Shown here: positions 1-64,000 of the stretch, one piece after another
How positions within the stretch are numbered: the stretch's first letter is position 1
Layout of the letters: every line of letters starts with the position of its first letter
Assembly: GCF_054482595.1 (NCBI RefSeq)
Contig: NZ_CM137008.1
DNA length: 64,000 nucleotides
Strand: one strand, 5' to 3'
Program-made: the position numbers and the translations under genes
The notes under the pieces: model-generated
The model's input: the letters and a program-made list of their open reading frames with translations, nothing else
Databases searched by the model: none
What the model was told of the DNA's origin: nothing

Positions 1-503
1 CGAAATCACTGAATGCTCTTTGAGTATATCTTCGCTGTCAGGTAACCAATGAACCCGTTCCACATCCCGGGAGCTTCTGGTACTGCGCCGCTTCGTCCGG
101 TGACACAAAGCTCTTACATTGCCCATGGCATCCATAATCAACTGCTCCAGAACAGGGGCATCGAAATACGCCTTTCGGGCACATCACACCACTTTATATT
201 CCGGCATATCAGGAGCATAGTTCCGGGTCAGAAGTACCGGTCATCAGATCGAGCAGGATGTCAGTCAATGCTGCCCCCGGGATTAACTATGCAGAAACAG
301 TCCTGAGACACAGACAAGATCAGAGACGACGCACGCGTGTGGTTGATTGACACCAACGTGCGGGTTCAGCGAATCAGCGATCACGGTGCGATTTCGCGCC
401 ACAGTACACAATCAATAGTAAGCGTAAACTGACCGCCGTATGTAGCCATTAAGCCTGTATTGGTAACGTAGGTGCCCACTTTTTCAACTAGTGGACACCT
501 GTT

Positions 504-710
504 ATGGAACAGAAAATATTATCCGCAGAACCCCGCAGAACATTTTCAAATGAGTTTAAACTTCAAATGGTTAAACTGGCTTCACAACCAGGAGCCTCTG
601 TTGCCCGTATTGCCAGGGAACACGATATCAATGATAATCTTCTGCTCAAATGGCTCTGGCTGATCGGCCTTCCCCCACTTTTTACGCGAGGTGATTATGA
701 AGATCAATGA
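504..710 (+). pseudogene. IS3-family transposase OrfA-like fragment (HTH N-terminus, truncated)
   Basis: 68-aa ORF with the typical IS3/IS911 OrfA N-terminal pattern (RRTFSNEFKLQMVKL...SVARIAREHDINDNLLLKWL); too short for an intact orfA and no orfB follows. Confidence 0.5.
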
Positions 711-908
711 CTAGCCGTCGAACCGTGTGCATGAACTGCTGCACTGAAACTTCTCAGCTGTAAAGTAATCCTTACGCTACGTACTTCTCGGAGCGCTTAC
801 GATTAATCAGATGCAGTCCTGACTGGAAGAAAGAAAAATGGAAAAATAAGAGGAATTAATATATTCCACGTTCCTGAAATCCTGGAGGATATTAATGTCA
901 TCAAAATA

Positions 909-1925
909 TTAGCGAACGATAATCCCTAACAAAATACCCAGTACGCCAAAGTCAGCATCACTGGAGGTGGTGTTAGCAAAACCAATATCATCCAGCACAG
1001 GCAATAAGAATACTGGCGGGAAGGTAATAGGCAAGCCTTGAGCGAAGGCACCCAAAATCGCACCACGACGTCCCCCCGTTGCATTACCGAATACCCCTGC
1101 AGTTGCACCTACGAAGAAGTGCGGCACCATACCAGGAATAATCACGATCATGTTCAGCAGATACAACGTGAACATACCGATTAAACCTGCAGCAAAGCTG
1201 CTCAGGAAACCAACCAGTATAGCGTTAGGTGCGTAAGGGAAGACGACCCGGGAATCGAGAGCTGGTCTGGCATTCGGAACCAGCTTGTCTGAAATACCTT
1301 TGAATGCCGGGACAATCTCCGCAATCACCATGCGCACACCCTGCAGAATGATGTAAACACCTGCTGCGAAGGTAATAGATTGCATGATGGAGAACATGAA
1401 CCAGTTTTTACCACCACTAAGCTCTTTCACCACATCTGCACGCGCAAACAGGCACGTCACCAGGAAAATTATGCTCATGGTAAAAGAGATAGCAACCGGC
1501 GTGTCGCGCAAGAACAGCAGACTTTTCGGCACATTCATGTCTTCAGTCGAGTGGTCTTTATTACCAAACTTGCTGCCGATGAAACCGGCCAATACATAAG
1601 ATAATGTTGAGAAGTGGCCGATGGCAACGTCATCAGAACCGGTCACTTTCTTCATGTACGGATGCGCAATAGCCGGGAAAAAGACCATTGCCACGCCAAC
1701 AACCAAAGAGCCAACGGCTATAAGCGTAATGCCGGTCATGCCTGCTGTTGCCAGAATTACCGCTACCATCATCGACATAAACAACGTGTGATGACCGGTC
1801 AGGAAGATAAATTTCCACGGTGTGAAACGGGCAATCAGAATGTTGATAACCATCAGAAACGCTGGACTATCCCTCGGAAACGTTAGCTGAGATCCGCCAT
1901 ACCGGCGCACGAGCCGGGCTGGCAT
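909..1925 (-). CDS. PTS sugar transporter EIIC, SgaT/UlaA-like; probably N-terminally truncated, ORF start likely spurious
   Basis: 338-aa polytopic membrane ORF with glycine-rich transmembrane segments typical of L-ascorbate-family EIIC; shorter than the usual 420-480 aa; it abuts a truncated epimerase fragment on the opposite strand. Confidence 0.45.
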   Translation of the reverse strand: MPARLVRRYGGSQLTFPRDSPAFLMVINILIARFTPWKFIFLTGHHTLFMSMMVAVILATAGMTGITLIAVGSLVVGVAMVFFPAIAHPYMKKVTGSDDVAIGHFSTLSYVLAGFIGSKFGNKDHSTEDMNVPKSLLFLRDTPVAISFTMSIIFLVTCLFARADVVKELSGGKNWFMFSIMQSITFAAGVYIILQGVRMVIAEIVPAFKGISDKLVPNARPALDSRVVFPYAPNAILVGFLSSFAAGLIGMFTLYLLNMIVIIPGMVPHFFVGATAGVFGNATGGRRGAILGAFAQGLPITFPPVFLLPVLDDIGFANTTSSDADFGVLGILLGIIVR

Positions 1926-1981
1926 TTAATCCGGCGACCCCAATCGACGCCTGGCAATATCTGGCGTCTGAGCTGGACGGC

Positions 1982-2221
1982 GTGATGGTGATGACCTGTG
2001 AGCCCGATGGGCACGGACAGCGGTTTATTCCCTCTATGTGCGAGAAAATCCAAAAAGTACGCACGGCTTTTCCTCAGACCGAGTGCTGGGCCGACGGTGG
2101 AATTACGCTGGCGGCAGCACAGCAACTGGCTGCAGCCGGGGGGCAGCATATGGTGATTGGGCGCGTCTTGTTCTTTTCATCTGACTATCGCGCGACCTTA
2201 GTTCAATTCGCCACCCTGTAA
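1982..2221 (+). pseudogene. sgcE: Ribulose-phosphate 3-epimerase C-terminal fragment (sgcE-like remnant)
   Basis: 79-aa ORF matching the C-terminal part of Rpe-family epimerases (FIPSMCEKIQKVR...DGGI...AAGG...VIGRVLF); lies immediately upstream of sgcR as in the K-12 sgc locus; N-terminal ~2/3 missing. Confidence 0.6.
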
Positions 2222-2237
2222 GAGGAGATTGTTTCTG

Positions 2238-3020
2238 ATGAGCCAACAGAGACCTGACCGTATCAAACAGATGCTGCACTACCTGTGGCAACATCGTCAC
2301 CTCTCCACACAGCAGGCCATGGAGCTTTTTGGCTATGCGGAGGCGACTGTCCGTCGTGATTTTCAGTATATTGCCAACCAGTACCCAGGCATGATCCGCG
2401 GTCACGGTTGTCTCGACTTCGACGACAGTACTGACGACAAAGAGTACGTTTTCGATGTGAAACGTACATTGCAATCTGTGGCGAAGAGAGAAATAGTCGC
2501 CCTTGCCCGAACGATGATCAAAGATGGCGACTGCTTTTTTCTCGACTCCGGCTCAACCTGCCTCGAACTGGCGAAATGCCTGGCCGATGCACGGGTGAAG
2601 GTCTCCTGCAACGACATTAAAATCGCCAATGAGCTGGGCTGTTTTCCCCATGTGGAAAGCTATATTATCGGTGGACTGATTCGCCCGGGGTATTTTTCGG
2701 TAGGAGAGAGTCTGGCGCTGGAGATGATCAATGCCTTTTCCGTAGAACGTGCGTTTATCTCCTGCGATGCGCTGTCGCTGGAGACGGGGATCACCAATGC
2801 CACCATGTTTGAGGTCCGGGTGAAAACACGGATTATTCAACGCTCGCGTGAAGTTATTCTCATGGCCGAACACTCAAAATTTGATGCCGTTGAGCCGCAT
2901 GCTGTAGCAACACTCTCATGTATTAAAACGATCATTAGTGACAGCGGGTTACCTGAGACTATTGCACAGCGTTATCAGCGAGCCGGATGTCAGTTGTTTT
3001 TACCTCATTCAATAAAGTGA
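2238..3020 (+). CDS. sgcR: DeoR-family transcriptional regulator SgcR
   Basis: N-terminal HTH plus DeoR C-terminal sugar-phosphate domain; sequence from MSQQRPDRIKQMLHYLWQHRHLSTQQAMELFGY matches my recollection of K-12 SgcR. Confidence 0.8.
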   Translation: MSQQRPDRIKQMLHYLWQHRHLSTQQAMELFGYAEATVRRDFQYIANQYPGMIRGHGCLDFDDSTDDKEYVFDVKRTLQSVAKREIVALARTMIKDGDCFFLDSGSTCLELAKCLADARVKVSCNDIKIANELGCFPHVESYIIGGLIRPGYFSVGESLALEMINAFSVERAFISCDALSLETGITNATMFEVRVKTRIIQRSREVILMAEHSKFDAVEPHAVATLSCIKTIISDSGLPETIAQRYQRAGCQLFLPHSIK

Positions 3021-3392
3021 TAGGTAAGTTCGTTCGAGAGGGATTTCAAGCAAAAACAATCAATGGCACCCAATAGAAAATATTGGCGATGTGCTCGAAC
3101 GAATAAAGAAGCCCTATGCGCAATCCACACGCTACGATGTTGCAACAACACTCCATCTACTTTTTATTCTCATTCACTAAATGTGGCTGTTCTGGATTCA
3201 TTATTCAAAGTGTGTACAAGATCACATTTAATCACTTCATTACGGTTCAGCATGCTGAACAAAGCATATTTTCCACTATGTAATGCCGATACCATTTATT
3301 CCATGAGCAAGGAGGAGCCATTATGGTTCGCAAAGGGGGTGATGCTGCCAACTTACTGATTTAGTGTATGATGGTGTTTTTGAGGTGCTCCA

Positions 3393-3668
3393 GTGGCTTC
3401 TGTTTCTATCAGCTGTCCCTCCTGTTCAGCTACTGACGGGGTGGTGCGTAACGGCAAAAGCACCGCCGGACATCAGCGCTATCTCTGCTCTCACTGCCGT
3501 AAAACATGGCAACTGCAGTTCACTTACACCGCTTCTCAACCCGGTACGCACCAGAAAATCATTGATATGGCCATGAATGGCGTTGGATGCCGGGCAACAG
3601 CCCGCATTATGGGCGTTGGCCTCAACACGATTTTACGTCACTTAAAAAACTCAGGCCGCAGTCGGTAA
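3393..3668 (+). CDS. insA: IS1 InsA
   Basis: 91-aa product [43 protein letters not shown]... is the canonical IS1 InsA. Confidence 0.95.
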
Positions 3669-4090
3669 CCTCGCGCATACAACCGGGCAGTGACGTCATC
3701 GTCTGCGCGGAAATGGACGAACAGTGGGGCTATGTCGGGGCTAAATCGCGCCAGCGCTGGCTGTTTTACGCGTATGACAGGCTCCGGAAGACGGTTGTTG
3801 CGCACGTATTCGGTGAACGCACTATGGCGACGCTGGGGCGTCTTATGAGGCTGCTGTCACCCTTTGACGTGGTGATATGGATGACGGATGGCTGGCCGCT
3901 GTATGAATCCCGCCTGAAGGGAAAGCTGCACGTAATCAGCAAGCGATATACGCAGCGAATTGAGCGGCATAACCTGAATCTGAGGCAGCACCTGGCACGG
4001 CTGGGACGGAAGTCGCTGTCGTTCTCAAAATCGGTGGAGCTGCATGACAAAGTCATCGGGCATTATCTGAACATAAAACACTATCAATAA
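3587..4090 (+). CDS. insB: IS1 InsB (normally expressed as InsAB' by -1 frameshift)
   Basis: 167-aa product ...[72 protein letters not shown] is canonical IS1 InsB. Confidence 0.9.
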
Positions 4091-4322
4091 GTTGGAGTCA
4101 TTACCGAATCAACCTATGGTGCGGTATGTTTAAGTATGCCGGTATTCAATATGTATAACAGAGTTAACTATGCAATCTCACTTTCTGGCGATCCGGTAAT
4201 TTATTCAGGAAATAAGATAGACAGCTATCTGGAGTTGCTCCGGAAATGCACAGGGCAAATATCATATGGGCTGGGATACAGAAACGAAAATGAACATTTA
4301 CGAAAAGGAAACTGAGGTAATG

Positions 4323-5225
4323 AAAAAATTCAGCGGCATTATTCCACCGGTATCCAGCACGTTTCATCGTGACGGAACCCTTGATAAAAAGGCAATGCGC
4401 GAAGTTGCCGACTTCCTGATTAATAAAGGGGTTGACGGGCTGTTTTATCTGGGTACCGGTGGTGAATTTAGCCAGATGAATACAGCCCAGCGCATGGCGC
4501 TCGCCGAAGAAGCTGTAACCATTGTCGACGGGCGAGTGCCGGTATTGATTGGCATCGGTTCCCCTTCCACTGACGAAGCGGTCAAACTGGCGCAGCATGC
4601 GCAAGCCTGCGGCGCTGATGGTATCGTCGCCATCAACCCCTACTACTGGAAAGTTGCGGCGCGGAATCTTGACGACTACTACCAGCAGATCGCCCGCAGC
4701 GTCACACTGCCGGTGATCCTGTACAACTTTCCGGATCTAACCGGTCAGGACTTAACCCCGGAGACCGTGAAACGTCTGGCACTGCAAAATGAAAATATCG
4801 TCGGCATCAAAGACACCATCGACAGCGTCGGCCATCTGCGCACGATGATCAACACCGTTAAGTCTGTACGTCCGTCATTTTCGGTATTCTGCGGCTTCGA
4901 CGACCATTTACTGAATACCCTGCTGCTGGGCGGCGATGGCGCGATATCCGCCAGCGCTAATTTTGCTCCGGAACTCTCTGTCGGTATCTACCGCGCCTGG
5001 CGCGAGGGCGATCTGGCAACTGCCGCCACCCTGAATAAAAAGCTCCTGCAACTGCCCGCGATTTACGGCCTTGAAACGCCGTTTGTCTCACTGATCAAAT
5101 ACAGCATGCAGTGCGTGGGGTTGCCGGTGGAGACATATTGCCTGCCGCCGATTCTTGACGTCTCAGAAGAAGCCAAAGAAAAAGTCCACGCACTGCTGGC
5201 CGCGCAGGGCATTTTATCGGACTGA
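4323..5225 (+). CDS. yjhH: 2-dehydro-3-deoxy-D-pentonate aldolase (DapA/NAL family), YjhH/YagE-like
   Basis: DapA-family TIM barrel; from MKKFSGIIPPVSSTFHRDGTLDKKAMREV it is near-identical to my recollection of E. coli YjhH; directly followed by the yjhG-like dehydratase. Confidence 0.85.
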   Translation, partial: KKFSGIIPPVSSTFHRDGTLDKKAMREVADFLINKGVDGLFYLGTGGEFSQMNTAQRMALAEEAVTIVDGRVPVLIGIGSPSTDEAVKLAQHAQACGADGIVAINPYYWKVAARNLDDYYQQIARSVTLPVILYNFPDLTGQDLTPETVKRLALQNENIVGIKDTIDSVGHLRTMINTVKSVRPSFSVFCGFDDHLLNTLLLGGDGAISASANFAPELSVGIYRAWREGDLATAATLNKKLLQLPAIYGLETPFVSLIKYSMQCVGLPVETYCLPPILDVSEEAKEKVHALLAAQGILSD

Positions 5226-5235
5226 GGAGAAGATC

Positions 5236-7203
5236 ATGTCTGTTCGCCATATTTTTGCTGACGAAAGTCGCGATATCTACACCGTCAGAACCCACGCCGA
5301 TGGCCCTGACGGAGAACTGCCGCTTACGGCGGAAATGCTCATCAACCGCCCGAGCGGGGATCTGTTCGGGATGACCATGAATGCCGGAATGGGCTGGTCC
5401 CCAGACGAACTGGATCGGGACGGTATTCTACTGCTCAGCACGCTGGGAGGGTTACGCGGGGCAGACGGTAAGCCCATCGCGCTGGCGCTGCACCAGGGTC
5501 ACTACGAGCTGGATATCCAGATGAAAGCGGCCGCGGAGGTCATCAAAGCGAACCGTGTCCTGCCCTATGCCGTGTATGTTTCCGATCCGTGCGACGGACG
5601 AACTCAGGGTACGACGGGTATGTTTGACTCGCTACCGTACCGTAATGACGCCGCCATGGTGATGCGTCGTCTAATCCGCTCTCTGCCCGATGCGAAAGCC
5701 GTCATTGGCGTGGCGAGCTGCGACAAGGGACTTCCGGCCACCATGATGGCACTTGCCGCGCAGCATGACAAAGCGACGGTGCTGGTGCCCGGTGGCGCGA
5801 CGCTACCCGCAAGGGATGGGGAGGATAACGGCAAGGTGCAGACCATCGGCGCCCGCTTCGCCAATGGCGAGTTATCGCTACAGGATGCCCGCCGTGCGGG
5901 TTGTAAAGCCTGCGCCTCCTCCGGCGGCGGCTGTCAATTTCTGGGCACCGCCGGGACATCGCAGGTCGTAGCCGAAGGATTAGGACTGGCCATCCCGCAC
6001 TCAGCACTGGCCCCTTCCGGCGAACCGGTGTGGCAGGAGATAGCCAGAGCCTCCGCGAAGGCGGCGTTGAACTTATGTAAACAAGGCATCACCACCCGGG
6101 AAATACTCACCGATAAAGCGATTGAGAATGCGATGACGGTCCATGCGGCGTTCGGTGGTTCAACAAATCTGTTGCTGCATATTCCGGCGATTGCCCATCA
6201 GGCCGGCTGCCATATTCCAACCGTTGACGACTGGATCCGCATCAACAAGCGGGTGCCCCGACTGGTAAGCGTACTCCCCAATGGTCCGGTTTATCACCCG
6301 ACAGTGAATGCCTTCATGGCGGGAGGTGTGCCGGAGGTGATGCTGCATCTTCGTAGTCTGGGATTGCTGCATGAAGACGTGATGACGGTCACCGGCAGCA
6401 CGCTGAAAGAAAACCTGGACTGGTGGGAGCATTCCGAACGGCGTCAGCGGTTCAAACAGCTTCTGCGCGAACAGGAGCAGATCGATGCCGACGAGGTGAT
6501 CATGTCGCCACAGCGGGCACGGGAGCGCGGCCTGACCTCAACGATCACTTTCCCGGTGGGCAATATTGCCCCGGAAGGGTCGGTTATCAAATCCACCGCC
6601 ATCGATCCCTCGGTGATTGATGATCGGGGCATCTATTACCATAAAGGCGTGGCGAAGGTTTATCTGTCCGAGAAAAGCGCGATTTACGATATCAAGCACG
6701 AGAAGATTAAAGCGGGCGATATTCTGGTCATCATCGGCGTTGGCCCTTCCGGCACCGGGATGGAGGAAACCTACCAGGTCACCAGCGCCCTGAAACATCT
6801 GTCCTATGGCAAGCATGTTTCACTGATCACCGATGCGCGTTTCTCGGGTGTTTCCACGGGAGCCTGTATCGGCCACACAGGGCCAGAAGCACTGGCCGGA
6901 GGGCCAATCGGTAAATTACGCACCGGAGATATTATTGAAATTAAAATTGATTGTCGCGAGCTTCAGGGCGAAGTCAATTTCCTCGGAACCCGTAACGATG
7001 AAACATTACCCTCACGGGAGGAGGCCACCGCAATATTAAACGCCCGACCCAGTCATCAGGATTTACTTCCTGATCCTGAGCTGCCCGATGACACCCGACT
7101 CTGGGCGATGCTCCAGGCGGTAAGCGGCGGGACATGGACGGGTTGTATTTATGATGTAAATAAAATCGGCGCGGCCTTGCGCGATTATATGAATAAGAAC
7201 TGA
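5236..7203 (+). CDS. yjhG: D-xylonate dehydratase (IlvD/EDD family), YjhG/YagF-like
   Basis: IlvD/EDD-family protein starting MSVRHIFADESRDIYTVRTHADGPDGELPL, with CDGRTQG and SCDKG motifs; near-identical to remembered YjhG. Confidence 0.85.
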   Translation: MSVRHIFADESRDIYTVRTHADGPDGELPLTAEMLINRPSGDLFGMTMNAGMGWSPDELDRDGILLLSTLGGLRGADGKPIALALHQGHYELDIQMKAAAEVIKANRVLPYAVYVSDPCDGRTQGTTGMFDSLPYRNDAAMVMRRLIRSLPDAKAVIGVASCDKGLPATMMALAAQHDKATVLVPGGATLPARDGEDNGKVQTIGARFANGELSLQDARRAGCKACASSGGGCQFLGTAGTSQVVAEGLGLAIPHSALAPSGEPVWQEIARASAKAALNLCKQGITTREILTDKAIENAMTVHAAFGGSTNLLLHIPAIAHQAGCHIPTVDDWIRINKRVPRLVSVLPNGPVYHPTVNAFMAGGVPEVMLHLRSLGLLHEDVMTVTGSTLKENLDWWEHSERRQRFKQLLREQEQIDADEVIMSPQRARERGLTSTITFPVGNIAPEGSVIKSTAIDPSVIDDRGIYYHKGVAKVYLSEKSAIYDIKHEKIKAGDILVIIGVGPSGTGMEETYQVTSALKHLSYGKHVSLITDARFSGVSTGACIGHTGPEALAGGPIGKLRTGDIIEIKIDCRELQGEVNFLGTRNDETLPSREEATAILNARPSHQDLLPDPELPDDTRLWAMLQAVSGGTWTGCIYDVNKIGAALRDYMNKN

Positions 7204-7309
7204 AAGCAAAAATAAAAACATCCAGACACCTGAATTATCCGGTTACGCATTATTCATCCTGTGCGCAGCCGGATAATGACGGGTCGTTACCCTATGATGA
7301 GAGGACGTT

Positions 7310-8659
7310 ATGCCACTAATTATCGTTGTGGCAGGGATTGCTTTACTCCTGCTTTTAACCATAAAAATTAAGCTTAATACGTTTGTTTCGTTAATTATTG
7401 TCTCGATTGCTGTCGCCATCGCCAGTGGTATGGATTTGAGTAAAGTCGTCACCTCAGTCGAATCCGGACTTGGCGGTACGCTGGGCCATATTGGTTTGAT
7501 ATTTGGGTTCGGTGTTATGCTCGGTCGCTTGCTGGCCGATGCGGGGGGGGCGCAGCGAATAGCGCTGACCATGCTGAATTATTTCGGGAAAAATAAACTT
7601 GACTGGGCAGTGGTCTGTTCGGCGTTTATTGTCGGTATCGCACTTTTTTTCGAAGTCGGTTTAATTCTTCTGGTACCTATTTTATTCGCTATTGCCCGTG
7701 AAGCAAAAATATCACCGATGTTTATGTGTGTGCCGATGCTTTCCGGTTTGCTGGTCGCACACGGTTTTTTGCCGCCGCACCCCGGCCCGACAGTAATCGC
7801 CAGAGAATATGGTGCTGATGTAGGATTGGTACTGATATACGGTATCATTGTCGGCATTCCAACCTTTATTCTTTGCGGCCCGGTATTGAATAAATTCTGC
7901 CAGCGCATTATTCCGGAAGCCTTTAAAAAAGAGGGGAATATAGCCTCTCTCGGCGCGACCCGCCGGTTCAGCGAAAGCGAAATGCCTGGCTTTGGGATCA
8001 GTTTTCTCACGGCAATGCTGCCGGTGATCCTGATGGCGGTTGTCACCATCATCCAGATGACTCATGCCAAAAGTGCCGCGGATTCAGGCTTATTCTACAA
8101 CGTGCTACTGTTCTTAGGTAATTCGACGATCGCCATGCTGATTTCACTGCTGTTCGCGATCTATACCATGGGCCTGGGGCGCGGGAAAACAATCCCTGAC
8201 CTGATGGATTCTTGCGGAAAAGCTATCGCGGGTATTGCCGGTCTGCTGCTGATTATCGGTGGTGGTGGTGCATTCAAGCAAGTTCTCATCGACTCTGGCG
8301 TTGGTCAGTATATTTCCACCCTGGTTTCGGGTATGGATATTAACCCGATCCTGATGGCCTGGGGCGTGGCCGCATTCCTGCGTATTTGTCTGGGTTCAGC
8401 CACCGTCGCGGCGATCTCTACCGCCGGTCTGGTCATCCCATTGTTGGCAGTACATCCCAATACCAACCTGGCCTTGATTACGCTGGCTACCGGTGCCGGA
8501 TCCTGTATTTGTTCTCACGTTAACGATGCCAGTTTCTGGATGATTAAAGACTTTTTTGGCCTGACCACCAAAGAAACGCTGTTATCCTGGACGCTGATGT
8601 CCACACTCTTATCCATCAGTGGGCTGATTTTTATTCTGCTCGCCAGCTTAGTTTTATAA
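7310..8659 (+). CDS. yjhF: GntP-family permease (sugar-acid:H+ symporter), YjhF-like
   Basis: 449-aa polytopic membrane protein of the GntP type; position downstream of yjhG matches the K-12 yjhF arrangement. Confidence 0.8.
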
Positions 8660-9005
8660 TCGGGTTCTTGCCAGTGAGCCAACCTGTTGTTCACTGTCCC
8701 CCATAATTTAGTGAGTGACGGCAACCGTCTGCACGGTGACGAATCGCTGGCGATCAAAAAGGGGCGATATTGAACCGTCGATTATGCTTGTTGAGTGTAC
8801 TCTCAGTAATACTGTAAAGCCGGAGCATGTCTCCGGCTTTACAGTATGGGGGAACAGCGGGAGATCGCTCAAATGGTATGCTGGTTTATTTCATGTAAAA
8901 GAATAAAATATCTGTATAAAATCATGCCACTGGCAATCTGCATCAACTCTCCGGGTAAACAGGGTTAAGATGAGCATTTCCCCGGTTTAATACAGGTATA
9001 CAAAA

Positions 9006-9992
9006 GTGGATAGAGATCAAACAAACAGCAGCCTGTTCAATGATGATCCCGTACTTCATGCAACATGGCTGTACTATCAGGAAGGCAAAAGCCAGACTGA
9101 AGTTGCAGCTATCATGGGGGTGTCCCGCGTCACGGTTGTCAAATACCTGCAAACAGCCCGGGAAAATGGACTGGTTCATATCAACCTGGATGTGAATGTC
9201 TTTGGCTCTATCGACGCTGCTTTGCAAATTCGCGATAAATTCAATCTCCTGAGAGTGATCATCGTGCCGGATGGCGAACATGCCGGAAAACGTGATGATA
9301 CAAAGCTGATGCGGACTCGCCTTTCACGTGCCGGTGGCATGTATCTGAATCAGGTGATTGAGAATGGTGATGTGCTGGGGGTTGCCTGGGGAAGAACAAT
9401 CCATCAGATGAGCAAAACCATGACGCCGAAGTCATGTAAAAATGTCACCGTTATACAGATGCTCGGTTCCATGCCATCTCAGCCAGACCTGACGATCATT
9501 GAATCCTCATCGCAAATCGCCTACAAGCTTTCAGGCCGTGTCGCTTCGCTGCACGTGCCCGCCGTGGTATCAAGCGCCAGACTGGCCATGGAGTTACAGG
9601 CAGAGCCTATTATTCGATCGAATTTTGACGTTCTGACTCGCTGTACGAAAGCCTTTTTTGTCGTGGGTAACACGCTTGATGAAAATCCCCTGATTCGGGT
9701 GGGCGTGCTGAATAAGAAGGAAATGCAGACGTATCGAGATTTAGGCGCAGTAGGTGTCATTTGTGGCCGCTTCTATGACAAGGAAGGGATGCCCGTCGTG
9801 GCTGATGTTGACCAGCGTATTCTGGGAATCAGTCTGGCTCAGTTAAGGCAGATTGAACGGAAGATCTTTCTTGCTGGTGGCGAAAGAGGCTATGACGCAA
9901 CGTTGGGTGCCTTGCTGGGAGGATATGTCACTGACCTGATTGTTGATGAAGGAACGGCAGAGTTTTTGCTGGCGTGTGAATTACCACACTAA
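9006..9992 (+). CDS. yjhU: SorC/DeoR-like sugar-binding transcriptional regulator, YjhU-like
   Basis: N-terminal HTH (SQTEVAAIMGVSRVTVVKYLQTARENGLV) followed by a SorC-type sugar-phosphate-binding domain; GTG start as given by the ORF track; position after yjhF matches K-12 yjhU. Confidence 0.7.
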   Translation: MDRDQTNSSLFNDDPVLHATWLYYQEGKSQTEVAAIMGVSRVTVVKYLQTARENGLVHINLDVNVFGSIDAALQIRDKFNLLRVIIVPDGEHAGKRDDTKLMRTRLSRAGGMYLNQVIENGDVLGVAWGRTIHQMSKTMTPKSCKNVTVIQMLGSMPSQPDLTIIESSSQIAYKLSGRVASLHVPAVVSSARLAMELQAEPIIRSNFDVLTRCTKAFFVVGNTLDENPLIRVGVLNKKEMQTYRDLGAVGVICGRFYDKEGMPVVADVDQRILGISLAQLRQIERKIFLAGGERGYDATLGALLGGYVTDLIVDEGTAEFLLACELPH

Positions 9993-10004
9993 AAGAATGA
10001 ACAA

Positions 10005-10028
10005 CTGCCCCATGTGGATATGGGGCAG
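10005..10028. terminator. Bidirectional hairpin between convergent yjhU-like and permease genes
   Basis: Perfect 9-bp inverted repeat CTGCCCCAT-gtggat-ATGGGGCAG followed by a T-rich tract, between two convergent stop codons. Confidence 0.6.
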
Positions 10029-10032
10029 GATT

Positions 10033-11037
10033 TTATTGATTAGCGGCGATAATAAGAACAATACCCACAATGTATGAAATAAACATAGTCAGCAGCAGTT
10101 TATTGGTTCCGGCTGGCGCACTGGCAAATTCTCTCCAGATGAAGACTCCCCAGATCACGGCAATCATTGTGGCACCCTGTCCCAGACCGTAGGAAATGGC
10201 ATAACCCGCCTGACCAGACGCAATCAAACTGAATGCCAGACCGACACACCAAATCATACCGCCCAGCCAGCCGCAAACATGATCCCGTAAACTCCCGGAA
10301 AAATACATTTTCCTGTAGACCGGTTCTCCTGAAATAGGCTTTTTCATGACCAGCGTGTTAAGGACAAAGTTCGACAAAAACAGCCCCACTGCAAACAGAA
10401 CAAGTGCTGAGTACGGCGTCATCAGACCGCTGGCAGGCTGGCTGAAATTGTCAGACATGGAGTCCGCCAGGAAGCGGAAAAACCATCCCATGATGATACC
10501 CGCAAGAATGGCAGTGATGAGGCCTTTGTTACGGCGAGATTTATCCGCCTCCTGCGTGACACGGCCATAGGCTATCGCGGTAAAAATAATGGCGATCACA
10601 ACGCAGGCGACACCGAGGAACAGAATGAGCGGATCGCCCTGCGGATTGCCGATATAGGTGGTGATCACACCCAGAGCCAGTGCCAGCCCCACCCCCACAG
10701 GAAAAGCTACCGCCATACCGGCAAGATTAATAGAAGCCACCAGAAGAATATTGGAAATATTGAAGATAATCCCTGCCAGTATTGCCGACATCAGACTACT
10801 GCTGCTCGCCTGCTGAATATCAGGTATAAAGCTGCGACCGGCTTCGCCCATAGAACCCAGAGTGAAGGCAAATAACAAAGAACACAGCAATAATCCAATT
10901 GAATAATCCCAATAGAATAGAGGGAACTCCCATTTTTTATTACTGACAAGTTTAGTTGTATTCGCCCATGAACCCCAGCAAATCATGGTAATAAAACACA
11001 TTATTATGGCGACAGCATACGATTCCACGATAAACAT
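10033..11037 (-). CDS. Sugar permease (DMT superfamily, RhaT/GlcU-like); candidate 5-deoxyribose/methylthioribose importer of the DHAP shunt cluster
   Basis: 334-aa membrane protein with ~10 transmembrane segments in two repeated halves; last gene of the mtnK-mtnA-ald2 operon on the minus strand. Confidence 0.65.
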   Translation of the reverse strand: MFIVESYAVAIIMCFITMICWGSWANTTKLVSNKKWEFPLFYWDYSIGLLLCSLLFAFTLGSMGEAGRSFIPDIQQASSSSLMSAILAGIIFNISNILLVASINLAGMAVAFPVGVGLALALGVITTYIGNPQGDPLILFLGVACVVIAIIFTAIAYGRVTQEADKSRRNKGLITAILAGIIMGWFFRFLADSMSDNFSQPASGLMTPYSALVLFAVGLFLSNFVLNTLVMKKPISGEPVYRKMYFSGSLRDHVCGWLGGMIWCVGLAFSLIASGQAGYAISYGLGQGATMIAVIWGVFIWREFASAPAGTNKLLLTMFISYIVGIVLIIAANQ

Positions 11038-11140
11038 AAATAACTCCTTGTGGTAGTTACAATCAATCGTTGTGGACAGAGGGCATAACAGCCATTCCTC
11101 GAATGGCTGTTATATGTTATTAATTAAAATAAAGCTGTAA

Positions 11141-11782
11141 TTACGCTTTCAAACCATACGTTTTGAATTTTTCAAGAACGATGGTCATTTCGGCTTCAGA
11201 CAGAACGGGAACATCGTGATGTAATCCGCCACATTTGATGTATAAATCAGCCAGCGTCTCAGTTTCACCCGCCAGCCACAACGTCTTTTCCAGCGTGACG
11301 TCCATGGCCAGCATACCGTGGTGCTGCATCAGTAAGGACTTACTTTCTCTGATTCCTTGAGATACACTGTCGGCCAGTTCAGGGCTGCCAAAGGTATAAT
11401 AGGGAATACAGGGAATATGATCCGTCCCCGATACCGCCACCATATAATGAATAGCCGGAATTGAATGATTATGTATTGCCACCGCCGTGGAATTCACCGC
11501 ATGCGTATGTATGACAGCATTCAATTCTGGTCTGGCTTTATAACACGCCAGATGAAATAGCCATTCACTTGATGGTATTTTACCCGCTTCAGGTATTCCC
11601 TTATCGTCTACAAAGACAATCATGTCCGGCGTCATCTTTGAATAAGCGATCCCACTCGGTGTAATCAACATGCCACCGGTATATCTGGCACTCACATTAC
11701 CTGATGTTCCTTGATTCAGACCTGACGCATTCATTTCCCGACAAATGGAAATGATATTTTCTGCTAACTTAATCCTTTCCAT
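11141..11782 (-). CDS. ald2: Class II aldolase (fuculose-1-P aldolase family); 5-deoxyribulose-1-P / 5-methylthioribulose-1-P aldolase of the DHAP shunt
   Basis: 213-aa class II aldolase/adducin-fold protein with metal-binding His motifs (HTHAVNSTAVA...QHHG); directly downstream of mtnA and mtnK homologues. Confidence 0.8.
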   Translation of the reverse strand: MERIKLAENIISICREMNASGLNQGTSGNVSARYTGGMLITPSGIAYSKMTPDMIVFVDDKGIPEAGKIPSSEWLFHLACYKARPELNAVIHTHAVNSTAVAIHNHSIPAIHYMVAVSGTDHIPCIPYYTFGSPELADSVSQGIRESKSLLMQHHGMLAMDVTLEKTLWLAGETETLADLYIKCGGLHHDVPVLSEAEMTIVLEKFKTYGLKA

Positions 11783-11812
11783 TACTGCTCCTTAACAGAA
11801 GTGATCGTCGTT

Positions 11813-12928
11813 TTAATGCAGCTCGTCCTGGAGTGCTTTACTCTTCAGGTCAGCAAACATATCCGCCAGAGCTGACTTACTGGCAGCACAGACTCCCCGT
11901 TCAGTAATGAGGCCGGTAATGTATCGGGCAGGCGTGACGTCGAAAGCGTAGTTCCCACAACGGGTTCCTTCAGGGGCGGTATTGACCCAGCTCAATTCTC
12001 CCTGAGTATTTATCCCATAGACATGGGACTGCTCTTTTCCGTCACGTTGCTCAATCGGAATGGTTTTTCCGTCCTCGATAGTCCAGTCAATAGTGGGAGA
12101 AGGTAACGCGACGTAGAAGGGAACATGGTTATCATGGGCCGCCAGCGCCTTAAGATAGGTACCAATTTTATTACAGACATCCCCTCTGGCCGTGGTTCGA
12201 TCGGTCCCCACTATACAGAGATCAACGTCACCGTGTTGCATCAGGTGGCCACCCGCATTGTCGGCAATCAGGGTGTGAGGAATACCGTGTGAACCCAGTT
12301 CAAATGCCGTGAGTCCACCCTGATTACGTGGCCGCGTTTCATCCACCCAGACGTGAACAGGGATTCCGTTTTCATGCGCTTTATAGATGGGAGAAAGCGC
12401 GGTTCCCCAGTCTACAGTCGCCAGCCAGCCTGCGTTACAATGTGTCAGGATATTGACCACACTCCCGGCCGATTTTTTCTGGGCTATTTCGCGGATGACT
12501 TCTGCACCATGTAATCCAATTTGTTCACACAACGCGACATCTTCCTCGGCAATTTCTGCCGCCAGCGCCCAGGCCACATCCTTGCGCTCTGATACACAGA
12601 GATCCTTCAGTGTGGCTATCATCCTGTCGAGAGCCCATTTGAGGTTAATTGCAGTTGGTCGGGTTTTGATAAGAAGGTCATAGTAACGCTGCAGACCTAC
12701 GTCACTGGCATTGTGGTTCATTCCCAGTGCGATACCATATGCCGCAACGACACCAATAAGCGGGGCGCCACGAACCCACATCTCCTGAATAGCCGCAGCG
12801 GCCATTTCCGCAGAGGTAAGCGCCACCACTTCAAACTTAAAAGGCAGCTTAGTCTGATCGATGATCTCTACCGCTTTTCCATCCCCGGAAACCCAGACCG
12901 TTCGGTAGTGTTTACCTTTAATATTCAT
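11813..12928 (-). CDS. mtnA: 5-methylthioribose-1-phosphate (5-deoxyribose-1-P) isomerase
   Basis: 371-aa eIF-2B alpha/beta/delta-family protein ([39 protein letters not shown]) typical of MtnA. Confidence 0.85.
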
Positions 12929-12937
12929 AATGACCTC

Positions 12938-14197
12938 TTACTTAACCTTCGCAGACTGGATGACGGAGTCCATATTTTTAAACTGGCGGGCATTGACAAT
13001 AAGATCGCGCGCCATGGTCAATGCACGTCGTTCACATTCTGCGCGAAGCTCTGTATTTTCAATCTGTTTCAGCTCGGCAACGCCAGCAAAACCAATGATC
13101 CGGCGATTCATTTCCATGCCGGCATTCACCAGGGAATCTTCAAGCAGCGTGGCAAAAAACTGATCCTGTGCGTCCTCAAGAGCGGCCCTGTTCTGTTGAT
13201 ACATTTCTGTCGGCCACGCGTCACCCTGTGTTTTGTTGTCCCAGAGCTGGCGGAACTCCCGGGTGAAAACTGACCAGGTGTGGACAATCTGCTGAAGTAG
13301 CCATTCCTGATAGTCAGCGCGACGTTGCTCATTTGCATCCCACCCAGGGCGTGAGAAGAACGCCAGCAGGAGGTTGCCAATATAGTTGCCGATATCAAAC
13401 GCCATTGGTCCCATGAAACCGAACTCCGGATCAATCACTTTGGTATCCGTGTCGGTCACCATGATTGAGCCTGAATGAAGGTCACCATGTAACAATGCCT
13501 GCGCTTCTGTCATAAATTTGTACTTATAACGCATGGCAACCTGGAGCATCTCTACATCAGCCCAGGCCTTATGGACGGCATCGTCCAGCTCAGGAGAAGT
13601 CCAGTTATTCCGTTCCGCGTTGTAATAGGGCTCTGTGAAGATCAGATCTTCCGTAATTTTGCACAGCTCATGATTTAACGCGAACTCAGCAGTAAGCGCT
13701 TTTTTCTGTTCTGCTGACATGCCAATGTCAGACGTATTAAAGAGAGTCTGTGCTAAAAATCTGCCGATATCTTCAGCTAGCTTAGGGAATTTTTTACCGT
13801 TAATCAGTCCCTTACGCAGAATTACGTGAGGCGTCAAATACTCCATGGCAAACAGTGCCATTTCCGGGTCATAAAAATAGACCTGGGGAATCAGTGTGTG
13901 ACCCGCGTACTTGGCTTCCTGACATAAGACGTTGTACTCAAAGCCCGCACGGCTCAGAGATAAAGGCCATCCTTCGCCCCCTGCACGAAGCCAGGGCAGA
14001 GCTTGTTTTACAATGATGGTTTTATGTGTCCCCTTAACGATAAACACCATGTTCAGGTTTCCGTCCCCCACTTCTGAAACTTTCCACTCTTCTGGTAACC
14101 CTCCCGGTTCGCATGAAGGGGTCAGTCTGGACGAGAGATAACCAGGCAGCGTGTCACATGTCAGCGGCTTGTAACCTGATGGAATTGAATCCGTCAT
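12938..14197 (-). CDS. mtnK: 5-methylthioribose / 5-deoxyribose kinase
   Basis: 419-aa protein-kinase-like fold with MtnK hallmarks (EVGDGNLNMVF, HGDLHSGSIMV, KVIDPEFGFMGP). Confidence 0.85.
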   Translation of the reverse strand: MTDSIPSGYKPLTCDTLPGYLSSRLTPSCEPGGLPEEWKVSEVGDGNLNMVFIVKGTHKTIIVKQALPWLRAGGEGWPLSLSRAGFEYNVLCQEAKYAGHTLIPQVYFYDPEMALFAMEYLTPHVILRKGLINGKKFPKLAEDIGRFLAQTLFNTSDIGMSAEQKKALTAEFALNHELCKITEDLIFTEPYYNAERNNWTSPELDDAVHKAWADVEMLQVAMRYKYKFMTEAQALLHGDLHSGSIMVTDTDTKVIDPEFGFMGPMAFDIGNYIGNLLLAFFSRPGWDANEQRRADYQEWLLQQIVHTWSVFTREFRQLWDNKTQGDAWPTEMYQQNRAALEDAQDQFFATLLEDSLVNAGMEMNRRIIGFAGVAELKQIENTELRAECERRALTMARDLIVNARQFKNMDSVIQSAKVK

Positions 14198-14711
14198 AAC
14201 AGTTCTCCTTGTCTACACAGAATGATAACTGACTTATCATATGGCAACTATACTTTATCATGTGTAAAGTAATTTGTGATGCATGTAGATTTTTTGAACT
14301 GGAGAAAATTAAAAATAATGTTGTATGGAGTCATGATCTTTACAGGAATTAGTAGGGTGCATTCCTGTTATTTATATAAAATTCATTGTATTACATAAAA
14401 ATGACGGTGCTGCGCGGGGAATTGTCTCGGGCAATCTTAGACGAAAGGAAGTATTGAAGTGACAGAATAATCTACATTTTTTATACATGTGTATTTTTCT
14501 GTTGTCTTTTGTTTTTAGCGTATGGTGTTTTTATGCCGATGTCTAATAGACAGATAGATTCGAGGGCCAACAGCCCCATTATCATGATGGAGCAACAGAG
14601 GTGAGTCTAACGTTTCCGTACTTCTTATCGATCGGCACTAACAATCCTTTGTGATAACGGTATTCCCACACAGAGAAACCCACGTACCTGAATAAAAAAA
14701 AGATTACTGGT

Positions 14712-15130
14712 GTGGAAATGGGATTAACAGATTATGCCATCAAATCGGATGGTAATGAGGTCAATAATCCTCGTCATCTCATTAACGTCAACTGTAATCT
14801 GCGACGCAAATTAGCCAGCATGATGAATAACAAACACAATCTGGCAAGAGCGTTAGGTGATGCTGATTGGCACGGCTTTATCAACAAACTGGAGTACAAG
14901 GCAGCCGAAAAAGGCGTTCATCTGGTAAAAATCGACCAGTAGTTTGTCTGTTCGAAAAGCTGCTATTGTTGTGGTTACAAAATGTCGCTTCAAAAACGGA
15001 TCTGGCGATGCCCTGAATGCGGTGTTGAACATGACCGGGATATAAATGCGGCAATCAACATAAAACTTAAAGACATACAGGAATTAAAGGCGGCGGGCCC
15101 CGTCGTCTCTGTCTATGGAGGAGCTGCGTA
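14712..15130 (+). pseudogene. tnpB: IS200/IS605-family TnpB C-terminal remnant with an in-frame TAG stop
   Basis: Single reading frame gives ...AEKGVHLVKIDQ*FVCSKSCYCCGYKMSLQKRIWRCPECGVEHDRDINAAINIKL...; the zinc-finger and RuvC-III region of TnpB is present, the N-terminal ~2/3 is absent, and there is an in-frame TAG at 14940-14942. Confidence 0.7.
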
Positions 15131-15395
15131 AACCCGTCGTACAGACGGTTGCAGCCTGAAAAGTGGGAAGGCCTTGCCCGATTGGGCGGGGAGTAGTCAC
15201 CCTTGGAGTCATTTTTATCCGGTGTATTAATATGCTCCTAATAGTTAATCTGGTTATAATATTTTTTTTTTGATTATGATCACGAAAATATCTCGGTTTT
15301 TATTTGCAAAACTTGAAACGTGAATCCAAAAAAGATAAATATTTGTCCGCAGTGACTTCTTTTCTGTTGAAAAGTTCAATCTAAAGGGCAAAAAA

Positions 15396-16508
15396 ATGAA
15401 AAAAATTACAGTGGCACTTTCTGTGGTTGCGGCATCTGTTCTGATGGCAATGTCTGCACAAGCGGCAGAAATCTATAACAAAGACGGTAACAAACTGGAT
15501 CTGTACGGCAAAGTTAATGCAGAGCATTACTTCTCTTCTTCAGCTAGTGATGACGGGGATAAAACTTATGCTCGTATGGGTTTCAAAGGTGAAACTCAGA
15601 TTAATGACCAGTTAACCGGTTTTGGTCAGTGGGAGTACGAATTTAAAGGTAACCGTACTGAAACTGAAGGTTCTGATAAAGATAAAACTCGTCTTGCGTT
15701 TGCAGGGCTTCGCTTTGGCGATTATGGTTCGCTCGACTATGGTCGCAACTACGGTGTAGCTTATGATGTTGGCGCTTGGACTGACGTGCTGCCGGAGTTT
15801 GGTGGAGATACCTGGACTCAGACTGATGTATTTATGACCCAGCGTGCTACTGGCGTAGCGACCTATCGTAACAATGATTTCTTCGGCTTGGTTGATGGTC
15901 TGAACTTTGCTTTGCAGTATCAAGGTAAAAATGATAGTGCTGCAAAAGTGAATAACTGGAAAGGCCGTGACGAAGTTGAATCTAATGGTGATGGCTTTGG
16001 TCTGTCAGCTACTTACGATTATGAGGGATTTGGCGTTGCTGCAACCTATGCAAAATCTGACCGTACTGATGGGCAGGTATCCTATGCTAAAGACAGCCCT
16101 CTGAATGCCTCTGGTAAAACTGCTGAAGTATGGGCTACGGGCCTGAAATATGATGCAAACAACATTTACCTGGCTGCAACTTATTCTGAAACTCAGAATA
16201 TGACAGTCTTCGGTGATGACCATATCGCAAACAAAGCGAAAAACTTTGAAGCTGTTGCTCAATACCAGTTTGATTTCGGCTTGCGTCCGTCCATCGCTTA
16301 CCTACACTCTCGCGGTGAAAATATTGGTGCGTTCGGTAACCAGGATCTAGTTGAATACATCGACGTAGGTGCGACTTATTACTTCAACAAAAATATGTCC
16401 GCTTTCGTTGACTACAAGATCAACCTGATTGATGAAAGTGAATTTACCAAAGCATCTGAGGTTGCAACCGACAACATCGTTGCTGTTGGTATGACCTACC
16501 AATTCTAA
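15396..16508 (+). CDS. Outer-membrane general porin, OmpC/OmpF/PhoE family paralogue
   Basis: Signal peptide followed by [17 protein letters not shown], conserved porin motifs ([25 protein letters not shown]) and C-terminal ...VAVGMTYQF; a Rho-independent terminator follows. Confidence 0.9.
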
Positions 16509-16663
16509 TTTTGGTAGGTAAGAATATGCGGGAAGGGAGTGATGTCACTGCCCGCATATAGGTGGCACCCTCATGCCACCTTTGAAGAGGCAATTTTATT
16601 GCCTCTTCTCAATTTAACTTCATGTTATTTATTACCCTTTTATTGATTTGAAACTCTATTGTT

Positions 16664-16690
16664 GGGGCGCTTTGTTGCGCCCATTTTTTT
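16664..16690 (+). terminator. Rho-independent terminator downstream of the porin gene
   Basis: GGGGCGC-tttgtt-GCGCCCC stem-loop followed by ATTTTTTT; a second perfect hairpin GAAGAGGCAA-tttta-TTGCCTCTTC lies at 16584-16608. Confidence 0.7.
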
Positions 16691-16742
16691 ACACCAATTA
16701 GGTAAAGTTATTTTTAAGTAATCGAGCAACTTGATCCTACCC

Positions 16743-17975
16743 ACGTAATGTGGACACGGCCCTAAGCGAGATTATGGTTTTCAAATTGTTCCGGGCTGAG
16801 ACCGCCACAGGCACTGTGACGACGCCAGCGATTGTAATCACACTCGATATAATTAAACACCGTTGCCCGCATTATTTCCCGGCTGCTAAAGCGTTCCCCG
16901 TGGATACATTCCACCTTCAGCGAATGAAAGAAGCTTTCCACACAGGCATTGTCATAACAGTAGCCTTTCGCACTCATACTGCCACGCAGGTTGTGTCGCT
17001 TCAGCAGCGCCTGATAATCCCCTGAACAGTATTGACCACCACGGTCCGTATGAACAATGACGCTTTCCGGGCGTCTTCTCCGCCACAACGCCATTTGCAG
17101 TGCATCACAGGCCAGTTGTGCTGTCATTCGCGGTGACATCGACCAGCCAATGACGGCGCGTGACCACAGGTCGATGACTACTGCGAGATACAACCAGCCC
17201 TCATCGGTACGCAAGTACGTGATGTCACCCGCCCACTTCTGGTTCGGGCCACTGGCGCTGAAGTCCTGCTCCAGCAGATTCTCCAATACGGGCAGACCAT
17301 GTGCACGGTAGCTGACCGGGCTGAACTTCCGGCTGGCTTTCGCCCGCAGCCCCTGACGACGCAGGCTGGCGGCAATGGTTTTAATATTGAACTCCGGCAG
17401 TTCGTCAGCAAGGCGGGGATCACCGTATCGCTGCTTTGCCTCAAAGAATGCCTTATGGACAGCGGCATCGCAGGTGAGCCGAAACTGTTGGCGCAGGCTC
17501 ATCTGGTGACGACGCCTGAGCCAGACATACCAGCCGCTGCGGGCAACCCGAAGTACACGACACATCGCTTTGATGCTGAACTCTGCCCGATGATTTTCGA
17601 TGAAGACATACTTCATTTCAGGCGCTTCGCGAAGTATGTCGCGGCCTTTTGGAGGATGGCCAGTTCCTCAGCCTGCTCCGCCAGTTGTCGTTTAAGGCGG
17701 ACATTTTCAGCGGCCAGTTCGCTTTCGCGCTCTGACGAACTCATTTGTTGCTGCTGTTTACTGCGCCAGGCATAAAGCTGAGATTCATACAGGCTGAGTT
17801 CACGGGCTGCGGCGGCCACACCGATGCGTTCAGCGAGTTTCAGGGCTTCGTTACGAAATTCAGGCGTATGTTGTTTACGGGGTTTCTTGCTGATTGATAC
17901 TGGTTTTGTCATGAGTCACCTCTGGTTGAGAGTTTACTCACTTAGTCCTGTGTCCACTATTGGTGGGTAAGATCA
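16743..17975 (-). mobile_element. IS3-family insertion sequence (IS3-like), ~1.23 kb, orfA/orfB with overlapping frames
   Basis: Terminal inverted repeats TGATCCTACCCACGTAATGTGGACAC (left) and GTGGACACAGGACTAAGTGAGTAAACT...TGATC (right, reverse strand); OrfA (17613-17912) is IS3 InsE-like and OrfB (16762-17616) has the DDE integrase core; the two ORFs overlap as expected for a -1 frameshift. Confidence 0.9.
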
Positions 17976-18244
17976 CGGCGGGGTTAGGTGCGTGCGCTGA
18001 ACAAAATGACGAAGGTAGGAATGCCAGAAAGCGTGCGTATTGCCTGACGGTAGCAACCAGCTGAAGGGATGCTTATCCCCAAACCTGATTTATTCAACAA
18101 AGCCGCTATAGCCTTACCAGAACAATCACCACCTCCCCTGGAGGTGGTCAAGAATACAGCTCTGGCGAGCCGCATACCTTTAATTACCTGCTCTGATTAG
18201 ATAAATCAGATGCAGGTACATAAGTATGCCAGCATTATATGCAA

Positions 18245-19435
18245 TTAACGTTTCCGTCCTGGAAATACAAATAGTGCAATAACGGGAGATATTACCATCA
18301 GAACAAAAACATAGGTAAATCCAAGTGTAAATCCGCCTGTTAGATCGACCGACCAGCCAATTAACTGACTGTTTATCGTTGCCAAAATAAATGTACAAAC
18401 CCAGAAGGTGGACATTGAATAAGTAACAGTTTGGGTATTCGCATTTTTTTGTTCTTCTTTTGGAATGGAGAAGATGAATGCAAACCAGGTGGCAAAAATA
18501 GAACCCGTCAAAAACGAACAAACCAATATAACGATATCATTAGTGGCAAATAACATTGCAAAGGTTGTAATAGCCATAAAGATACTGGAAATAAATAGCC
18601 ATGATTTATAATTATACCCACGGTTTTTAAAGTACGGCCCCATCAATGCACCAAGTAAAATTCCCACCTGATTGACTGTGCCACTCAAGTGAGCACAGGA
18701 GTCAGGGGGAAGATTAGCATATTTTGCATAGTACAGAGGCAGAAATGTGAACATAAAAATCATCATGATCATTGCCCCAGCATACTGAATAATCATTCCC
18801 CAGACAATACGATTAAACAATACATCCTTTAATACAGATATTCGCTGTTCATAACTTATAGATATATGGCTATTCTGTTGTTGCTCTTCATCCGTGAAAC
18901 ATATTATCCAGACAACCCCCAATATTAACGTAATTATTCCATAGATAGCTAACAGATTACGCCACCCGTTGAACAGCAGTGATAAATAACCTGCCAATGT
19001 CAATGCAATAATTGTACCGATAATATTTGAAGTGCAATTTATACTATTTAATGTTGACGCCATTTTGTTATCGAAAAAGCGAGCAACCGTGGGCACCAGT
19101 GATACAAGGCAAATAGCCCCCCCCAGCCCACCAAGAAAACGAATAATCAATAACAAAGTAAAGTTATTAATAAATGGAATGAGCAAGGAGCTCCCAATCA
19201 TTATACATCCAAGAAAATAGGATTTTCGGGTGCCGAGCCGGGAAACAAAGACTGCAGTACAAACAGCTCCCACAATTTTAGCCCATAAAATTACATTTGA
19301 CATCAATGCAGCATGTGATACATCAACATTAAAATCACTCATAATTTGTGGCATTACGGCCCCTGTCGTAGCCCAGGCGGCACCAAATACCATATAAACG
19401 GTGTAAAGAATGAATTCAATGACCCATTTTTTCAT
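18245..19435 (-). CDS. MFS transporter
   Basis: 396-aa protein with ~12 predicted transmembrane helices; low-GC codon usage; start overlaps the stop of the upstream peptidase gene by 4 nt. Confidence 0.7.
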   Translation of the reverse strand: MKKWVIEFILYTVYMVFGAAWATTGAVMPQIMSDFNVDVSHAALMSNVILWAKIVGAVCTAVFVSRLGTRKSYFLGCIMIGSSLLIPFINNFTLLLIIRFLGGLGGAICLVSLVPTVARFFDNKMASTLNSINCTSNIIGTIIALTLAGYLSLLFNGWRNLLAIYGIITLILGVVWIICFTDEEQQQNSHISISYEQRISVLKDVLFNRIVWGMIIQYAGAMIMMIFMFTFLPLYYAKYANLPPDSCAHLSGTVNQVGILLGALMGPYFKNRGYNYKSWLFISSIFMAITTFAMLFATNDIVILVCSFLTGSIFATWFAFIFSIPKEEQKNANTQTVTYSMSTFWVCTFILATINSQLIGWSVDLTGGFTLGFTYVFVLMVISPVIALFVFPGRKR

Positions 19436-20685
19436 TTTTGTACCTCAGGGACACTTAGCTCAACCATTTCCAGCAGCATTTCACTGGCAAGACGCAGGGA
19501 TTCCACAGGCAAAAACTCTCTGGTTGAGTGAAAATTGTGCGCCCCTGTAAATATATTAATAGTAGGCAGCCCTTTTGGGGTGATGACGCTACCATCATAA
19601 CCACCGCGCATAATCAGTGGTTTTGGTGTAATGCCAAGGTTACGCATTGCCTTTCTAACGTTATCTAAGATTGCAGGTGTTTTATCAAGCGCTGGTTTGA
19701 CATTTTCATATATATCGGTTAACACTAATGTTATTCTTTCACTCTTCCAGCGCTGATTAATACTCTTAACAATGTTCTCGAGTACGGCTTTACGTTGTTT
19801 ATATCCTGTTAACTCAAAGTCCCGAATAGCAATATCAAGCGTGGCGCTGGCTGTATCACCATGGAGATTATGGACCCAATAATATCCTTCCCGTTTTTCA
19901 GTATGCTCAGGCCTTTCTTTTTCAGGTAATGCGGCGATAATTTCCGTTGCTATACACAACGCATTAACAAGCTTACCTTTAGCACTCATTGGATGTGCTG
20001 TAACACCACGAACTGTAATTCGTGCACTACCTGCATACCAGTTTTCAACAACATATTCTCCAATCTCACAACAGTCGAGACAGATACCAAAATCAGAATT
20101 CAGTTCACCAACATCAAGCGCTTTTGCCCCTCTGATACCGGTCTCCTCATCAGGCAAAAGAACAAGACGAATATCACCATGAGAAAAGGAGGGTGTATTA
20201 ATCATATATTTGAGAGCTTCAACACCTGCTGCAATGGCAGCTTTGTCGTCAGCCCCCAGCAAGCTGGTGCCATCAGTTACAATAATATCCTGACCGATAT
20301 AGTTGAGTAGTTCTGGATTATCCTGTGGGGATAGTTTTTCCACACTCCCTGCAAACGGTATAGCACCTCCGTTATACTTTTTCACTCGGAAAGCATGTGT
20401 ATCTGTACTGTGGTCCGGAGCTGTATCAAGGTGTGCAAAGAATACGATAGAAGGTGCATCAGGAATATTAGCGGGTAAATGAATTGTGGCAATAGCATTT
20501 TCTTTTATGCTTGTTTGTACCTCTGGAACATCAGAAAATTGATTTACAACATATTCTGCCAGTTTATATTGATTTTTACAGCTTGGAAGCTCCTTGCTAC
20601 CATCAACCGATGTCGTATTTATTTTTGTGTAATATAAAAAAGTCTCAATTATTTTCTCTAAGTCAATGCGTTTTTTCATGATCAT
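19432..20685 (-). CDS. M20-family metallopeptidase, peptidase T (tripeptidase)-like
   Basis: 417-aa protein with M20 metal-binding and catalytic motifs (FFAHLDTAPD, LGADDKAAIAAGVEAL, LLPDEETG); low GC. Confidence 0.75.
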   Translation of the reverse strand: MIMKKRIDLEKIIETFLYYTKINTTSVDGSKELPSCKNQYKLAEYVVNQFSDVPEVQTSIKENAIATIHLPANIPDAPSIVFFAHLDTAPDHSTDTHAFRVKKYNGGAIPFAGSVEKLSPQDNPELLNYIGQDIIVTDGTSLLGADDKAAIAAGVEALKYMINTPSFSHGDIRLVLLPDEETGIRGAKALDVGELNSDFGICLDCCEIGEYVVENWYAGSARITVRGVTAHPMSAKGKLVNALCIATEIIAALPEKERPEHTEKREGYYWVHNLHGDTASATLDIAIRDFELTGYKQRKAVLENIVKSINQRWKSERITLVLTDIYENVKPALDKTPAILDNVRKAMRNLGITPKPLIMRGGYDGSVITPKGLPTINIFTGAHNFHSTREFLPVESLRLASEMLLEMVELSVPEVQK

Positions 20686-20889
20686 ATACCTAATTGTTTA
20701 CTATCAATATCCTGACTATCTATATTTAGATAATATCCTGCAAAAATTAGTGAGTATAGAAAAGGTCGTCAGTTCCTGACTGGTAAATGTCCCTTCGAGA
20801 TTTATTAGAGTCATAATTTGCCTCATCCCAATACAAAAAACAATACGAAAGTATGAAAAAGTGTAGTGATCAACAAAATATTGCCACGT

Positions 20890-20967
20890 TTGTTTCGGTG
20901 TTATTGGAGAGGTTTTTGGTGTTTTGTCCTTACGAGCATCACGCAGTTGTTTGCCCCATCTTGTCAT
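20890..20967 (-). pseudogene. IS911-like OrfA fragment
   Basis: Translation [26 protein letters not shown] matches the central region of IS911-type OrfA; the rest of the ORF is not transposase-like. Confidence 0.45.
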
Positions 20968-21120
20968 CGTGGAAAGGCGACATCAATAGCTTGGTGTAAC
21001 TCTGGTCAACAACCAGTTGCACGGAGTTGCATATGAATTCAGGAGCTTTTCACTGGTGCACCTATATTGGCATATCTGAACCGCCCCGGAAATCCTGGAG
21101 ACTAAACTCTCTGAGAAAGA

Positions 21121-21189
21121 GGCAAACAGGATGACTAAAAAAACACGTTTTTCCCCCGAAGTCCGTCAACGGGCAGTTCAATGCTTTGT
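21121..21189 (+). pseudogene. IS629/IS3411-like OrfA N-terminal fragment
   Basis: MTKKTRFSPEVRQRAVQCFVE followed by a stop; resembles the IS629-type OrfA N-terminus MTKNTRFSPEVRQRAV. Confidence 0.45.
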
Positions 21190-21602
21190 CGAATAAACAT
21201 TTACCTGAACGATTAACTGCAACGGCTATCCTTACCGACAATCAACGTCAATAAAAATCTGTACTGACTCGTCAGCACTGGGTTCGATCAGTAGGAACAT
21301 GAATTCAAAGGCCTCCTTGCTGAATCTCAAGACTCCTCCGATTCCAAAGATAAACCCCGTCTTAAGTTCGCTGGCCTGAAATTCGGTGACTATTGTCTAT
21401 ATCGGGATCACCACGGTTGTGTGATTAATCATCGTCGATCATAAAGCGTCTATGGATGTACTGCGGCGTTCCTGCTACTGGTGATCACCCTGTGGTTGTG
21501 CAATTCCAAACGGATGAAGCGAGAGTAACAGACATCACGCCGCAATCGGGGGCGGCGTGTAGACGTGGTTAATTACTATCAAATATATTAATCAGGCCGA
21601 TT

Positions 21603-23054
21603 CTATTTGCTTTCATTTATGGTTTCCATCATGAGCTGTTGCTGCTTTTCTTTGGACAGTCGAGCGATACCAAAGCCTGTGAACCCCCACAGCGTCGCAA
21701 AGAAAATGCCACTCCAGCAGAGAATAGCCCACGGAAGATAGCTTAATGTAGCAACGCCAAGTGTACCTGCCATGTAGGCACCCGCGGCAGTCCAGGGCAG
21801 AATTGGTTCAAATATGGTGGCAGAGTCTTCTACAGTCCTTGCCAGATTTTTTGGATGTAGGCCGCGCTCAATATAAGCACTTCGTAGCATTTCAATCGGA
21901 ATCAGGATTGATATCTGACCATTACAGGTCACGCTAATCATTGTTAAACCACAGGCAATAGTCGCAAGAATCATGGTTCCTGTGGAATGAACTAATTTGA
22001 GCAGATTATGGACGATGACTTCTAAAGCGCCGCTCAAGGCTAATGTTCCTGCAAATGAAAGGGCGCAGAAACAAATAAGCAACGTACTCATCATCGAGTT
22101 CATGCCACCGCGGTTTAACAAATTACCTAATAGCGGATTAACATCTTTATCGGTAAGCATTGAAACGTTAAATCCGTCTACTGCACTTTTAACAATGTCG
22201 TGTAGTGCGAACCCCTGAATAACGCTGGCGTTGATCATGGCTACCAGTGCCGAAACAAGCATAATTGGAATGGTTGGTTTCTTGGTAATCGAACCGTACA
22301 GGACAATGGCAATGGGTAGCAATAACAATAAATTAAAATGATAAATTCCTTTTAATCCTTCAGTGATTAGCTGAATTTTTTCGGGAATGGTTGAGCCGCC
22401 GAGCTCGCCATTCATCCCATAGAGCGTCATAACAAAGGCTGACAGTATCAATGAAGGAAGGGTTGTATAAAGTAAATGAGCGATGTGTTCATAGAGATCT
22501 ATCTGGGCTGCCATTGCGGCTAAGTTAGTATCACCAGAAAGGGGAGACAGTTTGTCCCCGAAGTAAGCCCCTGCCACAATAGCGCCTGCAGTTGCTGCCA
22601 GATTAGCCTCCATTCCGATAGCCACACCCATAAACGCAACACCGACGGTGCCTGCGGATCCCCAGGATGTCCCTGTGCATACAGAAACGACGGCAGTAAC
22701 GAGCAGGGCCGTCACATAGATCATGGAAGGATTTATCAGAATAAGGCCGTAATAAATCATCAGCGGAATAGTACCGCCTATCATCCATGTCCCAATCAGG
22801 AGGCCCACGCTGATCAAAATTAGCAGAGCAGGCATTGTTTTAGCGATTTTCTGCGATATTGATTCAAGGATTGCATTGTAGCCATACCCCAACCGCTTAA
22901 CTAACAGTGCAGCAATGACGGTTGAAAGAACCATTAATGGCTCAGGTGGCAGATCGAATGCCGCATAACCAAATCCCAGCAATAGTATCATCGCTAGTAT
23001 TGGTAATAATGATTCCACCAGAGTTGGGGATCTTGGAGTATTGTTATTATTCAT
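21603..23054 (-). CDS. NhaC-family Na+/H+ antiporter-type transporter (possible amino-acid or organic-acid carrier)
   Basis: ~480-aa polytopic membrane protein with NhaC-like topology; likely start MNNNNTPRSP at 23054, immediately after the stop of the upstream C-S lyase; low GC. Confidence 0.7.
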   Translation of the reverse strand: MNNNNTPRSPTLVESLLPILAMILLLGFGYAAFDLPPEPLMVLSTVIAALLVKRLGYGYNAILESISQKIAKTMPALLILISVGLLIGTWMIGGTIPLMIYYGLILINPSMIYVTALLVTAVVSVCTGTSWGSAGTVGVAFMGVAIGMEANLAATAGAIVAGAYFGDKLSPLSGDTNLAAMAAQIDLYEHIAHLLYTTLPSLILSAFVMTLYGMNGELGGSTIPEKIQLITEGLKGIYHFNLLLLLPIAIVLYGSITKKPTIPIMLVSALVAMINASVIQGFALHDIVKSAVDGFNVSMLTDKDVNPLLGNLLNRGGMNSMMSTLLICFCALSFAGTLALSGALEVIVHNLLKLVHSTGTMILATIACGLTMISVTCNGQISILIPIEMLRSAYIERGLHPKNLARTVEDSATIFEPILPWTAAGAYMAGTLGVATLSYLPWAILCWSGIFFATLWGFTGFGIARLSKEKQQQLMMETINESK

Positions 23055-24225
23055 GAAGGGAAACTCCTGTAGTGAAGGGGATGCTCTGATAAATCCGTTC
23101 AAATGCTTGTGTAAGATTGCTTCTCGGCGTGGCTATGTTCACACGGAAAAAACCAAGTCCTTCATCGCCAAAATCTGATCCCCAGCTCATCTCAACACCT
23201 GCGAGCGAGACAAACCAATGGCGTAGTTGCTCTTCGCTGATGTTCATTGCCCGGTAGTCGATCCACAACATGTAAGTTCCGCCACCAGAGGCGACAAACC
23301 AGTCTGGAAAATGAGCTTGGCAGAATGATTGAACCCAGCTCCTGTTTTCGACCAAATAATCTTTTAATGCTGCTAACCAAGAATCGCCATGGCGGTAAGC
23401 ACAGAGAAATGCAGGAACAGAGAAATAACCAGGATTATGGATACCTGCTGCAATAAGAGCTAATTTAAACTGTTCACGATATTTATCGTTAGCAATAACA
23501 ATATTTGCGATTTCAAGTCCGGCCATATTAAAAGTTTTTGCTGGAGATGTACAAATAAACGAGTTTTGTGCAACGTATGAGCTTATAGAAGAAATTGTTT
23601 GATGTTGTTTTTGGGTGAAGTTGAAGTCTGCATGAACATCATCAGAAATAATAAAAACATTATATTTTTCTGCTAATGAAGCTATTTTCCTTAGATTGTC
23701 TTCTGACCAGATTGTTCCTGTTGGATTATGCGGCGATATTAGAATGAAACAACAAGCCATTTTAAACTTATCTTCGAGATCCGCAAAGTCTATTTCATAG
23801 TGGTGGTCACGATAAAGTAACGCACTTTCCAGCAATACTCGATGGTTGACTTCAACTGCATGACTAATAGGATGATAGGCTGGTGCCAGGCTGACAATAG
23901 CATCTCCCGGTTGGGTAAAGTTCTGGATAAATAATGAGACGGCCTGTACTACCCGTGGGCAAAAAACAATGTGTTCAGGGTTGACCTTCCACGAGTAATG
24001 GCGTTGATACCACTGTGCTGCCACTTGCTGCCAGTCATCACTTAATAATGTATAACCGTAGATACCTTTCTGATTTGCGACAGATAATTCAGAAACTATA
24101 AAATCAGCTACAGGAATATCCATATCAGCTACAGACAGGGGAATGATGTCACGCCCCTTGTTATTATATTTAGCGCTATAGGTTCCGTCGCGTGAAATAA
24201 CTTTATCAAAATTATAAACTTTCAT
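23047..24225 (-). CDS. PLP-dependent aminotransferase class I/II enzyme, PatB/MalY-type cysteine-S-conjugate / cystathionine beta-lyase
   Basis: Likely start MKVYNFDKVISRDGTYSAKYN; typical MalY/PatB features (SVADMDIP, aminotransferase fold); first gene of a low-GC minus-strand cluster. Confidence 0.75.
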   Translation of the reverse strand: MKVYNFDKVISRDGTYSAKYNNKGRDIIPLSVADMDIPVADFIVSELSVANQKGIYGYTLLSDDWQQVAAQWYQRHYSWKVNPEHIVFCPRVVQAVSLFIQNFTQPGDAIVSLAPAYHPISHAVEVNHRVLLESALLYRDHHYEIDFADLEDKFKMACCFILISPHNPTGTIWSEDNLRKIASLAEKYNVFIISDDVHADFNFTQKQHQTISSISSYVAQNSFICTSPAKTFNMAGLEIANIVIANDKYREQFKLALIAAGIHNPGYFSVPAFLCAYRHGDSWLAALKDYLVENRSWVQSFCQAHFPDWFVASGGGTYMLWIDYRAMNISEEQLRHWFVSLAGVEMSWGSDFGDEGLGFFRVNIATPRSNLTQAFERIYQSIPFTTGVSLHE

Positions 24226-24657
24226 ATTTGTTACTCGCCCGGTTTTATCGTTAGGGTAATGTAATATTTCGAGGGAGGAAGTGTTATTCTGTATTTTGTT
24301 TTCGTTATTATGAAAATTTGCATATGTGATGTTTATCACAAAGATGTTAACTATCTGTCAATAAAAAGACTCCAGCAAATGTAAACGTTTTACATCGCTT
24401 AAGCCTATGGAATTTACATAAAAAAAGGGCGTGCCGAGTCTTTCGACCCAATCATTATCTCGGTAACTCCATTCACAAGAGCAGGAAATAACCTCTTCAA
24501 CAAATAACAGACTGATGCCTGCGAGCGCGCTCCCCAGGTTTCCGGGCTGAAAGTACCGCCGCACTCGTTTAACGCGGAACAGTCTGTGTTGGCGGTTTAA
24601 TGGTGGATGTTGCTGTAGACCACAACTGATGAGGCAACGGAGTTTACCGTGATGATT

Positions 24658-25839
24658 CCTATTTATCATTTTCTGGTCAGTGCCGCGATTCTGGTATTCA
24701 TGGTGATTTTCTGTCAGACACGCCATCGCGACCACCGTAACTGGCTGGCTCTGCTGCTATTCGTATTATGATCTGTAAACAGCTGGCCATTGCGGATGGT
24801 TAAAGGAACAATTGTGGGGACAACTGACACATTGCGTAAAATGCAGCGTTATGAACAACTGAGTCAGCACGGGGCTGACAGCTGGAAAATCCTGCTGGGA
24901 GCACCGTTATATGACACGATTGTTATTGTCACTAGTGAGAGTGTGCGCAGGAATTATATGACAGCGTATGGCTATCCCGTATCAACCACACCGTGGCTGA
25001 ATATGGCACCCGGTTTATTTATTGACGGTTATAACTCGACAGCCTCCAGTACTGTGCCTTCCCTGAGCCGGACACTGATTTATGACTATGAGCAGCCCCC
25101 TGATTCCGACAACAACGTGGTGGCGCTGGCAGCAAAAGCAGGATACAGCACATAGTGGATATCCAATCAGGGAAAACTGGGGGAGTATGACACACGCATC
25201 TCTGTTATTGCTTCTGATGCGGAGCATACCGCTTTCCTCAAGAAAGGCAGCTTCGCTTCCCGTAAAACAGATGACAAACTGTTGTTACAGGAAACAGAAC
25301 GTGCGCTGGCGGATACATCCTCTCCGAAGATAATTTTCCTGCACATGATGGGTTCTCATCCAAATCCGTGTGACAGCCTTAACTCCTGGCCGAATAATTA
25401 CCTGGAGCAGTATCCCCGAAAAATTGCCTGTTACCTCGCCAGCATCAGTAAACTGGATAACTTTCTTGGCCAGCTTGATGGTATCCTTCGCCGGTACTCA
25501 CGTCATTTCGCCATGCTTTACTTTTCTGGCCTTGGGCTGTCGGTCAGCGACAGTGCTAATCCTGTTCATCATGATGGTCATGTGCAGGGGGGCTACAGCG
25601 TTCCCCTGATTATTACCGCCAGTGACATCACGTCTCATCAGTCCGTCAGCAGGAAAATCAATGCCCGTAATTTCGCAGGCATTTTTCAGTGGCTGACCGG
25701 TATTCGTACCGAAAATATAACGCCATTCAATCCGCTGACAGACGAAGATAATGAACCCGTTATGGTTTTTAACGGAGAGAAAAATGTGCCGGCAGACAGT
25801 CTGAAACCGCAGCCACTTATTCTTCCGGACCACAGGTAA
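24658..25839 (+). pseudogene. Phosphoethanolamine transferase (sulfatase-family, EptA/YhbX-like) pseudogene, truncated and frameshifted
   Basis: Two adjacent ORFs in different frames (24790-25155 and 25282-25839) carry sulfatase-domain motifs (YGYPVSTTPWLN; IIFLHMMGSHPNP); a short transmembrane peptide is encoded just upstream; the N-terminal membrane domain is missing. Confidence 0.55.
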
Positions 25840-26162
25840 TCATATATGGCAAACTGTAATACAGTCTCTTGTACTGAAAAGGATTCTGTATAGAATAGAA
25901 CCTGTATTCATATCAGCACAAGGGACCACCAAATCCCGGCAACATTCCTTACGTCAGTTATCCCGCATCACCCTGTGGGTGCGGGATTTTTTATGATGTT
26001 TCTTTTTATTGAATATATATAAATAACGAATAACTGCGGATTCTGATAATCCACCTGCAGGGAGCAATCCGGTAAACATTTAATACATCAGTTAATATCG
26101 TTTTGCCTTTTTAACAAAGAAAATATTCATGGAGTAAGTTCCCGGGCATTTGCCCGGGATGA

Positions 26163-27428
26163 TTACTGTTTTAATGGATTATTAATCTTTGCATATTCAA
26201 ATGGACTGATAAATTTTTCTCTGTTTGCATCCAGAAAATCGGCCCACCATTGTAGCATCAAGCGGCGTTCTTCCAGATGCTCTGCTTTATGAATGTAAGC
26301 AGCACGTACACCGTTACGTTCCTGATGGCTCATCTGACGTTCCACAGCATCGCGGGACCACAAACCTGATTCAATCAATGCACTGCACGCCATCGCCCGG
26401 AATCCATGGCCACAGACTTCCTGGGTTGTGTCATACCCCATCACCCTCAGGGCTTTATTTACAGTATTTTCACTGATTGGTTTACGCGGGTCATGTGCAC
26501 CCGTAAATATCAGACCATTTTCACCTGCCCATGTCTGAAGTTCTGTCAGTATGGCTACAGCCTGTTTGCTGAGTGGCACAAGATGTGGTGTTCGCATCTT
26601 GGAGCCCCGGTGTGAGAATTTTACGCCTGGCAGAGGTTCGCGTTCGGCTGGAATAGTCCACTTGGCATTGTCAATATCAATTTCAGACCAGCGGGCATAT
26701 CTGAGTTCACTGGAACGAATAAAAACCAGTAAATTCAGCATAACTGCCAGTCGGGTGACAGGCTGGCCTTTATAACCGTCAATACGCGACAGAAGTTCAG
26801 GCAAGCGTGAAAGATCCAGAGCAGGGCGATGCTGGCGTTTTACCGTGGTCAATGCACCAGCCATATCCAGAGCCGGGTTATATCTGATGATGCCTGACTG
26901 TACGGCATAACGCATTACAGCAGATATTCTTTGCTGCAGACGACTGGCGATTTCATAAATTTGTTTTGCTTCTGCAGCACGAACAGGGATAAGCAGATCC
27001 GGGGTATTGAGTGTTGTGATATCCCGGTTGCCGATAAAGGGGAAAACGTGTGTCTCGAGGCTTTTGAGTACTTTATCGCTGTGTGATTGTGCCCATTGTT
27101 TATTACTGGCATGCCAGCGTCGTGCAATATGTTCAAAAGAGAGCTGTAAATCAGGGACAACTTTTTTAACTCTTTTCTGTTCGCAAGGGTCAATCCCTTC
27201 TGAAATCAGTTTTCGGGCCTCATCCCGTTTTGTACGAGCTTCGGAGAGAGAAACTTCTGGATACACACCAAGTGCCAGAGTCTTCTCCTTACCCAGAATA
27301 CGATAACGGAGACGCCAGTAACGGGAACCATTAGGATGAACCAGCAGGAACATGCCGGCCCCGTCAGTGAGTTTATAAGCCTTGTCAGTGGGCTTTGCAG
27401 CCCGGATTTTTGCGTCAGTCAGTGCCAT
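26163..27428 (-). CDS. int: Tyrosine site-specific integrase, P4-type (island integrase)
   Basis: 421-aa protein with the P4-integrase N-terminus MALTDAKIRAAKPTDKAYKLTDGAGMFLLVHPNGSRYWRLRY and the C-terminal catalytic domain; lies ~200 bp from the 3' end of tRNA-Phe. Confidence 0.95.
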   Translation of the reverse strand: MALTDAKIRAAKPTDKAYKLTDGAGMFLLVHPNGSRYWRLRYRILGKEKTLALGVYPEVSLSEARTKRDEARKLISEGIDPCEQKRVKKVVPDLQLSFEHIARRWHASNKQWAQSHSDKVLKSLETHVFPFIGNRDITTLNTPDLLIPVRAAEAKQIYEIASRLQQRISAVMRYAVQSGIIRYNPALDMAGALTTVKRQHRPALDLSRLPELLSRIDGYKGQPVTRLAVMLNLLVFIRSSELRYARWSEIDIDNAKWTIPAEREPLPGVKFSHRGSKMRTPHLVPLSKQAVAILTELQTWAGENGLIFTGAHDPRKPISENTVNKALRVMGYDTTQEVCGHGFRAMACSALIESGLWSRDAVERQMSHQERNGVRAAYIHKAEHLEERRLMLQWWADFLDANREKFISPFEYAKINNPLKQ

Positions 27429-27625
27429 AGTTCAGCCTTCTGAATGCGTTAAAGAGGGTACAAATTCTGTCGAACTGGGGTATACCCGCAATTATACCCA
27501 CACAATGAGGTTGATGTGGGGGGAATCTGGTTGAGTTCGGTAGAATTGATTTGGAGGCAGAACGCTTAAATTGTGGCGTTCTGAAACGAAAAACGGACCT
27601 CCGTGGAGGTCCGTTGATATGAATT

Positions 27626-27701
27626 TGGTGCCCGGACTCGGAATCGAACCAAGGACACGGGGATTTTCAATCCCCTGCTCTACCGACTGAGCTATCCGGG
27701 C
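27626..27701 (-). tRNA. pheV: tRNA-Phe (GAA)
   Basis: Reverse complement reads GCCCGGATAGCTCAGTCGGTAGAGCAGGGGATTGAAAATCCCCGTGTCCTTGGTTCGATTCCGAGTCCGGGCACCA, which is E. coli tRNA-Phe with CCA end. Confidence 0.97.
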
Positions 27702-27806
27702 AACGGGGCGCATTAAACCTGATTCGCCTCGTCTCGTCAATCAAATTTCTTCAATTTACTGCAGACTGCACAATCTATCATCACTTTGCCGCTATTGCAC
27801 GCATTG

Positions 27807-28514
27807 TCAGGCAAACCAGGCGGTCCAGGCGGCGGAAAGCGGCATTGCCAGAAGGAGTGCTGGAAGCATGTTGACCACCGGGAACATTTTAATGCCACAG
27901 ATGCGTAATCCGGTTGCCAGCAGCAATAAACCGCCTACGGCGCTGAAGTCTGCCATCATCGACGGTGTGGTCAGCGGTAATATCAGCGTGGCAGCCCACG
28001 CCAGCGTTAACTGGATGATCAGTAATGGGATACTAATCACCGATACCGCAATACCCAGCGAGCAGGCGAAGATCATCGCCGTAAAGAAATCAAGAAATGA
28101 CTTGGCGATTAAAATACTCGGATCGCCGGTCATCCCTTCGTTCATCGCCCCGAAGATCCCGGTGCCGCTGGCGCAAAACAGGACAATAATCGCGACATAA
28201 TTCTGAATAAAAGATTCATGCGCTGGCTTCTTACGTGAGTGACGAAACAGATTTTGTGCTTTGGCGACCGCTGTATTGACGCCTTTCTCCAGCAGACAAA
28301 TTTCGCCGATTAATGCTCCGAGTAAGGTTGCTAAAACCATCGCCGGAAGGTTGGCGCATTTCACCACCAGTAAAATACCAATCCCCAGCGATGCCAGACC
28401 AAAAATTGATGTCATGGAGACGCGGATACGTTCCGGTAAGCGTTGGCTAAGCAGTGCACCGAGCATGCCACCCAGTAATATTGCACTTGCGTTGATAAAA
28501 GGGCCGATGACCAC
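27807..28514 (-). CDS. yqgA: DUF554 inner-membrane protein YqgA
   Basis: 235-aa membrane protein; matches K-12 YqgA and its position next to pheV. Confidence 0.9.
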   Translation of the reverse strand: MVIGPFINASAILLGGMLGALLSQRLPERIRVSMTSIFGLASLGIGILLVVKCANLPAMVLATLLGALIGEICLLEKGVNTAVAKAQNLFRHSRKKPAHESFIQNYVAIIVLFCASGTGIFGAMNEGMTGDPSILIAKSFLDFFTAMIFACSLGIAVSVISIPLLIIQLTLAWAATLILPLTTPSMMADFSAVGGLLLLATGLRICGIKMFPVVNMLPALLLAMPLSAAWTAWFA

Positions 28515-28912
28515 AAGAGTTCCTGTTAACTGTATTGTTTGATTTTCTTATTATGAACTTTTTGCCTTGTTGATGGCTTGTCTAGTCGCAAAGTCCTGGC
28601 TTGCACGCCTTAGCGAAAGGTGCCATGATTGCGCGAATTTTCTCCTCTCTGTACGGAGTTTGCCCGATGCACGCCATCTCCTTACATTCTCTCGCTTATC
28701 GCCGTTTCGCGCGAAACCCTTCTCTTTTTATGCTACTGCTCATGCGGTGAAGTTAACGCACGTTCACTGCAGGACAACAGTAAAATCAGAGCGTTTCTGC
28801 TTTTACTGATGTCTGGCGGTCGGAGCTGGTGACCAGTTTGACCCATATCTCATGGGGCAGGGTTTTACACCTTGTCCGGTATTCTTACTTCCCCGAAACG
28901 GGTTTTGCGCTT

Positions 28913-31048
28913 ATGAAATCAATGAATATTGCCGCCAGTAGTGAACTGGTATCCCGACTTTCTACTCATCGCCGCGTGGTGGCGTTGGGAGATACTGATT
29001 TTACGGACGTCGCGGCAGTCGTCATTACCGCTGCGGATAGTCGCAGTGGCATTCTTACGTTGCTTAAGCGCACCGGTTTTCATCTACCGGTGTTTTTGTA
29101 TTCCGAACATGCTGTTGAATTACCTGCGGGCGTTACGGCGGTAATCAACGGCAACGAGCAGCATTGGCTGGAGCTGGAATCCGCAGCCTGTCAGTATGAA
29201 GAGAATTTGCTGCCACCGTTTTATGACACGCTGACGCAGTACGTTGAGATGGGCAACAGCACCTTTGCTTGCCCTGGGCATCAACATGGTGCGTTTTTTA
29301 AAAAGCATCCTGCCGGACGCCATTTTTACGATTTCTTTGGTGAGAACGTCTTTCGCGCCGATATGTGTAATGCTGACGTAAAATTGGGCGATCTGCTTAT
29401 TCATGAAGGATCGGCGAAAGATGCGCAGAAATTCGCAGCCAAAGTCTTTCATGCCGATAAAACCTATTTTGTACTGAACGGCACATCGGCAGCGAATAAA
29501 GTGGTGACGAATGCGCTATTAACGCGTGGCGATCTGGTGCTCTTCGACCGTAACAACCATAAGTCGAATCATCACGGCGCGCTGATTCAGGCGGGGGCGA
29601 CGCCGGTCTATCTGGAAGCTTCACGCAACCCGTTTGGTTTCATTGGCGGTATTGATGCGCACTGTTTTAATGAAGAGTATCTGCGCCAGCAAATTCGCGA
29701 CGTTGCGCCAGAAAAAGCCGACCTGCCGCGCCCGTTTCGCCTGGCGATTATTCAGCTGGGAACCTATGACGGCACTGTCTATAACGCCCGTCAGGTGATC
29801 GATACCATTGGGCATCTGTGTGATTACATTCTGTTTGATTCCGCGTGGGTCGGTTACGAACAGTTTATCCCGATGATGGCGGATAGCTCGCCGCTGCTGT
29901 TAGAACTTAACGAAAACGATCCAGGGATCTTTGTGACTCAGTCGGTGCACAAACAGCAGGCGGGATTCTCACAGACGTCGCAGATCCATAAAAAAGATAA
30001 CCATATCCGCGGACAGGCGCGTTTTTGCCCGCATAAGCGGTTGAATAACGCCTTTATGCTCCATGCTTCTACCAGCCCTTTCTATCCGCTGTTTGCTGCA
30101 CTGGATGTTAACGCCAAAATTCATGAAGGGGAGAGTGGGCGTCGGCTGTGGGCTGAGTGCGTTGAGTTGGGTATTGAGTCGCGCAAGGCTATTCTTGCGC
30201 GCTGTAAGCTGTTCCGCCCGTTTATCCCGCCCGTTGTTGATGGCAAATTGTGGCAGGATTATCCGACATCAGTGTTAGCCAGCGACCGCCGTTTTTTCAG
30301 TTTTGAGCCGGGGGCGAAGTGGCACGGCTTTGAAGGATATGCCGCGGATCAGTATTTTGTTGATCCGTGCAAGCTGTTACTCACTACACCAGGTATCGAT
30401 GCCGAAACCGGCGAGTATAGCGACTTTGGCGTTCCGGCGACGATTCTGGCGCACTATCTGCGTGAGAACGGCATTGTGCCGGAGAAGTGCGATCTCAACT
30501 CCATTCTGTTCTTATTAACTCCGGCGGAAAGCCAAGAGAAGCTGGCACAACTGGTGGCGATGCTGGCGCAATTTGAACAGCATATTGAGGATGACTCGCC
30601 GCTGGCTGAGGTGTTGCCGAGCGTTTATAACAAATATCCGGTGCGCTATCGCGACTACACCCTGCGCCAGTTGTGTCAGGAGATGCACGATCTGTATGTC
30701 AGTTTCGACGTCAAAGACCTACAAAAAGCGATGTTCCGCCAGCAGAGTTTCCCGTCAGTGGTGATGAACCCCCAGGATGCGCATAGCGCTTATATTCGCG
30801 GTGACGTGGAGTTGGTGCGGATTCGTGATGCCGAAGGGCGAATTGCGGTAGAAGGGGCGTTGCCTTATCCACCTGGCGTGCTTTGCGTGGTACCCGGGGA
30901 AGTCTGGGGTGGGGCGGTTCAACGTTATTTCCTTGCACTGGAAGAAGGGGTGAATTTGTTGCCGGGATTTTCGCCGGAGCTGCAAGGTGTTTATAGCGAA
31001 ACCGATGCGGATGGCATGAAACGGTTGTACGGTTATGTGTTGAAGTAA
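28913..31048 (+). CDS. speC: Ornithine decarboxylase, constitutive
   Basis: From MKSMNIAASSELVSRL...; full-length match to remembered SpeC (711 aa). Confidence 0.95.
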   Translation: MKSMNIAASSELVSRLSTHRRVVALGDTDFTDVAAVVITAADSRSGILTLLKRTGFHLPVFLYSEHAVELPAGVTAVINGNEQHWLELESAACQYEENLLPPFYDTLTQYVEMGNSTFACPGHQHGAFFKKHPAGRHFYDFFGENVFRADMCNADVKLGDLLIHEGSAKDAQKFAAKVFHADKTYFVLNGTSAANKVVTNALLTRGDLVLFDRNNHKSNHHGALIQAGATPVYLEASRNPFGFIGGIDAHCFNEEYLRQQIRDVAPEKADLPRPFRLAIIQLGTYDGTVYNARQVIDTIGHLCDYILFDSAWVGYEQFIPMMADSSPLLLELNENDPGIFVTQSVHKQQAGFSQTSQIHKKDNHIRGQARFCPHKRLNNAFMLHASTSPFYPLFAALDVNAKIHEGESGRRLWAECVELGIESRKAILARCKLFRPFIPPVVDGKLWQDYPTSVLASDRRFFSFEPGAKWHGFEGYAADQYFVDPCKLLLTTPGIDAETGEYSDFGVPATILAHYLRENGIVPEKCDLNSILFLLTPAESQEKLAQLVAMLAQFEQHIEDDSPLAEVLPSVYNKYPVRYRDYTLRQLCQEMHDLYVSFDVKDLQKAMFRQQSFPSVVMNPQDAHSAYIRGDVELVRIRDAEGRIAVEGALPYPPGVLCVVPGEVWGGAVQRYFLALEEGVNLLPGFSPELQGVYSETDADGMKRLYGYVLK

Positions 31049-31052
31049 GAAT

Positions 31053-31089
31053 AAAAAAAACGGGTCGCCTTCTGGCGACCCGTTTTTCT
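31053..31089. terminator. Bidirectional Rho-independent terminator between speC and nupG
   Basis: AAAAAAAA-CGGGTCGCC-ttct-GGCGACCCG-TTTTTC. Confidence 0.8.
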
Positions 31090-31097
31090 TTGCGTAA

Positions 31098-32357
31098 TTA
31101 GTGGCTAACCGTCTGTGTACCTGTCGGGACACGAACGTGTTTATATTTGAACATCGCCATGAACGCGAAGGCCAGAACCACGGAGTAACCAGCGAAAATC
31201 AACCATACGGTCTGCCAGTCGGTAATGCCGTTTTGGGTGTACATCTCAACAACTTTACCGCTCACGATGCCGCCGAGGATACAGCCGAAGCCGTTAGTCA
31301 TCATCAGGAACATCCCTTGTGCACTGGCGCGAATTGCCGGGCTAACTTCTTTTTCGACAAACACCGAACCAGAGATGTTGAAGAAGTCGAATGCGCAACC
31401 GTAAACGATCATCGACAGTACCAGCAGTACAGTACCGAACGGAGTCGGGTCGCCGTAAGCAAACAGCGCAAAACGCAGGATCCACGCCACAATACTGATC
31501 ATCATTACGTTCTTAATACCGTAGCGGCTTAAGAAGAACGGGATGGTCAGAATGAACAGGGTTTCAGAGATCTGCGAAATCGACATGATGATTGACGCAT
31601 GCTGCACAATAAAGCTGCTGGCAAACATCGGATCTTTGTCGAAGCTGTGCAGGAAGGTATTACCGAACATGTTGGTAATCTGCAGTTCCGCGCCCAGCAG
31701 CATTGAGAAGATGAAGAAGATTGCCATACGCTTGTTTTTAAACAGCGCGAATGCATCGAGGCCCAGCAGGGTTGTCCAGCTCTGATTCGCTTGCTGTTTA
31801 GCAACCGGAATATGCGGCAGAGTCAGGGTAAACAGAACCAGAATGGCGGAAAGTGCTGCGCCAATATACAGCTGCATGTGGCTTAATTCGAAGCCAGACA
31901 GGCTCACCACCCACATTGCCATGATAAAGCCGATGGTGCCCCAGATACGGATTGGCGGGAAGTCAGTAACGATATCCATCCCGGCATTTTGCAGGCGATA
32001 GTAAGAGATGGTGTTGATTAACCCAAGTGTTGGCATATAAGCAAACGAGTTAATCAATATCACAAGGAACATCGCTTCCGGCGTCGTGACCTGTGCCGCC
32101 ATGAACAGCGTGATAGCGCCAATGGTGTGGCAAATGGCATATACCCATTTCGCACTTAACCATTTGTCGGCCACAATCCCCAGCAGCGCAGGCATAAAGA
32201 CCGCGGCGATACCCAGTGAACTATAAACTGCGCCAATAGAAGCACCGTCAAACTTCAGGGTAACAAACATATAGGAGCCGAGGGTCGTCAGCCAACTTCC
32301 CCACAGACAGAACTGCAGAAAAGAGAGGATTTTCAGCTGCAGCTTAAGATTCATGTT
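31098..32357 (-). CDS. nupG: Nucleoside:H+ symporter
   Basis: Start MNLKLQLKILSFLQF...; MFS nucleoside permease matching NupG. Confidence 0.93.
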   Translation of the reverse strand, partial: NMNLKLQLKILSFLQFCLWGSWLTTLGSYMFVTLKFDGASIGAVYSSLGIAAVFMPALLGIVADKWLSAKWVYAICHTIGAITLFMAAQVTTPEAMFLVILINSFAYMPTLGLINTISYYRLQNAGMDIVTDFPPIRIWGTIGFIMAMWVVSLSGFELSHMQLYIGAALSAILVLFTLTLPHIPVAKQQANQSWTTLLGLDAFALFKNKRMAIFFIFSMLLGAELQITNMFGNTFLHSFDKDPMFASSFIVQHASIIMSISQISETLFILTIPFFLSRYGIKNVMMISIVAWILRFALFAYGDPTPFGTVLLVLSMIVYGCAFDFFNISGSVFVEKEVSPAIRASAQGMFLMMTNGFGCILGGIVSGKVVEMYTQNGITDWQTVWLIFAGYSVVLAFAFMAMFKYKHVRVPTGTQTVSH

Positions 32358-32555
32358 AATTTCCTCACATCGTGATGCGGATGAGTGTTTGAAAAAGCAC
32401 ATTTGACCGTGCGAGATGATGGGATTCTATCAACTTCGCGGACTGGTTTTTTGTTACCTGTGGCAAATAATTGCAAACATTCCCAATTTGCAAAACGAAA
32501 TTGTGATGTGGATAACATTTTTGCCCCTGAGCATCGTCAGGGGCGGTTAATGGAA

Positions 32556-33662
<1,107 letters not shown>

Positions 33663-33699
33663 TTAAGCAAGCTGCCGGAGGCGTGCTCCGGCACTGTTT

Positions 33700-33978
<279 letters not shown>

Positions 33979-34002
33979 TCATCCTCTTTATCGACTCACG
34001 CG

Positions 34003-35055
34003 CTAAACCGGCGCGCCAGTGCGTAACTGCTGTAACAAACGCTCCACGGGAGCCGCCAGGCCAACTGACGGCGGTTGCGCTAAGTTATACCAGAGCGCAT
34101 TGCCTTCATCCATGCAGCCGGTGAATGACGACACGGGAAGCCACATAGGCACAATATCTAAGTGGAAATGGCTGAAGGTATGCCGAAACGCGGTCAGCTG
34201 CGTCAGGTTATCGGCAGCAATCTGCCGTTGCGCCAGCCACTGCCGCAAACTTTCTTCGTCGGCAAACTGCGGGAAACAGTATAAACCGCCCCACAATCCG
34301 CTCGGCGGACGCTGCGCCAGCAATACTTCATCTTCGTGCTGTAACAGGAGAAAGTAGCCGGTGCGCTCCGGCAGCGTCTGTTTCGGTTTTTTGCCCGGAT
34401 AAAGCGACCAGCTATTGTTGGTGGCGGCAATACATCCGTTTTGTAGCGGACAGAGCGAACATTTCGGCTTCGAACGCGTGCAAATCATCGCGCCCAAATC
34501 CATCATCGCCTGATTAAACCGTTCCACGCCGACCGCGGGCGTCACCTGCTCGCTCAAACTCCATAATTTATTCTCGACCTCTTTTTTCCCAGACCAGCCG
34601 CTTACAGCATAGCAGCGCGCCAGCACCCGTTTGACGTTACCGTCGAGAATCGGAAAGTGCTTACCCAGAGAAAGCGAGAGAATCGCGCCTGCGGTGGAAC
34701 GCCCGACGCCCGGCAGTGCTGCAACTTCCTCAAAGGTTTCCGGGAATTTACCGCCGTGTAAGGTCGCCACTTGTTGTGCCGCTTTATGCAGATTGCGCGC
34801 GCGGGCGTAATAGCCAAGCCCGGTCCACAAGTGGAGAACTTCGTCGAGCGGCGCATTGGCGAGATCGGTCACCGTCGGGAAGCGCGCCATAAAGCGTTCA
34901 AAATAGGGGATAACGGTCGCAACCTGAGTTTGTTGCAACATCACTTCTGAGAGCCATACTTTGTAGGGCGTCTTGTCAATTTGCCAGGGCAGAGTTTTTC
35001 GCCCGTATTTATCGTACCAGTCCAGAACCTGGGCTGAAAATTGCGACGCTTGCAT
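34003..35055 (-). CDS. mutY: Adenine DNA glycosylase
   Basis: HhH-GPD domain and 4Fe-4S cysteine cluster; start [25 protein letters not shown]. Confidence 0.93.
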
Positions 35056-35215
35056 GGTCACCGAATTCACTGTTGTTGGGGGCCAGATTGCAGCACAGCG
35101 ACGGCAGGGTGTAAACCGGAACTTTCCGCAGCCACGGCCTTATCATGCTTGCATCCGGCAACTAACTTTGGATAATGCCCGTTTTCAGAACACTTTCACA
35201 AGCGACTAAATCTTT

Positions 35216-35935
35216 ATGAAAAACGACGTCATTTCACCGGAATTTGATGAAAACGGCCGCCCACTGCGCCGTATCCGTAGTTTTGTGCGCCGCCAGGGGC
35301 GACTGACCAAAGGCCAGGAACATGCGCTGGAAAACTACTGGCCGGTGATGGGCGTTGAGTTCAGCGAAGATATGCTGGATTTCCCCGCGCTTTTTGGCCG
35401 TGAAGCGCCGGTGACGCTTGAGATTGGTTTTGGCATGGGGGCGTCGCTGGTGGCAATGGCTAAAGATCGCCCCGAGCAGGACTTCCTCGGCATTGAAGTG
35501 CATTCACCGGGCGTTGGTGCGTGCCTGGCTTCTGCGCATGAAGAGGGCTTAAGCAACCTGCGCGTGATGTGTCACGATGCGGTTGAAGTGCTGCATAAAA
35601 TGATTCCTGACAATTCATTGCGCATGGTGCAGCTCTTTTTCCCTGACCCGTGGCACAAAGCGCGCCATAATAAACGCCGTATCGTTCAGGTGCCGTTTGC
35701 CGAACTGGTAAAAAGCAAACTGCAGCTGGGGGGCGTATTCCATATGGCGACCGACTGGGAACCTTATGCGGAACATATGCTTGAAGTGATGTCTTCTATT
35801 GACGGTTATAAAAACCTGTCAGAGAGCAATGATTACGTACCGCGTCCGGCATCACGTCCGGTGACGAAATTTGAACAACGTGGTCATCGTCTTGGTCACG
35901 GAGTATGGGACTTAATGTTCGAGAGGGTGAAATAA
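35216..35935 (+). CDS. trmB: tRNA (guanine46-N7)-methyltransferase
   Basis: 239 aa; matches TrmB (YggH). Confidence 0.93.
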
Positions 35936-36261
35936 TGGCAAAGAACCGTAGCCGTCGTCTGCGTAAAAAAATGCACATCGACGAATTCCAGGAATTAGGA
36001 TTTTCGGTGGCATGGCGATTCCCGGAAGGTACATCGGAAGAACAGATTGATAAAACCGTTGATGATTTTATTAACGAGGTTATCGAACCGAACAAACTGG
36101 CCTTTGACGGCAGCGGTTATCTGGCCTGGGAAGGTCTGATCTGCATGCAGGAAATCGGCAAATGCACCGAAGAACATCAGGCGATTGTGCGTAAGTGGCT
36201 GGAAGAGCGCAAACTGGATGAGGTACGCACCAGCGAACTTTTCGACGTTTGGTGGGACTAA
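35935..36261 (+). CDS. yggL: DUF469 protein YggL
   Basis: Start [18 protein letters not shown]...; 108 aa. Confidence 0.9.
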   Translation: MAKNRSRRLRKKMHIDEFQELGFSVAWRFPEGTSEEQIDKTVDDFINEVIEPNKLAFDGSGYLAWEGLICMQEIGKCTEEHQAIVRKWLEERKLDEVRTSELFDVWWD

Positions 36262-36293
36262 GAAAGCATACGGGCGATGACAAATGCAAAACT

Positions 36294-36375
36294 GCCTGAT
36301 GCGCTACGCTTATCATGCCTACAAAGATGCACGATCGAGTAGGCGGGATAAGGCGTTTACGCCGCATCCGGCATG
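36294..36375. repeat. REP/BIME palindromic element
   Basis: Contains GGCGGGATAAGGCGTTTACGCCGCATCCGGCA-type REP unit. Confidence 0.7.
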
Positions 36376-36444
36376 GAAAACGCGTACTTTGTTATCAATC
36401 TGGGGCCAGCAAATGCTGGCCTGATTTGTTCTTGAGGGAAGACT

Positions 36445-37164
36445 ATGATGCGCAAAATGCTGCTGGCGGCAGCACTTTCAGTGACGGCAATGACCGCTCA
36501 CGCCGACTACCAGTGCAGCGTCACGCCGCGTGACGATGTGATTGTCAGCCCGCAAACCGTGCAGGTGAAGGGCGAAAACGGCAATCTGGTGATCACGCCA
36601 GACGGCAACGTGATGTATAACGGTAAGCAATATTCCCTGAATGCCGCCCAGCGCGAGCAGGCGAAGGATTATCAGGCTGAACTACGTAGCACGCTGCCGT
36701 GGATTGATGAAGGCGCGAAAAGCCGCGTCGAGAAAGCCCGTATTGCTCTGGATAAAATTATCGTTCAGGAGATGGGCGAAAGCAGCAAAATGCGCAGCCG
36801 TCTGACCAAACTTGATGCGCAGCTGAAAGAGCAGATGAACCGTATTATCGAAACGCGCAGCGATGGCCTGACGTTCCACTATAAAGCCATTGATCAGGTT
36901 CGCGCTGAAGGCCAGCAATTAGTGAATCAGGCAATGGGCGGAATTTTACAGGACAGCATTAATGAAATGGGCGCGAAAGCGGTGCTGAAAAGCGGCGGCA
37001 ACCCATTACAGAATGTGCTGGGAAGTCTGGGCGGTCTGCAATCCTCAATCCAAACCGAGTGGAAAAAGCAGGAAAAAGATTTCCAGCAGTTTGGCAAAGA
37101 TGTTTGTAGCCGCGTTGTGACTCTGGAAGATAGCCGCAAAGCCCTGGTCGGGAATTTAAAATAA
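36445..37164 (+). CDS. yggN: DUF2884 periplasmic protein YggN
   Basis: Signal peptide; 239 aa; matches YggN. Confidence 0.9.
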   Translation: MMRKMLLAAALSVTAMTAHADYQCSVTPRDDVIVSPQTVQVKGENGNLVITPDGNVMYNGKQYSLNAAQREQAKDYQAELRSTLPWIDEGAKSRVEKARIALDKIIVQEMGESSKMRSRLTKLDAQLKEQMNRIIETRSDGLTFHYKAIDQVRAEGQQLVNQAMGGILQDSINEMGAKAVLKSGGNPLQNVLGSLGGLQSSIQTEWKKQEKDFQQFGKDVCSRVVTLEDSRKALVGNLK

Positions 37165-37339
37165 TCCTCTATTTTAAGACGGTATAATACTTTTTTATGC
37201 CGTTTAATTCTTCGTTTTGTTACCTGCCTCTAACTTTGTAGATCTCCAAAATATATTCACGTTGTAAATTGTTTAACGTCAAATTTCCCATGCAAAGCTA
37301 AGGGATAATGCGTAGCGTTCACGTAACTGGAGGAATGAA

Positions 37340-38386
37340 ATGGAGTTTTTCAAAAAGACGGCACTTGCCGCACTGGTTATGGGTTTTAGTGGTGCAGCAT
37401 TGGCATTACCCAATATCACCATTTTAGCAACCGGCGGGACCATTGCCGGTGGTGGTGACTCCGCAACCAAATCTAACTACACAGCGGGTAAAGTTGGCGT
37501 AGAAAATCTGGTTAATGCGGTGCCGCAACTGAAGGACATTGCGAACGTTAAAGGCGAGCAGGTAGTGAATATCGGCTCCCAGGACATGAACGATGATGTC
37601 TGGCTGACACTGGCGAAAAAAATTAACACCGACTGCGATAAAACCGACGGTTTCGTCATTACTCACGGTACCGACACGATGGAAGAAACCGCTTACTTCC
37701 TCGACCTGACGGTGAAATGCGACAAACCGGTGGTGATGGTCGGCGCAATGCGCCCGTCCACGTCCATGAGCGCAGACGGTCCATTCAACCTGTATAACGC
37801 GGTAGTGACTGCAGCTGATAAAGCCTCCGCTAATCGTGGCGTGCTGGTGGTGATGAACGACACCGTACTGGATGGGCGGGATGTCACCAAAACCAACACC
37901 ACCGACGTAGCGACCTTCAAGTCTGTTAACTACGGTCCTCTGGGTTACATTCACAACGGTAAGATTGACTACCAACGTACCCCGGCACGTAAGCACACCA
38001 GCGACACGCCGTTCGATGTCTCTAAGCTGAATGAACTGCCGAAAGTCGGCATTGTTTATAACTACGCTAACGCATCCGATCTTCCGGCTAAAGCACTGGT
38101 AGATGCGGGCTATGATGGCATCGTTAGCGCTGGTGTGGGTAACGGCAACCTGTATAAAACCGTATTTGACACTCTGGCGACCGCCGCGAAAAACGGCACT
38201 GCAGTCGTGCGTTCTTCCCGCGTACCGACGGGCGCTACCACTCAGGATGCCGAAGTGGATGATGCGAAATACGGCTTCGTCGCCTCTGGCACGTTGAACC
38301 CGCAAAAAGCGCGCGTTCTGCTGCAACTGGCTCTGACGCAAACCAAAGATCCGCAGCAGATCCAGCAGATCTTCAATCAGTACTAA
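37340..38386 (+). CDS. ansB: L-asparaginase II (periplasmic)
   Basis: Signal peptide plus asparaginase motifs (ILATGGTIAG, GIVITHGTDTMEETA); matches AnsB. Confidence 0.95.
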   Translation: MEFFKKTALAALVMGFSGAALALPNITILATGGTIAGGGDSATKSNYTAGKVGVENLVNAVPQLKDIANVKGEQVVNIGSQDMNDDVWLTLAKKINTDCDKTDGFVITHGTDTMEETAYFLDLTVKCDKPVVMVGAMRPSTSMSADGPFNLYNAVVTAADKASANRGVLVVMNDTVLDGRDVTKTNTTDVATFKSVNYGPLGYIHNGKIDYQRTPARKHTSDTPFDVSKLNELPKVGIVYNYANASDLPAKALVDAGYDGIVSAGVGNGNLYKTVFDTLATAAKNGTAVVRSSRVPTGATTQDAEVDDAKYGFVASGTLNPQKARVLLQLALTQTKDPQQIQQIFNQY

Positions 38387-38393
38387 CCACCTC

Positions 38394-38420
38394 GCCCCGG
38401 TATCGTGCCGGGGCTTTTTC
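38394..38420 (+). terminator. Rho-independent terminator of ansB
   Basis: GCCCCGG-tatcgt-GCCGGGGC followed by TTTTT. Confidence 0.8.
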
Positions 38421-38502
38421 ACTTCAGACTTACGTCCATTGCCAATTTTTATTACCCTGATGATAATCACCGGAATAAATTATTCCGCGCGAGGGTTTTC
38501 GG

Positions 38503-39510
38503 GTGAAAAAGCAATGGATTGTTGGCACGGCGCTGCTTGTGTTGATGACTGGTAATGTCTGGGCAGATGGCGAACCGCCAACTGAAAATATCTTAAAAGC
38601 TCAATTCAAAAAGCAGTATCACGGCATTCTCAAGCTTGATGCCATCACCTTAAAAAATCTTGATGCTAAGGGTAATCAGGCCACCTGGTCAGCGGAAGGC
38701 GATGTCTCTTCCAGTGACGATCTCTATACCTGGGTCGGTCAGTTGGCAGATTACGAACTGCTCGAACAGACCTGGACGAAAGATAAACCGGTAAAATTCT
38801 CGGCGATGTTAACCAGTAAAGGAACGCCCGCGTCTGGCTGGTCGGTGAACTTTTACTCTTTTCAGGCGGCAGCCAGCGATCGTGGGCGGGTGGTCGACGA
38901 TATCAAAACGAATAATAAATATCTGATCGTGAATAGCGAAGATTTCAATTATCGCTTTAGTCAGCTTGAGTCTGCGTTGAATACCCAGAAGAACTCGATT
39001 CCTGCGCTGGAAAAGGAAGTGAAAGCGCTTGATAAGCAAATGGTGGCGGCGCAGAAAGCAGCGGATGCATATTGGGGAAAAGATGCAAACGGTAAGCAAA
39101 TGACCCGCGAAGACGCCTTTAAAAAAATTCACCAACAGCGTGATGAGTTTAATAAACAGAATGATAGCGAGGCGTTCGCGGTTAAATATGACAAAGAGGT
39201 TTATCAACCGGCGATTGCGGCATGTCATAAACAGAGTGAAGAGTGTTATGAAGTGCCGATTCAGCAGAAGCGAGATTTCGATATCAACGAACAACGGCGA
39301 CAGACTTTTCTGCAATCACAAAAACTTAGCCGTAAATTGCAGGATGACTGGATAACGCTCGAAAAAGGGCAATATCCTTTAACGATGAAAGTTTCAGAAA
39401 TAAACAGTAAAAAAGTCGCGATTTTGATGAAAATTGACGATATCAACCAGGCTAATGAACGCTGGAAAAAAGATACCGAACAACTGCGGCGCAATGGGGT
39501 GATTAAGTAA
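38503..39510 (+). CDS. yggM: DUF1202 protein YggM
   Basis: 335 aa with signal peptide; matches YggM. Confidence 0.88.
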   Translation: MKKQWIVGTALLVLMTGNVWADGEPPTENILKAQFKKQYHGILKLDAITLKNLDAKGNQATWSAEGDVSSSDDLYTWVGQLADYELLEQTWTKDKPVKFSAMLTSKGTPASGWSVNFYSFQAAASDRGRVVDDIKTNNKYLIVNSEDFNYRFSQLESALNTQKNSIPALEKEVKALDKQMVAAQKAADAYWGKDANGKQMTREDAFKKIHQQRDEFNKQNDSEAFAVKYDKEVYQPAIAACHKQSEECYEVPIQQKRDFDINEQRRQTFLQSQKLSRKLQDDWITLEKGQYPLTMKVSEINSKKVAILMKIDDINQANERWKKDTEQLRRNGVIK

Positions 39511-39533
39511 TTTTTGCGATAACGCATGAGTTG

Positions 39534-39572
39534 TGGCCGGATGCTGCGTACACGCACGCCGCATCCGGCAAT
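39534..39572. repeat. REP element
   Basis: GGCCGGATGCTGCGTACACGCACGCCGCATCCGGCA. Confidence 0.7.
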
Positions 39573-39578
39573 ACAAAT

Positions 39579-40715
39579 TTACTCCGCCAGAAAAAGCTCC
39601 AGCAGCGAATTTAAAAACAGCTTCCCATGTTCCGTTATTTGCCAGTAATCCGCACATTCTGTGAGATAACCCTGAGCGATAGCCTCTTCTAACTGTGGGC
39701 GAATAACTTCTTCAGAAAGGCCAGTATACTGGCTAAACTCCATGCGCGGCGCGGCCTCCAGCAGACGGAAGCGATTCATAAAGAACTCAAACGGCTTATC
39801 TGCGGCTTCGACATCACGCTGGCTTTCCAGATACCTTCCTTGCATAAAACCACGCGGGTGACGCGTTTTGGTGGTACGCAGAATGCGACCATCCGGGAAG
39901 GTGACTTTGCCGTGCGCGCCGCAGCCAATACCGATGTAGTCACCAAATCGCCAGTAGTTGAGATTGTGCTGGCACTGATAACCGGGTTTGGCGTAAGCGG
40001 AAGTTTCATATTGCTGATAACCCGCTGCGGTTAATAACTGATGCCCCTGTTCGAAAATATCCCACAGCGCGTCATCGTCCGGCAGCACCGGTGGTCGCGA
40101 ACCAAACAGCGTATTGGGTTCGATGGTCAGTTGATACCAGGAAAGATGCGGCGGATTCAGTTCAATGGCCTGGCGTAGATCGCCAAGCGCCTCTTCCAGT
40201 GATTGATCCGGCAGCCCATGCATCAAATCAAGGTTAAAGCTACGCAGCCCCAGCCCGCTCGCCAGCTTTGCCGCTCGATTCGCTTCTTGCGGGCCATGAA
40301 TACGCCCAAGTCGTTTCAGCTTTTCTTCGCTAAAACTCTGCACACCAATAGAGATGCGGTTCACACCAGCACGCTGATAATCGACAAAGCGATCCGCTTC
40401 TACCGTGCCTGGGTTCGCTTCCATAGTAATTTCTGCATCCGCTGCCAGCGGCAAACGCGCACGCACGCCGTCCAGCAGCGTTTGCATCGCCGGGCCGGAA
40501 AGCAGGCTCGGCGTACCACCGCCAATAAAGATTGTCTTTACTTCACGGCCCTGAGCGTAAGCCACATCATTGTCCAGATCGCAAAGCAGATGCTGAACAT
40601 AATCGTCGTGCGGCACTTCTCCTTTCAACGCGTGAGAGTTGAAATCGCAGTACGGGCATTTCTGCACGCACCACGGGATGTGAATGTAGAGACTCAGCGG
40701 CGGTAATTTAACCAT
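39579..40715 (-). CDS. hemW: Radical-SAM heme chaperone HemW (YggW)
   Basis: CxxxCxxC radical-SAM motif ([10 protein letters not shown]) near the N-terminus; 378 aa. Confidence 0.92.
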
Positions 40716-41301
40716 TACGTAAAGCGTCCAGCAGCAGTTTCAATGCCTGACCACGGTGGGAAATGGCGCTCTTTTCTTCGCGGGTCAGTTCGGCAGCGGT
40801 TTTCCCTTCGGAAGGTACGAAGAAGATTGGATCATAACCAAAGCCGCCAGTACCCGCTGGTTCACGAGTAATCATGCCCGGCCAACTACCGTGGCACACC
40901 AGCGGAGTCGGATCTTCCGCGTGACGCAGATATACCAGCACGCAGTGGAAACGCGCCTGACGTTGGTCGTCCGGTACGTCTTTCAGTGTTTCCAGCAGTT
41001 TTTGCAGATTCTTTTGATCGGTCGCGTCTTCACCGGAATAACGCGCGGAGTAAATCCCCGGCGCACCGCCAAGTACATCTACCGCCAGACCGGAGTCGTC
41101 GGCAATTGCCGGTAAACCGGTCACTTTTGCCGCATGGCGCGCTTTCAGAATCGCGTTTTCGATAAAGGTCAGGCCGGTTTCTTCAGCGGAATCTACGCCG
41201 AGGTCTGTTTGGGCCACGATATCAAGACCGAAGTCGCTAAGCAGCGACGCCAGCTCACGCACTTTACCGGCATTGCCGGTTGCGAGGACAACTTTTTGCA
41301 T
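40708..41301 (-). CDS. rdgB: dITP/XTP pyrophosphatase
   Basis: 197 aa Ham1-family protein; overlaps the hemW start by 8 nt. Confidence 0.92.
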
Positions 41302-41308
41302 AGGATAC

Positions 41309-41599
41309 CTAATTAATTAACGCCGCGATTTCTGGCGGGATTTGTTGCGGATTAATGATTTTAATTTGTTTGTGGCGGCCAAGTTCGCCTTTTTCAATCA
41401 CCACCTGGCTTTTGGCAACCCGGAATTGCTTACCGAGGAACTTCACCAGATGGCTGTTGGCCTGACCGTCAACCGGTGGCGCGGTAATGGCGACTTTTAC
41501 CTCGTCGCCATGTAAACCGACAATAGAATCACGGCTGGCTTTCGGCTGAATATAGAGCCGTAAAACCAGACCGTCATCATTAACTGTTACGGCACTCAT
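41309..41599 (-). CDS. yggU: DUF167 protein YggU
   Basis: Start [21 protein letters not shown]... Confidence 0.88.
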
Positions 41600-42162
41600 A
41601 ACGCCATCCACAGCCCCGGCAGCAGCATGTTTCCGGTTGCCTGTAATACTTCTGCGACACCCATATTGATGACATACAGCAGCAGAACGAGGATCATCGG
41701 CGAGAAATCAATCCCACCCATTGCTGGTAGCAGGCGGCGAATCGGGCGCAGCAGCGGATCGGCCAGCTGAATCAGCACGTATTCAATCGGGCTACGACCC
41801 TGGCTTACCCAGCTCATAATCGCCATCACCAGCAGGACCCAGAAAATCAGCAGGCCGATGGTTTTCAGCAGAATCAGTAAACCGGCAATCCAGATGATTG
41901 GCAGGAAGGTCACCACTTTAAACAGCACAATGGCTTTGATAAAACTGAGAATATAGGCAACCAGCAGCGAGGCGCTGTCAATGGGTCCCATTGCCGGAAT
42001 AACGCGGCGCAGTGGCCCGATAATTGGCTGCGTTACCTTCACTACAAACTGTGAGAAGGGGTTGTAAAAATCACAATGAGCCCACTGCATCCAGATGCGT
42101 AATAACAGCACCATGGTATACAGCTCAATGACCGTTGAAAGCAGGAAAGTCAACGTATTCAT
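41596..42162 (-). CDS. yggT: YggT-family membrane protein
   Basis: 188-aa membrane protein; matches YggT. Confidence 0.9.
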
Positions 42163-42179
42163 GGCGTTCCTTTAATTCC

Positions 42180-42884
42180 TTATTTTTTAGAGTAATCACG
42201 CGCACCAAAAATTGCAGTGCCGATACGAACCATCGTGCTACCTGCCGCAATGGCGGCTTCCATATCGTCCGACATTCCCAGAGAGAGCGTGTCGATATGC
42301 GGGTAGCGCGTTTTCAGTCCGGCAAATGCTACAGCCATTTGGCGTGCAACTTCAAACTGCCTTACATATTCTGACTCAGGCGCAGGGATTGCCATCAGCC
42401 CGCGCAGACGTAAACGCGGTAGTTCAGCGACCGCAGCTGCCAGCTCGTCCAGTTCTGCCAGTTGAATCCCGGACTTACTGTTTTCATCACTAATATTAAT
42501 TTGAATCAGTACGTTAAGAGGGGGAAGTTCTGCCGGGCGCTGATCGTTGAGGCGGGTAGCAATGCGCAAACGGTCGATGGTATGACACCAGTCGAAATGC
42601 TCTGCCACCAGGCGGCTTTTATTAGACTGCAACGGGCCAATAAAATGCCATTCTAATCCTGTTACGCCCAGTTCCTGAAAGTGGCGAATTTTATCTACCC
42701 CTTCCTGAACGTAGTTTTCACCAAATTGACGCTGCCCGGCATCAATGGCTTCTGCGATGGCGCTCGCAGGTTTTGTTTTACTGACTGCAAGCAGCGTAAT
42801 TTCTTCTGGAGAACGGCCGCAACGCGTTGCAGCCGCTGAGATTTTGTCCCGGACCTGTGCCAGGTTATGCGCAATATCGTTCAT
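42180..42884 (-). CDS. yggS: PLP-homeostasis protein YggS
   Basis: 234-aa alanine-racemase-fold PLP protein. Confidence 0.92.
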   Translation of the reverse strand: MNDIAHNLAQVRDKISAAATRCGRSPEEITLLAVSKTKPASAIAEAIDAGQRQFGENYVQEGVDKIRHFQELGVTGLEWHFIGPLQSNKSRLVAEHFDWCHTIDRLRIATRLNDQRPAELPPLNVLIQINISDENSKSGIQLAELDELAAAVAELPRLRLRGLMAIPAPESEYVRQFEVARQMAVAFAGLKTRYPHIDTLSLGMSDDMEAAIAAGSTMVRIGTAIFGARDYSKK

Positions 42885-42901
42885 TTTCCGAGGATCTTAG
42901 T

Positions 42902-43882
42902 ATGAATATGGAAGAAATTGTGGCCCTTAGTGTAAAGCATAACGTCTCGGATCTACACCTGTGCAGCGCCTGGCCCGCACGATGGCGCATTCGCGGGCTA
43001 ATGGAAGCTGCGCCGTTTGATGCGCCGGACGTCGAAGAGCTACTGCGGGAGTGGCTGGATGACGATCAGCGGGCAATATTGCTGGAAAATGGTCAGCTGG
43101 ATTTTGCCGTGTCGCTGGCGGAAAACCAGCGATTGCGCGGCAGTGCGTTCGCACAACGGCAAGGTATTTCTCTGGCGTTACGGTTGTTACCTTCGTGCTG
43201 CCCGCAGCTCGAACAGCTTGGCGCACCACCGGTATTGCCGGAATTACTCAAGAGCGAGAATGGCCTGATTCTGGTGACGGGGGCGACGGGGAGTGGTAAA
43301 TCCACCACGCTGGCGGCAATGGTTGGCTATCTCAATCAACATGCCGATGCGCATATTCTGACGCTGGAAGATCCTGTTGAATATCTCTATGCCAGCCAGC
43401 GATGTTTGATCCAGCAGCGGGAAATCGGTTTGAATTGTATGACGTTCGCATCGGGATTGCGGGCCGCATTGCGGGAAGATCCTGATGTGATTTTGCTCGG
43501 AGAGCTGCGTGACAGCGAGACAATCCGTCTGGCGCTGACGGCGGCAGAAACCGGGCATTTGGTGCTGGCAACATTACATACGCGTGGTGCGGCGCAGGCA
43601 GTTGAGCGGCTGGTGGATTCATTTCCGGCGCAGGAAAAAGACCCCGTACGTAATCAACTGGCAGGTAGTTTACGGGCAGTGTTGTCACAAAAGCTGGAAG
43701 TGGATAAACAGGAAGGACGCGTGGCGCTGTTTGAATTGCTGATTAACACACCCGCGGTGGGGAATTTGATTCGCGAAGGGAAAACCCACCAGTTACCGCA
43801 TGTTATTCAAACCGGGCAGCAGGTGGGGATGATAACGTTTCAGCAGAGTTATCAGCAGCGAGTGGGGGAAGGGCGTTTGTGA
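42902..43882 (+). CDS. yggR: PilT-like type IV pilus retraction ATPase homologue
   Basis: Walker A GATGSGKST; start MNMEEIVALSVKHNVSDLHL. Confidence 0.9.
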   Translation: MNMEEIVALSVKHNVSDLHLCSAWPARWRIRGLMEAAPFDAPDVEELLREWLDDDQRAILLENGQLDFAVSLAENQRLRGSAFAQRQGISLALRLLPSCCPQLEQLGAPPVLPELLKSENGLILVTGATGSGKSTTLAAMVGYLNQHADAHILTLEDPVEYLYASQRCLIQQREIGLNCMTFASGLRAALREDPDVILLGELRDSETIRLALTAAETGHLVLATLHTRGAAQAVERLVDSFPAQEKDPVRNQLAGSLRAVLSQKLEVDKQEGRVALFELLINTPAVGNLIREGKTHQLPHVIQTGQQVGMITFQQSYQQRVGEGRL

Positions 43883-43888
43883 CGTTGC

Positions 43889-44030
43889 CATGCCCGATGT
43901 GCAAGCTTATCGGGCCTACAAAGGCAATAAACGTCTGATGCGACGCTTGCGCGTCTTATCAGACCTACAACCGCTGCCACATGTAGGCCGGATAAGGCGT
44001 TCACGCCGCATCCGGCAATAAGGCGTAAGG
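43889..44030. repeat. REP/BIME cluster
   Basis: Several copies of GCCGGATAAGGCGTTCACGCCGCATCCGGCA-like units in alternating orientation. Confidence 0.8.
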
Positions 44031-44072
44031 CGCGATGATATTATTTACACTCCGCCAGGCTTTTAAATCGCC

Positions 44073-44489
44073 TTAATATCCCTGCTCGAAATAGCTTTCG
44101 AGAATAATAACCGCAGAGGCAGAGTCAACTTTGCCTTTGTTGAGCGCCCGATAGCCGCCCTGTTCAAACAGACCGGAACGTGCCTCCACGGTGCTAAGAC
44201 GCTCGTCATGGAGCTTTACTTCAACACCGAAACGACCATGAATACGGTTGGCAAATTTACGCGCTCTGGCAGTCAATGGTTGCTCGGTACCGTCCATATT
44301 CAGCGGCAAACCGACGATGATTTCGTCCGGCTGCCACTCTTTCAGTAAACGCTCGATAATGTTCCAGTCCGGCGTACCGTCCTGTGCTTTAATTGCAGGC
44401 AAAGGGCGAGCGGTGCCGGTAATGCGTTGGCCGACCGCTACGCCAATGCTTTTGGTGCCGAAGTCGAAGGCGAGTAAGGTTCCACTCAT
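44073..44489 (-). CDS. ruvX: Holliday-junction-resolvase-like pre-16S rRNA nuclease RuvX (YqgF)
   Basis: Start [20 protein letters not shown]...; 138 aa. Confidence 0.92.
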
Positions 44490-57241: not shown

Positions 57242-59233
57242 ATGTCCTCACGTAAAGAGCTTGCCAATGCTATTCGTGCGCTGAGCATGGACGCAGTACA
57301 GAAAGCCAAATCCGGTCACCCGGGTGCCCCTATGGGTATGGCTGACATTGCCGAAGTCCTGTGGCGTGATTTCCTGAAACACAACCCGCAGAATCCGTCC
57401 TGGGCTGACCGTGACCGCTTCGTGCTGTCCAACGGCCACGGCTCCATGCTGATCTACAGCCTGCTGCACCTCACCGGTTACGATCTGCCGATGGAAGAAC
57501 TGAAAAACTTCCGTCAGCTGCACTCTAAAACTCCGGGCCACCCGGAAGTGGGTTACACCGCTGGTGTGGAAACCACCACCGGTCCGCTGGGGCAGGGTAT
57601 TGCCAACGCAGTAGGTATGGCGATTGCAGAAAAAACGCTGGCGGCGCAGTTTAACCGTCCGGGCCACGACATTGTCGACCACTACACCTACGCCTTCATG
57701 GGCGACGGCTGCATGATGGAAGGCATCTCCCACGAAGTTTGCTCTCTGGCGGGTACGCTGAAGCTGGGTAAACTGATTGCGTTCTACGATGACAACGGTA
57801 TTTCTATCGATGGTCACGTTGAAGGCTGGTTCACCGACGACACCGCAATGCGTTTCGAAGCTTACGGCTGGCACGTTATTCGCGACATCGACGGTCATGA
57901 CGCAGCATCCATCAAACGCGCAGTAGAAGAAGCGCGCGCAGTGACTGACAAACCGTCCCTGCTGATGTGCAAAACCATCATCGGTTTCGGTTCCCCGAAC
58001 AAAGCCGGTACTCACGACTCCCACGGTGCGCCGCTGGGTGATGCAGAAATCGCTCTGACCCGCGAACAGCTGGGCTGGAAATACGCGCCGTTCGAAATCC
58101 CGTCTGAAATCTATGCGCAGTGGGATGCGAAAGAAGCAGGCCAGGCGAAAGAATCTGCATGGAACGAGAAATTCGCTGCTTACGCGAAAGCTTATCCGCA
58201 AGAAGCCGCTGAATTTACCCGCCGTATGAAAGGCGAAATGCCGTCTGACTTCGACGCAAAAGCGAAAGAGTTCATTGCTAAACTGCAGGCTAATCCGGCG
58301 AAAATCGCCAGCCGTAAAGCGTCTCAGAATGCTATTGAAGCGTTCGGCCCGCTGTTGCCGGAATTCCTCGGCGGCTCCGCTGACCTGGCACCGTCTAACC
58401 TGACCCTGTGGTCTGGTTCTAAAGCAATCAACGAAGATGCTGCGGGTAACTACATCCACTACGGTGTTCGCGAGTTCGGTATGACCGCGATTGCTAACGG
58501 TATCTCCCTGCACGGTGGCTTCCTGCCGTACACATCCACCTTCCTGATGTTTGTCGAATACGCACGTAACGCCGTACGTATGGCTGCGCTGATGAAACAG
58601 CGTCAGGTGATGGTTTACACCCACGACTCCATCGGTCTGGGCGAAGACGGCCCGACTCACCAGCCGGTTGAGCAGGTCGCTTCTCTGCGCGTGACCCCGA
58701 ACATGTCTACATGGCGTCCGTGTGACCAGGTTGAATCTGCAGTAGCGTGGAAATACGGCGTTGAGCGTCAGGACGGCCCGACCGCGCTGATCCTCTCCCG
58801 TCAGAACCTGGCGCAGCAGGAACGTACTGAAGAGCAGCTGGCAAACATCGCGCGCGGTGGTTATGTGCTGAAAGACTGTGCCGGCCAGCCGGAACTGATC
58901 TTCATCGCTACTGGTTCTGAAGTTGAACTGGCTGTCGCTGCATACGAAAAACTGACTGCCGAAGGCGTGAAAGCGCGCGTGGTTTCCATGCCGTCTACCG
59001 ACGCATTCGACAAGCAGGACGCGGCTTACCGTGAGTCTGTACTGCCTAAAGCGGTTACTGCACGCGTTGCGGTGGAAGCGGGTATTGCTGACTACTGGTA
59101 CAAGTATGTTGGCCTGAATGGCGCTATCATCGGTATGACCACCTTCGGTGAGTCAGCTCCGGCAGAGTTGCTGTTCGAAGAGTTCGGCTTCACCGTCGAC
59201 AACGTCGTTGCGAAAGCAAAAGAACTGCTGTAA
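57242..59233 (+). CDS. tktA: Transketolase 1
   Basis: Start [41 protein letters not shown]; 663 aa. Confidence 0.97.
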
Positions 59234-59247
59234 TTAGCATTTCGGGT

Positions 59248-59276
59248 AAAAAGGTCGCTTCGGCGACCTTTTTTAT
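59248..59276 (+). terminator. Rho-independent terminator of tktA
   Basis: AAAAAGGTCGC-ttcg-GCGACCTTTTTT. Confidence 0.85.
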
Positions 59277-59546
59277 TACCTTGATATGTCCGTTTGCGGA
59301 CAAGCAATAGATAAAGCGTGTTGTAGATCACAAATATTTATATGCAATAAATATCAATTATGTAATATGCATCACGATATGCGTGTTGACATTTGTTGTT
59401 ATATCTATAACTCAATGTTATATAAGAAATTAATAATTCACTGTTTTCAAAACACCGGTTTCCCTGCTCAATTGCTTTCATTAAACCGCACGAGTATTTT
59501 ATTTTTACCGCCGGACGGTACCCTAAAAATAAAATAAGGATAATTT

Positions 59547-59990
59547 ATGCGGCTTAGTGATTATTTTCCAGAATCATCAATCTCAGTTATACATTCAGCA
59601 AAAGATTGGCAGGAAGCTATCGATTTCTCGATGGTATCATTGTTGGATAAAAACTATATCAGCGAGATTTACATTCAGGCAATTAAAGATTCCACCATTA
59701 ACAATGGCCCTTATTATATTCTCGCACCAGGCGTGGCAATGCCTCATGCGCGACCGGAATGTGGGGCGCTTAAAACCGGGATGTCTTTGACATTACTTGA
59801 ACAAGGTGTTTATTTTCCGGGGAATGACGAACCAATTAAATTACTCATCGGACTCTCTGCTGCCGATGCCGATTCGCACATTGGCGCTATTCAGGCGTTA
59901 AGTGAATTACTGTGCGAAGAAGAAATACTCGAACAACTCTTAACAGCATCATCAGAAAAACAATTAGCGGACATTATCAGCCGCGGATAA
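59547..59990 (+). CDS. cmtB: Cryptic mannitol-type PTS EIIA
   Basis: 147-aa PTS EIIA (fructose/mannitol type) with AMPHARPE motif; matches CmtB. Confidence 0.9.
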   Translation: MRLSDYFPESSISVIHSAKDWQEAIDFSMVSLLDKNYISEIYIQAIKDSTINNGPYYILAPGVAMPHARPECGALKTGMSLTLLEQGVYFPGNDEPIKLLIGLSAADADSHIGAIQALSELLCEEEILEQLLTASSEKQLADIISRG

Positions 59991-60017
59991 TTACTCTCTC
60001 CTCTACAGGATAATATT

Positions 60018-61406
60018 ATGGAAAACAAGTCTGCTCGTGCAAAGGTCCAGGCTTTTGGGGGCTTTTTGACTGCAATGGTCATCCCCAATATTGGTGCTTT
60101 TATTGCCTGGGGTTTTATTACTGCGTTATTTATTCCCACCGGTTGGCTGCCTAACGAACATTTCGCCAAAATTGTCGGCCCGATGATTACCTATTTATTG
60201 CCCGTGATGATTGGTTCTACCGGTGGTCATCTGGTCGGCGGTAAACGCGGCGCGGTCATGGGCGGAATAGGTACTATTGGTGTGATCGTCGGCGCAGAGA
60301 TCCCGATGTTCCTTGGCTCAATGATTATGGGGCCGCTCGGTGGTCTGGTCATAAAATATGTTGATAAGGCACTGGAAAAACGCATACCTGCCGGTTTTGA
60401 GATGGTTATCAATAACTTCTCATTAGGTATCGCGGGGATGCTCCTTTGTCTGCTGGGTTTTGAAGTGATCGGCCCGGCGGTGTTAATTGCCAATACTTTC
60501 GTCAAAGAGTGTATCGAGGCGCTGGTACATGCGGGTTATCTGCCTCTGCTGTCAGTCATCAATGAACCGGCGAAAGTGCTTTTCCTTAATAATGCGATCG
60601 ATCAGGGCGTCTATTATCCGCTGGGAATGCAACAGGCTTCGGTTAACGGTAAATCCATCTTCTTTATGGTGGCCTCTAACCCAGGTCCGGGCCTGGGGCT
60701 GCTGCTGGCGTTTACCTTGTTTGGTAAAGGGATGAGTAAACGTTCTGCGCCCGGGGCGATGATTATTCACTTCCTCGGTGGGATCCACGAACTGTATTTC
60801 CCATATGTGCTGATGAAGCCGCTGACTATTATTGCCATGATTGCGGGCGGTATGTCTGGCACCTGGATGTTTAACTTACTGGACGGTGGTCTGGTGGCTG
60901 GCCCAAGTCCGGGGTCTATCTTTGCTTACCTGGCGCTGACGCCGAAAGGTTCGTTCCTGGCGACAATTGCCGGTGTTACGGTAGGTACCCTGGTGTCCTT
61001 TGCTATCACTTCGCTGATACTGAAGATGGAAAAAACGGTGGAAACGGAGAGCGAAGATGAGTTTGCTAAGTCAGCCAATGCGGTTAAGGCGATGAAACAA
61101 GAGGGTGCATTCTCGTTAAGCAGGGTTAAGCGTATCGCCTTTGTTTGCGATGCGGGGATGGGCTCCAGTGCGATGGGCGCGACCACCTTCCGTAAACGCC
61201 TGGAAAAAGCGGGGCTGGCAATTGAAGTAAAACATTACGCCATAGAAAACGTGCCTGCGGATGCGGATATCGTCGTTACTCATGCCAGTCTGGAAGGGCG
61301 CGTGAAACGTGTGACGGATAAACCACTGATATTGATTAATAACTATATTGGCGATCCAAAACTCGACACTTTATTTAATCAATTAACCGCCGAACATAAA
61401 CACTGA
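60018..61406 (+). CDS. cmtA: Cryptic mannitol-type PTS EIICB
   Basis: 462-aa EIIC membrane domain plus C-terminal EIIB domain (VCDAGMGSSAMGA). Confidence 0.9.
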   Translation: MENKSARAKVQAFGGFLTAMVIPNIGAFIAWGFITALFIPTGWLPNEHFAKIVGPMITYLLPVMIGSTGGHLVGGKRGAVMGGIGTIGVIVGAEIPMFLGSMIMGPLGGLVIKYVDKALEKRIPAGFEMVINNFSLGIAGMLLCLLGFEVIGPAVLIANTFVKECIEALVHAGYLPLLSVINEPAKVLFLNNAIDQGVYYPLGMQQASVNGKSIFFMVASNPGPGLGLLLAFTLFGKGMSKRSAPGAMIIHFLGGIHELYFPYVLMKPLTIIAMIAGGMSGTWMFNLLDGGLVAGPSPGSIFAYLALTPKGSFLATIAGVTVGTLVSFAITSLILKMEKTVETESEDEFAKSANAVKAMKQEGAFSLSRVKRIAFVCDAGMGSSAMGATTFRKRLEKAGLAIEVKHYAIENVPADADIVVTHASLEGRVKRVTDKPLILINNYIGDPKLDTLFNQLTAEHKH

Positions 61407-61420
61407 TTACAGAGATAAAA

Positions 61421-62698
61421 ATGAAAACCAAAGTTGCTGCTATTTATGGCAAGCGGGATGTCCGTCTGCGCGAATTTGAACTGCCAGAAATTACCGATAA
61501 TGAATTACTGGTGAGTGTGATTTCTGACAGCGTCTGTTTATCCACCTGGAAAGCGGCGTTACTCGGTAGTGAACATAAACGCGTACCCGACGATTTAGAA
61601 AATCATCCGGTCATTACCGGGCATGAATGTGCCGGGGTTATTGTCGAAGTGGGTAAAAATCTCACTGGCAAATATAAAAAAGGCCAGCGTTTTGTATTGC
61701 AACCGGCGATGGGGTTACCAAGCGGATATTCAGCGGGCTACAGCTACGAATATTTTGGCGGCAATGCCACTTATATGATTATTCCCGAAATCGCCATTAA
61801 TTTGGGCTGCGTATTACCGTATCACGGCTCTTATTTTGCTGCGGCGTCGCTGGCAGAGCCTATGTGCTGCATTATTGGTGCTTATCATGCCAATTATCAC
61901 ACCACGCAATATGTTTATGAGCATCGCATGGGCGTCAAACCTGGCGGCAATATTGCACTGCTGGCGTGTGCAGGTCCGATGGGCATTGGCGCTATCGATT
62001 ACGCCATTAACGGCGGCATACAACCGTCGCGGGTGGTGGTGGTCGATATCGACGACAAACGTCTGGCGCAGGTACAGAAGCTGCTGCCGGTGGAACTGGC
62101 GGCCAGTAAAGGCATTGAGCTGGTGTATGTGAATACCAAAGGGATGAGCGATCCTGTCCAGATGCTGCGGGCGCTGACAGGAGATGCCGGGTTCGATGAC
62201 ATTTTTGTTTATGCGGCGGTGCCTGCTGTCGTTGAGATGGCTGATGAATTACTGGCGGAAGATGGCTGTCTGAACTTCTTTGCCGGGCCGACGGATAAAA
62301 ACTTCAAAGTGCCGTTTAATTTCTACAACGTTCATTACAACAGCACGCACGTCGTCGGTACATCCGGCGGTTCAACGGACGACATGAAAGAGGCGATTGC
62401 CCTTAGCGCCACTAGGCAGTTACAGCCGTCGTTTATGGTGACCCATATCGGTGGCCTGGATGCGGTGCCAGAAACCGTGCTCAATCTGCCGGATATCCCT
62501 GGCGGTAAAAAACTCATTTATAACGGCGTGACCATGCCGCTCACTGCCATTGCCGATTTTGCCGAAAAAGGCAAAACCGATCCGCTGTTTAAAGAGTTGG
62601 CGCGGCTGGTTGAGGAAACGCACGGCATCTGGAATGAACAGGCCGAGAAATATCTGCTGGCACAATTTGGCGTTGATATCGGGGAGGCCGCGCAATGA
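61421..62698 (+). CDS. yggP: Zinc-dependent alcohol/polyol dehydrogenase YggP
   Basis: 425-aa MDR-superfamily dehydrogenase. Confidence 0.88.
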   Translation: MKTKVAAIYGKRDVRLREFELPEITDNELLVSVISDSVCLSTWKAALLGSEHKRVPDDLENHPVITGHECAGVIVEVGKNLTGKYKKGQRFVLQPAMGLPSGYSAGYSYEYFGGNATYMIIPEIAINLGCVLPYHGSYFAAASLAEPMCCIIGAYHANYHTTQYVYEHRMGVKPGGNIALLACAGPMGIGAIDYAINGGIQPSRVVVVDIDDKRLAQVQKLLPVELAASKGIELVYVNTKGMSDPVQMLRALTGDAGFDDIFVYAAVPAVVEMADELLAEDGCLNFFAGPTDKNFKVPFNFYNVHYNSTHVVGTSGGSTDDMKEAIALSATRQLQPSFMVTHIGGLDAVPETVLNLPDIPGGKKLIYNGVTMPLTAIADFAEKGKTDPLFKELARLVEETHGIWNEQAEKYLLAQFGVDIGEAAQ

Positions 62699-63660
62699 TG
62701 TCCCTGGCGTGGCCATTATTTCGCGTTACGGAACAGGCAGCGTTGGCTGCCTGGCCGCAAACCGGATGTGGCGACAAAAATAAAATTGATGGCCTGGCGG
62801 TCACCGCGATGCGCCAGGCATTAAACGACGTCGCTTTTCGTGGACGAGTGGTTATCGGCGAAGGAGAAATTGACCATGCGCCGATGCTGTGGATTGGCGA
62901 AAAGGTGGGCAAAGGCGATGGGCCAGAAGTCGATATCGCGGTTGACCCGATCGAAGGCACGCGGATGGTAGCGATGGGGCAGAGCAATGCGTTGGCGGTC
63001 ATGGCTTTCGCCCCTCGAGATAGCCTGTTACATGCGCCCGATATGTATATGAAAAAGCTGGTTGTTAATCGACTGGCTGCCGGGGCGATTGATCTGTCTT
63101 TGCCTCTGGCGGACAACTTGCGTAACGTGGCGCGGGCGTTAGGTAAACCGCTGGACAAGCTGCGCATGGTTACGCTGGATAAACCGCGTCTGAGTGCCGC
63201 GATTGAAGAAGCAACACAGCTGGGCGTGAAGGTTTTTGCCCTGCCGGATGGCGATGTTGCCGCCAGCGTGCTGACCTGCTGGCAGGATAATCCTTACGAT
63301 GTGATGTACACCATCGGCGGTGCGCCGGAAGGCGTGATTTCTGCCTGTGCCGTTAAAGCATTAGGCGGGGATATGCAGGCCGAGCTGATTGACTTTTGTC
63401 AGGCTAAAGGGGATTACACGGAAAATCGGCAGATTGCAGAGCAGGAGCGCAAGCGTTGCAAGGCAATGGGCGTTGACGTTAACCGTGTGTACTCGCTCGA
63501 TGAACTGGTGAGGGGGAACGATATCCTCTTTAGCGCTACGGGCGTGACGGGCGGTGAGCTGGTGAACGGTATCCAACAGACGGCGAATGGGGTGCGGACG
63601 CAGACATTACTGATCGGCGGCGCGGACCAAACGTGTAATATAATAGACTCCCTGCATTGA
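62695..63660 (+). CDS. yggF: Class II fructose-1,6-bisphosphatase (GlpX paralogue)
   Basis: 321-aa GlpX-family protein; 4-nt overlap with yggP. Confidence 0.9.
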   Translation: MMSLAWPLFRVTEQAALAAWPQTGCGDKNKIDGLAVTAMRQALNDVAFRGRVVIGEGEIDHAPMLWIGEKVGKGDGPEVDIAVDPIEGTRMVAMGQSNALAVMAFAPRDSLLHAPDMYMKKLVVNRLAAGAIDLSLPLADNLRNVARALGKPLDKLRMVTLDKPRLSAAIEEATQLGVKVFALPDGDVAASVLTCWQDNPYDVMYTIGGAPEGVISACAVKALGGDMQAELIDFCQAKGDYTENRQIAEQERKRCKAMGVDVNRVYSLDELVRGNDILFSATGVTGGELVNGIQQTANGVRTQTLLIGGADQTCNIIDSLH

Positions 63661-63681
63661 TGGTGATCTATCGGAAGACCA

Positions 63682-64000
63682 ATGGCGACGCTGACAGAAG
63701 ATGATGTGCTTGAGCAACTGGATGCACAGGACAATTTATTTTCATTTATGAAAACTGCGCATTCTATTTTGCTCCAGGGGATACGCCAGTTTCTGCCGTC
63801 GCTGTTTGTCGATAACGATGAAGAGATCGTGGAATATGCAGTGAAGCCGTTACTCGCCCAAAGCGGCCCGCTTGACGATATTGATGTTGCGCTGCGTTTG
63901 ATTTATGCGCTGGGGAAAATGGATAAATGGCTGTACGCCGATATCACGCATTTTTCCCAGTTCTGGCATTACCTGAACGAACAGGATGAAGCGCCCGGAT
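63682..64000 (+). CDS. yggD: MtlR-like transcriptional regulator YggD (5' part; runs off the window)
   Basis: Start MATLTEDDVLEQLDAQDNLFSFMKTAHSILLQG...; ORF still open at the window end. Confidence 0.85.
   Translation, partial: MATLTEDDVLEQLDAQDNLFSFMKTAHSILLQGIRQFLPSLFVDNDEEIVEYAVKPLLAQSGPLDDIDVALRLIYALGKMDKWLYADITHFSQFWHYLNEQDEAPG

Follow-up and report, generated by a model that had tools for sequence, protein, structure and literature searches.

A mosaic genomic island at the 3' end of a tRNA-Phe gene with a P4-family integrase

The window analysed here, a stretch of 64,000 nucleotides from contig NZ_CM137008.1 (NCBI RefSeq assembly GCF_054482595.1), raises the question of what occupies the DNA to the left of a tRNA-Phe gene at which similarity to K-12-type genomes stops, and how it came to lie there. 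The initial annotation had read this DNA as a mosaic genomic island at the 3' end of the tRNA gene, and that interpretation is supported in every element. Positions 1..27625 are very probably the integrase-proximal third of a horizontally acquired E. coli island of ~81 kb, of the well-known GI-pheV/GI-pheU class. The discrete 81-kb unit is known from other genomes, because the far end and its repeat lie outside the window. Table 1 collects the features.

Table 1. Features of the island and its tRNA junction, in window coordinates
Feature	Position	Strand	Remark
Hypothetical pseudogene	up to 234		Island runs on leftwards past the window start
Transposase fragment	504..653
PTS IIC gene, UlaA/SgaT-type	909..1859	-	5'-truncated
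sgcE 3' fragment	1853..2221	+
sgcR	2238..3020	+
First 15 nt of yjhI	within the 1853..3337 block	+
IS1	3338..4105	+	768 bp, both ends intact
yjhI 3' remnant	4106-4315	+
yjhH	4320..5225	+
yjhG	5236..7203	+	D-xylonate dehydratase
yjhF	7310..8659	+	GntP-family permease
yjhU/mtnR	9006..9992	+	Convergent with the DHAP-shunt operon (PMC12632272)
DHAP-shunt operon	10033..14197	-	Function from PMC10986504, PMC12632272
GRP-family transporter	10033..11037	-
Class II aldolase ald2	11141..11782	-	361 bits, above cut-off
mtnA	11813..12928	-	463 bits, above cut-off
mtnK	12938..14197	-	521 bits, above cut-off
TnpB/InsQ pseudogene remnant	14641..15159	+	Block GC 0.39
OmpC-family porin gene, extra	15396..16508	+
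ISEc16, IS3 family	16722..17975 (about)	-
MFS transporter and peptidase T paralogue	18245..20685	-	GC 0.395; rare in E. coli
IS911/IS3-family fragments	20889-21025, 21077-21179
psiE pseudogene	21395-21528
NhaC-family antiporter	21603..23054	-
PatB/MalY-type C-S lyase	23047..24225	-
Phosphoethanolamine transferase (ept) pseudogene, yjgX-like	24619..25839	+	94% to the KpLE2 copy beside intB
Recombination patch, 660 bp	25557..26219		~70 mismatches plus gaps against the SM107/Santai/4FM allele; identical to GTEN_97
P4-family tyrosine integrase (intP4 type)	26163..27428	-	Intact, 421 aa
Terminator-like hairpin with T-run	27592..27615	-	Island-supplied; 10 nt past the tRNA 3' end
Minimal repeat, last 19 nt of tRNA-Phe	27626-27644		As in tandem arrays
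att core, last 23 nt of the tRNA	27626..27648	-	TTCGATTCCGAGTCCGGGCACCA
tRNA-Phe(GAA), intact	27626..27701	-	ARAGORN and Rfam both
tRNA and 18 bp upstream	27626..27719		94 bp identical between the pheU and pheV loci

In genome alignments, homology of the window to K-12-type genomes begins at 27626, exactly the tRNA 3' end, and extends only rightwards, so the claim that core synteny (yqgA, speC, nupG and onward) ends at this tRNA holds to the nucleotide. K-12 itself has an empty site here. The tRNA can be assigned to pheV by context because the right flank, yqgA-speC-nupG-mltC onward, matches complete genomes, several of them at 100% identity. Searches of the window with the 23-mer and the 19-mer at up to three mismatches found no second att copy beyond the tRNA itself; with a single copy and no internal island boundary, the distal end must lie beyond the window start, where the initial annotation had placed it. 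Rfam at gathering thresholds returned nothing in the window except the tRNA, and therefore no known sRNA or TnpB-associated RNA.

The P4-family integrase that had been reported downstream of the tRNA is confirmed: the gene is intact, lies 197 bp from the tRNA 3' end, encodes the three P4-type Pfam domains (Arm-DNA-bind_3, Phage_int_M and Phage_integrase), and is matched by phage P4 Int at 55.4% identity over 97% of its length. Its 3' part has 78% DNA identity to intB of the K-12 element KpLE2. The integrase alone is a common feature: at pheV, one of the intP4 type is present in ~55% of genomes. Some copies of it are frameshifted, as in strain SM107, and parts of the island family are therefore decaying. 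The 660-bp patch alters Int residues 404-406, and a search for its source among all fetched loci found none closer than 94.5%.

By the behaviour of its family, this integrase would recombine the element with the last 19-23 nt of the tRNA-Phe gene; the tRNA would be restored intact, and part of its end would be duplicated as a direct repeat on the far side of the element. The element could occupy either pheU or pheV, the two genes being identical. We infer both an active integrase and movement of the element as a unit by site-specific recombination.

The island is rare, and its relatives define its extent. In a collection of 5,426 complete E. coli genomes, which does not include the window's own, at least 80% of window positions 1-25000 is present in only nine, and the modules at 18245-24225 are likewise held by only nine genomes. 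In these relatives the island is a discrete unit of ~81 kb between 22-23-bp repeats of the tRNA end, usually at pheU and once at pheV; the tRNA flank is of the pheU type (dicD) in five of the nine. SM107 has the clean arrangement dicD-pheU-island-repeat-cadC: starting at pheU, the island extends over 81,185 bp and closes with an exact 23-bp repeat, which is the 23-nt att sequence put forward in the initial annotation; past it come the remnant of an integrase and cadC. The islands of 4FM and GTEN_97 are homologous to that of SM107 up to the same far-end repeat, present there in a 22-bp variant with a 1-nt deletion, beyond which 4FM has a second integrase and island and GTEN_97 has kps. The island of 4FM, a complete genome, adjoins yqgA within a tandem array at pheV (yqgA-pheV-island-22-bp repeat-second integrase-second island). 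Santai and LR14 also have tandem arrays, behind a 19-bp att copy, which in Santai is a partial copy between two islands. In GTEN_97 the island is bordered by the pheU flank (dicD) at its tRNA end and by kps at its far end, and a plain pheU location was rejected for this genome on account of kps. In AHM21C2872I, ISEc16 is the point at which the pheV island passes into the distal part of this one, and marks the breakpoint of an inter-island rearrangement in that strain. Occupancy of pheV is itself variable: the K-12 site is empty, and SM107 and Santai, whose core is exactly the window's, have a different island there. Copies of the island are at least 99.97% identical even where the core beside them diverges by 0.75-1.8% from host to host, and the island appears to have spread recently among these diverged hosts.

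A P4-family integrase at a tRNA-Phe gene could also belong to an integrative conjugative element (ICE) or to a satellite prophage of the P4 kind, and both pheU and pheV are recognised hotspots for ICEs and phages (PMC11537424), but this reading is very improbable. Like P4, the element has the P4 integrase architecture and a tRNA 3'-end integration with tRNA regeneration; unlike it, an 11.6-kb replicon that targets leuX, the window holds no other P4 gene. The integrase alone matches P4; genes for P4 replication, capsid size or helper exploitation (alpha, sid, delta, psu, cos) are annotated neither in the window nor in the 81 kb of the relatives, and by annotation both also lack a relaxase and type IV secretion genes. 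Transfer genes of any kind are unannotated in the whole 81 kb of the relatives, no excisionase was seen within the window, and the distal part of the relatives resembles CP4-44/57 rather than a transfer module. That the region is ancestral E. coli DNA beside a decayed, unrelated integrase remnant has a negligible probability, for although intP4-type integrases stand at pheV in about half of genomes, the cargo is confined to nine of them instead of being present at pheV in all E. coli, and the integrase is intact and accompanies the cargo, between att repeats, at two different loci and in diverged hosts.

The relatives also give a view of what lies outside the window span. Their distal part is a CP4-44/57-like module (CbtA/CbeA, RadC, antirestriction, Ag43), which includes the Ag43 adhesin, and they have a gene labelled 'enterotoxin' in some records and 'alpha-galactosidase' in another. 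An AlpA-like gene occurs nearby as a fragment only, just left of the window start.

Within the window, the island is a genomic mosaic whose blocks are of differing origin and are joined at IS elements and IS scars. Block GC ranges from 0.39 to 0.53, with an island mean of 0.473 against 0.515 in the core flank, and cumulative GC skew, which the initial annotation had proposed to plot, is flat across the island and rises steadily across the core. The block-wise composition and its division by IS1, an IS3-like element, a TnpB remnant and smaller IS fragments are thus as first described. The IS1 has no target duplication, replaces 564 bp of yjhI, and occurs at this position in no record of the searched genome collection, being specific to the window's genome.

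The cargo seen here is predicted to be metabolic, with D-xylonate catabolism (yjhHGF) and a DHAP shunt for 5'-deoxynucleosides with its repressor MtnR/YjhU. The predicted shunt genes form a complete set: all four operon genes and the convergent yjhU/mtnR are present, in the same gene order as in the published cluster (PMC12632272). The semi-palindrome reported over the P1 promoter of that cluster is absent in its exact form upstream of mtnK in the window. Further cargo consists of the OmpC-type porin, the MFS-PepT and NhaC-PatB pairs, the latter block (21603..24225) with a GC of 0.43 and rare in E. coli, and several gene remnants. No recognised virulence determinants were found in the window, which holds only metabolic, transport and porin genes. 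An sgc module had also been claimed; its sgcE 3' fragment and sgcR stand, but the truncated IIC gene is of the UlaA type, and its candidacy as sgcC was rejected for want of significant similarity to K-12 SgcC.

How the island came to pheV in this genome is a separate question. Compared with SM107, the window is a clean hybrid: up to 27625 its sequence is that of the pheU island, from 27720 onwards that of the pheV flank, and the change-over lies within the intervening 94 bp, in which the two tRNA loci do not differ. It was rejected as a simple recombinant of the SM107 pheU island with a pheV flank, because the patch at 25557-26219 is of the GTEN_97 type, and at least one further event is therefore needed.

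The account that we favour, tentatively, is that a copy of the element, horizontally acquired or excised from pheU, integrated site-specifically into pheV, where it may stand in tandem before a resident raffinose-type pheV island. Exactly such an outcome is seen in 4FM, with the island at pheV followed by a repeat, a second integrase and a second island, and the integrase reading frame of the window is intact. The patch, of the GTEN_97 type and not that of the same-core strains SM107 and Santai, speaks against the mere flipping of a pheU island like that of SM107, but it could also have come by gene conversion after an inversion. The far junction of the putative integration lies outside the window, and excisionase and transfer functions were not identified.

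A serious possibility as well is that a chromosomal segment containing oriC was inverted, its ends lying in the two tRNA-Phe genes, which are inverted relative to each other, and that a pheU island was thereby placed beside the pheV flank. Such an exchange could have occurred by homologous recombination in the 94-bp identity or by Int-mediated recombination of att with att. It would account for a perfect hybrid relative to the identical-core SM107 across the 94 bp common to both loci, and inter-island rearrangements recur in the lineage, as in AHM21C2872I, joined at ISEc16, and in GTEN_97, with kps on one side and dicD on the other. However, RecA would have only 94 bp to work with, which is short, an extra event is needed to explain why the patch differs from that of SM107 and Santai, and the reciprocal junction is not observable.

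Either relocation, by integration or by pheU/pheV inversion, is likelier than a mis-join. An assembly chimera through the 94-bp pheU/pheV repeat would place the switch point exactly where it lies, within the only sequence common to both loci, and the searched collection contains no record of this island at pheV beside this core. It is nonetheless improbable: the same island truly adjoins yqgA in the complete genome 4FM, assemblers as a rule stop at repeats of this kind instead of joining across them wrongly, typical reads are longer than 94 bp, and the private IS1 insertion marks the window as coming from an independent genome, not from a reshuffling of a known one.

Islands at tRNA-Phe genes with P4-type integrases are a textbook class and rank with the most thoroughly studied hotspots of plasticity in the E. 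coli genome, and the island described here matches published GI-pheV biology, in which content is modular, intP4 is the only conserved gene and the repeats are of 23 or 19 bp (Nhu et al., PLoS Genet 2024, PMC11537424). It shares with GI-pheV the position at the 3' end of pheV, an intP4-type integrase as first gene, modular and highly variable content and, in the relatives that carry the same island, repeats that agree with the published attR forms of 23 or 19 bp, including the variant TTCGATTCCGAGTCCGG-CACCA, and a size in the 50-110 kb range found when attR is present. It differs in the purely metabolic cargo of the window, without pap, hly, sat, iuc or LEE genes, and in the pheU-type flank of five of the nine other carriers; exchange between pheU and pheV is not treated in that study. 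The OI-122 and LEE islands (PMC3893438) are likewise found at either of the identical tRNA-Phe genes, pheU or pheV by lineage, but are virulence islands, in contrast to the metabolic or fitness island here. The finding thus serves mainly as correct annotation. Nevertheless, diverged hosts carry this one 81-kb element in near-identical form at pheU, at pheV or in tandem arrays, which makes it a clear case and a convenient natural system for non-conjugative island movement. For the typing of pheV and pheU islands, it means that content and flank can uncouple, by relocation or by inversions between the loci. It is possible, if somewhat doubtful, that the 81-kb element is now mobile as a unit without transfer genes of its own and has entered at least four E. 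coli lineages, both tRNA-Phe genes and tandem arrays so recently that only a few SNPs have arisen since, bringing the DHAP-shunt operon to non-ExPEC backgrounds; at its att sites, which lie in inverted tRNA-Phe genes, the integrase may also drive megabase inversions around oriC.

The modules in common with the leuX/KpLE2 island, noted in the initial annotation, prove more extensive than was seen then, and include the ept pseudogene, the DHAP-shunt operon and, more distantly, the integrase. K-12 KpLE2 is 96% identical to window positions 1854-3343, 93% identical to 4106-10090 and 94% identical across the ept/yjgX pseudogene (24653-25923). In strains other than K-12, leuX islands also carry mtnK-mtnA-aldolase-transporter and are collinear with 4106-14646 at 94.4%. 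In total ~13 kb (sgcE'-sgcR, yjhIHGF, yjhU/mtnR and the DHAP-shunt operon) resembles leuX islands at 93-96% identity, and about half of the cargo is a paralogue of the leuX island. With KpLE2 and the GI-leuX islands of K-12 and ExPEC it shares sgcE-sgcR-yjhIHGF-yjhU, the DHAP-shunt genes, the yjgX-like ept pseudogene beside the integrase, and the gene order relative to the tRNA, but the sgcXBCQA genes are absent from the window. The island was rejected as KpLE2 itself: its target is tRNA-Phe rather than leuX, its integrase is only ~78% identical to intB over part of the DNA, although the two share cargo. The one mildly new point concerns the DHAP-shunt operon, described in the literature as invariably leuX-linked and here found outside the leuX island. 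The operon, which serves growth on 5'-deoxynucleosides, is thus carried by a tRNA-Phe island too, and there as a distinct allele group, with alleles at least 99% identical among the tRNA-Phe copies and at most 97.3% identical to all others.

The tRNA-Phe gene, identified as pheV because of its yqgA-speC-nupG core flank, forms the exact boundary of the core, as the initial annotation had proposed: homology to genomes with an empty site (K-12 W3110, J53) begins at 27626, the 3′ end of the tRNA. To its right, nucleotides 27702-64000 are 100% identical to several complete E. coli chromosomes, SM107 and Santai among them. To its left, the integrase shares 55.4% identity with phage P4 Int across 97% of its length and contains the domains Arm-DNA-bind_3, Phage_int_M and Phage_integrase, which bears out its assignment to the P4 family; an integrase of this type lies at pheV in ~55% of genomes (2,970 of 5,426 complete genomes, counted as those covering at least 80% of window 25001-34000). 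The spacer between the two genes holds a terminator-like hairpin, and the terminator of the tRNA comes from the island, not from the core. SM107 has a near-identical copy of this hairpin after the attachment (att) repeat at the far end of its element, beside an integrase remnant.

Features of the island and its junction with the core (from RefSeq annotation of identical DNA and NCBIfam scans)
Feature	Position	Strand	Remarks
Pseudogene and transposase fragments	up to 908		
UlaA-type PTS IIC gene	909-1859		5′-truncated
sgcE′, sgcR	1853-3020		
IS1	3338-4105		in place of 564 bp of yjhI
yjhI′, yjhH, yjhG, yjhF	4106-8659		
yjhU (= MtnR)	9006-9992		
DHAP-shunt operon	10033-14197		mtnK, mtnA, ald2, GRP transporter
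TnpB pseudogene	14641-15159		
OmpC-family porin	15396-16508		intact, extra copy; 532 bits to OmpC subfamily model
ISEc16	about 16722-17975		
MFS transporter, PepT paralogue	18245-20685		GC 0.395
IS3-family scraps, psiE remnant	20889-21528		
NhaC, PatB-type C-S lyase	21603-24225		GC 0.43
ept pseudogene	24619-25839		
Integrase	26163-27428	-	intact 421-aa ORF, 197-bp spacer from tRNA
Terminator-like hairpin	27592-27615	-	10-bp stem and T-run, 10 nt past tRNA 3′ end
tRNA-Phe(GAA)	27626-27701	-	ARAGORN, sole tRNA in window; Rfam concurs
Core flank	right of tRNA		yqgA, speC, nupG, mltC, yggX, mutY and further core genes

The cargo is accessory and its composition changes block by block, both as first described: window 1-25000 is nearly complete in only 9 of the 5,426 genomes, and GC content ranges from 0.39 to 0.53 between blocks, with an island mean of 0.473 against 0.515 in the core flank. 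Cumulative GC skew is flat across the island and rises steadily across the core. The low-GC MFS-PepT and NhaC-PatB modules (18245-24225) occur in only nine complete E. coli genomes and probably originate outside Escherichia. The initial annotation was accurate except on what the IIC fragment is: it is not sgcC, to whose K-12 product it has no significant similarity. No target duplication was found around IS1; its insertion and the adjacent yjhI deletion occur in none of the 5,426 genomes and are private to the window's genome, so the source strain lies outside that collection. The porin gene, in a low-GC block between the TnpB remnant and ISEc16, could encode an alternative porin or a variant phage receptor.

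The window start cuts the island, and its distal att repeat is observed in relatives only. In SM107 the element runs for 81,185 bp from pheU (flank dicD-dsbD-cutA-dcuA) to a 23-bp repeat that reproduces the 3′ end of the tRNA exactly, beyond which lie an integrase remnant and then cadC. Its distal 54 kb in relatives carry IS66 remnants, an amidohydrolase/dcuC/LysR module, malX with a malY-like gene, a citrate-lyase and acnB-like cluster, and a CP4-like module with Ag43 and CbtA/CbeA. Beside malX and the malY-like gene is WP_040235199.1 (8602-10491 in L002, a GTEN_97 locus; 39674-41563 in comparison locus L003), which three records name ‘enterotoxin’ and one other ‘alpha-galactosidase’; the former label is probably an annotation artefact. 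SM107 homology in 4FM and GTEN_97 ends at the same repeat in a 22-bp form, TTCGATTCCGAGTCCGG-CACCA, a common GI-pheV attR (PMC11537424), followed in 4FM by a second, frameshifted integrase and a defence-gene island, and in GTEN_97 by an IS110 scrap and a kps/kfi capsule locus. In Santai (L001, 39407-39425) and LR14, only the final 19 nt of tRNA-Phe separate the integrase end from ParDE and the DUF4942 far end of a further CP4-like island; the islands thus stand in tandem array. The tRNA-side flank is of pheU type (dicD) in SM107, FXCREC035, FXCREC004, CDE2901 and GTEN_97, of pheV type (yqgA) in 4FM and the window, and truncated or rearranged at IS3 copies in Rb-50 and AHM21C2872I. Host core flanks diverge by 0.75-1.8%, whereas identity among the island copies, one short patch aside, is at least 99.97%; we conclude that the element is a unit delimited by att sites, has recently spread between lineages and can occupy either tRNA-Phe gene.

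That patch, 660 bp long and sharply bounded (25557-26219), differs by ~70 mismatches plus gaps between two sets of copies that otherwise agree: the window and GTEN_97, whose islands are one SNP apart, on one side, and SM107, Santai and 4FM on the other. It takes in the ept pseudogene's 3′ end, the intervening spacer and the final ~19 codons of int, altering Int residues 404-406 (EKF vs YIY), and looks like a gene-conversion tract; no donor was found among the loci compared, where the best match was CDE2901 at 94.5%.

SM107 and Santai, with core 100% identical to the window's, have a different island at pheV, in which a 394-aa integrase (43% identical to the window's) comes first, with genes of raffinose/sucrose type and a type I restriction-modification system behind it. 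Followed base by base, the window equals the pheU island of SM107 as far as 27625 and, from 27720, the pheV flank of that genome; over the intervening 94 bp, made up of the tRNA and 18 bp more, the two loci do not differ. We tentatively favour site-specific integration of an element copy at pheV, at a little under an even chance: the hybrid junction is compatible with it, 4FM has the same outcome, and the 660-bp patch is mild evidence that an SM107-like chromosome has not simply flipped. Inversion between the two tRNA-Phe genes, which lie inverted to each other, is nearly as likely, since that patch tells only against its simplest form, the shared 94 bp would permit it, and inter-island rearrangements are frequent in the lineage. 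AHM21C2872I (NZ_CP104629.1 2908500-2958400), which shares the core, has a frameshifted ISEc16 at which its resident pheV island, with a 394-aa integrase, raffinose genes, type I restriction-modification and thymidylate synthase, meets the distal portion of the window's island, up to 17975 (98.7% identical over 4106-17975). This junction implies that the pheV and pheU islands underwent an exchange or an inversion mediated by IS3; NB4833 and SCEC020001 show the same match pattern. In GTEN_97 (NZ_CP113493.1 823000-921900) the far att repeat is closely followed by the K5 capsule genes (kfiC, kfiD, kps), and the tRNA end has the pheU flank (dicD-dsbD-cutA-dcuA); the combination suggests a pheV/pheU inversion. 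An assembly mis-join, with which a switch inside 94 identical base pairs is also compatible, is improbable.

Every defining feature of GI-pheV/GI-pheU-type islands testable within the window was found there. The mosaic tRNA-Phe island first proposed was correctly interpreted, and it is an ordinary new element of a class already known for its modular make-up and exchange of modules, for intP4 and for repeats of 19 and 23 bp (PMC11537424). OI-122 and LEE are likewise islands found at either pheU or pheV (PMC3893438). On the window's evidence it is not a pathogenicity island; nor is it an ICE or a P4 satellite, as annotation shows neither transfer genes nor P4 genes, or KpLE2, from which it differs in tRNA and integrase. 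[quoted passage not shown]

The modules that the initial annotation linked to K-12 KpLE2 do match it, at 96.0% identity over 1854-3343 and 93.3% over 4106-10090, where the match stops at K-12's IS1F. Window 24653-25923 (93.9%) corresponds to the yjgX pseudogene beside intB, and 25918-26733 (78%) to the 3′ part of intB. In a fuller leuX island (e.g. WP4-W18-ESBL-08) the yjhI-to-mtnK block is collinear with 4106-14646 (94.4%), and the leuX island has the same order relative to the tRNA: cargo, ept fragment, int, tRNA. The DHAP-shunt module is present in 1,596 of 5,426 genomes, but the window's allele (≥99%) in only 13 records, a single copy each, with every other at ≤97.3%. The operon is stated to sit ‘invariably’ at the leuX-island end (PMC10986504, PMC12632272), so its occurrence at tRNA-Phe is a minor exception. 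Experiments have identified YjhU as MtnR, which represses this neighbouring operon, and a semi-palindrome over the P1 -10 element was put forward as its possible site (PMC12632272). This putative site reads CAAAT-8 nt-ATTTG in a leuX-island copy and CAAAT-8 nt-ACATG upstream of mtnK in the window (14198-14330), both changes falling in the right half; with ~20 substitutions in 140 bp of the mtnK promoter region relative to the leuX version, regulation of the window's allele may differ.

Follow-up and report, generated by a model that had tools for sequence, protein, structure and literature searches.

Features at the start of the window

The window, a stretch of 64,000 nucleotides from contig NZ_CM137008.1 (RefSeq assembly GCF_054482595.1), holds no intact gene between positions 1 and 417. 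The only sizeable open reading frame (ORF) there codes for 85 amino acids on the plus strand (49-306) and has no match in Pfam or PHROG. The first-pass annotation had described the first ~500 bp as preceding a helix-turn-helix transposase ORF (504-710) and as containing only this 85-aa ORF, and this description holds. In BLASTN searches, positions 1-900 are 100% identical in 10 complete E. coli genomes or chromosomes, one of which, NZ_CP032426 (locus L001), is identical to the window up to position 3337. Positions are given below in window coordinates, which equal the L001 position minus 8000, and negative values lie upstream of the window start. The features identified in and around the relic are as follows.

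ending at -247, minus strand: truncated IS66-family tnpC (PGAP, identical genomes)
-151..-246, minus strand: N-terminus of an alpA-type regulator, residues 1-32 at 72-81% identity, directly downstream of the pseudogene (tblastn); annotated as a 96-bp partial pseudogene (PGAP, identical genomes)
234..1 and on for 82 bases past the window start to its stop codon, minus strand: dead remnant of the C-terminal part of a ~190-aa island protein, codons ~83-190 (tblastn, codon-aware alignment, PGAP); annotated at -82..234 in the identical genomes as a hypothetical protein pseudogene, frameshifted, with an internal stop and a missing N-terminus
235..265, minus strand: deletion junction (homology to locus L005 in two blocks; same joined architecture in L003 and L008)
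252..311, minus strand: start (~15-20 codons) of a 66-aa ORF for a C-terminal YagK/YfjJ fragment, cut by the deletion (tblastn of L004:4849-5046)
312..417, minus strand: non-coding spacer of the island module (homology to L004 and L005)
49..306, plus strand: 85-aa ORF, antisense to the decayed gene (ORF list)
418..661, plus strand: IS66-family left end, with a terminal repeat starting GTAAGCGTAAAC and, from 504, tnpA codons 1 to ~50 (comparison of contexts, NCBIfam)

Downstream, the identical genomes carry a PTS IIC fragment, an epimerase fragment, sgcR and yjhI/H/G/F (PGAP), and we take sgcR and the yjh genes to be those of the K-12 KpLE2 region. The 36 kb upstream in an identical genome show nothing but mosaic island and IS genes, with neither an integrase nor a tRNA among them. 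Some 35 kb before the window begins (L013 1-1600; NZ_CP032426 862000-863600), the AlpA - hypothetical - ProQ/FinO part of the island module described below occurs in a second and apparently intact copy in the opposite orientation, after which comes a LacI/PTS IIA-IIB-IIC/transketolase operon. The presence of this second copy means that two or more related pieces of islands are combined in the region. In the O157:H16 strain Santai, a gene annotated as 'enterotoxin' (WP_040235199; L002 1-76, NZ_CP007592 4993174-4995063) is located ~8 kb before the window begins, beside IS66 copies, and strain SCEC020001 has an intact IS66 tnpC at the same place.

Decay of the ~190-residue gene and the deletion beside it

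The 190-aa protein WP_032153703, encoded in L007, was used as the intact reference for the decayed gene. In tblastn its residues 83-155 align with window 234..16, and residues 123-190 align in a different frame with 109..-79 (E values of 6e-15 and 4e-13). Codon-aware alignment over 234..-82 gives 82.6% nucleotide identity to the intact gene and reveals six indels (+6, -1, -5, +1, -1, -10) and one in-frame stop, together with the loss of codons 1-82. The mismatches are spread evenly over the three codon positions (15/19/20), which is what is expected once a gene is no longer under selection. The remnant of the alpA-type regulator that follows is in turn cut off by the IS66 tnpC remnant.

A deletion beside the gene can be located by comparison with strain CFT073 (L005). 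Homology to this strain covers window -247..217 and 266..417, in two blocks that are 776 bp apart in CFT073 and 49 bp apart in the window, so that ~730 bp of CFT073 (L005 5183-5959) are absent between window positions 217 and 266. Within this interval, positions 235..265 may still carry codons ~66-82 of the ~190-aa gene in a badly decayed state. L003 and L008 are colinear with the window, and L004-L007 are so segment by segment. The joined (deleted) architecture is also found in L003 and L008, at only ~80% identity to the window, and at least 80% of the 1-417 query is covered in about 405 genomes; the deletion is therefore old. The deletion-type copies carry differing indels and are either marked as pseudogenes or left unannotated by PGAP.

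On the other side of the junction, residues 1-20 of the 66-aa ORF (L004:4849-5046) are found at window 311..252 with 70% identity (tblastn, E 3e-5). In other genomes this ORF is open, and the annotation of L004, L011 and L012 names it as a YagK/YfjJ domain-containing protein; it matches PF11726 at profile positions 119-167 in Pfam. It corresponds to the C-terminal third of the YagK/YfjJ domain only (L004 4849-5046, L011 2349-2546, L012 2348-2545), and is open in several divergent island lineages, immediately upstream of a full YagK/YfjJ gene. In intact islands the spacer that comes before it is located downstream of a gene for a 'putative zinc ribbon protein'. Window 266-417 has 85.5% identity to L004 5001-5152 and to L005 5959-6110, and its conservation (85%) is somewhat above that of the coding part (78-81%).

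An IS66-family end at position 418

The right boundary of the relic was defined by aligning the window with pO113, L009, L008 and L007. Four unrelated contexts (the window, pO113, L009 and L008) have their sequence in common from exactly position 418 (GTAAGCGTAAACTGACC...), with unrelated left flanks. The stretch that had been left unassigned in the first-pass annotation, 1-500, consequently ends at 417, with an IS terminus at 418. In a search restricted to near-identity mode, plasmid matches to the 1-900 query likewise begin only at position 401 or beyond.

The neighbour to the right had been read as an IS3-family OrfA fragment. NCBIfam models favour a different assignment, with E values for ORF 504-710 of 1e-17 and 1e-14 for IS66 TnpA versus 9e-5 for an IS3 transposase, and the IS3 identity was rejected on the comparison of 9e-5 with 1e-17. 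The scores of the window fragment (64.4 and 54.6 bits) are below the NCBIfam cut-off because the fragment is truncated, and a full-length relative on pO113, with 96% nucleotide identity, reaches 84.9 bits against the cut-off of 74 of NF047595. IS66-family terminal repeats that begin with GTAAGCG have been documented (PMC12888890). Taken together, the TnpA scores, the passing score of the pO113 relative and the GTAAGCG repeats identify the neighbour as a left-end fragment of an IS66-family element, and not of IS3. Neither tnpB nor tnpC is present in the neighbour at 418-661, and homology to IS copies ends at 661.

From position 650 onwards the window matches L009 with 96.8% identity (650-1854) and runs into a PTS IIC gene; compared with L009 it has an 82-bp deletion, which lies at an overlap of 12 bp (650-661). 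In L009 the same IS66 tnpA fragment adjoins an intact ascorbate-type PTS IIC-IIB-IIA operon. The IIC gene of the window breaks off at ~1854-1860, where it is joined to the 3' part of an epimerase gene that lies upstream of sgcR; two islands meet here in a chimeric junction. Further along, a 768-bp IS1 copy is found at 3338-4105 (InsA/InsB ORFs at 3393-4090) which is missing from the otherwise identical L001. It stands in place of 564 bp of L001 (11338-11901), so that the 5' part of yjhI is gone, which suggests a deletion that is associated with IS1 and specific to the strain of the window.

The island module and its distribution

Sensitive BLASTN detects paralogues of 1-417, at 70-85% identity, in 2890 of the 5426 complete E. 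coli genomes, at 1-7 sites per genome that are nearly all chromosomal; the sequence is absent from nearly half of the genomes. No match was found in the phage records searched with 1-417. Queries with 1-214 land in genes annotated as 'hypothetical protein', and queries with 266-417 land beside or in genes for 'YagK/YfjJ domain-containing protein'. In the orientation of the window, the genes of the module are on the minus strand and succeed one another as follows.

Hha
Gp2/YagK, ~200 aa
two 'putative zinc ribbon' genes
66-aa YagK/YfjJ fragment ORF, in some cases accompanied by a 189-aa YagK/YfjJ gene
~190-aa hypothetical protein
AlpA-family regulator
hypothetical protein
ProQ/FinO

The module is intact in L006, L007 and L014, near genes for YfjI, YfjP GTPase, antirestriction, RadC, CbtA/YeeU, AlpA and ProQ/FinO. 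In strain PKF4 it is part of a typical CP4-type island backbone (YfjI, YfjP GTPase, DUF932, antirestriction, RadC, YeeU/CbtA, DUF4942), next to cadCBA. The succession of YagK/Gp2 gene(s), the 190-aa gene and an AlpA-family regulator (PF05930) occurs at the relic and in L003, L005, L006 and L007, and PF05930 is carried by the fusion calls. The flanks of the chromosomal sites of the relatives differ (McrBC, cadCBA, PTS operons and others), and island backbone genes are always found around them.

Family of the decayed gene

The intact 190-aa protein WP_032153703 has no direct match in Pfam (E of 0.01 or lower), NCBIfam or PHROG. Its family consists of 62 clusters in a collection of 5.8 billion sequences, where all the names given by the source are E. 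coli, and a search of 1.84 billion representatives returned 46 matches, which are mostly fragments. This latter search also yielded two distant full-length relatives. One of them, P0077, is found by the 190-aa profile with an E value of 5e-16 over residues 7-190, and itself passes the PF11726 (YagK_YfjJ_C) threshold with 41.8 versus 25.8 bits. The contigs with P0077 have island-like genes around it, and on one of them AlpA-type and REP_ORF2-G2P-like genes are located upstream.

Comparison by hhalign of the shallow 190-aa profile with a set of YagK/Gp2 proteins gave a probability of 11%, which rose to 92.8% (E 3.9e-7, 109 columns) when the two distant relatives were added. The motifs R-x-x-L-R-x-P, Y-H-V-V-L and L-I-x-x-A-W are common to the 190-aa protein and the YagK/Gp2 proteins. 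BLASTP of the 190-aa protein against one Gp2-family protein gave a weak motif match only (E 0.02). The AlphaFold2 model of the family, built on an alignment of only 11 sequences, has a mean pLDDT of 43.4 and a pTM of 0.34, which is too poor for a fold search. The bridge through P0077 and the increase of the hhalign probability from 11% to 92.8% lead us to assign the 190-aa 'hypothetical' family, on sequence comparison, to a putative divergent branch of YagK/YfjJ (PF11726, inovirus Gp2-like). Given the lack of a direct family match, the 11% of the first hhalign comparison and the unusable AlphaFold model, this assignment rests on one bridging sequence and one hhalign result.

Search for residual function

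No promoter- or terminator-like site was found in 1-417 by a site scan. Folding of 240-417 on both strands shows no excess of stability (z-scores of 0.32 and 0.04), and in an alignment folding of seven copies of the same segment none of the 39 pairs is compensatory and the covariation term is unfavourable. A repeat search around the relic gave only short two-copy matches, which were taken as chance, and no inverted repeat that brackets 1-417. The sole match in the Rfam scan is AfaR (RF02515) at 403-496 on the minus strand; with 50.5 bits against a gathering score of 100 and a coverage of model positions 26-120 of 234, it is below the Rfam threshold and partial, and no other Rfam family was found. 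The position of this match coincides with the IS66-family left end. The 3' end of afaR was reported to be IS-derived in the work that describes AfaR (PMC3664800). Part of the Rfam AfaR model thus seems to be IS sequence, and can be expected to match such IS ends elsewhere.

Origin of the relic

It is very probable that window 1-417, together with the 246 bases upstream, is a non-functional relic, in minus-strand orientation, of the conserved accessory module of a CP4-type island of E. coli, with a divergent YagK/YfjJ gene and bounded by IS66 sequences. From position 417 downwards, it comprises the spacer that follows the zinc-ribbon gene, the first codons of the YagK/YfjJ fragment ORF, a deletion junction near 218-265 and the decayed 3' two-thirds of the ~190-aa gene, and codons 1-32 of an alpA-type regulator follow upstream of the window. 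The fragments that bound the relic on both sides are of the IS66 family, namely the truncated tnpC upstream of the window and the left terminal repeat at 418, and IS66 insertions with adjacent deletions would have taken away the rest of the module. The fragment has probably been in neutral drift since then, and presumably serves no function at present. What is observed directly is the homologies and lesions, the boundaries and the distribution of copy numbers, and we infer the order of events and the lack of function. This is ordinary genome decay, already marked as a pseudogene by RefSeq in the identical genomes.

The first-pass annotation had suspected a mobile-element remnant with transposase-like translations on the reverse strand. 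In the broad sense this is correct, given that a decayed module of a CP4-type integrative island is a mobile-element remnant. In the narrower sense of a remnant of an insertion sequence or of a transposase gene, the tblastn and Pfam results speak against it. The position of 1-417 between two IS66-family fragments, in a region dense in IS66, IS1, IS3 and IS110 copies, would fit such an origin. Nonetheless, a Pfam scan of nine short ORF translations (five on the minus and four on the plus strand), taken from 1-500 and from the 82 bases upstream, gives no transposase family at an E value of 1 or lower, and the minus strand instead matches an island protein that is not a transposase, with an E value of 6e-15. 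Moreover, IS sequence starts only at 418, plasmid IS copies stop leftward at ~401-418, and 1-417 is not bracketed by an inverted repeat, which makes a transposase origin very improbable indeed. That an ordinary, non-mobile gene of the core chromosome is the source of the fragment is barely credible. A non-mobile gene that continues past the window start had been envisaged in the first-pass annotation, and a clear match to a gene does extend over -82..234. This gene is, however, not non-mobile, given that it is island-borne, multi-copy and variably located, with up to 7 places per genome; its relatives occupy varied sites with varied flanks, always in an island backbone, and are missing from nearly half of the E. 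coli genomes.

A functional element in 1-417, be it a small protein (encoded by the 85-aa ORF or by a YagK-like ORF of reduced length), a promoter or a regulatory RNA, the latter two within the spacer 266-417, would be in line with the 85% identity of the spacer between island lineages, slightly above that of the adjoining coding DNA, and with the wide occurrence of the joined architecture in the ~405 genomes that cover at least 80% of the query. It is nevertheless distinctly improbable. The 85-aa ORF has no homologous family and is a chance ORF antisense to a pseudogene, and the deletion-type copies, with their differing indels, are treated by PGAP as pseudogenes or not annotated at all. The folding z-scores, the absence of compensatory pairs and the unfavourable covariation argue against a structured RNA, and the scans of 1-417 offer neither promoter- nor terminator-like sites, the only Rfam match being the sub-threshold, IS-derived AfaR. 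Retention of the joined architecture for a regulatory role of spacer 266-417 or for a shortened product, rather than as debris, is slightly more improbable still.

With the relic of a CP4-type island module as the preferred reading, the gain is a small one of annotation. The ~190-aa 'hypothetical protein' that is widespread in E. coli islands becomes assignable to a probable divergent YagK/YfjJ (Gp2-like) branch, and ORF 504-710 is to be relabelled as an IS66-family TnpA fragment, with the IS terminus at 418. Otherwise the stretch matters little.

Comparison with known systems

The neighbour of the relic resembles IS66-family insertion sequences in that its terminal repeat starts with GTAAGCG and is followed by a TnpA-type helix-turn-helix ORF, but differs from them in keeping only ~244 bp of the left end.

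The ancestral gene resembles the YagK/YfjJ family (PF11726, 'inovirus Gp2 family protein', represented in CP4-6 and CP4-57) in its profile alignment, in its motifs and in having a relative above the Pfam cut-off, and the ~190-aa gene sits beside YagK/Gp2 paralogues and an AlpA-type regulator. The 190-aa branch differs from the rest of the family in being extremely narrow and in being missed by the Pfam, NCBIfam and PHROG models, and the copy in the window is only a frameshifted 3' fragment. We know of no member of the YagK/YfjJ family with a tested function.

The gene pool and gene order of the intact module are those of CP4-type islands, namely CP4-57, CP4-44, CP4-6, KpLE2 and tRNA-associated pathogenicity islands. 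In contrast with these islands, the relic described here is reduced to only ~660 bp between IS66-family fragments, with an internal deletion of ~730 bp relative to CFT073.

Follow-up and report, generated by a model that had tools for sequence, protein, structure and literature searches.

UlaA (SgaT), the L-ascorbate PTS EIIC of Escherichia coli K-12, is a relative of the permease whose remnant is described here, and both fall in Pfam family PF03611. The vpe carbohydrate-permease locus, which Martinez-Jehanne et al. are said to have described in 2012, reportedly adjoins the deoK operon on pathogenicity islands of ExPEC. The sgc operon of K-12 has the order sgcX-B-C-Q-A-E-R and lies in the leuX-fim region. 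Mosaic tRNA-Phe islands of E. coli, inserted at pheV or pheU, have a P4-type integrase beside the tRNA-Phe gene, are flanked by yqgA and speC, and contain pseudogenes and remains of IS elements along with modules of metabolic cargo. According to the NCTC 86 genome paper, the vpe PTS genes lie in the same region of difference as the deoK operon (PMC5382810), and a review describes a pheV island with DeoK and names pheV as one of the tRNA genes at which integration is most frequent (PMC7545054). Our literature search on sgcE and sgcR returned nothing relevant.

Here we analyse a 64,000-nucleotide stretch of DNA (contig NZ_CM137008.1 of NCBI RefSeq assembly GCF_054482595.1), called the window below, in which the remains of a UlaA-family EIIC gene and of sgcE are joined at their truncated 5' ends. 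We read this junction, with a probability of roughly 80%, as the scar of one illegitimate deletion in a tRNA-associated E. coli island, at which nothing works any more. A preliminary description of the same stretch had recognized a rearrangement junction between a 5'-truncated UlaA-like EIIC and a 5'-truncated sgcE, and that core observation is upheld by profile coordinates, by alignments and by 11 carrier genomes.

Results

Base-by-base comparison with intact genes placed the junction at a single nucleotide. Against the intact EIIC gene of Nissle (L004 9005-10261, 418 aa), EIIC-derived sequence runs to window base 1854; against the intact sgcE of BLR (L002 7740-8372, 210 aa), sgcE-derived sequence begins at that same base. 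The breakpoint is therefore at 1853/1854, with a single C at 1854 common to both gene remnants (a 1-nt overlap), and comparison with AH25 puts the junction at the same base with the same overlap. Three-way comparisons with the intact EIIC and the intact sgcE revealed no filler DNA, and we annotate 1853..1855, without a strand, as a deletion junction. It lies beside an imperfect resemblance between CATCGCAAA and CATGCAGAAA. Neither IS terminal repeats nor flanking direct repeats were found at 1854, and the nearest IS ends are those of an IS1 at 3338-4105; the suggestion that IS ends or short repeats might be seen at the junction was thus not borne out, the join being a 1-nt overlap. The comparison with intact loci that had been recommended for locating the breakpoint also moved it, from "around 1886-1990" to a site at least 32 nt further left. 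The truncated 5' ends of the minus-strand EIIC remnant and the plus-strand sgcE remnant abut at this point, and the two genes point apart.

The sgcE side of the junction is a 5'-truncated pseudogene of an Rpe-family epimerase (1854..2221, plus strand), identified by PF00834, by NF005944, by alignment to the sgcE genes of BLR and AH25 and by the PGAP annotation. It keeps residues 89/90-210 of 210, or 122 codons, and has lost 265 nt, corresponding to the first 88 codons and 42% of the gene. Translation of 1853-2221 gives an open frame of 122 codons that covers positions 89-198 of the 198-position PF00834 profile. NF005944 is the top match (E=2.4e-66, positions 90-210 of 210), although its score of 223 bits falls short of the cutoff, 376. 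This best family match, together with synteny with sgcR and the yjh genes, identifies the fragment, which ends at 2221, as sgcE and agrees with the first reading of an Rpe-family, sgcE-like fragment. The extent of that fragment had been underestimated. Its frame is open from 1850, following a stop at 1847-1849, and contains no ATG, GTG or TTG before the GTG at 1982; the ORF at 1982-2221 (plus strand, 79 aa) matches the ribulose-phosphate 3-epimerase family at profile positions 132-198 of 198 only. The figure of about 79 remaining codons arose because the ORF was counted from this first GTG, whereas homology begins at 1854, and the part of sgcE that is missing amounts to 42% and not to the N-terminal two thirds. 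In E. coli O157:H16 strain Santai, PGAP lists the same fragment as an "epimerase" pseudogene "missing N-terminus", and it is annotated as a pseudogene in 4FM as well.

Immediately downstream lies an intact sgcR (2238..3020, plus strand), which encodes a DeoR/GlpR-family regulator with HTH_DeoR and DeoRC domains and is now an orphan without its operon. The gene begins 17 nt after the stop codon of sgcE, a spacing also seen in K-12-type genomes, and it has the length of the annotated intact gene of Santai, with which it is 100% identical. The preliminary description had placed an intact sgcR directly after the epimerase fragment, as is the case. It had also listed sgcA, sgcQ, sgcC and sgcB as missing; none of the four has a blastn match anywhere in the 64-kb window, and sgcX is absent by the same search. 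Colinearity with the K-12 sgc operon extends over sgcR and the last 368 nt of sgcE (about 96% DNA identity to BLR), and yjhI-H-G-F-U follows in both, but the window keeps only sgcR and 58% of sgcE, has lost sgcA, Q, C, B and X, and carries this segment in a pheV island instead of beside fim.

On the other side of the junction is a 5'-truncated UlaA-family PTS EIIC pseudogene, probably vpeC (909..1854, minus strand), recognized by PF03611 and NF006919, by colinearity with the intact genes of Nissle and AH25 and by PGAP. Residues 105-418 of 418 are kept, and the first 104 codons (311 nt) are lost. Because the PF03611 (EIIC-GAT) match of the ORF at 909-1925 (minus strand, 338 aa; E=3e-108) covers only profile positions 96-394 of 394, the N-terminus is missing, as had been proposed for this minus-strand gene from the start; the NF006919 match spans positions 101-414 of 415. 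The intact homologue reaches E=3.5e-150 against PF03611, and the remnant, whose match stops short of the full profile, is a member of that family by descent and presumably not a functional one. PGAP gives it as a pseudogene "missing N-terminus" in both Santai and 4FM, under the name "PTS ascorbate transporter subunit IIC" in Santai, so that both fragments are already known as pseudogenes in RefSeq annotation. The remnant lacks about a quarter of the membrane domain and both phosphoryl-relay partners, IIA and IIB. Nissle, 1283 and AH25 have IIB, IIA and LacI genes alongside the intact gene; a blastn search of the whole 64-kb window for these three gave no match.

The 338-aa ORF that the ORF list gives for this region (909..1925, minus strand) extends beyond the EIIC remnant across the junction. 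It joins 23 residues antisense to sgcE to EIIC residues 105-418, with the Pfam match starting at residue 23, and since its first 23 residues come from the sgcE antisense strand, it is a chimera made by the junction. Promoter-like hits did not exceed the chance level, and no such site was found upstream of its ATG at 1925 (minus strand); the chimeric ORF is probably without expression or function.

The identity of the permease was examined through its intact homologue (WP_000345349.1). That protein passes NF006919, a 415-aa "ascorbate-type IIC" equivalog model, at 628.7 bits (cutoff 380) and fails NF009549, the K-12 UlaA model, at 593.3 bits (cutoff 890). An assignment as the K-12 ulaA orthologue is ruled out by the score below the NF009549 equivalog cutoff. 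The nearest solved structure is UlaA (PDB 4RP8/4RP9; E=2e-50, aligned to UlaA residues 7-403), and the EIIC is accordingly a UlaA-family paralogue and not ulaA, given that NF006919 was passed and NF009549 failed. At 418 aa the intact homologue is shorter than UlaA (465 aa), and the window copy lacks the stretch that corresponds to UlaA residues 7-111, approximately.

Where the EIIC gene is intact, as in Nissle, 1283 and AH25, it closes an IIA-IIB-IIC operon, next to which a regulator of the LacI family is divergently oriented. In all three this operon stands on a tRNA-associated island, directly beside a DeoR/rbsK/fucP/aldose-1-epimerase cluster whose gene content we take to be that of the deoK deoxyribose operon. 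The intact homologues thus share with the vpe locus an IIA-IIB-IIC operon and regulator beside a deoK-type cluster on a tRNA-associated island, whereas in the window only the 3' three quarters of the EIIC gene are left and the deoK cluster is absent. Judged from gene adjacency alone, the remnant is probably that of vpeC. "Vpe" is not used as a protein name in public databases, and no member of the protein cluster of the intact EIIC bears it. Clustering at 90% identity or more groups the intact EIIC (Nissle L004 9005-10261) with proteins of Providencia and Edwardsiella besides those of E. coli, which suggests recent horizontal spread of the PTS operon among Enterobacterales.

Two further features of the EIIC gene were observed across genomes. 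A remnant of an IS3-family transposase orfA (418..710, plus strand; ORF 504-710, PF01527 HTH_Tnp_1, E=3e-13) adjoins the EIIC stop codon in every context examined, namely the window, Nissle, 1283, R11 and AH25, and apparently marks a constant boundary of the PTS module; window 418-661 corresponds to AH25 L013 13206-13449 at 89%. Separately, in R11-type leuX islands the EIIC gene is cut at a different place, the equivalent of window base 1786 (R11 L003 8586-9461). This truncation was seen in 11 of 40 evenly spaced rows of a genome ranking, and since its cut point differs from that of the window, the 5' end of EIIC has been lost independently at least two times.

Of 5,426 complete E. coli genomes, exactly 11 have the identical junction, as detected at 99.4-100% identity with a 160-nt query spanning it; the other genomes match one half of the junction only. 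Its presence in 11 independent complete genomes shows that the junction is not an assembly artefact, and its sharing at this identity by 11/5,426 marks it as the inherited scar of a rare island lineage and not as a recent event. A composite query combined 1 kb across the junction, which ranks the carriers first, with 250-nt tags of sgcC and of the IIB gene, and was run at megablast sensitivity. Ten of the 11 carrier chromosomes match this query at the junction alone, sgcC and IIB sequence being absent, and on this ground the intervening genes are absent from these chromosomes and not relocated.

Two carriers depart from the common pattern. GTEN_97 (NZ_CP113493.1) is the only one with one extra matching place, seen with the junction-half and the composite queries alike, and probably has a second EIIC-type or sgc copy elsewhere on its chromosome. 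Rb-50 (NZ_AP025682.1) has the junction at 99.4% identity with a match that starts from window 1339; the 3' part of EIIC (window 909-1338) is also lost there, a further rearrangement on the same scar.

Substitution patterns were compared by simple Nei-Gojobori counts. The EIIC remnant gave pN/pS values of 0.27-0.49 against intact alleles, compared with 0.14 between two intact alleles, and the sgcE remnant gave 0.25-0.49, compared with 0.11-0.12 for the intact comparison; sgcR against K-12-type alleles gave 0.07-0.08. Because each count comprises few substitutions (6-15), the contrast is no more than suggestive, and it lends support to a possible relaxation of constraint on the EIIC and sgcE remnants.

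The surrounding DNA belongs to a genomic island. The first 3,337 bases of the window are 100% identical to Santai, in which PGAP annotates both pseudogenes followed by intact sgcR and yjhI-H-G-F-U. At the other end the island is anchored (26163..27701, minus strand) by a P4-type tyrosine integrase gene at 26163-27428 and the tRNA-Phe gene pheV at 27626-27701, which ARAGORN reports as the only tRNA gene of the window; the core gene yqgA follows at 27807-28514. The insertion site is identified as pheV because the colinear 4FM chromosome has yqgA, tRNA-Phe and speC at this place. Window positions 1-27701, the left 27.7 kb, are thus an E. coli genomic island at pheV whose far end lies beyond the left window edge, and the junction sits about 26 kb inside it. 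This interior position, given by the tRNA-Phe gene, the integrase and colinearity with 4FM, replaces the K-12-type sgc site near fim as the setting of the locus. Read leftwards from pheV in 4FM, the cargo comprises nhaC, pepT, an ompC paralogue, mtnK-mtnA, yjhU-F-G-H-I, sgcR, the junction and IS66 debris. A nearly identical island stands at pheU, beside dsbD, in CDE2901 (L010). Set against other mosaic tRNA-Phe islands, the present one shows no difference in kind; it is a rare variant (11/5,426) whose cargo includes a leuX-type mtn-yjh-sgcR segment. The ompC paralogue, at window 15396-16508 and annotated as "porin OmpC" in both 4FM and CDE2901, is flanked by a TnpB remnant and ISEc16.

A second lesion lies 1.5 kb from the junction. 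An IS1 (3338..4105, plus strand), bounded by terminal inverted repeats at 3338-3360 and 4083-4105, has taken the place of 564 bp of yjhI relative to Santai, with loss of codons 6-193 in Santai numbering; it is adjoined by 3323-3337 and 4106-4315. As no target-site duplication is seen against Santai, this event was an insertion with an adjacent deletion. None of the 5,426 complete E. coli genomes has an IS1 at this site, which makes the insertion private to the lineage of the window genome, and the event in yjhI is separate from the junction and later than it.

Among the genomes compared, AH25 has an undeleted layout that would explain the junction. Of the lineages in which sgc is intact, AH25 represents the one nearest to the window (97.2%), and its gene order is a deoK-type cluster, a transposase gene, the PTS genes EIIC, IIB and IIA (all minus strand), LacI (plus strand), two transposase fragments, an Aga/Man-type PTS with GH88 and PL8 lyase genes, an autotransporter gene, IS200 debris, a truncated 'sgcX, sgcB-C-Q-A-E-R (plus strand) and yjhI, on to an integrase gene and leuX. 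About 16 kb of other genes separate the LacI regulator from 'sgcX. Window 665-1854 corresponds to AH25 L013 13548-14738 at 97.06%, and window 1851-3337 to L013 36886-38372 at 97.18%; removal of L013 14739-36890 (22,152 bp; NZ_CP055256.1 4412738-4434889) reproduces the junction including its 1-nt overlap. Because both flanks are equally diverged from AH25, a single source lineage fits. AH25 is a model of the precursor and not the precursor itself, being about 97% identical on both flanks and carrying its island at leuX and not at pheV, and for that reason the deleted content and the 22-kb size are uncertain. No genome with flanks more than 99% identical and the interval undeleted was found among the 5,426 complete E. 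coli genomes. Within the AH25 interval, L013 17238-33633 encodes a DeoR regulator, a four-gene Aga/Man-type PTS, GH88, DUF2264, a PL8 polysaccharide lyase and an autotransporter. This stretch, which would be lost in an AH25-like deletion, resembles a cluster for utilization of the glycosaminoglycan type.

Other genomes fitted less well as models of the undeleted state. In Nissle, sgc lies beside fim, and more than 20 kb separate it from the PTS module. The leuX-fim region of R11 contains both the EIIC gene (plus strand) and sgcE (minus strand), but they are arranged tail-to-tail at a distance of 74 kb, and neither deletion nor inversion of that layout gives a head-to-head junction. The island at pheU in CDE2901 is cut by IS1 just upstream of yjhI. 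Z1323MEC0001 has an intact sgc with extra insertions upstream, and its PTS operon does not fall within the stretch compared.

Discussion

The exact position of the junction and the AH25 gene order provide a framework for considering how two truncated genes came to lie end to end. From the sequence comparisons we infer an AH25-like ancestral layout, a mode of joining and a loss of function. The ancestral island would have carried a UlaA-family PTS operon (EIIC-IIB-IIA with a divergent LacI gene) beside a deoK-type cluster, and an sgc operon (sgcX-B-C-Q-A-E-R) pointing away from the PTS operon, with some 16 kb of other cargo in between. One illegitimate deletion, sealed by end-joining at the single shared C, would then have excised the DNA from EIIC codon 104 through to sgcE codon 89. 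In AH25 coordinates its length would be about 22 kb, and it would also have taken the EIIC's own IIB and IIA genes and the LacI regulator gene. The predicted outcome is a headless EIIC, a headless sgcE whose product is without the first 42% of its barrel, and an orphan sgcR, a scar that would have been inherited in a rare island lineage now at pheV.

An alternative origin, unlikely in our view but the chief rival, is illegitimate recombination that joined two formerly separate segments, either through an excised circle or a tandem duplication of an R11-type leuX-fim region or through a crossover between islands moving between leuX and pheV or pheU. Relative to R11, with its genes 74 kb apart and tail-to-tail, what the window retains is the inner side of each breakpoint, the topology that a circle or duplication would leave. 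The island family does move between tRNA sites, standing at pheV here and at pheU in CDE2901, with related modules at leuX in AH25 and R11, and a 1-nt overlap fits any illegitimate join. This route takes more steps than one deletion, however, and a layout that one deletion would convert into the observed junction exists in the closest sgc lineage, with both flanks equally diverged.

The single illegitimate deletion is also read here as having left nothing in working order. That the junction instead made something functional is very doubtful; such a product might be the 338-aa ORF acting as a truncated permease or channel, or the orphan sgcR, which is still under constraint, recruited to control further genes of the island, for example those of the yjh xylonate cluster next to it.

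We regard as highly improbable an IS-mediated adjacent deletion, by an element since lost or nearby. The region is rich in IS remnants, among them the IS3-family orfA at 504-710 and IS66 fragments upstream in Santai, and the IS1 in yjhI made just such an adjacent deletion a short distance away. A deletion of this type would nevertheless leave an IS end at the junction, and what is seen at 1854 is EIIC sequence passing into sgcE without a foreign base and without an IS terminal repeat. Least credible of all is an inversion, with the junction as one of two breakpoints and the 5' halves surviving elsewhere at the reciprocal junction: head-to-head 3' fragments are expected at one end of an inversion of co-oriented genes, a purely topological argument, but no genome examined has EIIC and sgcE co-oriented, the missing genes have no match in the 64-kb window, and at megablast sensitivity the composite query has no match besides the junction in 10 of the 11 carriers. 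The preliminary description had spoken of a deletion or inversion breakpoint. The first half of that statement is favoured by the AH25 layout and the 22,152-bp removal, and the second is refuted for the 10 carriers without sgcC or IIB sequence.

The practical consequences of the junction are modest and concern annotation, typing and gene content. The ORF reading under-called the sgcE remnant, at 79 codons in place of 122, which illustrates that breakpoints are better placed by homology than by start codons. The exact junction sequence is a marker of a rare pheV/pheU island lineage and could serve in typing. Its carriers are without the sgc PTS and without the UlaA-family (probably vpe) PTS at this locus, and in 10 of the 11 the rest of the chromosome has no copy either. 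In this sense the junction represents the ordinary decay of a mosaic genomic island, in which an illegitimate deletion between cargo modules was followed by later IS1 damage.

Follow-up and report, generated by a model that had tools for sequence, protein, structure and literature searches.

In the 64-kb stretch of DNA analysed here (the window), a complete IS1 element has taken over the position of 564 bp of yjhI, with which a D-xylonate operon begins. We consider it likely that IS1 inserted into yjhI and then deleted the adjacent part of the gene, that yjhH and yjhG are most likely uninducible, and that the locus represents the decay of an accessory island with no new regulatory arrangement. 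The IS1-driven loss of yjhI is ordinary, routine gene decay of a known kind, and it matters little outside the annotation of this strain. The locus is properly labelled as a yjhI pseudogene with a 564-bp deletion associated with IS1, followed by an intact yjhHGFU.

Gene content of the xylonate module

The genes, the gene remnants, the spacer and IS1 all lie on the + strand. The first is sgcR (2238-3020), an intact gene for a DeoR-family regulator of 260 aa, as seen from its open reading frame and the Pfam domains HTH_DeoR and DeoRC; its product is 98.1% identical in amino acids to SgcR of K-12, and relatives with 100% identical DNA carry the same annotation. The sgcR-yjhI spacer (3021-3322) is kept whole. 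Beyond the interrupted yjhI are four intact genes. yjhH (4320-5225, 301 aa) encodes a 2-keto-3-deoxy-D-xylonate aldolase according to the K-12 literature and belongs to the DHDPS family (Pfam); the identical protein is also found in relatives. yjhG (5236-7203, 655 aa) encodes a D-xylonate dehydratase of the IlvD/Edd family (Pfam ILVD_EDD_N/C); relatives whose DNA is identical carry it under the annotation 'xylonate dehydratase YjhG'. yjhF (7310-8659, 449 aa) encodes a GntP_permease (Pfam), the presumed xylonate transporter, and yjhU (9006-9992, 328 aa, GTG start) a SorC-type regulator with the Pfam domain Sugar-bind. yjhH and yjhG are adjacent, co-oriented and orthologous to YjhH and YjhG of K-12; gaps of 106 bp and 346 bp separate yjhG from yjhF and yjhF from yjhU, respectively, and a hairpin lies 3' of yjhU at 10005-10028.

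The initial annotation described the aldolase, dehydratase, permease and SorC-type regulator genes as intact and in the K-12 order, and the reading frames, Pfam domains and amino acid identities agree with it: all four frames are uninterrupted, complete in length and collinear with those of K-12, with products that are 95.0, 95.3, 99.6 and 99.4% identical for YjhH, YjhG, YjhF and YjhU, respectively. It gave their order as that of KpLE2 in K-12; the order is right, but the site is another. The island that carries the module is located at pheV, that is, at a tRNA-Phe gene, adjoining yqgA-speC, and not at the KpLE2 site.

IS1 and the deletion within yjhI

IS1 occupies 3338-4105, is exactly 768 bp long and has imperfect terminal inverted repeats of about 23 bp, with the left inverted repeat IRL (GGTGATGCTGCC..., 3338-3360) and the right inverted repeat IRR (...GGAGTCATTACC, ending at 4105); its ends read GGTGATGCTGCCAACTTACTGAT and GGTAATGACTCCAACTTATTGAT. 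It contains insA (3393-3668, 91 aa), the insB frame (3587-4090, 167 aa), the A6C frameshift motif (TTAAAAAAC, 3642-3650) and a promoter-like site for insA (CTGCCA-16-TATGAT, 3345-3372) found by a consensus scan, and its Pfam matches PF03811, PF12759 and PF03400 (Zn_ribbon_InsA, HTH_Tnp_IS1 and DDE_Tnp_IS1) are all far over their cut-offs. The element is identical over its full length (100%) to annotated IS1A-family copies in several E. coli genomes and, as judged from its sequence, is identical to active-type copies. Its transposase genes are co-oriented with yjhH. The flanks differ (CGCAAAGGG versus GAATCAACC), the 9-12 bp beside the element are unmatched (GTTCGCAAAGGG and GAATCAACCTAT), and the target-site duplication of about 9 bp is absent, as first annotated. 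The copy is therefore not a simple insertion, which leaves the identity of the element unaffected.

Alignment with L001 defines what was lost. Positions 1-3337 of the window correspond to 1001-4337 of L001 and positions 4106-12000 to 4902-12796; over these 11,232 bp there is a single mismatch, and the sole other difference is that the window has the 768 bp of IS1 where L001 has 564 bp of yjhI. The missing segment (L001 4338-4901, yjhI nt 16-579) makes up 71% of the gene and is bounded exactly by the IS1 termini. Both ends of yjhI survive, so part of the gene is left: nt 1-15 (3323-3337, codons 1-5, ATGGTTCGCAAAGGG) are identical to L001 4323-4337, and nt 580-789 (4106-4315, 69 codons and the stop) are identical to L001 4902-5111. 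The earlier view that IS1 had replaced yjhI thus applies to nt 16-579 (71%) and not to the remaining 15 nt at the 5' end and 210 nt at the 3' end. SM107, 4FM and eight more complete genomes, whose flanks are approximately 100% identical to those here, all have yjhI as an intact gene of 789 bp. Together with the exact coincidence of the 564-bp loss with the IS1 termini, this upholds the proposal that IS1 mediated a deletion of the regulator gene.

The 5' remnant now opens an ORF of 13 codons (MVRKGGDAANLLI) whose stop codon (3362-3364) lies within the left end of IS1. The 3' remnant (codons 194-262) matches only positions 121-174 of the Pfam IclR_C profile. We regard yjhI as a dead pseudogene because it has lost the DNA-binding domain along with the greater part of the effector domain, and the operon here does not begin with a functional gene for an IclR-type activator. 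The ribosome-binding region of yjhH, which lies inside the 3' remnant, is kept.

Expected expression of yjhH and yjhG

YjhI is an activator of yjhIHG and not a repressor; it activates its own gene, receives no cross-talk from XynR, and responds to 2-keto-3-deoxy-xylonate, acting at the yjhI promoter (PMC13279387). Loss of an activator predicts the absence of induction, not derepression. In the same paper, the K-12 region upstream of yjhI is the source of the xylonate-responsive yjhI promoter (PMC13279387). The corresponding spacer of the window contains a perfect palindrome of 16 bp (GTTCAGCATGCTGAAC, 3245-3260) that is conserved in K-12; it was found by eye and then checked, as its arms are below the reporting minimum of the repeat search, which returned no inverted repeats in the spacer. 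The consensus scan detected no promoter site of at least 9/12 there.

IS1 insertions are classically polar, and the promoter of IS1 itself is weak and repressed by InsA. A polar IS1 would now separate the yjhI promoter from yjhH. With the activator lost and such an element after the promoter, yjhH and yjhG are most likely uninducible and would be expressed at a low level at most. It is important to note that both the polarity of IS1 and the dependence on YjhI are taken from work on K-12, from which the yjhH and yjhG alleles here differ (91% and 86.5% nucleotide identity). No intrinsic terminator was found on the + strand between 2900 and 5400, and all terminator-like sites are on the - strand, so any polarity of IS1 would have to be Rho-dependent. 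A second yjhI, or yagEF-xynR, could sit elsewhere in the genome, beyond the 64-kb window.

The initial annotation also raised a possible outward promoter of IS1, for which the sequence offers no convincing site. The best pair of hexamers, TTGGAG (4092-4097) and TATGGT (4115-4120) with a 17-bp spacing, matches the consensus at 7/12, below the 9/12 threshold for reporting in the promoter scan, and a second pair formed by the IS1 end and the flank (TTACCG-18-TATGTT) also reaches 7/12. No promoter-like site was reported on the + strand between 3373 and 5400. We therefore consider it improbable that the operon has been rewired for constitutive, YjhI-independent expression of yjhH-yjhG by read-through out of IS1 or by a fusion promoter at the right end of the element, even though IS1 points to yjhH, the best pair straddles the junction and the ribosome-binding region of yjhH is intact. 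The weak, InsA-repressed promoter and the polarity mentioned above, both established knowledge, also argue against it. The formation of fusion promoters by IS1 is known, with Prentki 1986 among the examples given in a review (PMC9330008). The more elaborate proposal that IS1 and the deletion convert a xylonate-inducible operon to low constitutive, YjhI-independent production of YjhH and YjhG, driven by read-through or a weak fusion promoter and selected in the niche of the strain, would be slightly less probable still. Some constitutive transcription may arise from weak promoter-like hexamers at the right end of IS1 and inside the yjhI remnant (7-8/12).

Under the preferred reading, namely IS1-associated loss of the activator, the prediction for the strain is that the xylonate module shows no YjhI-dependent induction. 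For those who pair the yjhI promoter with YjhI as a biosensor, the locus offers a naturally occurring null allele of the activator in which the promoter region upstream is kept.

Origin of the deletion and comparison with known systems

In the sequence of events that we favour, a copy of IS1 would, in a recent ancestor of the strain, have transposed into the gene that heads the yjhI-yjhH-yjhG operon, yjhI. One end of the element would then have attacked a site 564 bp off in yjhI by intramolecular replicative transposition (an 'adjacent deletion'). Along with nt 16-579, one of the two 9-bp duplicates would have been lost, and a single intact IS1 with unmatched flanks would have remained. The structural steps come from the sequence comparison, and their order, first insertion and then deletion, is what we infer. 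Intramolecular transposition of IS1 without direct repeats is a documented outcome (PMC9330008; PMC11708052). Among 5,426 complete genomes and the metagenome contigs, no intermediate in the form of a simple IS1 insertion flanked by a duplication turned up at either site, so the two-step history is not demonstrated; the parental insertion could have been transient and hence missing from the databases.

The same end product, one IS1 with unmatched flanks, could result from two copies of IS1 in the same orientation, inserted after nt 15 and after nt 579 of yjhI, and from homologous recombination between them, with loss of one copy and of the 564 bp in between. Missing duplications are known to arise when IS copies recombine (PMC11708052), and either flank, having G/C at its ends, could plausibly have served as a 9-bp target. 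We nevertheless hold this route to be unlikely, as IS1 would have had to strike twice, independently, inside 564 bp of a gene that is almost never hit (of the 1,623 complete genomes that carry it, 1,621 have it full length), and no genome with a single insertion at either site is present in the collections just named. A misjoin in the assembly, induced by the repeat, is far less probable. E. coli genomes have IS1 at a median of 11 places, and no other sequence searched has the allele, but both flanks come from a single gene, in the right order and orientation with 564 bp between them, and the 64-kb stretch is otherwise collinear; a misjoin at random would bring together loci that do not belong to each other. 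Finally, a simple insertion into intergenic DNA of a lineage that never had yjhI has no point in its favour and is refuted by the L001 alignment, the absence of a duplication and the presence of both yjhI ends, whose sequence is that of the intact gene in the closest relatives.

The deletion in yjhI is probably private to this strain, rare and probably recent, given that neither junction is found elsewhere and that yjhI is almost always full length. Neither of the IS1/yjhI junctions has a true match in the 5,426 complete E. coli genomes, and exact 41-42-mers of both had zero matches in metagenome contigs. Where contigs encoding the identical YjhH were read (23 of 243 index blocks), a 262-aa IclR gene lies upstream in 23 of 23. 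An apparent match to one junction in AHB24 represents a different event, with yjhI intact.

In AHB24 (fimD'-IS1-yjhI), as here, IS1 is at the upstream edge of the module with neighbouring DNA deleted. The same holds for 2017.15.02CC, in which IS1 is followed by nt 518-789 of yjhI and yjhG is also cut by IS3. Both differ from the present case in their junctions and in the orientation and isoform of IS1 and the extent of the deletion, and are thus independent events. Other isolates thus show two or more independent events of IS1 at yjhI, and the window provides one more case of IS1 eroding an accessory island.

The KpLE2 segment of K-12, sgcR-yjhI-yjhH-yjhG-yjhF-yjhU (b4300-b4295), comprises the yjhIHG D-xylonate (Dahms-type) operon. 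Protein families are common to both, and order and orientation agree over a region that begins in the 3' part of sgcE and ends 98 bp beyond yjhU. The spacer between sgcR and yjhI is approximately 97% identical, and yjhF and yjhU are approximately 99% identical in nucleotides, whereas yjhH (91.2%) and yjhG (86.5%) are divergent alleles. K-12 has the module at leuX instead of the pheV island, an intact yjhI where the window has IS1 for nt 16-579, and IS1F and the fec genes 3' of yjhU where the window has transporter, aldolase, mtnA and mtnK genes; it is this IS1F that bounds the K-12 copy.

The structure of yjhI fits the classical adjacent deletion promoted by IS1. Such deletions, which are replicative and intramolecular, were reportedly first described at gal and on Tn9/IS1 plasmids (Reif and Saedler 1975; Turlan and Chandler 1995, the latter as cited in PMC9330008). 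The present case is like those at gal and on Tn9/IS1 plasmids in its intact IS, in a deletion that starts from the exact end of the element and in the loss of direct repeats; it differs in being short (564 bp) and within one gene, and there is nothing unusual about it.

Layout of the yjh module and its IS1 element

Based on an ORF map and comparison with E. coli K-12 MG1655, the module consists, on the plus strand, of sgcR (2238-3020; Pfam DeoR), a complete 768-bp IS1 (3338-4105), yjhH (4320-5225; DHDPS), yjhG (5236-7203; IlvD/Edd), yjhF (7310-8659; GntP permease) and yjhU (9006-9992; GTG start, SorC-type sugar-binding domain). The five genes are intact, unbroken ORFs of exactly the K-12 lengths, with 95.0%-99.6% amino acid identity to their K-12 counterparts, and blastn showed collinearity with K-12 from within sgcE to 98 bp beyond yjhU. 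This bears out the initial annotation, in which yjhH-yjhG-yjhF-yjhU were described as intact and in K-12 order. L007 and L009, two NCBI assemblies with the same YjhH protein, have yjhF broken into calls of 94 and 372 aa (5991-6906), as is sgcR in L009 (119 and 141 aa); true frameshifts or long-read homopolymer errors may account for this.

The IS1 has canonical ends, with IRL at 3338-3360 and IRR terminating ...GGAGTCATTACC at 4105, and carries insA (91 aa), the insB frame (167 aa) and the frameshift site TTAAAAAAC at 3642. All three IS1 Pfam domains were detected. Copies of the IS1A family in several genomes match it at 100% across all 768 bp, and the 64-kb window contains no second IS1.

The yjhI deletion and its origin

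Ten complete genomes, among them SM107, 4FM and Santai, are closest to the window: they are ~100% identical to it over 1-12000 apart from the IS1, and an intact 789-bp yjhI is annotated in them between sgcR and yjhH. In a base-by-base walk against L001, a relative's locus with intact yjhI, window 1-3337 corresponds to L001 1001-4337 and window 4106-12000 to L001 4902-12796, with a sole mismatch at 10317. Since the flanks match up to the IS1, the element replaces L001 4338-4901, that is, 564 bp comprising yjhI nucleotides 16-579. The deletion proposed in the initial annotation is real, but IS1 does not stand in place of the whole gene: ~29% of yjhI, mainly the 3' end, persists as codons 1-5 (3323-3337) and the last 69 codons plus stop (4106-4315), the latter matching the tail of Pfam IclR_C. 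Read from the sequence, the yjhI start codon now begins a 13-codon ORF that terminates within the IS1 left end.

The element is bordered by CGCAAAGGG on one side and GAATCAACC on the other; the two bear no relation to each other, and a target-site duplication is therefore absent, as originally claimed. In textbook accounts, intramolecular (replicative) transposition of IS1 leaves an intact element with unmatched flanks beside a deletion that its termini delimit. A residual element without direct repeats after intramolecular transposition is typical of IS1/Tn9 (PMC9330008, review), and absent duplications usually result from adjacent deletion or inter-IS recombination (PMC11708052, review). The 564-bp gap, ending exactly at the IS1 termini, supports and refines the earlier proposal of an IS1-mediated deletion.

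Recombination between two IS1 copies in yjhI is another possible route, as it yields the same end product as an adjacent deletion, but it calls for two insertions into a gene that hardly ever receives one. yjhHG is accessory (1,625 of 5,426 complete E. coli genomes) and yjhI goes with it. Of the 1,623 genomes carrying yjhI, 1,621 have it at full length, and the gene is also intact in all 23 contigs read that encode an identical YjhH. A parental simple insertion was not found, and both junctions are absent from the 5,426 complete genomes and from metagenome contigs. Both IS1 flanks derive from one gene, in correct order and orientation, which makes an assembly artefact unlikely. The event is probably recent, as judged from enzyme genes still 100% identical to those of the relatives. 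The allele is a private pseudogenising mutation of yjhI.

Expected effect on yjhH-yjhG expression

The initial annotation proposed that losing the regulator, together with an outward promoter in IS1, could alter expression; published work indicates in which direction. YjhI is an activator of yjhIHG in an 'activated-activator' architecture (PMC13279387). In the window this activator is destroyed, and the sgcR-yjhI spacer, kept at ~97% identity to K-12, is separated from yjhH by the IS1. The insB frame is seldom translated in this orientation, which would leave several hundred untranslated bases ahead of yjhH; IS1 polarity, which is Rho-dependent, usually stems from an untranslated stretch of this kind. 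A consensus scan of the plus strand detected only the insA promoter-like site of IS1 (3345-3372) and none from 3372 to yjhH, and the best hexamer pairs spanning the IS1 junction, read from the sequence, match at 7 of 12 positions. Considering the loss of the activator, the intervening IS1 and the promoter scan, we therefore think it fairly probable that yjhH-yjhG is silenced or non-inducible, and constitutive activation is improbable. At 3245-3260, 63 bp 5' of the yjhI start codon, is a 16-bp perfect palindrome, GTTCAGCATGCTGAAC, which K-12 has conserved. As a candidate operator for YjhI (or SgcR), it would now be orphaned.

Island context and comparison with other copies

Nucleotide identity to K-12 is lower in yjhH (91.2%) and yjhG (86.5%) than in sgcR (96.6%), the spacer (~97%), yjhF (98.9%) and yjhU (99.0%). 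Just 12 of 5,426 complete genomes carry the yjhHG allele of the window (>=99% identity), against ~1,597 with the K-12 type, which is ~88% identical to it. This mosaic divergence suggests an old recombination tract or allelic replacement within the module. Remnants of the sgc operon occupy 909-2221, where sgcE lacks its 5' end (1854-2221 aligns with K-12 sgcE nucleotides 266-633) and adjoins an inverted, truncated PTS ascorbate-type IIC pseudogene (~909-1859, minus strand), with IS66 and other transposase fragments upstream. This rearrangement is common to the relatives and therefore older than the IS1 event.

Window 1 to ~27,600 is a genomic island that holds the sgc/yjh segment and is integrated at tRNA-Phe, with an integrase gene (26163-27428, minus) and this tRNA gene (27626-27701, minus) at its end, followed by yqgA, speC and nupG, which mark the pheV site. 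The K-12 KpLE2 gene order claimed initially holds, but the chromosomal site differs, as the K-12 module lies at leuX. SM107 has this island sequence at another place in its chromosome, far from yqgA-speC-nupG. By position, an ORF at 15396-16508 (plus) corresponds to an extra porin gene annotated ompC in 4FM, and one at 16762-17616 (minus) to the IS3-family ISEc16 that follows it there.

After yjhU, K-12 has IS1F and fec genes, whereas the window has, on the minus strand, genes named from relatives' annotations: a GRP-family sugar transporter (10033-11037), a class II (fuculose-phosphate-type) aldolase (11141-11782), mtnA (11813-12928) and mtnK (12938-14197), a cluster resembling a methylthioribose or 5-deoxy-pentose salvage module.

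Independent IS1 events have struck the same spot in other copies. For example, AHB24 carries fimD'-IS1-yjhI with yjhI intact (L003, its locus, 6056-7688), and 2017.15.02CC retains, after an IS1, only yjhI nucleotides 518-789, and IS3 has cut its yjhG short as well (its locus L012, 3248-6506). The event in the window is of a textbook kind, with no component that is new, and the collections searched contain no record of this specific allele. In K-12, its own IS1F (NC_000913.3 4518472-4519239) lies at the exact edge of homology with the window (10090), beyond which the window has genes that K-12 lacks there, so the K-12 copy is itself bounded by an IS1-associated breakpoint. The window allele adds a further private case in which an IS has eroded the island.

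Follow-up and report, generated by a model that had tools for sequence, protein, structure and literature searches.

Organization and integrity of the operon

Four co-directional open reading frames lie on the minus strand of the analysed window, a 64,000-nucleotide stretch of contig NZ_CM137008.1 (assembly GCF_054482595.1). The ORF listing places them at 10033–11037, 11141–11782, 11813–12928 and 12938–14197, with intergenic gaps of 103, 30 and 9 bp between the permease gene and ald2, ald2 and mtnA, and mtnA and mtnK, respectively. A first-pass annotation had given exactly these outer coordinates for a four-gene minus-strand operon; its range of 10033–14197 takes in the operon genes and stops short of the regulator gene mtnR (9006–9992) on one side and of the promoter region (14198 to about 14646) on the other.

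The 419-residue product of mtnK (12938–14197, minus strand), a 5-methylthioribose/5-deoxyribose kinase, scored 521 bits against the NCBIfam model TIGR01767 (cut-off 275) and is 98.6% identical to WP_000132325.1 of E. coli ATCC 25922. Its motifs GDGNLN, HGDLHSGS and IDPEF align with those of the solved MTR kinases 2PYW and 2OLC. The isomerase acting on 5-methylthioribose-1-phosphate and 5-deoxyribose-1-phosphate is encoded by mtnA (11813–12928, minus strand, 371 aa), whose product scored 411 bits against the NCBIfam model TIGR00512 (cut-off 279) and is 97.0% identical to WP_001022015.1; the motifs THCNAG and VGTDR, holding the Cys and Asp residues, are kept and align with solved MtnA structures. 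The third enzyme is the class II aldolase Ald2 (11141–11782, minus strand, 213 aa), 98.1% identical to WP_000439686.1 and assigned to cleavage of 5-deoxyribulose-1-phosphate and 5-methylthioribulose-1-phosphate.

The final gene of the operon (10033–11037, minus strand, 334 aa) encodes a putative sugar permease of the GRP/DMT family, which shares 99.1% identity with its ATCC 25922 counterpart. Both of its Pfam matches are partial (PF06800 Sugar_transport, E = 1.9e-6; PF07168 Ureide_permease, E = 2.5e-10), and its RhaT match is weak (30 bits; cut-off 369). The weak RhaT, GRP and ureide-permease matches fit a probable sugar porter of the DMT superfamily. RefSeq names the protein a GRP family sugar transporter. 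In ATCC 25922 the permease gene is co-transcribed with the enzyme genes, and it is dispensable in that K-12 supplied with mtnK-mtnA-ald2 grows on 5-deoxyribose (PMC10986504, PMC12632272).

The four ORFs are genuine genes and not chance reading frames. Their lengths are those of the ATCC 25922 operon, internal stops are absent from all four, and the coding sequences are 96.4–97.9% identical to their ATCC 25922 counterparts at the nucleotide level, the codon differences being 79 synonymous and 24 non-synonymous. Gene order and spacers also match, a terminator lies 3' of the permease gene in the window, and both loci carry a convergent mtnR followed by yjhF-yjhG-yjhH-yjhI-sgcR; the proteins encoded are 97.0–99.4% identical. 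As genetic and biochemical work identified the ATCC 25922 operon as the dihydroxyacetone-phosphate (DHAP) shunt (PMC10986504, PMC12632272), these identities bear out the first-pass assignment of mtnK-mtnA-ald2 and the permease to that pathway. Judged by sequence, positions 9006–14646 of the window thus very probably (about 0.9) hold an E. coli-type DHAP shunt module that is complete and intact, in the form of a rare, roughly 97%-identical allele borne at pheV. The operon is known biology and is ordinary apart from the rarity of the pheV allele and its altered promoter core.

The regulator gene and hairpin structures

The 328-residue ORF mtnR (yjhU; 9006–9992, plus strand) encodes a repressor of the SorC/DeoR type, is convergent with the operon and ends 40 bp from the end of the permease gene. 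MtnR is part of the DHAP shunt system and represses the operon in ATCC 25922 (PMC12632272). It is 99.4% identical to YjhU of that strain (WP_000373366.1), and the two substitutions, Q82L and A223T, both fall outside the N-terminal helix-turn-helix, which is matched at residues 21–57. A predicted bidirectional terminator hairpin occupies 10005–10028 between mtnR and the permease gene; it has a stem of 9–10 bp with 6 G-C pairs, was called on both strands and folds at -16.6 kcal/mol (z = -3.4).

A second hairpin lies on the minus strand in the 103-bp spacer between ald2 and the permease gene (11085–11113). It forms a perfect stem of 13–14 bp (z = -3.9) without a U tract, and its core, CAGCCATT/AATGGCTG, shows no variation across E. 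coli, Citrobacter and Providencia, whereas the loop sequence differs. We infer that it may act in transcript processing, stability or attenuation.

Identity of the aldolase

Ald2 passes the FucA subfamily model NF005984 at 361 bits (cut-off 264) and falls below the FucA equivalog cut-off (TIGR01086, 314.7 against 400.25). Its closest solved structure at full length is E. coli FucA, at 270 bits and 58% identity. Out of 13 FucA active-site positions checked, 12 are kept in Ald2, T43 being replaced by S throughout the clade to which it belongs. The conserved residues are N29, G44, S71, S72, E73, H92, H94, Y113, F131, H155, F206 and Y209, among which we take H92, H94 and H155 to be the metal ligands and E73, Y113, F131 and F206 to be further active-site residues, following the FucA literature.

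The gene order mtnK-mtnA-ald2 was found in 23 loci, including those of Citrobacter, Providencia, Morganella, Xenorhabdus and Vibrio. The aldolases of loci linked to mtnK-mtnA form one neighbour-joining clade that is separate from FucA and has Ald2 inside it. Relative to FucA, A27S and T43S are invariant in the clade and I150L, L152M and R212K are found in 22 of 24 members. By its sequence, Ald2 belongs to the FucA family, and linkage to mtnK-mtnA defines its clade.

PGAP labels the protein L-fuculose-phosphate aldolase. The label, the NF005984 match, the 58% identity and the kept active-site residues could together be taken to mean that Ald2 is a second L-fuculose-1-phosphate aldolase in a cluster for 6-deoxyhexose catabolism. 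This is most improbable. The sub-equivalog score, the separate clade and the gene context all indicate that Ald2 is not an orthologue of FucA: neither a fucPIK nor a fucO context surrounds ald2, which adjoins mtnA and the GRP permease gene, with mtnK next in the same operon, and its 98.1%-identical orthologue belongs to the three-gene set that enables K-12 to grow on 5-deoxyribose. A grouping of the aldolase with FucA or RhaD, which the first-pass annotation had proposed, together with a lack of growth on 5-deoxy-pentoses, as evidence against the DHAP shunt, does not discriminate since Ald2 itself belongs to the FucA family; the protein is 58% identical to FucA, yet its near-identical orthologue is a proven Ald2. 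The FucA label given by annotation pipelines hides the DHAP shunt pathway.

Orthology to the aldolase DrdA of Bacillus thuringiensis is not supported either, as Ald2 scores 118 bits to 6BTD (with 6BTG, one of the DrdA structures) against 270 bits to FucA.

Predicted pathway and physiological role

The pathway steps given here are taken from work on ATCC 25922, and the present analysis covers the genes, their integrity and near-identity, the hairpins and the location. The housekeeping nucleosidase Pfs, encoded elsewhere, would convert 5'-deoxyadenosine and 5'-methylthioadenosine to 5-deoxyribose and 5-methylthioribose, which MtnK would phosphorylate at C1. [quoted passage not shown] Under aerobic conditions the aldehydes would be reduced to ethanol and 2-methylthioethanol. 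The permease is presumably the importer of 5-deoxypentoses. MtnR (YjhU), encoded convergently, would repress transcription and cAMP-CRP would activate it, in keeping with the published control of the ATCC 25922 operon by the two regulators (PMC10986504, PMC12632272).

The fate of the aldehydes, which the first-pass annotation had regarded as open, was published in 2024: ethanol and 2-methylthioethanol are formed aerobically, and under anaerobic conditions AdhE yields acetate, acetaldehyde and ethanol together (PMC10986504).

MtnK and MtnA are the first two enzymes of classical methionine salvage and take their names from it, and the cluster could on that account be the front end of a route returning the methylthio group of MTA to methionine. 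We consider this very improbable. MtnB, MtnC and MtnD are lacking, the aldolase, which is the sole protein with a class II aldolase fold, scoring 66 bits against the MtnB model TIGR03328 (cut-off 137), and the island annotation of identical relatives lists no MtnB dehydratase, enolase-phosphatase or dioxygenase. Moreover, the sulfur accumulates in ATCC 25922 as 2-methylthioethanol and is not recycled (PMC10986504).

The Bacillus thuringiensis cluster drdK-drdI-drdA likewise comprises a kinase, an isomerase and a class II aldolase that yield DHAP and acetaldehyde (PMC6079011), and its kinase and isomerase are, as in the window, members of the MtnK and MtnA families. It differs in having a distant aldolase and a role in disposal of a toxic by-product, and in having neither a GRP permease nor MtnR. 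The shared chemistry of DrdK-DrdI-DrdA would be consistent with a module that serves chiefly to detoxify or dispose of 5-deoxyribose and is not a carbon-source pathway. Such a role is very improbable here: none was seen in ATCC 25922, where 5dAdo, MTA and 5dR were found to support growth, and the operon is under catabolite repression in the style of a catabolic operon (PMC10986504, PMC12632272). The shunts of Rhodospirillum rubrum and Rhodopseudomonas palustris follow, by description, the same logic, with DHAP and (2-methylthio)acetaldehyde or acetaldehyde as products (PMC12632272); by published account they serve sulfur salvage and have a low, constitutive expression. [quoted passage not shown] The strain can very probably draw carbon from 5'-deoxyadenosine, from methylthioadenosine and from the sugars of both, a trait so far tied to extraintestinal pathogenic lineages.

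Location at pheV and distribution

A tRNA-Phe gene identified with ARAGORN lies at 27626–27701 on the minus strand and is pheV, since it is flanked by yqgA-speC-nupG-mltC; it is the attachment site of the island bearing the operon. A 421-residue ORF at 26163–27428 on the same strand encodes the island integrase, a tyrosine recombinase with an integrase domain matching NF007246 at 252 bits. In strain 4FM it is annotated as a tyrosine-type recombinase/integrase. The operon is on the integrase side of pheV, about 13.4 kb away, and yqgA-speC forms the opposite flank. No second copy of the pheV 3' end was found within the window, and in strain 4FM accessory DNA extends more than 85 kb past the window start.

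The DHAP shunt operon is present in 1,084 (about 20%) of 5,426 complete E. coli genomes. The pheV allele and its junction were found in 12 of these 1,084 operon carriers, and each of the 12 has one mtnR and one operon. The published location of the cluster is invariably the end of the leuX island, and this canonical context is present in ATCC 25922 and SE15. The cluster in the window does not match the expected position at the leuX end, and the pheV copy is therefore an exception. Placement on a pheV island, as put forward in the first-pass annotation, accordingly holds for the window by tRNA, flank and integrase, and needs the correction that leuX is the published site. The operon moved to a pheV-integrated island along with the adjoining sgcR-yjhIHGF-mtnR block, and the published claim of a constant leuX location needs a footnote. 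K-12 is without the operon, as had been noted at first pass, and retains yjhU beside IS1F along with the neighbouring genes of the canonical leuX context.

Promoter region of the pheV allele

The promoter and 5' region (14198–14646, minus strand) comprises the 449 bp over which homology to the canonical 799-bp upstream region persists. Unlike in ATCC 25922, homology to the leuX-type upstream region stops at 14646, beyond which a TnpB pseudogene and a porin gene are found. The 130 bp directly upstream of mtnK are only 86% identical to ATCC 25922, whereas the coding sequences reach 96.4–97.9%. The published Dataset S2 enters the class to which this 5' region belongs as '348-799' with 84% identity, compared with 97.2% for the operon.

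A promoter scan of ATCC 25922 returned two sense-strand consensus promoters, TTCAAA-18-AATAAT and GTGTCA-17-GATAAT, within the 66–126 bp interval that holds P1, whereas the same scan returned no sense-strand promoter-like site for the window allele. Both candidate -10 hexamers lose their final T in the pheV allele, with AATAAT changed to AATTAC at 14274–14269 and GATAAT changed to GATAAA at 14259–14254. The proposed MtnR operator, a semi-palindrome, is broken by a change of its right arm from ATTTG to ACATG. Three derived substitutions unique to the allele lie downstream of the conserved CRP half-site and ahead of the conserved TATAGT, within the 21-bp block TTTACATTTGATAATGTATAG. ATCC 25922 and two Citrobacter species share this block exactly, and Providencia departs from it at two positions. 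The elements most deeply conserved across genera are retained, namely TCACA, the right CRP half-site (14279–14275), TTTACA (14267–14262) and TATAGT (14252–14247), which lies 22 nt downstream of TCACA. A partial palindrome is also kept at 14247–14234.

The clusters of Citrobacter sp. On2M, C. amalonaticus and Providencia rettgeri share with the window the five-gene arrangement, the intercistronic hairpin and the promoter core, with nucleotide identities of 93.6% over 5.2 kb for Citrobacter and about 73–76% for Providencia. They differ from it in having other flanks and in keeping the canonical GATAAT and ATTTG bases.

Since the -10 hexamers and the proposed operator are changed while MtnR is 99.4% unchanged, the operon is possibly expressed differently in the 12 strains that carry the allele. 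We tentatively suggest, from sequence comparison, that the pheV allele may be a natural regulatory variant in which both consensus -10 hexamers are gone and the proposed MtnR operator is broken, leaving the operon silent, weakly expressed, started at a shifted site or free of MtnR repression. If so, the allele would be a ready-made mutant for finding the MtnR operator. Its divergent promoter provides a natural test of the positions bound by MtnR and RNA polymerase, and the allele further shows that the DHAP shunt module is not confined to the leuX island.

A rival reading, that these are DHAP shunt genes whose expression is abnormal (silent, weak or free of MtnR repression) on account of the mutated promoter/operator core, so that the ATCC 25922 phenotype is not conferred, is rather unlikely. 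The substitutions in TTTACATTTGATAATGTATAG, the scan result, the broken semi-palindrome and the Dataset S2 identities speak for it. However, the deepest-conserved promoter elements are retained and the published transcription-start numbers map ambiguously onto these elements. The four ORFs are intact with mostly synonymous codon differences, and the allele has been maintained in 12 genomes representing several hosts.

The operon matches the characterized DHAP shunt of ATCC 25922

Four open reading frames, all on the minus strand, were found exactly where the first-pass annotation had placed an operon for the dihydroxyacetone-phosphate (DHAP) shunt. They encode a membrane protein or permease (10033-11037, 334 aa), a class II aldolase termed Ald2 (11141-11782, 213 aa), MtnA (11813-12928, 371 aa) and MtnK (12938-14197, 419 aa), with spacers of 103, 30 and 9 bp respectively. 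The yjhU gene (9006-9992, plus strand), encoding the SorC/DeoR-type regulator MtnR, is convergent with the operon, and a G+C-rich hairpin (10005-10028) lies between it and the permease stop codon. MtnK and MtnA scored well above their NCBIfam equivalog cut-offs (521 against 275 and 411 against 279), and the kinase motifs GDGNLN, HGDLHSGS and IDPEF and the isomerase motifs THCNAG and VGTDR align with solved MtnK and MtnA structures.

The proteins were compared to those of E. coli ATCC 25922, where the pathway had been characterized, following identification of its operon in NZ_CP009072.1 (mtnK at 2,553,781). MtnK, MtnA and Ald2 were 98.6%, 97.0% and 98.1% identical to their counterparts, and the permease and YjhU/MtnR 99.1% and 99.4%, all with equal lengths and no internal stops. 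The four operon genes together differ in 79 synonymous and 24 non-synonymous codons, which reads as the pattern left by purifying selection. Strain SE15 shares identical protein accessions with ATCC 25922 for MtnK, MtnA, Ald2 and YjhU. At 97.0-99.4% identity to the characterized set, the assignment to the DHAP shunt is supported, with the corrections described below, and the system is one already known and well characterized. Its reported absence from K-12 was borne out: the operon is missing there, and yjhU directly adjoins IS1F.

In ATCC 25922, mtnK, mtnA and ald2 allow growth on 5'-deoxyadenosine, 5'-methylthioadenosine (MTA) and 5-deoxyribose under respiratory conditions, either aerobic or on TMAO, and K-12 supplied with the three genes in trans gains the same ability (Huening et al. 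2024, PMC10986504). The same study found MTA sulfur to be channelled into 2-methylthioethanol and not methionine, while acetaldehyde is converted to ethanol aerobically and to a mix of acetate, acetaldehyde and ethanol via AdhE anaerobically (PMC10986504). These end products were published in 2024, and the earlier remark, which treated what becomes of the aldehydes in E. coli as an open question, has been overtaken. The four genes form a single operon with a regulated promoter, P1, and a weak one, P2; it is repressed by YjhU, renamed MtnR, and requires CRP, which binds the promoter (Huening et al. 2025, PMC12632272).

The permease, named a GRP family sugar transporter in RefSeq, gave weak profile matches to GRP, RhaT and ureide-permease families, in keeping with its description as a sugar porter. 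It is dispensable for growth of K-12 on 5-deoxyribose (PMC10986504), and its part in the pathway is therefore only presumed. A perfect hairpin with a stem of 13-14 bp and no U tract was observed in the spacer between ald2 and the permease gene (11085-11113). Its core stem is unchanged in E. coli, Citrobacter and Providencia with a variable loop, and it may set the enzyme to permease ratio by processing, stability or attenuation. A known RNA or riboswitch 5' of mtnK (in Bacillus the gene has an S-box) was ruled out, as Rfam returned no matches at E <= 1 across the cluster and its surroundings (8600-15500).

The aldolase is distinguished from FucA by gene context

The closest solved structure to the aldolase was E. 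coli FucA (270 bits over the full length, 58% identity), while DrdA of B. thuringiensis (6BTD; PMC6079011) scored just 118 bits, so that by plain similarity the enzyme groups with FucA. Against the NCBIfam FucA models it passed the subfamily cut-off and missed the equivalog one (314.7 against 400.25). A FucA-type grouping had been proposed as one half of the grounds for rejecting the Ald2 assignment; the grouping is indeed found, yet an orthologue 98% identical to the aldolase is a proven Ald2.

Percent identity alone failed as a discriminator, since three Vibrio/Photobacterium aldolases without mtnK-mtnA are 63-65% identical to the query, and gene context and a tree were therefore used. Species-representative genomes were scanned for the aldolase, which resulted in 80 loci. 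In 23 of these it immediately follows mtnK and mtnA, the genera being Citrobacter, Providencia, Klebsiella sp., Morganella, Xenorhabdus, Vibrio, Aliivibrio and Testudinibacter. In a neighbour-joining tree calculated without bootstrap, these 23 aldolases and that of the window formed one clade, with E. coli FucA and the context-free aldolases outside it. The tree is suggestive of a clade of mtnK-mtnA-linked aldolases apart from FucA. All 13 FucA active-site positions checked are retained in the window aldolase except T43S. Few changes are typical of the Ald2 clade: this substitution and A27S are invariant across its 24 members, 22 of which carry I150L, L152M and R212K. Ald2 and FucA are told apart by gene context and not by family-level similarity.

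The operon is located on an island at pheV

The only tRNA gene in the window is a tRNA-Phe (27626-27701), which is pheV on account of its outer flank, yqgA-speC-nupG-mltC. An integrase lies on its inner side, and the operon is found on this integrase side roughly 13.4 kb from the tRNA. The placement on a pheV island given in the first-pass annotation is accordingly correct for this strain. It disagrees with the published location, where the cluster is stated to lie "invariably" at the end of the leuX island (Huening et al. 2024, PMC10986504; 2025, PMC12632272), and no link between mtnK and pheV was found in the literature searched. An internal att repeat dividing the region into tandem islands was considered, but the pheV 3' end occurs only once within the 64-kb window. 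Strain 4FM is arranged in the same way, and its accessory DNA runs more than 85 kb beyond the point matching the window start. Plasmid origin was ruled out, as the four PLSDB matches hold the canonical allele in records that are either fragments or the size of a chromosome, and not true plasmid copies.

The interval between operon and integrase (18245-25839) pairs an MFS transporter gene with one for a PepT-like peptidase and an NhaC-type antiporter gene with one for a PatB-family C-S lyase, and it also holds a phosphoethanolamine transferase pseudogene. A copy of ISEc16 (IS3 family) is found at about 16762-17912.

Distribution was evaluated in 5,426 complete E. coli genomes. The operon segment was present at 80% coverage or more in 1,084 and mtnR in 1,601. 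An initial figure of 1,597 operon carriers was rejected because the query took in 93 bp of mtnR. Roughly 500 complete genomes, K-12 among them, thus keep an orphan mtnR repressor. The allele of the window, together with its junction of mtnK, TnpB pseudogene and porin gene, occurs in exactly 12 of the genomes. Operon and mtnR are single-copy in each of these, and hence the block has moved and not been duplicated. The tRNA-side junction was listed for eight of the 12: that of 4FM is pheV with yqgA on its flank, five more islands end against a tRNA-Phe, and those of Santai and CM188746 adjoin only the 3' part of the tRNA, followed by another element. Seven of the 12 form one coverage class in Dataset S2 of Huening et al. 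(5' region 84%, operon 97.17% identity), where their location is not commented on. Public genomes and the supplementary table of Huening et al. thus already contain the exact allele.

The island DNA (1-25000) is 100% identical to that of 4FM, Santai, SM107 and GTEN_97, whose hosts are mink, duck and humans. The adjoining core (26000-34000) matches 4FM at 98.4%, and no complete genome exceeds 99.1% identity to it. On this comparison, strains of different background seem to have recently shared the island. In 300-bp windows over operon and mtnR, the window and ATCC 25922 alleles lie about equally far from the Citrobacter clusters (about 90-97% identity), and in the coding part they are 93-99.7% identical to each other. 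Nucleotide identity to ATCC 25922/SE15 was 86.4% for yjhG and 91.4% for yjhH (4320-7203), far lower than for the adjacent yjhF (98.7%) and mtnR (99.0%), and the co-transferred block is therefore a recombination mosaic. In yjhI, which encodes an IclR-type regulator, 564 bp have given way to a 768-bp IS1 (3338-4105; InsB ORF 3587-4090). Santai lacks it yet is 100% identical on both sides, and the insertion is therefore recent and private to the source strain.

The promoter core of this allele is altered

Homology to the canonical 799-bp upstream region ends 449 bp from mtnK, at 14646, where a TnpB pseudogene and then a porin gene of OmpC type follow. The former, a frameshifted TnpB/InsQ (about 14641-15159), lies between operon and porin gene and marks the break in homology with the leuX-type context; the latter (15396-16508; NF007841, 532 bits) is an extra, island-borne OmpC-subfamily copy directly upstream of the operon. 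In the proximal 130 bp, 112 positions are identical to ATCC 25922, which is below every coding part, and identity further upstream falls to 85-89%.

A consensus scan of ATCC 25922 identified two overlapping sense-strand promoters, TTCAAA-18-AATAAT, with the hexamer ending at -72, and GTGTCA-17-GATAAT. Both lie inside the 66-126 bp interval shown by lacZ fusions to hold P1 (Huening et al. 2025, PMC12632272). The same scan found no sense-strand promoters in the window, where AATAAT is replaced by AATTAC (14274-14269) and GATAAT by GATAAA (14259-14254). The operator proposed for MtnR (PMC12632272), a semi-palindrome of the form CAAAT...ATTTG, here reads CAAAT...ACATG. These three changes are derived: ATCC 25922 shares the block TTTACATTTGATAATGTATAG unchanged with two Citrobacter species, and Providencia has two differences in it. 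Elements retained across genera are the CRP right half-site TCACA (14279-14275), TTTACA and TATAGT (14252-14247), and the distance from TCACA to TATAGT is 22 nt here, in Citrobacter and in Providencia and 21 nt in Xenorhabdus.

The published start-site numbers do not map cleanly onto AATAAT, GATAAT and TCACA. Position -72 is the final base of AATAAT, -35.5 matches the conserved TCACA only with GATAAT as the -10 element, and P2 is given as both 188 and 218 (PMC12632272). We consider a real regulatory difference in this allele possible, though less likely than not. The pheV location and the altered promoter core merit a footnote as modest variants and do not amount to a discovery.

The footprint upstream of mtnK was also compared with loci of other genomes (L006, L008-L010, L012, L013 and L017). 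Downstream of TCACA-22 nt-TATAGT (footprint 14234-14279) a palindrome was observed, at 14247-14234 in the window, reading TTGCCA-TA-TGATAA in the window, TTGTCA-CA-TGACAA in ATCC 25922 and TTTGCA-TA-TGTAAA in Providencia. It is an alternative candidate for the MtnR operator, distinct from that proposed in the 2025 paper.

Follow-up and report, generated by a model that had tools for sequence, protein, structure and literature searches.

A decaying 3' fragment of an ISEc46-like TnpB element with a partly retained omega-RNA-type scaffold beside an OmpC-like porin gene in Escherichia coli

Results

A lesioned tnpB fragment between mtnK and a porin gene

At 14644-15200, the 64-kb stretch of DNA analysed here (the window) carries what is left of an ISEc46-like TnpB element (IS200/IS605 family), a decayed 557-bp piece from its 3' end, identified by homology and lesion mapping (Table 1). 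It is flanked on the left by mtnK (12938-14197, minus strand) and on the right by an OmpC-like porin gene (15396-16508) and ISEc16. Translated in the phase of position 14640, the frame reads ...KKITGVEMGLTDYAIKSDG...DADWHGFINKLEYKAAEKGVHLVKIDQ, a stop, FVCSKSCYCCGYKMSLQKRIWRCPECGVEHDRDINAAINI...GGAA and a further stop, the two stops being TAG at 14940-14942 and TAA at 15129-15131. The conceptual protein matched Pfam PF07282 (Cas12f1-like TNB) with an E-value of 6.5e-24 and NCBIfam NF040570 (guided_TnpB) with 104.7 bits, where the cut-off is 100; its homology to TnpB is far above chance. These matches bear out a sequence-only reading of the same DNA, which had recognised an IS605-family TnpB remnant with its RuvC-III and zinc-finger region. 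RefSeq annotates a pseudogene at 14641-15159 as 'RNA-guided endonuclease InsQ/TnpB, frameshifted; internal stop; missing N-terminus'. The pseudogene status of this tnpB is thus already known, and the fragment is an ordinary IS200/IS605 fossil.

The lesions were placed by nucleotide and protein alignment to two intact relatives, the tnpB of an IncI-type plasmid (locus L003) and that of ISEc46 (locus L004). Residue roles in the remnant were assigned through the homology of the intact relative to ISDra2 TnpB (PDB 8BF8, 8EXA and 8H1J; residues 4-382 aligned, E 6e-78), the catalytic triad D191/E278/D361 and the zinc residues being those listed in PMC10097598. Homology begins at 14644 and includes the RuvC-I motif, upstream of position 14712 where the sequence-only reading had let the remnant start. 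That reading had also held that the N-terminal two thirds were lacking. The N-terminus is indeed gone, but the loss covers the first ~162 codons, or the N-terminal ~41% (the WED/REC half), and the internal deletion of 56 codons is a separate event. Within the RuvC D-E-D triad, Asp is replaced by Glu at position I, Glu is deleted at II, and Asp is retained only at III. Translation confirmed the amber codon that had been pointed out, and the intact relatives have TGG in its place. One 3-nt insertion is also present. The remnant had been taken to stop just before 15131; a TAA is there, but it was made by the frameshift and is not the ancestral end, the true stop being a TGA further downstream. 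A test for a complete tnpB ORF was negative on account of the truncation, the amber codon, the frameshift and the 56-codon deletion. The protein, judged by its coding sequence, cannot be functional and is dead several times over, as had been supposed before the truncation, deletions, triad loss, amber and frameshift were mapped together.

Table 1 Features of the TnpB remnant, its scaffold copy and the adjoining DNA, in window coordinates
Feature	Position	Strand	Description and basis
TnpB pseudogene remnant	14644..15159	+	5'-truncated, starting at ~codon 162 of a 391-codon gene; RefSeq, Pfam, NCBIfam, alignment
Left junction	14646..14647	.	14646 is the last base of the DNA upstream of mtnK that ~1,070 other E. 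coli genomes share; tnpB sequence starts mid-gene right after it
RuvC-I catalytic position	14715..14717	+	GAA (Glu), GAT (Asp) in intact relatives; motif G-L/V-D-M-G-L
168-nt (56-codon) in-frame internal deletion	~14811..14812	+	Helix region and RuvC-II Glu (VIVETL) gone; alignments
In-frame amber	14940..14942	+	TAG for TGG (Trp) of the conserved DQWF motif
CCCC zinc finger, kept	Cys codons 14961, 14970, 15009, 15018	+	Homology to ISDra2 TnpB
9-nt (3-codon) deletion	14987/14988	+	Alignment
RuvC-III Asp, kept	codon 15039-15041	+	HDRD; homology to ISDra2 TnpB
+1 insertion (A at ~15122)	15122..15131	+	Premature TAA 15129-15131; ancestral stop TGA 15157-15159
omega-RNA-type scaffold remnant	15088..15200	+	113 nt, overlaps the tnpB 3' end; alignment, fold, covariance model
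Scaffold helix 1	15088-15094 / 15102-15108	+	
Scaffold helix 2	15112-15116 / 15163-15167	+	
Scaffold helix 3	15120-15127 / 15151-15156	+	
Scaffold helix 4	15134-15138 / 15144-15148	+	
Scaffold helix 5	15172-15179 / 15184-15191	+	
Putative pseudoknot	loop 15097-15100 with tail 15195-15198	+	Loop altered at 15098 and 15100
Subterminal right-end hairpin (helix 5)	15172..15191	+	Resembles the left-end hairpin of intact elements
Right-end boundary	15200..15201	.	...GGAGTAGTCAC then CCTTGG...; 48 insertions and ISEc46 empty-site comparison
Guide-equivalent flank	15201..15216	+	CCTTGGAGTCATTTTT; 16-nt guide of the predicted omega-RNA, placed as in ISDra2
OmpC-like porin gene (15396-16508) and the region upstream that belongs to it	15211..16700	+	Context, outside the IS; 96% identity to an IncHI1B-type plasmid locus

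Distribution and genomic setting

Of 5,426 complete E. coli genomes, 12 carry the region 14200-15400; ten of these chromosomes match it at 100% and the other two at 99.8% or more. A stretch of 7.1 kb about the locus is the same in the window and in E. coli O157:H16 strain Santai (NZ_CP007592.1). Locus L002, used for comparison, runs collinear with the window at 96% identity as far as 14646. Since tnpB homology starts at about codon 162, just where the shared E. coli DNA stops, a rearrangement at 14646/14647 would have removed the WED/REC half together with the left end and any tnpA. In one carrier (NZ_CP170179.1), IS903B of the IS5 family has inserted into the remnant at the equivalent of ~14800 and splits it further.

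On the other side, the IncHI1B-type E. coli plasmids that share the porin locus carry phage-type genes (ssb, lysozyme and holin) next to it, and the chromosomal porin therefore looks acquired from a phage-plasmid. No TnpB lies upstream of the plasmid porin loci, where the DNA upstream of the equivalent of 15211 is unrelated and AT-rich. Every contig found by a homologue search with the porin was an E. coli chromosome that also has this remnant; in one further case the copy is broken by IS903B. A search for the ancestral state found no plasmid bearing both the TnpB part and the porin, and an exact 26-mer of the right flank had no match among metagenome contigs. Directly downstream of the porin gene lies ISEc16 (16762-17923), an IS3-family element with a programmed frameshift. 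Beyond ~17975 the gene content of the 12 carriers differs, with thymidylate synthase and ISApl1 in SCEC020001 and an MFS transporter and pepT in Santai, which the window follows from there on; ISEc16 therefore marks a recombination breakpoint. Further along, at 24619-25839, a phosphoethanolamine transferase pseudogene with an internal stop and a missing N-terminus (NZ_CP007592.1 annotation) adjoins a tyrosine recombinase and a CP4-type island with cbtA/cbeA.

The right end of the element and its target motif

A genome-wide search with the intact TnpB of the IncI plasmids yielded 80 loci, from Photorhabdus, Serratia and Rahnella to Idiomarina, Halomonas and Vibrio. In 48 of the 80, similarity to the window ends at exactly 15200, after ...GGGCGGGGAGYAGTCAC, and the flanks beyond are unrelated. 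When the filled ptrB-yebE site of ISEc46 was compared with the empty one, 1,763 bp were found inserted directly after TTAG without duplication. The terminus given by this comparison, ...GCAGTCAC / ...GGAGCAGTCAC, agrees with window position 15200. Photorhabdus copies also have TTAG directly before the element. Because 48 insertions lose similarity at this point and the ISEc46 terminus falls there too, these alignments set the right end of the element at 15200; by the same comparisons, TTAG is the target (TAM-equivalent) of the clade. Alignment to intact elements, proposed with the sequence-only reading as a check, has thus defined the right end, and similarity to an IS right end, whose absence would have told against that reading, extends up to 15200.

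The string GGGCGGGGAGTAGTCAC at 15184-15200 occurs once in the window. A search of the window for the left-end motif gave nothing above chance-level matches with 4 mismatches, and the left end and TAM are absent; no tnpA adjoins the remnant, and the right end is the single end present. The left and right ends of ISEc46 read CCCTCGCCCAATGCGGGCGGGG and GCCTCGCCCGACAGGGCGGGG, respectively. Subterminal hairpins of IS200/IS605 elements are bound by the TnpA transposase, and given its likeness to the left-end hairpin, helix 5 is probably also a single-stranded DNA hairpin bound by TnpA.

A covarying RNA scaffold in the intact family

RNAalifold was run on an alignment of the window with 34 distinct intact copies, each over its final 230 nt. 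Five helices with 31 pairs were found within the last ~113 nt of the family elements. Paired cells made up 98.2%, compared with 37-55% when the partners were slid by 1-3 columns, and compensatory double changes were present at 14 pairs (100 cells), compared with 3-5 pairs when slid; none of 500 shuffles matched any observed pairing measure. Although helices 1-4 fall within coding sequence, they covary in the family alignment. G-U pairs are frequent, being found in 35/35, 25/35 and 22/35 sequences at three positions, which favours a sense-strand RNA over DNA.

In addition, the helix-1 loop GACU (about -102 to -105) may form a pseudoknot with AGUC in the tail (-6 to -3), with an A and a G juxtaposed at -2. 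The two motifs can pair in 31 of the 34 intact copies. Since both sides are nearly invariant, support for this pseudoknot comes from homology to ISDra2 and not from covariation. The ISDra2 omega-RNA has a 116-nt scaffold with stems 1-4 and a pseudoknot, followed by a 16-nt guide; the pseudoknot joins -103 to -105 with -5 to -3, and -2A contacts -106G (PMC10097598). RNAalifold also called a long-range helix between columns 69-71 and 248-250; we discarded it, preferring the ISDra2-like pseudoknot that involves the loop of helix 1. An Rfam scan of 14000-15600 with E-values up to 10 returned chance-level snoRNA and sRNA matches alone and no omega-RNA family.

The scaffold copy in the window is retained in part

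The sequence-only reading had proposed that a structured RNA might be retained downstream of the dead gene, at 15131-15250. The scaffold and the right end are indeed present, but the placing does not hold. The scaffold overlaps the 3' end of the gene, the element ends at 15200, and 15201-15250 is flanking DNA, of which the first 16 nt would be the guide. In the window copy, 29 of the 31 family pairs can still form, and the two broken pairs of helix 3 can be replaced in a shifted register that pairs GCUGC with GCAGC. Folding and comparison with known scaffolds, suggested together with that proposal, predicted the same architecture as in the intact plasmid copy (-48.1 versus -53.7 kcal/mol), with a layout like that of the ISDra2 omega-RNA. 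A covariance model trained without the window gave a full-length match at 15079-15200 with 96.6 bits (E ~1e-23), the sole match in the 64 kb. Intact copies reach 136-140 bits on the same model, although they are in its training set and score high by construction.

On the other hand, at columns conserved in at least 90% of the sequences, the window scaffold has 10 private deviations, where intact copies average 1.9. Two private 1-nt insertions, at 15122 and 15170, are absent from the other 34 sequences. A-to-C at 15098 and U-to-C at 15100 turn the loop from GACU into GCCC and would break 2 of the 4 putative pseudoknot pairs. In the minimum-energy fold, helix 1 closes over this loop, with 9 bp and a 3-nt loop where the intact copy has 8 bp and a 5-nt loop, as the two substitutions would permit. 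Retention of the scaffold is therefore partly supported, at the level of sequence and predicted secondary structure, and the RNA region shows the same relaxed constraint as the gene. That the stems are so well kept (29/31, with re-pairing in helix 3) may point to some constraint on the RNA, which counts against reading the fragment as a mere fossil.

Guide, promoter and possible activity

No second match to the guide-equivalent sequence within 2 mismatches was found in the window. Nor did the K-12 ompC/micF region, the ompF gene without its promoter, or the yddG- and yedS-linked porin loci contain anything within 4 mismatches of the 16 positions; two of the porin loci compared are paralogous porin pseudogenes and not canonical ompC. 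A promoter scan gave 4 promoter-like sites where 3.9 are expected, none of them positioned to drive the scaffold, and a terminator scan gave one weak terminator-like site inside the dead ORF. A literature search on orphan or remnant omega-RNAs gave nothing relevant. Retained function is not supported, because the scaffold is decaying and no promoter, left end or TAM, or target was found.

Protein for such an RNA could in principle come in trans from the intact TnpBs of the clade in E. coli. These occur in a minority of strains, with ISEc46 in ~401 genomes and sequence of the IncI-plasmid TnpB type at 346 places on plasmids.

Related elements and known systems

ISEc46, an IS605-group element of E. 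coli, shares with the window copy its tnpB clade (75% nucleotide identity over 14823-15200), the right-end terminus and the scaffold helices. It differs in being complete: besides a left end and the TTAG target it has tnpA and an unbroken tnpB (product WP_001551234.1), whereas the window holds a lesioned 3' fragment. The closest relative found is a TnpB-only (IS1341-like) element of IncI plasmids (WP_000942657.1), with 81% nucleotide identity over 14803-15200 and 75% over 14644-14810. It has the same right end and scaffold, but it is intact (391 aa), has a left end and is plasmid-borne, while the window copy is chromosomal and dead. With at most 81% identity to anything found, the window copy is a distinct lineage. 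On the IncI-type plasmids (L003, 729-2065, and L005), the intact element has both ends and no tnpA, and it lies in the leading region between psiA and ardA, directly after psiA, with TCAG and not TTAG before it. An intact RNA-guided nuclease is thus among the first genes entering a recipient cell, which may merit a look of its own. In one genome of Photorhabdus thracensis, at least 14 loci encode the TnpB-only element. Several of these copies are 5'-truncated at varying points within the left end, with similarity starting at locus position 1341, 1369 or 1394, and most reach the right end.

The family scaffold resembles that of ISDra2 from Deinococcus radiodurans in its length (~113-120 versus 116 nt), in the geometry of the putative pseudoknot between stem 1 and the tail, including the A/G at -2, in the tetraloop of stem 4 at about -21 to -18, and in a guide that lies past the right end. 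The target motif differs, being TTGAT in ISDra2 (PMC10097598) and TTAG in the clade of the window copy, which moreover lacks a protein and has a damaged pseudoknot loop. The window RNA has no detectable primary-sequence identity to any Rfam family. A further likeness is to the TldR systems, which are TnpB-derived, have lost RuvC residues and adjoin an acquired surface-protein gene, as the remnant does. TldRs have intact ORFs and a guide matching a host promoter, whereas the ORF of the remnant is destroyed and no guide target was found at the loci compared.

Discussion

Our data indicate that the locus is very probably a decaying, non-working 3' remnant of an ISEc46-like, ISDra2-type TnpB insertion sequence, of low biological weight. 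Decayed copies of IS200/IS605 elements are common. The element would once have sat with its right end at 15200, upstream of the acquired OmpC-like porin gene. A later rearrangement at the left junction would have stripped tnpB of its first ~162 codons, together with the left end and any tnpA, and inactivating lesions would then have followed: the 56-codon deletion, the Asp-to-Glu change at RuvC-I, the amber codon, the 9-nt deletion and the +1 frameshift. In intact members, the last ~113-120 nt before the right end would act as an omega-RNA scaffold with four stem regions and a pseudoknot as in ISDra2, and the 16 nt past the right end as guide, so that the TnpB-RNA complex would cut empty sites flanked by TTAG and keep the element in place. 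The stems of the window copy would still be present because the fragment is young and not because they are used. The most likely mechanism at the locus today would be none at all, the remnant awaiting deletion.

Some use of the RNA was weighed against this. The right end and scaffold might be transcribed as an orphan guide RNA that an intact TnpB of the clade, from ISEc46 or from the leading region of IncI plasmids, would load in trans, with CCTTGGAGTCATTTTT as its guide. The scaffold stems are kept and match the covariance model over their full length, and intact clade members with 75-81% nucleotide identity circulate in E. coli chromosomes and plasmids. Against it stand the two substitutions in the loop of the putative pseudoknot, over which helix 1 is predicted to close, a pseudoknot that in ISDra2 is the conserved core recognised by TnpB (PMC10097598); the two private insertions; promoter sites not above chance; and a guide for which neither the window nor the host porin loci compared gave a second match. 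We give this explanation a slim chance of being right, and a very slim one to loading by a related intact TnpB such as that arriving in the leading region of incoming IncI plasmids. If it were true, an IS fossil in the chromosome would supply the guide of a plasmid-encoded nuclease, or would serve as a decoy that titrates it. The layout of the locus, a TnpB relic directly upstream of a porin also found on phage-gene-bearing plasmids, superficially recalls a domesticated system in which a nuclease-dead TnpB and its guide RNA, beside an acquired porin, would repress the host counterpart, in parallel to phage TldR and fliC. TldRs, which are TnpB-like nuclease-dead repressors, have been described (bioRxiv 10.1101/2023.11.30.569447). 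The remnant has no intact ORF, being truncated and interrupted by the amber codon and the frameshift, the plasmid porin loci have no TnpB upstream, and the best match of the guide-equivalent sequence in the K-12 ompC/micF region, the ompF gene (without promoter) and two other porin loci has at least 5 mismatches in 16. Domestication of this kind is barely credible.

The remaining alternatives concern what the conserved parts encode. Two of the 12 carrier genomes (NZ_AP025682.1 and NZ_CP170179.1) have a RefSeq CDS 'zinc ribbon domain-containing protein', and the ORF at 14982-15131 (49 aa) begins with ATG, which could suggest a functional small zinc-ribbon protein. What this ORF covers, however, is just the end of the dead tnpB in its original frame, with an internal Met as its start and the frameshift-made stop as its end; it contains the second half of the CCCC finger only, and the same DNA is annotated as a pseudogene in the other 10 of the 12 genomes. 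A working protein is extremely unlikely here, and the 49-aa CDS call in two carriers is probably an annotation artefact. The conserved structure might instead consist of single-stranded DNA signals for the TnpA transposase alone, with no RNA involved. Helix 5 fits such a view in resembling the left-end hairpin, as expected for subterminal hairpins bound by TnpA, but helices 1-4 have no left-end counterpart and covary despite lying in coding sequence. Their many G-U pairs would turn into C-A mismatches if the opposite strand were used, and would be weak in DNA; the layout of helices 1-4 matches the solved ISDra2 omega-RNA almost position for position. A purely DNA-level role is very unlikely.

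If the remnant RNA did work with a plasmid TnpB, it would be an example of cross-talk between an IS fossil and a mobile nuclease; the evidence points away from this and towards a decaying remnant. The by-products of the analysis are an exact right end, a TTAG target and a covariation-supported omega-RNA model for the clade of ISEc46 and the IncI-plasmid TnpB. This family model lets annotators mark guide-RNA remnants and separate intact copies from decaying ones.

Follow-up and report, generated by a model that had tools for sequence, protein, structure and literature searches.

A phage-type porin gene with an IpeX-like 3′ untranslated region, bounded by insertion sequences in a pheV island

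The 64,000-nucleotide stretch of contig NZ_CM137008.1 analyzed here (hereafter, the window) carries a porin gene that lies between two insertion sequences within a genomic island, and to which PGAP gives the label "porin OmpC". An earlier note on this DNA described it as an accessory OmpC-family porin. This raises the question of whether the gene is a further OmpC or a porin of different descent, and what the DNA on either side of it might contribute. The locus is composed of the following features:

14642–15210, + strand: IS200/IS605-family remnant, the left cassette border (NCBIfam guided_TnpB/IS200_TnpB, RefSeq)
15211–15395, + strand: retained upstream regulatory region, 185 bp (alignment to P7)
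15396–16508, + strand: porin coding sequence, 370 aa (ORF translation, Pfam Porin_1, NCBIfam OmpC subfamily)
16509–16690, + strand: IpeX-like 3′UTR, 182 nt (folding, alignment with the DLP12 nmpC 3′UTR, covariation)
16691–16731, + strand: last 41 bp of P7-homologous DNA, the right cassette end (P7 alignment)
16732–17975, − strand: ISEc16, IS3 family, 1,244 bp (profile matches, RefSeq, inverted repeats)
26163–27701, − strand: island boundary, with a tyrosine integrase (26163–27428) and tRNA-Phe (27626–27701, pheV)

The porin gene is undamaged and has evolved under purifying selection. The ORF at 15396–16508 contains no frameshift, a defect that the earlier note had allowed for, and no internal stop codon, and it terminates with TAA at 16506–16508. 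The Pfam Porin_1 profile (PF00267) matches residues 29–370 over its full length (positions 1–337 of 337) with 493 bits, which bears out the earlier note in calling the gene a complete, accessory copy of a general porin. The NCBIfam OmpC subfamily model NF007841 is matched from position 5 to 368 (of 368), and the score of 532 bits exceeds its cutoff of 484; the solved chains of OmpK37, OmpC, OmpK36, PhoE, and OmpF match the protein with E-values of 1e-135 to 1e-106. The precursor starts with a 23-aa Sec signal peptide (15396–15464), cleaved between AQA and AEIYNK, and ends in TYQF, with an aromatic residue at the C-terminus; the P7 record annotates the identical signal peptide. The Shine-Dalgarno sequence, the core promoter hexamers, and the signal peptide are all retained. 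The AF2 model comprises 16 strands at a mean pLDDT of 72.8, in which L3 and L4 are of low confidence. The constriction residues K16, R37, R76, R127, D107, and E111 are kept together with the PEFGG motif (precursor residues 133–137). In the alignment, the basic cluster K16, R37, R74, and R124 of OmpC and the opposing acidic residues D105 and E109 of its L3 correspond to identical residues at precursor positions 39, 60, 99, 150, 130, and 134 (K39, R60, R99, R150, D130, and E134). Variation is concentrated in the surface loops, and the residues lining the pore are conserved; the amino-acid differences from the P7 porin lie mostly in loops L4, L5, L6, and L8. The comparison with P7-type genes gives a dN/dS of 0.10–0.12.

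The name OmpC does not follow from these matches, since NF007841 is a "subfamily"-type model that assigns it to NmpC- and OmpD-type proteins as well. The window porin shares 97.6–97.8% identity with P7 NmpC and the P1-like plasmid porin, 88% with the porin of the E. fergusonii yedS locus, about 80% with NmpC and Lc, and 78.7% with OmpD, whereas its identity is 61.1% to K-12 OmpC and 58.6% to the native OmpC of Santai. A neighbor-joining phylogeny nests it within the NmpC/Lc/OmpD clade and separates it from OmpC and OmpN. The Santai chromosome, which is identical to the window over 11800–21000, retains an intact native ompC at apbE-ompC-rcsD, and the island gene is not a near-identical duplicate of it, a possibility raised in the earlier note. 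Consequently, the "OmpC-family" label stands as far as the broad subfamily HMM is concerned, but the phylogeny places the porin in a phage-associated clade. Judged by its sequence, the window porin is a phage P7/NmpC-type member of the NmpC/Lc/OmpD clade and no copy of OmpC. Orthology to E. coli ompC was rejected on the basis of the tree, the 59–61% identity, the locus, and the lack of an OmpR-matrix signal described below.

The upstream region and the start of the coding sequence contain three elements of possible regulatory importance:

15269–15284, no strand assigned: degenerate CRP-type site TTTGAttatgaTCACG with two core mismatches (orthology to relatives)
15313–15342, + strand: candidate sigma-70 core promoter (conservation)
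15409–15415, + strand: RybB seed-complementary heptamer CAGTGGC, codons 5–7 (RNAduplex)

The upstream region (15211–15395) is 83% identical to P7 (155/187), with only 73% identity in the first 100 bp. In P7, approximately 740 bp of intergenic DNA precede the porin gene, and all but 185 bp are missing from the window copy. A perfect TGTGA-N6-TCACA occurs at the orthologous position in P7, the P1-like plasmid pCFS3292-3, E. fergusonii, and the Mu-associated relative P0073. All relatives have the site at −119 relative to the ATG, and in the window it is centered 36 nt upstream of the −35-like hexamer, approximately −72 from the predicted start. The sites of nmpC and ompD carry two mismatches each, as does the window copy; the degenerate core of nmpC differs in sequence from that of the window. 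Since sites with up to two mismatches occur about once per 2 kb of background, the window site is meaningful only through orthology. CRP reportedly activates ompD (PMC5137417). The candidate promoter consists of TTGAAA (15313–15318), an 18-nt spacer, and AAATAT (15337–15342), of which TTGAAA is shared at −83/−82 by the window, P7, E. fergusonii, nmpC, and the lambdoid copy. A sigma-70 consensus scan called no + strand promoter upstream of the porin gene, because the −10 hexamer matches at only three of six positions. Such a weak −10 would fit activator dependence.

The earlier note had pointed to GAAAC-type half-sites reminiscent of OmpR boxes in this region. Between 15290 and 15395, GAAAC is found only once (15315–15319) and GTTTC is absent, and this single copy falls within the conserved −35-like TTGAAA hexamer. 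Six upstream regions were scanned with a 20-bp OmpR matrix built from the K-12 ompC C1–C3 and ompF F1–F3 sites. Nothing scored above shuffles with this six-site matrix, which discriminates poorly (leave-one-out scores −17 to +14); the best window site (p = 0.08) is found at −167 on the minus strand, away from GAAAC. The proposed OmpR boxes thus find no counterpart in the scan, although a matrix of this kind could miss weak OmpR binding. The studied member of the clade, ompD, is not known to depend on OmpR. Inside the coding region, RNAduplex yields −13.9 kcal/mol at the same RybB site in all Escherichia-type clade members, and the procedure also recovers the GCAGTGGCA sites that lie in the leaders of ompC and ompF. 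The in-silico support for the match is modest (shuffle p 0.02–0.06). RybB is a sigma-E-dependent sRNA, and nmpC is among its reported targets (PMC3333887).

Downstream of the stop codon, the 3′UTR is organized as follows, all on the + strand:

16524–16559, + strand: hairpin 1
16561–16580, + strand: hairpin 2, with the invariant loop CCCTCA
16584–16608, + strand: hairpin 3
16624–16640, + strand: conserved, U/A-rich single-stranded stretch GTTATTTATTACCCTTT
about 16641–16664, + strand: P7-type-specific 24-nt insert preceding the terminator
16665–16682, + strand: canonical Rho-independent terminator, followed by T7 to 16690

The "strong terminator" noticed previously is therefore present, but it forms only the end of an IpeX-type 3′ region that had been overlooked. 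The region 16509–16690 folds with an MFE of −68.4 kcal/mol (z −6.8) and aligns end to end with the DLP12 nmpC 3′UTR at about 63% identity; the hairpin-2 loop CCCTCA and GTTATnTAnTnCCnTTT are the conserved blocks. Its hairpin architecture is kept by compensatory changes: among eight sequences, several of them closely related, 10 double-sided compensatory pairs were counted against 5.5 ± 1.4 in shuffled and 0–3 in slid alignments, with 94% of the cells paired. The 3′UTR is 97.8% identical to that of P7, a conservation above the synonymous-site level (dS 0.10). Like the DLP12 nmpC 3′UTR, it begins directly after the porin stop codon and ends at a terminator. We take the coordinates of DLP12 IpeX to be those of the nmpC 3′UTR, based on reviews. 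By alignment and position, the window 3′UTR is apparently homologous to IpeX.

IpeX, an sRNA derived from the 3′-terminal part of nmpC/lc porin mRNAs, is reported in reviews to be made within the porin transcript and to repress OmpC and OmpF. It lacks simple complementarity to ompC (PMC12197685), and the window variant, with about 63% identity to DLP12 IpeX and a 24-nt insert, may differ from it in activity. Rfam contains no IpeX family that matches the region at gathering score. Two other families were considered and rejected. GcvB (RF00022) matches over its full length below threshold (28.4 bits against a gathering score of 42), which was put down to a comparable arrangement of hairpins and terminator together with a short R2-like stretch. 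RseX (RF01401) scores 25.5 bits, below its gathering score of 50, through a 15-nt core, TTATTA[G/C]CCTTTTAT, with a shuffle p of 0.01–0.02. True rseX genes reach 98 bits in K-12 and 69 bits in E. fergusonii, in both of which rseX forms a gene of its own upstream of porin 1. RseX, encoded upstream of yedS, resembles the window 3′UTR in its association with a porin locus and in this shared core, and is reported to repress OmpC and OmpA.

The boundaries of the cassette bear on how it came to lie here. Homology to P7 and pCFS3292-3 spans 15211 to 16731/16732 (about 1.52 kb), starting right after the TnpB remnant, and both ends coincide exactly with the ends of two unrelated IS elements. On the left, the TnpB pseudogene (about 14642–15160) is annotated in RefSeq as a frameshifted, N-terminally truncated InsQ/TnpB pseudogene, and the approximately 50 bp of GC-rich DNA at 15161–15210 probably represent the right end of the IS. 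On the right, ISEc16 comprises orfA (17613–17912) and orfB (16762–17616), joined by a programmed frameshift, between the terminal inverted repeats TGATCCTACCCACG... and ...CCCACCAATAGTGGACACAGG (reverse complement). A weak match to the ALIL frameshift pseudoknot lies within the element at 17540–17640. The TnpB remnant upstream and the IS3-like element downstream that the earlier note had recognized are thus both present. The triplets flanking ISEc16, ACT and CGG, differ, and a target-site duplication is absent; this rules out a simple IS insertion and, together with the dissimilar flanks (an IS200/IS605 remnant and ISEc16), a composite transposon. Since the cassette ends are IS ends and ISEc16 lacks a target-site duplication, an IS-mediated rearrangement appears to have placed the cassette here. 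A porin–IS3 junction shared with the other island copies, L023 and L024, was also rejected: homology to them stops at 16689 and 16717, and these differing endpoints indicate that the junctions arose independently. The island setting proposed earlier is borne out by the integrase and tRNA-Phe, and speC, nupG, and mltC to the right of the tRNA identify the pheV locus. Collinearity between the window and the Santai island ends at 27648, at the tRNA-Phe gene, so that a second "porin" plus DUF4886 pair of Santai is absent from the window.

The chromosomal arrangement is rare and its plasmid-borne counterpart is more frequent. At an identity of at least 99%, it was found in about 12 of 5,426 complete E. 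coli genomes, and the TnpB remnant occurs in those same genomes only. The ORF and 3′UTR are 100% identical in eight genomes from different hosts. Among the 5,426 genomes, about 100 plasmid copies of the cassette porin were detected at approximately 95% identity, and about 506 genomes contain a P1-like backbone. About one in five P1-like phage-plasmids carries a P7-type porin, and about 2% of sequenced E. coli contain a porin-bearing one. The settings of the relatives include P7 and P1-like plasmids, the lambdoid Q–holin gap, a lambdoid tail module, a Mu-like transposase neighborhood, and IS-rich islands.

The closest known system is nmpC of P7 (AF503408, AAQ07495), which, with the P1-like copies annotated as ompC, ompD, or nmpC, constitutes the same 1.52-kb cassette at 95.3–95.5% DNA identity. 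The P7 and window cassettes share the signal peptide, core promoter hexamers, and 3′UTR (97.8%), whereas P7 has a perfect CRP core and the window a degenerate one. The P7 copy resides on a phage-plasmid between odaA/hxr and ssb, a position that IS1 occupies in P1; the window copy is chromosomal, IS-cut on both sides, and located in the pheV island. NmpC of the cryptic prophage DLP12 and Lc of phage PA-2 belong to the same clade (about 80% identity) and exhibit the same layout of porin, multi-hairpin 3′UTR, and Rho-independent terminator. Hairpins 1–3 with their compensatory changes, the single-stranded conserved block, and the site matching the RybB seed are likewise shared. In lambdoid phages, these porin genes occupy the interval from Q to the lysis genes, whereas the window copy is in an island and its 3′UTR, about 63% identical to that of DLP12, contains the 24-nt insert. 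In the NmpC/Lc system, the reported outcome is that the new porin is made and OmpC and OmpF decrease. Salmonella OmpD forms the sister group (79% identity), and CRP-activated transcription and control by RybB and other sRNAs inside its coding region have been reported. In contrast to the window gene, ompD is a core chromosomal gene (yddG-ompD-smvA) with a short, unrelated 3′UTR that lacks an IpeX-like element. E. coli OmpC shares the superfamily, fold, constriction residues, and NF007841 match with the window porin; at 59–61% identity it belongs to another clade, and its locus (apbE-ompC-micF-rcsD) and OmpR sites C1–C3 have no equivalent here. The closest chromosomal homologue of the window porin is found at the E. 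fergusonii yedS/rseX locus.

We consider it likely that 15211–16731 as a whole is a self-contained cassette of a phage-type porin and an IpeX-like RNA. A unit of this kind, about 1.5 kb in length, would circulate among temperate phages, P1-like phage-plasmids, and Escherichia genomic islands, and would comprise a sigma-70 promoter (with a CRP site at a class I position in relatives), a 16-strand general-diffusion porin, and a 182-nt 3′UTR homologous to IpeX. By analogy with the DLP12 and PA-2 homologues, its transcription would yield the new porin, and the 3′ end of the transcript, processed or still attached, would reduce how much resident OmpC and OmpF is made. The imported porin would thereby take the place of the major porins of the cell, with altered phage and colicin docking and altered permeation, while the retained seed match would leave the porin gene open to shutdown by RybB under envelope stress. 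At this locus, the cassette would have arrived by IS-mediated recombination or deletion and not by simple transposition. Owing to the two CRP-core mismatches and the replacement of upstream DNA by an IS remnant, its expression may be weaker than, or controlled differently from, that of the P7 type.

These upstream changes also suit a quieter interpretation, in which the gene is an intact but transcriptionally silent passenger stranded by IS activity, with no contribution to the envelope. The CRP core has two mismatches, the promoter-distal 100 bp are just 73% identical to P7, the upstream region has been trimmed to 185 bp by the IS remnant, and the arrangement occurs in only about 12 of 5,426 genomes. 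The flank is AT-rich, as is typical of horizontal acquisitions silenced by H-NS. The title of a 1998 article by Prilipov reportedly describes nmpC and ompN as quiescent porins, and their quiescence in laboratory E. coli K-12 makes silence of the window porin a realistic alternative. The low dN/dS mostly reflects history before the move and neither supports nor excludes such a relic. The intact ORF and 3′UTR, 100% identical in eight genomes of different hosts, and the retained promoter hexamers, Shine-Dalgarno sequence, and signal peptide argue against it, and we judge a silent relic to be unlikely. Less probable still is that the 3′ region merely consists of protective and terminator hairpins that stabilize the porin mRNA and have no role in trans. 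Three stacked hairpins and a terminator do resemble a barrier to 3′-exonucleases, and the lack of simple complementarity between IpeX and ompC (PMC12197685) is compatible with this reading. However, the single-stranded U/A-rich stretch and the CCCTCA loop are conserved in sequence while the stems covary, which counts against a pure stability role because such a role needs the stems only; moreover, the homologous element of DLP12 and PA-2 has reported activity in trans on OmpC and OmpF.

An OmpC paralogue controlled by OmpR and osmolarity, adding a second OmpC-like channel, appears highly improbable. It would account for the NF007841 score (532 against 484 bits), the PGAP name "porin OmpC", and the single upstream GAAAC. 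The protein nevertheless shares 61% identity with OmpC but 80% with NmpC/Lc and 98% with the P7 porin, and the tree separates it from OmpC. The C1–C3/F1–F3 matrix finds nothing above shuffles, its best site is not the GAAAC, and a micF-like divergent partner is absent. The clade member ompD is CRP-activated in the literature and is not known to depend on OmpR. Beyond the porin-and-RNA cassette favored here, we tentatively entertain a stronger possibility, which on balance is doubtful: the P7-type cassette may be an autonomous, recombining porin-swap module, whose IpeX variant has altered or broadened targets, so that host porins are reprogrammed. The conserved ends (promoter and signal peptide on one side, last strand and IpeX-like RNA on the other) could permit the exchange of barrel and loop variants among P1-like phage-plasmids, lambdoid phages, and islands. 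The extra segment of the IpeX variant, with the 15-nt core in common with RseX, may alter or broaden its targets relative to DLP12 IpeX.

Porins control entry into Gram-negative cells, and many phages and colicins dock on them. A mobile porin coupled to an IpeX-related RNA could therefore alter antibiotic permeability and phage and colicin receptors in one step. The principle is already known from DLP12 and PA-2, in which phage porin genes are followed by IpeX. What is new is that the P7-type porin of P1-like phage-plasmids has the same porin-plus-IpeX layout, conserved by covariation, and that this layout is also stranded in chromosomal islands; in the literature searched, no paper linked IpeX to P1/P7-type elements. 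The PGAP label "porin OmpC" conceals both the phage-type identity and the IpeX-like layout. Accordingly, surveys of resistance and porin loss should leave this gene out of their ompC counts, and the porin 3′UTR merits an ncRNA feature. If the recombining-module reading is true, a P7-type phage-plasmid or this chromosomal copy could reprogram the major porins of its host, affecting phage and colicin susceptibility and the entry of beta-lactams.

The porin of the window is encoded by an uninterrupted ORF of 370 residues, which gives a full-length match of 493 bits to Pfam Porin_1 and one of 532 bits (cutoff 484), covering 364 of 368 positions, to the NCBIfam OmpC subfamily model. The PhoE and OmpF equivalog cutoffs were not reached in the NCBIfam profile search. 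Upstream, a 76-residue ORF fragment matches TnpB models, and RefSeq annotates a frameshifted and N-terminally truncated InsQ/TnpB pseudogene; the downstream element is ISEc16. The earlier description of a full-length porin gene between a TnpB remnant and an IS3-like element was thus borne out, with no hidden frameshift. The features of the region are:

15269-15284, degraded CRP-type site TTTGAttatgaTCACG, two mismatches relative to TGTGA-N6-TCACA
15396-16508, plus strand, porin gene
15409-15415, heptamer CAGTGGC, complementary to the RybB seed and retained across the clade
16665-16682, canonical terminator, followed by T7
16732-17975, complete IS3-family element ISEc16, which contains orfA and orfB and is bounded by matching terminal inverted repeats
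26163-27428, integrase at the island end
27626-27701, tRNA-Phe at the island end

The window porin shares 97.6–97.8% protein identity with the P7-type porins, 88% with a chromosomal porin of E. fergusonii, approximately 80% with NmpC (DLP12 cryptic prophage) and Lc (phage PA-2), and 78.7% with Salmonella OmpD, compared with 63% for PhoE, 61% for K-12 OmpC and OmpN, and 58% for OmpF. The name "OmpC-family" in the earlier note holds for the subfamily model, but a neighbour-joining tree nests the protein within the NmpC/Lc/OmpD clade, apart from OmpC. Moreover, the E. coli O157:H16 strain Santai, which shares the island, keeps its own ompC intact at apbE-ompC-rcsD; the encoded protein is 58.6% identical to the window porin, which is therefore no near-duplicate of the chromosomal protein. 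Considering the low identity to OmpC, the clade placement and the intact native gene, these sequence comparisons indicate that the window gene is an additional porin from a different, phage-associated lineage. Annotation of the P7 porin gene goes back two decades, and RefSeq already lists the window protein as 'porin OmpC', a PGAP name that could make automated surveys of porins overcount ompC.

The predicted fold of the 182 nt from the stop codon through the terminator comprises three hairpins, then a single-stranded stretch, then the terminator, with a minimum free energy of −68.4 kcal/mol (z −6.8 versus shuffles). The strong terminator noted earlier is indeed canonical, but it forms the end of a covarying 3'UTR of the IpeX type. 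IpeX is described as a 167-nt sRNA of DLP12 (and phage PA-2), which is transcribed from the porin promoter within the porin transcript and then processed, and which is reported to repress OmpC and OmpF although it shows no simple complementarity (reviews: PMC12197685, PMC5069750, PMC8065619; also PMC3333887, PMC5745476). It lies in the DLP12 nmpC 3'UTR, with its precise ends as described in the reviews (PMC12197685, PMC5069750, PMC8065619). The region was aligned for eight clade members, comprising the window, P7, E. fergusonii, a lambdoid prophage, K-12 DLP12 nmpC, a Mu-associated copy and two other islands. All eight share a common architecture, in which 94% of cells are paired on the named structure, the hairpin-2 loop CCCTCA is invariant, and a GTTATnTAnTnCCnTTT block is conserved ahead of the terminator. 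Ten base pairs show compensatory double changes, compared with 5.5 ± 1.4 in shuffles (1/500) and 0–3 in every slid control. Hairpin 3 appears in seven of the eight individual folds despite differing sequence, and is missing from the Mu-associated copy. The window 3'UTR is 97.8% identical to that of P7, above the conservation of synonymous sites in the neighbouring gene, whereas its identity to the DLP12 IpeX element is approximately 63%, with a 24-nt insert in the window. Rfam returned only sub-threshold matches in the window 3' region (GcvB, 28.4 against 42 bits; rseX, 25.5 against 50 bits). IpeX itself reaches the gathering score of no Rfam family and has no annotation in the K-12 RefSeq record, which accounts for the region having gone unflagged. 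Judged by its conservation and covariation, the 182-nt region is an IpeX homologue. The insert lies ahead of the terminator in the P7-type 3'UTR and is absent from nmpC and E. fergusonii. Together with the preceding block (window 16624-16664), it shares the 15-nt core TTATTA[G/C]CCTTTTAT with RseX, at a shuffle p of only 0.01–0.02; RseX likewise represses OmpC and is encoded at the yedS porin locus.

Upstream of the gene, the GAAAC-type half-sites once taken as reminiscent of OmpR boxes reduce to a single GAAAC at 15315, with no GTTTC in the interval considered. This GAAAC belongs to a TTGAAA hexamer whose spacing to the ATG is conserved in P7, E. fergusonii, nmpC and a lambdoid copy. A matrix built from six located K-12 OmpR sites never scored above shuffled sequence in any clade member; since the matrix is weak, this result argues against OmpR control of the window porin without disproving it. 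The core promoter is likely TTGAAA-18 nt-AAATAT. A conserved palindrome, TGTGA-N6-TCACA, is centred 36 nt upstream of TTGAAA and, given this promoter, would lie at about −72, a class I position for CRP. It is perfect in P7, pCFS3292-3 (a carrier of the P7-homologous cassette), E. fergusonii and the Mu-associated homologue, and the versions in nmpC, ompD and the window each deviate from it at two positions. Activation of ompD by CRP has been reported (PMC5137417), and nmpC is a reported target of RybB (PMC3333887). The promoter-distal 100 bp of the cassette (15211-15310) are 73% identical to P7, compared with approximately 97% for the gene and 98% for the 3'UTR, a divergence that could reflect relaxed constraint or another recombination partner. 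This segment also holds a T10 run and both CRP-core mismatches. Since the DNA beyond the retained upstream region is, in addition, replaced by an IS remnant, the regulation of the window copy may differ from that of its relatives.

The window gene and the P7-type genes differ with dS of approximately 0.10 and dN of approximately 0.012 (dN/dS 0.10–0.12), and dN/dS against the E. fergusonii gene is 0.08. An AlphaFold2 model contains the expected 16 strands (mean pLDDT 72.8, with low values in L3 and L4), and the OmpC constriction residues K16, R37, R74, R124, D105 and E109 and the PEFGG motif are all kept. The comparison of surface loops called for earlier shows that the strands, periplasmic turns and L3 are mostly 80–100% conserved across the clade, against 50–67% for the external loops L1, L2, L4, L5, L7 and L8, where the indels are located. 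The majority of the 8–10 differences from the P7-type proteins fall in L4, L5, L6 and L8. No solved structure was found from the NmpC/Lc/OmpD clade, the closest being OmpK37, Omp36 and OmpC. In sequence and predicted fold, this pattern is characteristic of a functional general porin with a diversifying surface. The window thus carries an intact P7/NmpC-type porin gene under purifying selection, with conserved pore residues and variable loops. The main rival reading, in which the window copy is silent, we consider unlikely.

The P7-type homology is confined exactly to 15211-16731/2. Its left end adjoins the end of an IS200/IS605 remnant, which occurs only in the approximately 12 genomes with this porin arrangement, and its right end adjoins base 1 of the inverted repeat of ISEc16, whose flanks, ACT and CGG, differ and hence show no target-site duplication. 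A composite transposon was therefore rejected, and the cassette was placed or trimmed by at least one IS-mediated event of recombination or deletion. At the ISEc16 orfA/orfB overlap, a weak Rfam match to the ALIL pseudoknot (21 against 50 bits; 17540-17640, minus strand) fits the annotated programmed −1 frameshift of the IS3-family transposase. Immediately left of the TnpB remnant lie mtnA and mtnK (methylthioribose-1-phosphate isomerase and methylthioribose kinase; methionine salvage; 11813-14197, minus strand), which are approximately 95% identical in other E. coli genomes, with homology ending at about 14646, the start of the IS remnant. The porin region has counterparts of 100% identity in the Santai chromosome and in seven further complete genomes, and the window arrangement occurs in only approximately 12 of 5,426 complete E. 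coli genomes. Collinearity with Santai (99.6% over the 23.5 kb left of tRNA-Phe) stops at 27,648. The right flank of speC, nupG and mltC identifies the insertion site as pheV; beyond tRNA-Phe, the window has the pheV core flank and Santai a CP4-like island. The window thus stems from one of the approximately 12 carrier strains other than Santai, and the same island sits in different surroundings in these strains.

DNA approximately 95% identical to the cassette is present on about 100 plasmids of 90–115 kb among the 5,426 genomes and on 113 PLSDB plasmids, with the gene content of P1-like phage-plasmids. The P1-like backbone (ssb-lyz-pro region) was found in approximately 506 of these genomes, about 100 of the plasmids bearing the cassette. 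The best matches in the phage collection are bacteriophage P7 and two further P1-like phages. In P7 the gene carries the annotation 'nmpC, NmpC precursor' and lies between odaA/hxr and ssb; P1 itself has IS1 at the cassette position. In the literature, the P7 porin gene is mentioned only as annotation. Identity to P7 is uneven: it is approximately 100% over 15511-15810 but falls to 85% at loop L5 and to 73% in the distal promoter. In two other E. coli islands the porin genes are mosaics whose ends are P7-type and whose middle is NmpC/Lc-type. In these IS-rich chromosomal islands (17MR471, 7903-9182 of locus L023; JML285, 7912-9181 of locus L024), the signal peptide, last strand and IpeX-like 3'UTR (91–92%) are P7-type, and the barrel and loops are NmpC/Lc-type (55–83% in the middle), which suggests recombination within the cassette. 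Lambdoid phages carry further clade members in the Q-holin gap and in a tail module, and the clade also occurs next to a Mu-like transposase. In lambdoid prophage loci L021 and L022 (2501-3616), a 371-residue porin of the same clade, 74% identical, lies between a minor tail protein (gpM-like) gene and a gpL-like gene and so occupies another moron position than the classical Q-holin gap. Among chromosomal relatives, the closest is the second porin of a tandem pair at the E. fergusonii yedS locus, which may represent the original chromosomal site of the phage porin lineage. The order there is drpB, rseX, porin 1, porin 2, a TrkH-family gene and hchA (loci L009–L012, ~5950-9280 each), and porin 2, 88% identical to the window porin, has an IpeX-like 3'UTR. 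The picture suggested by these comparisons is of a cassette family moving and recombining among temperate elements.

Phage-borne NmpC/Lc porins and IpeX are already known. No link of IpeX to P1/P7-type elements was found in the literature searched, so that recognising this layout of porin plus IpeX, both in the P7-type cassette and in chromosomal islands, modestly extends the known system. By analogy with DLP12 and PA-2, transcription of the cassette would produce the new porin, and the 3'UTR RNA would lower OmpC and OmpF, thereby exchanging the major porins of the cell, while RybB would still be able to silence the gene. For the carrier, a plausible pay-off would be the exclusion of OmpC- and OmpF-dependent phages and colicins, together with altered permeability.
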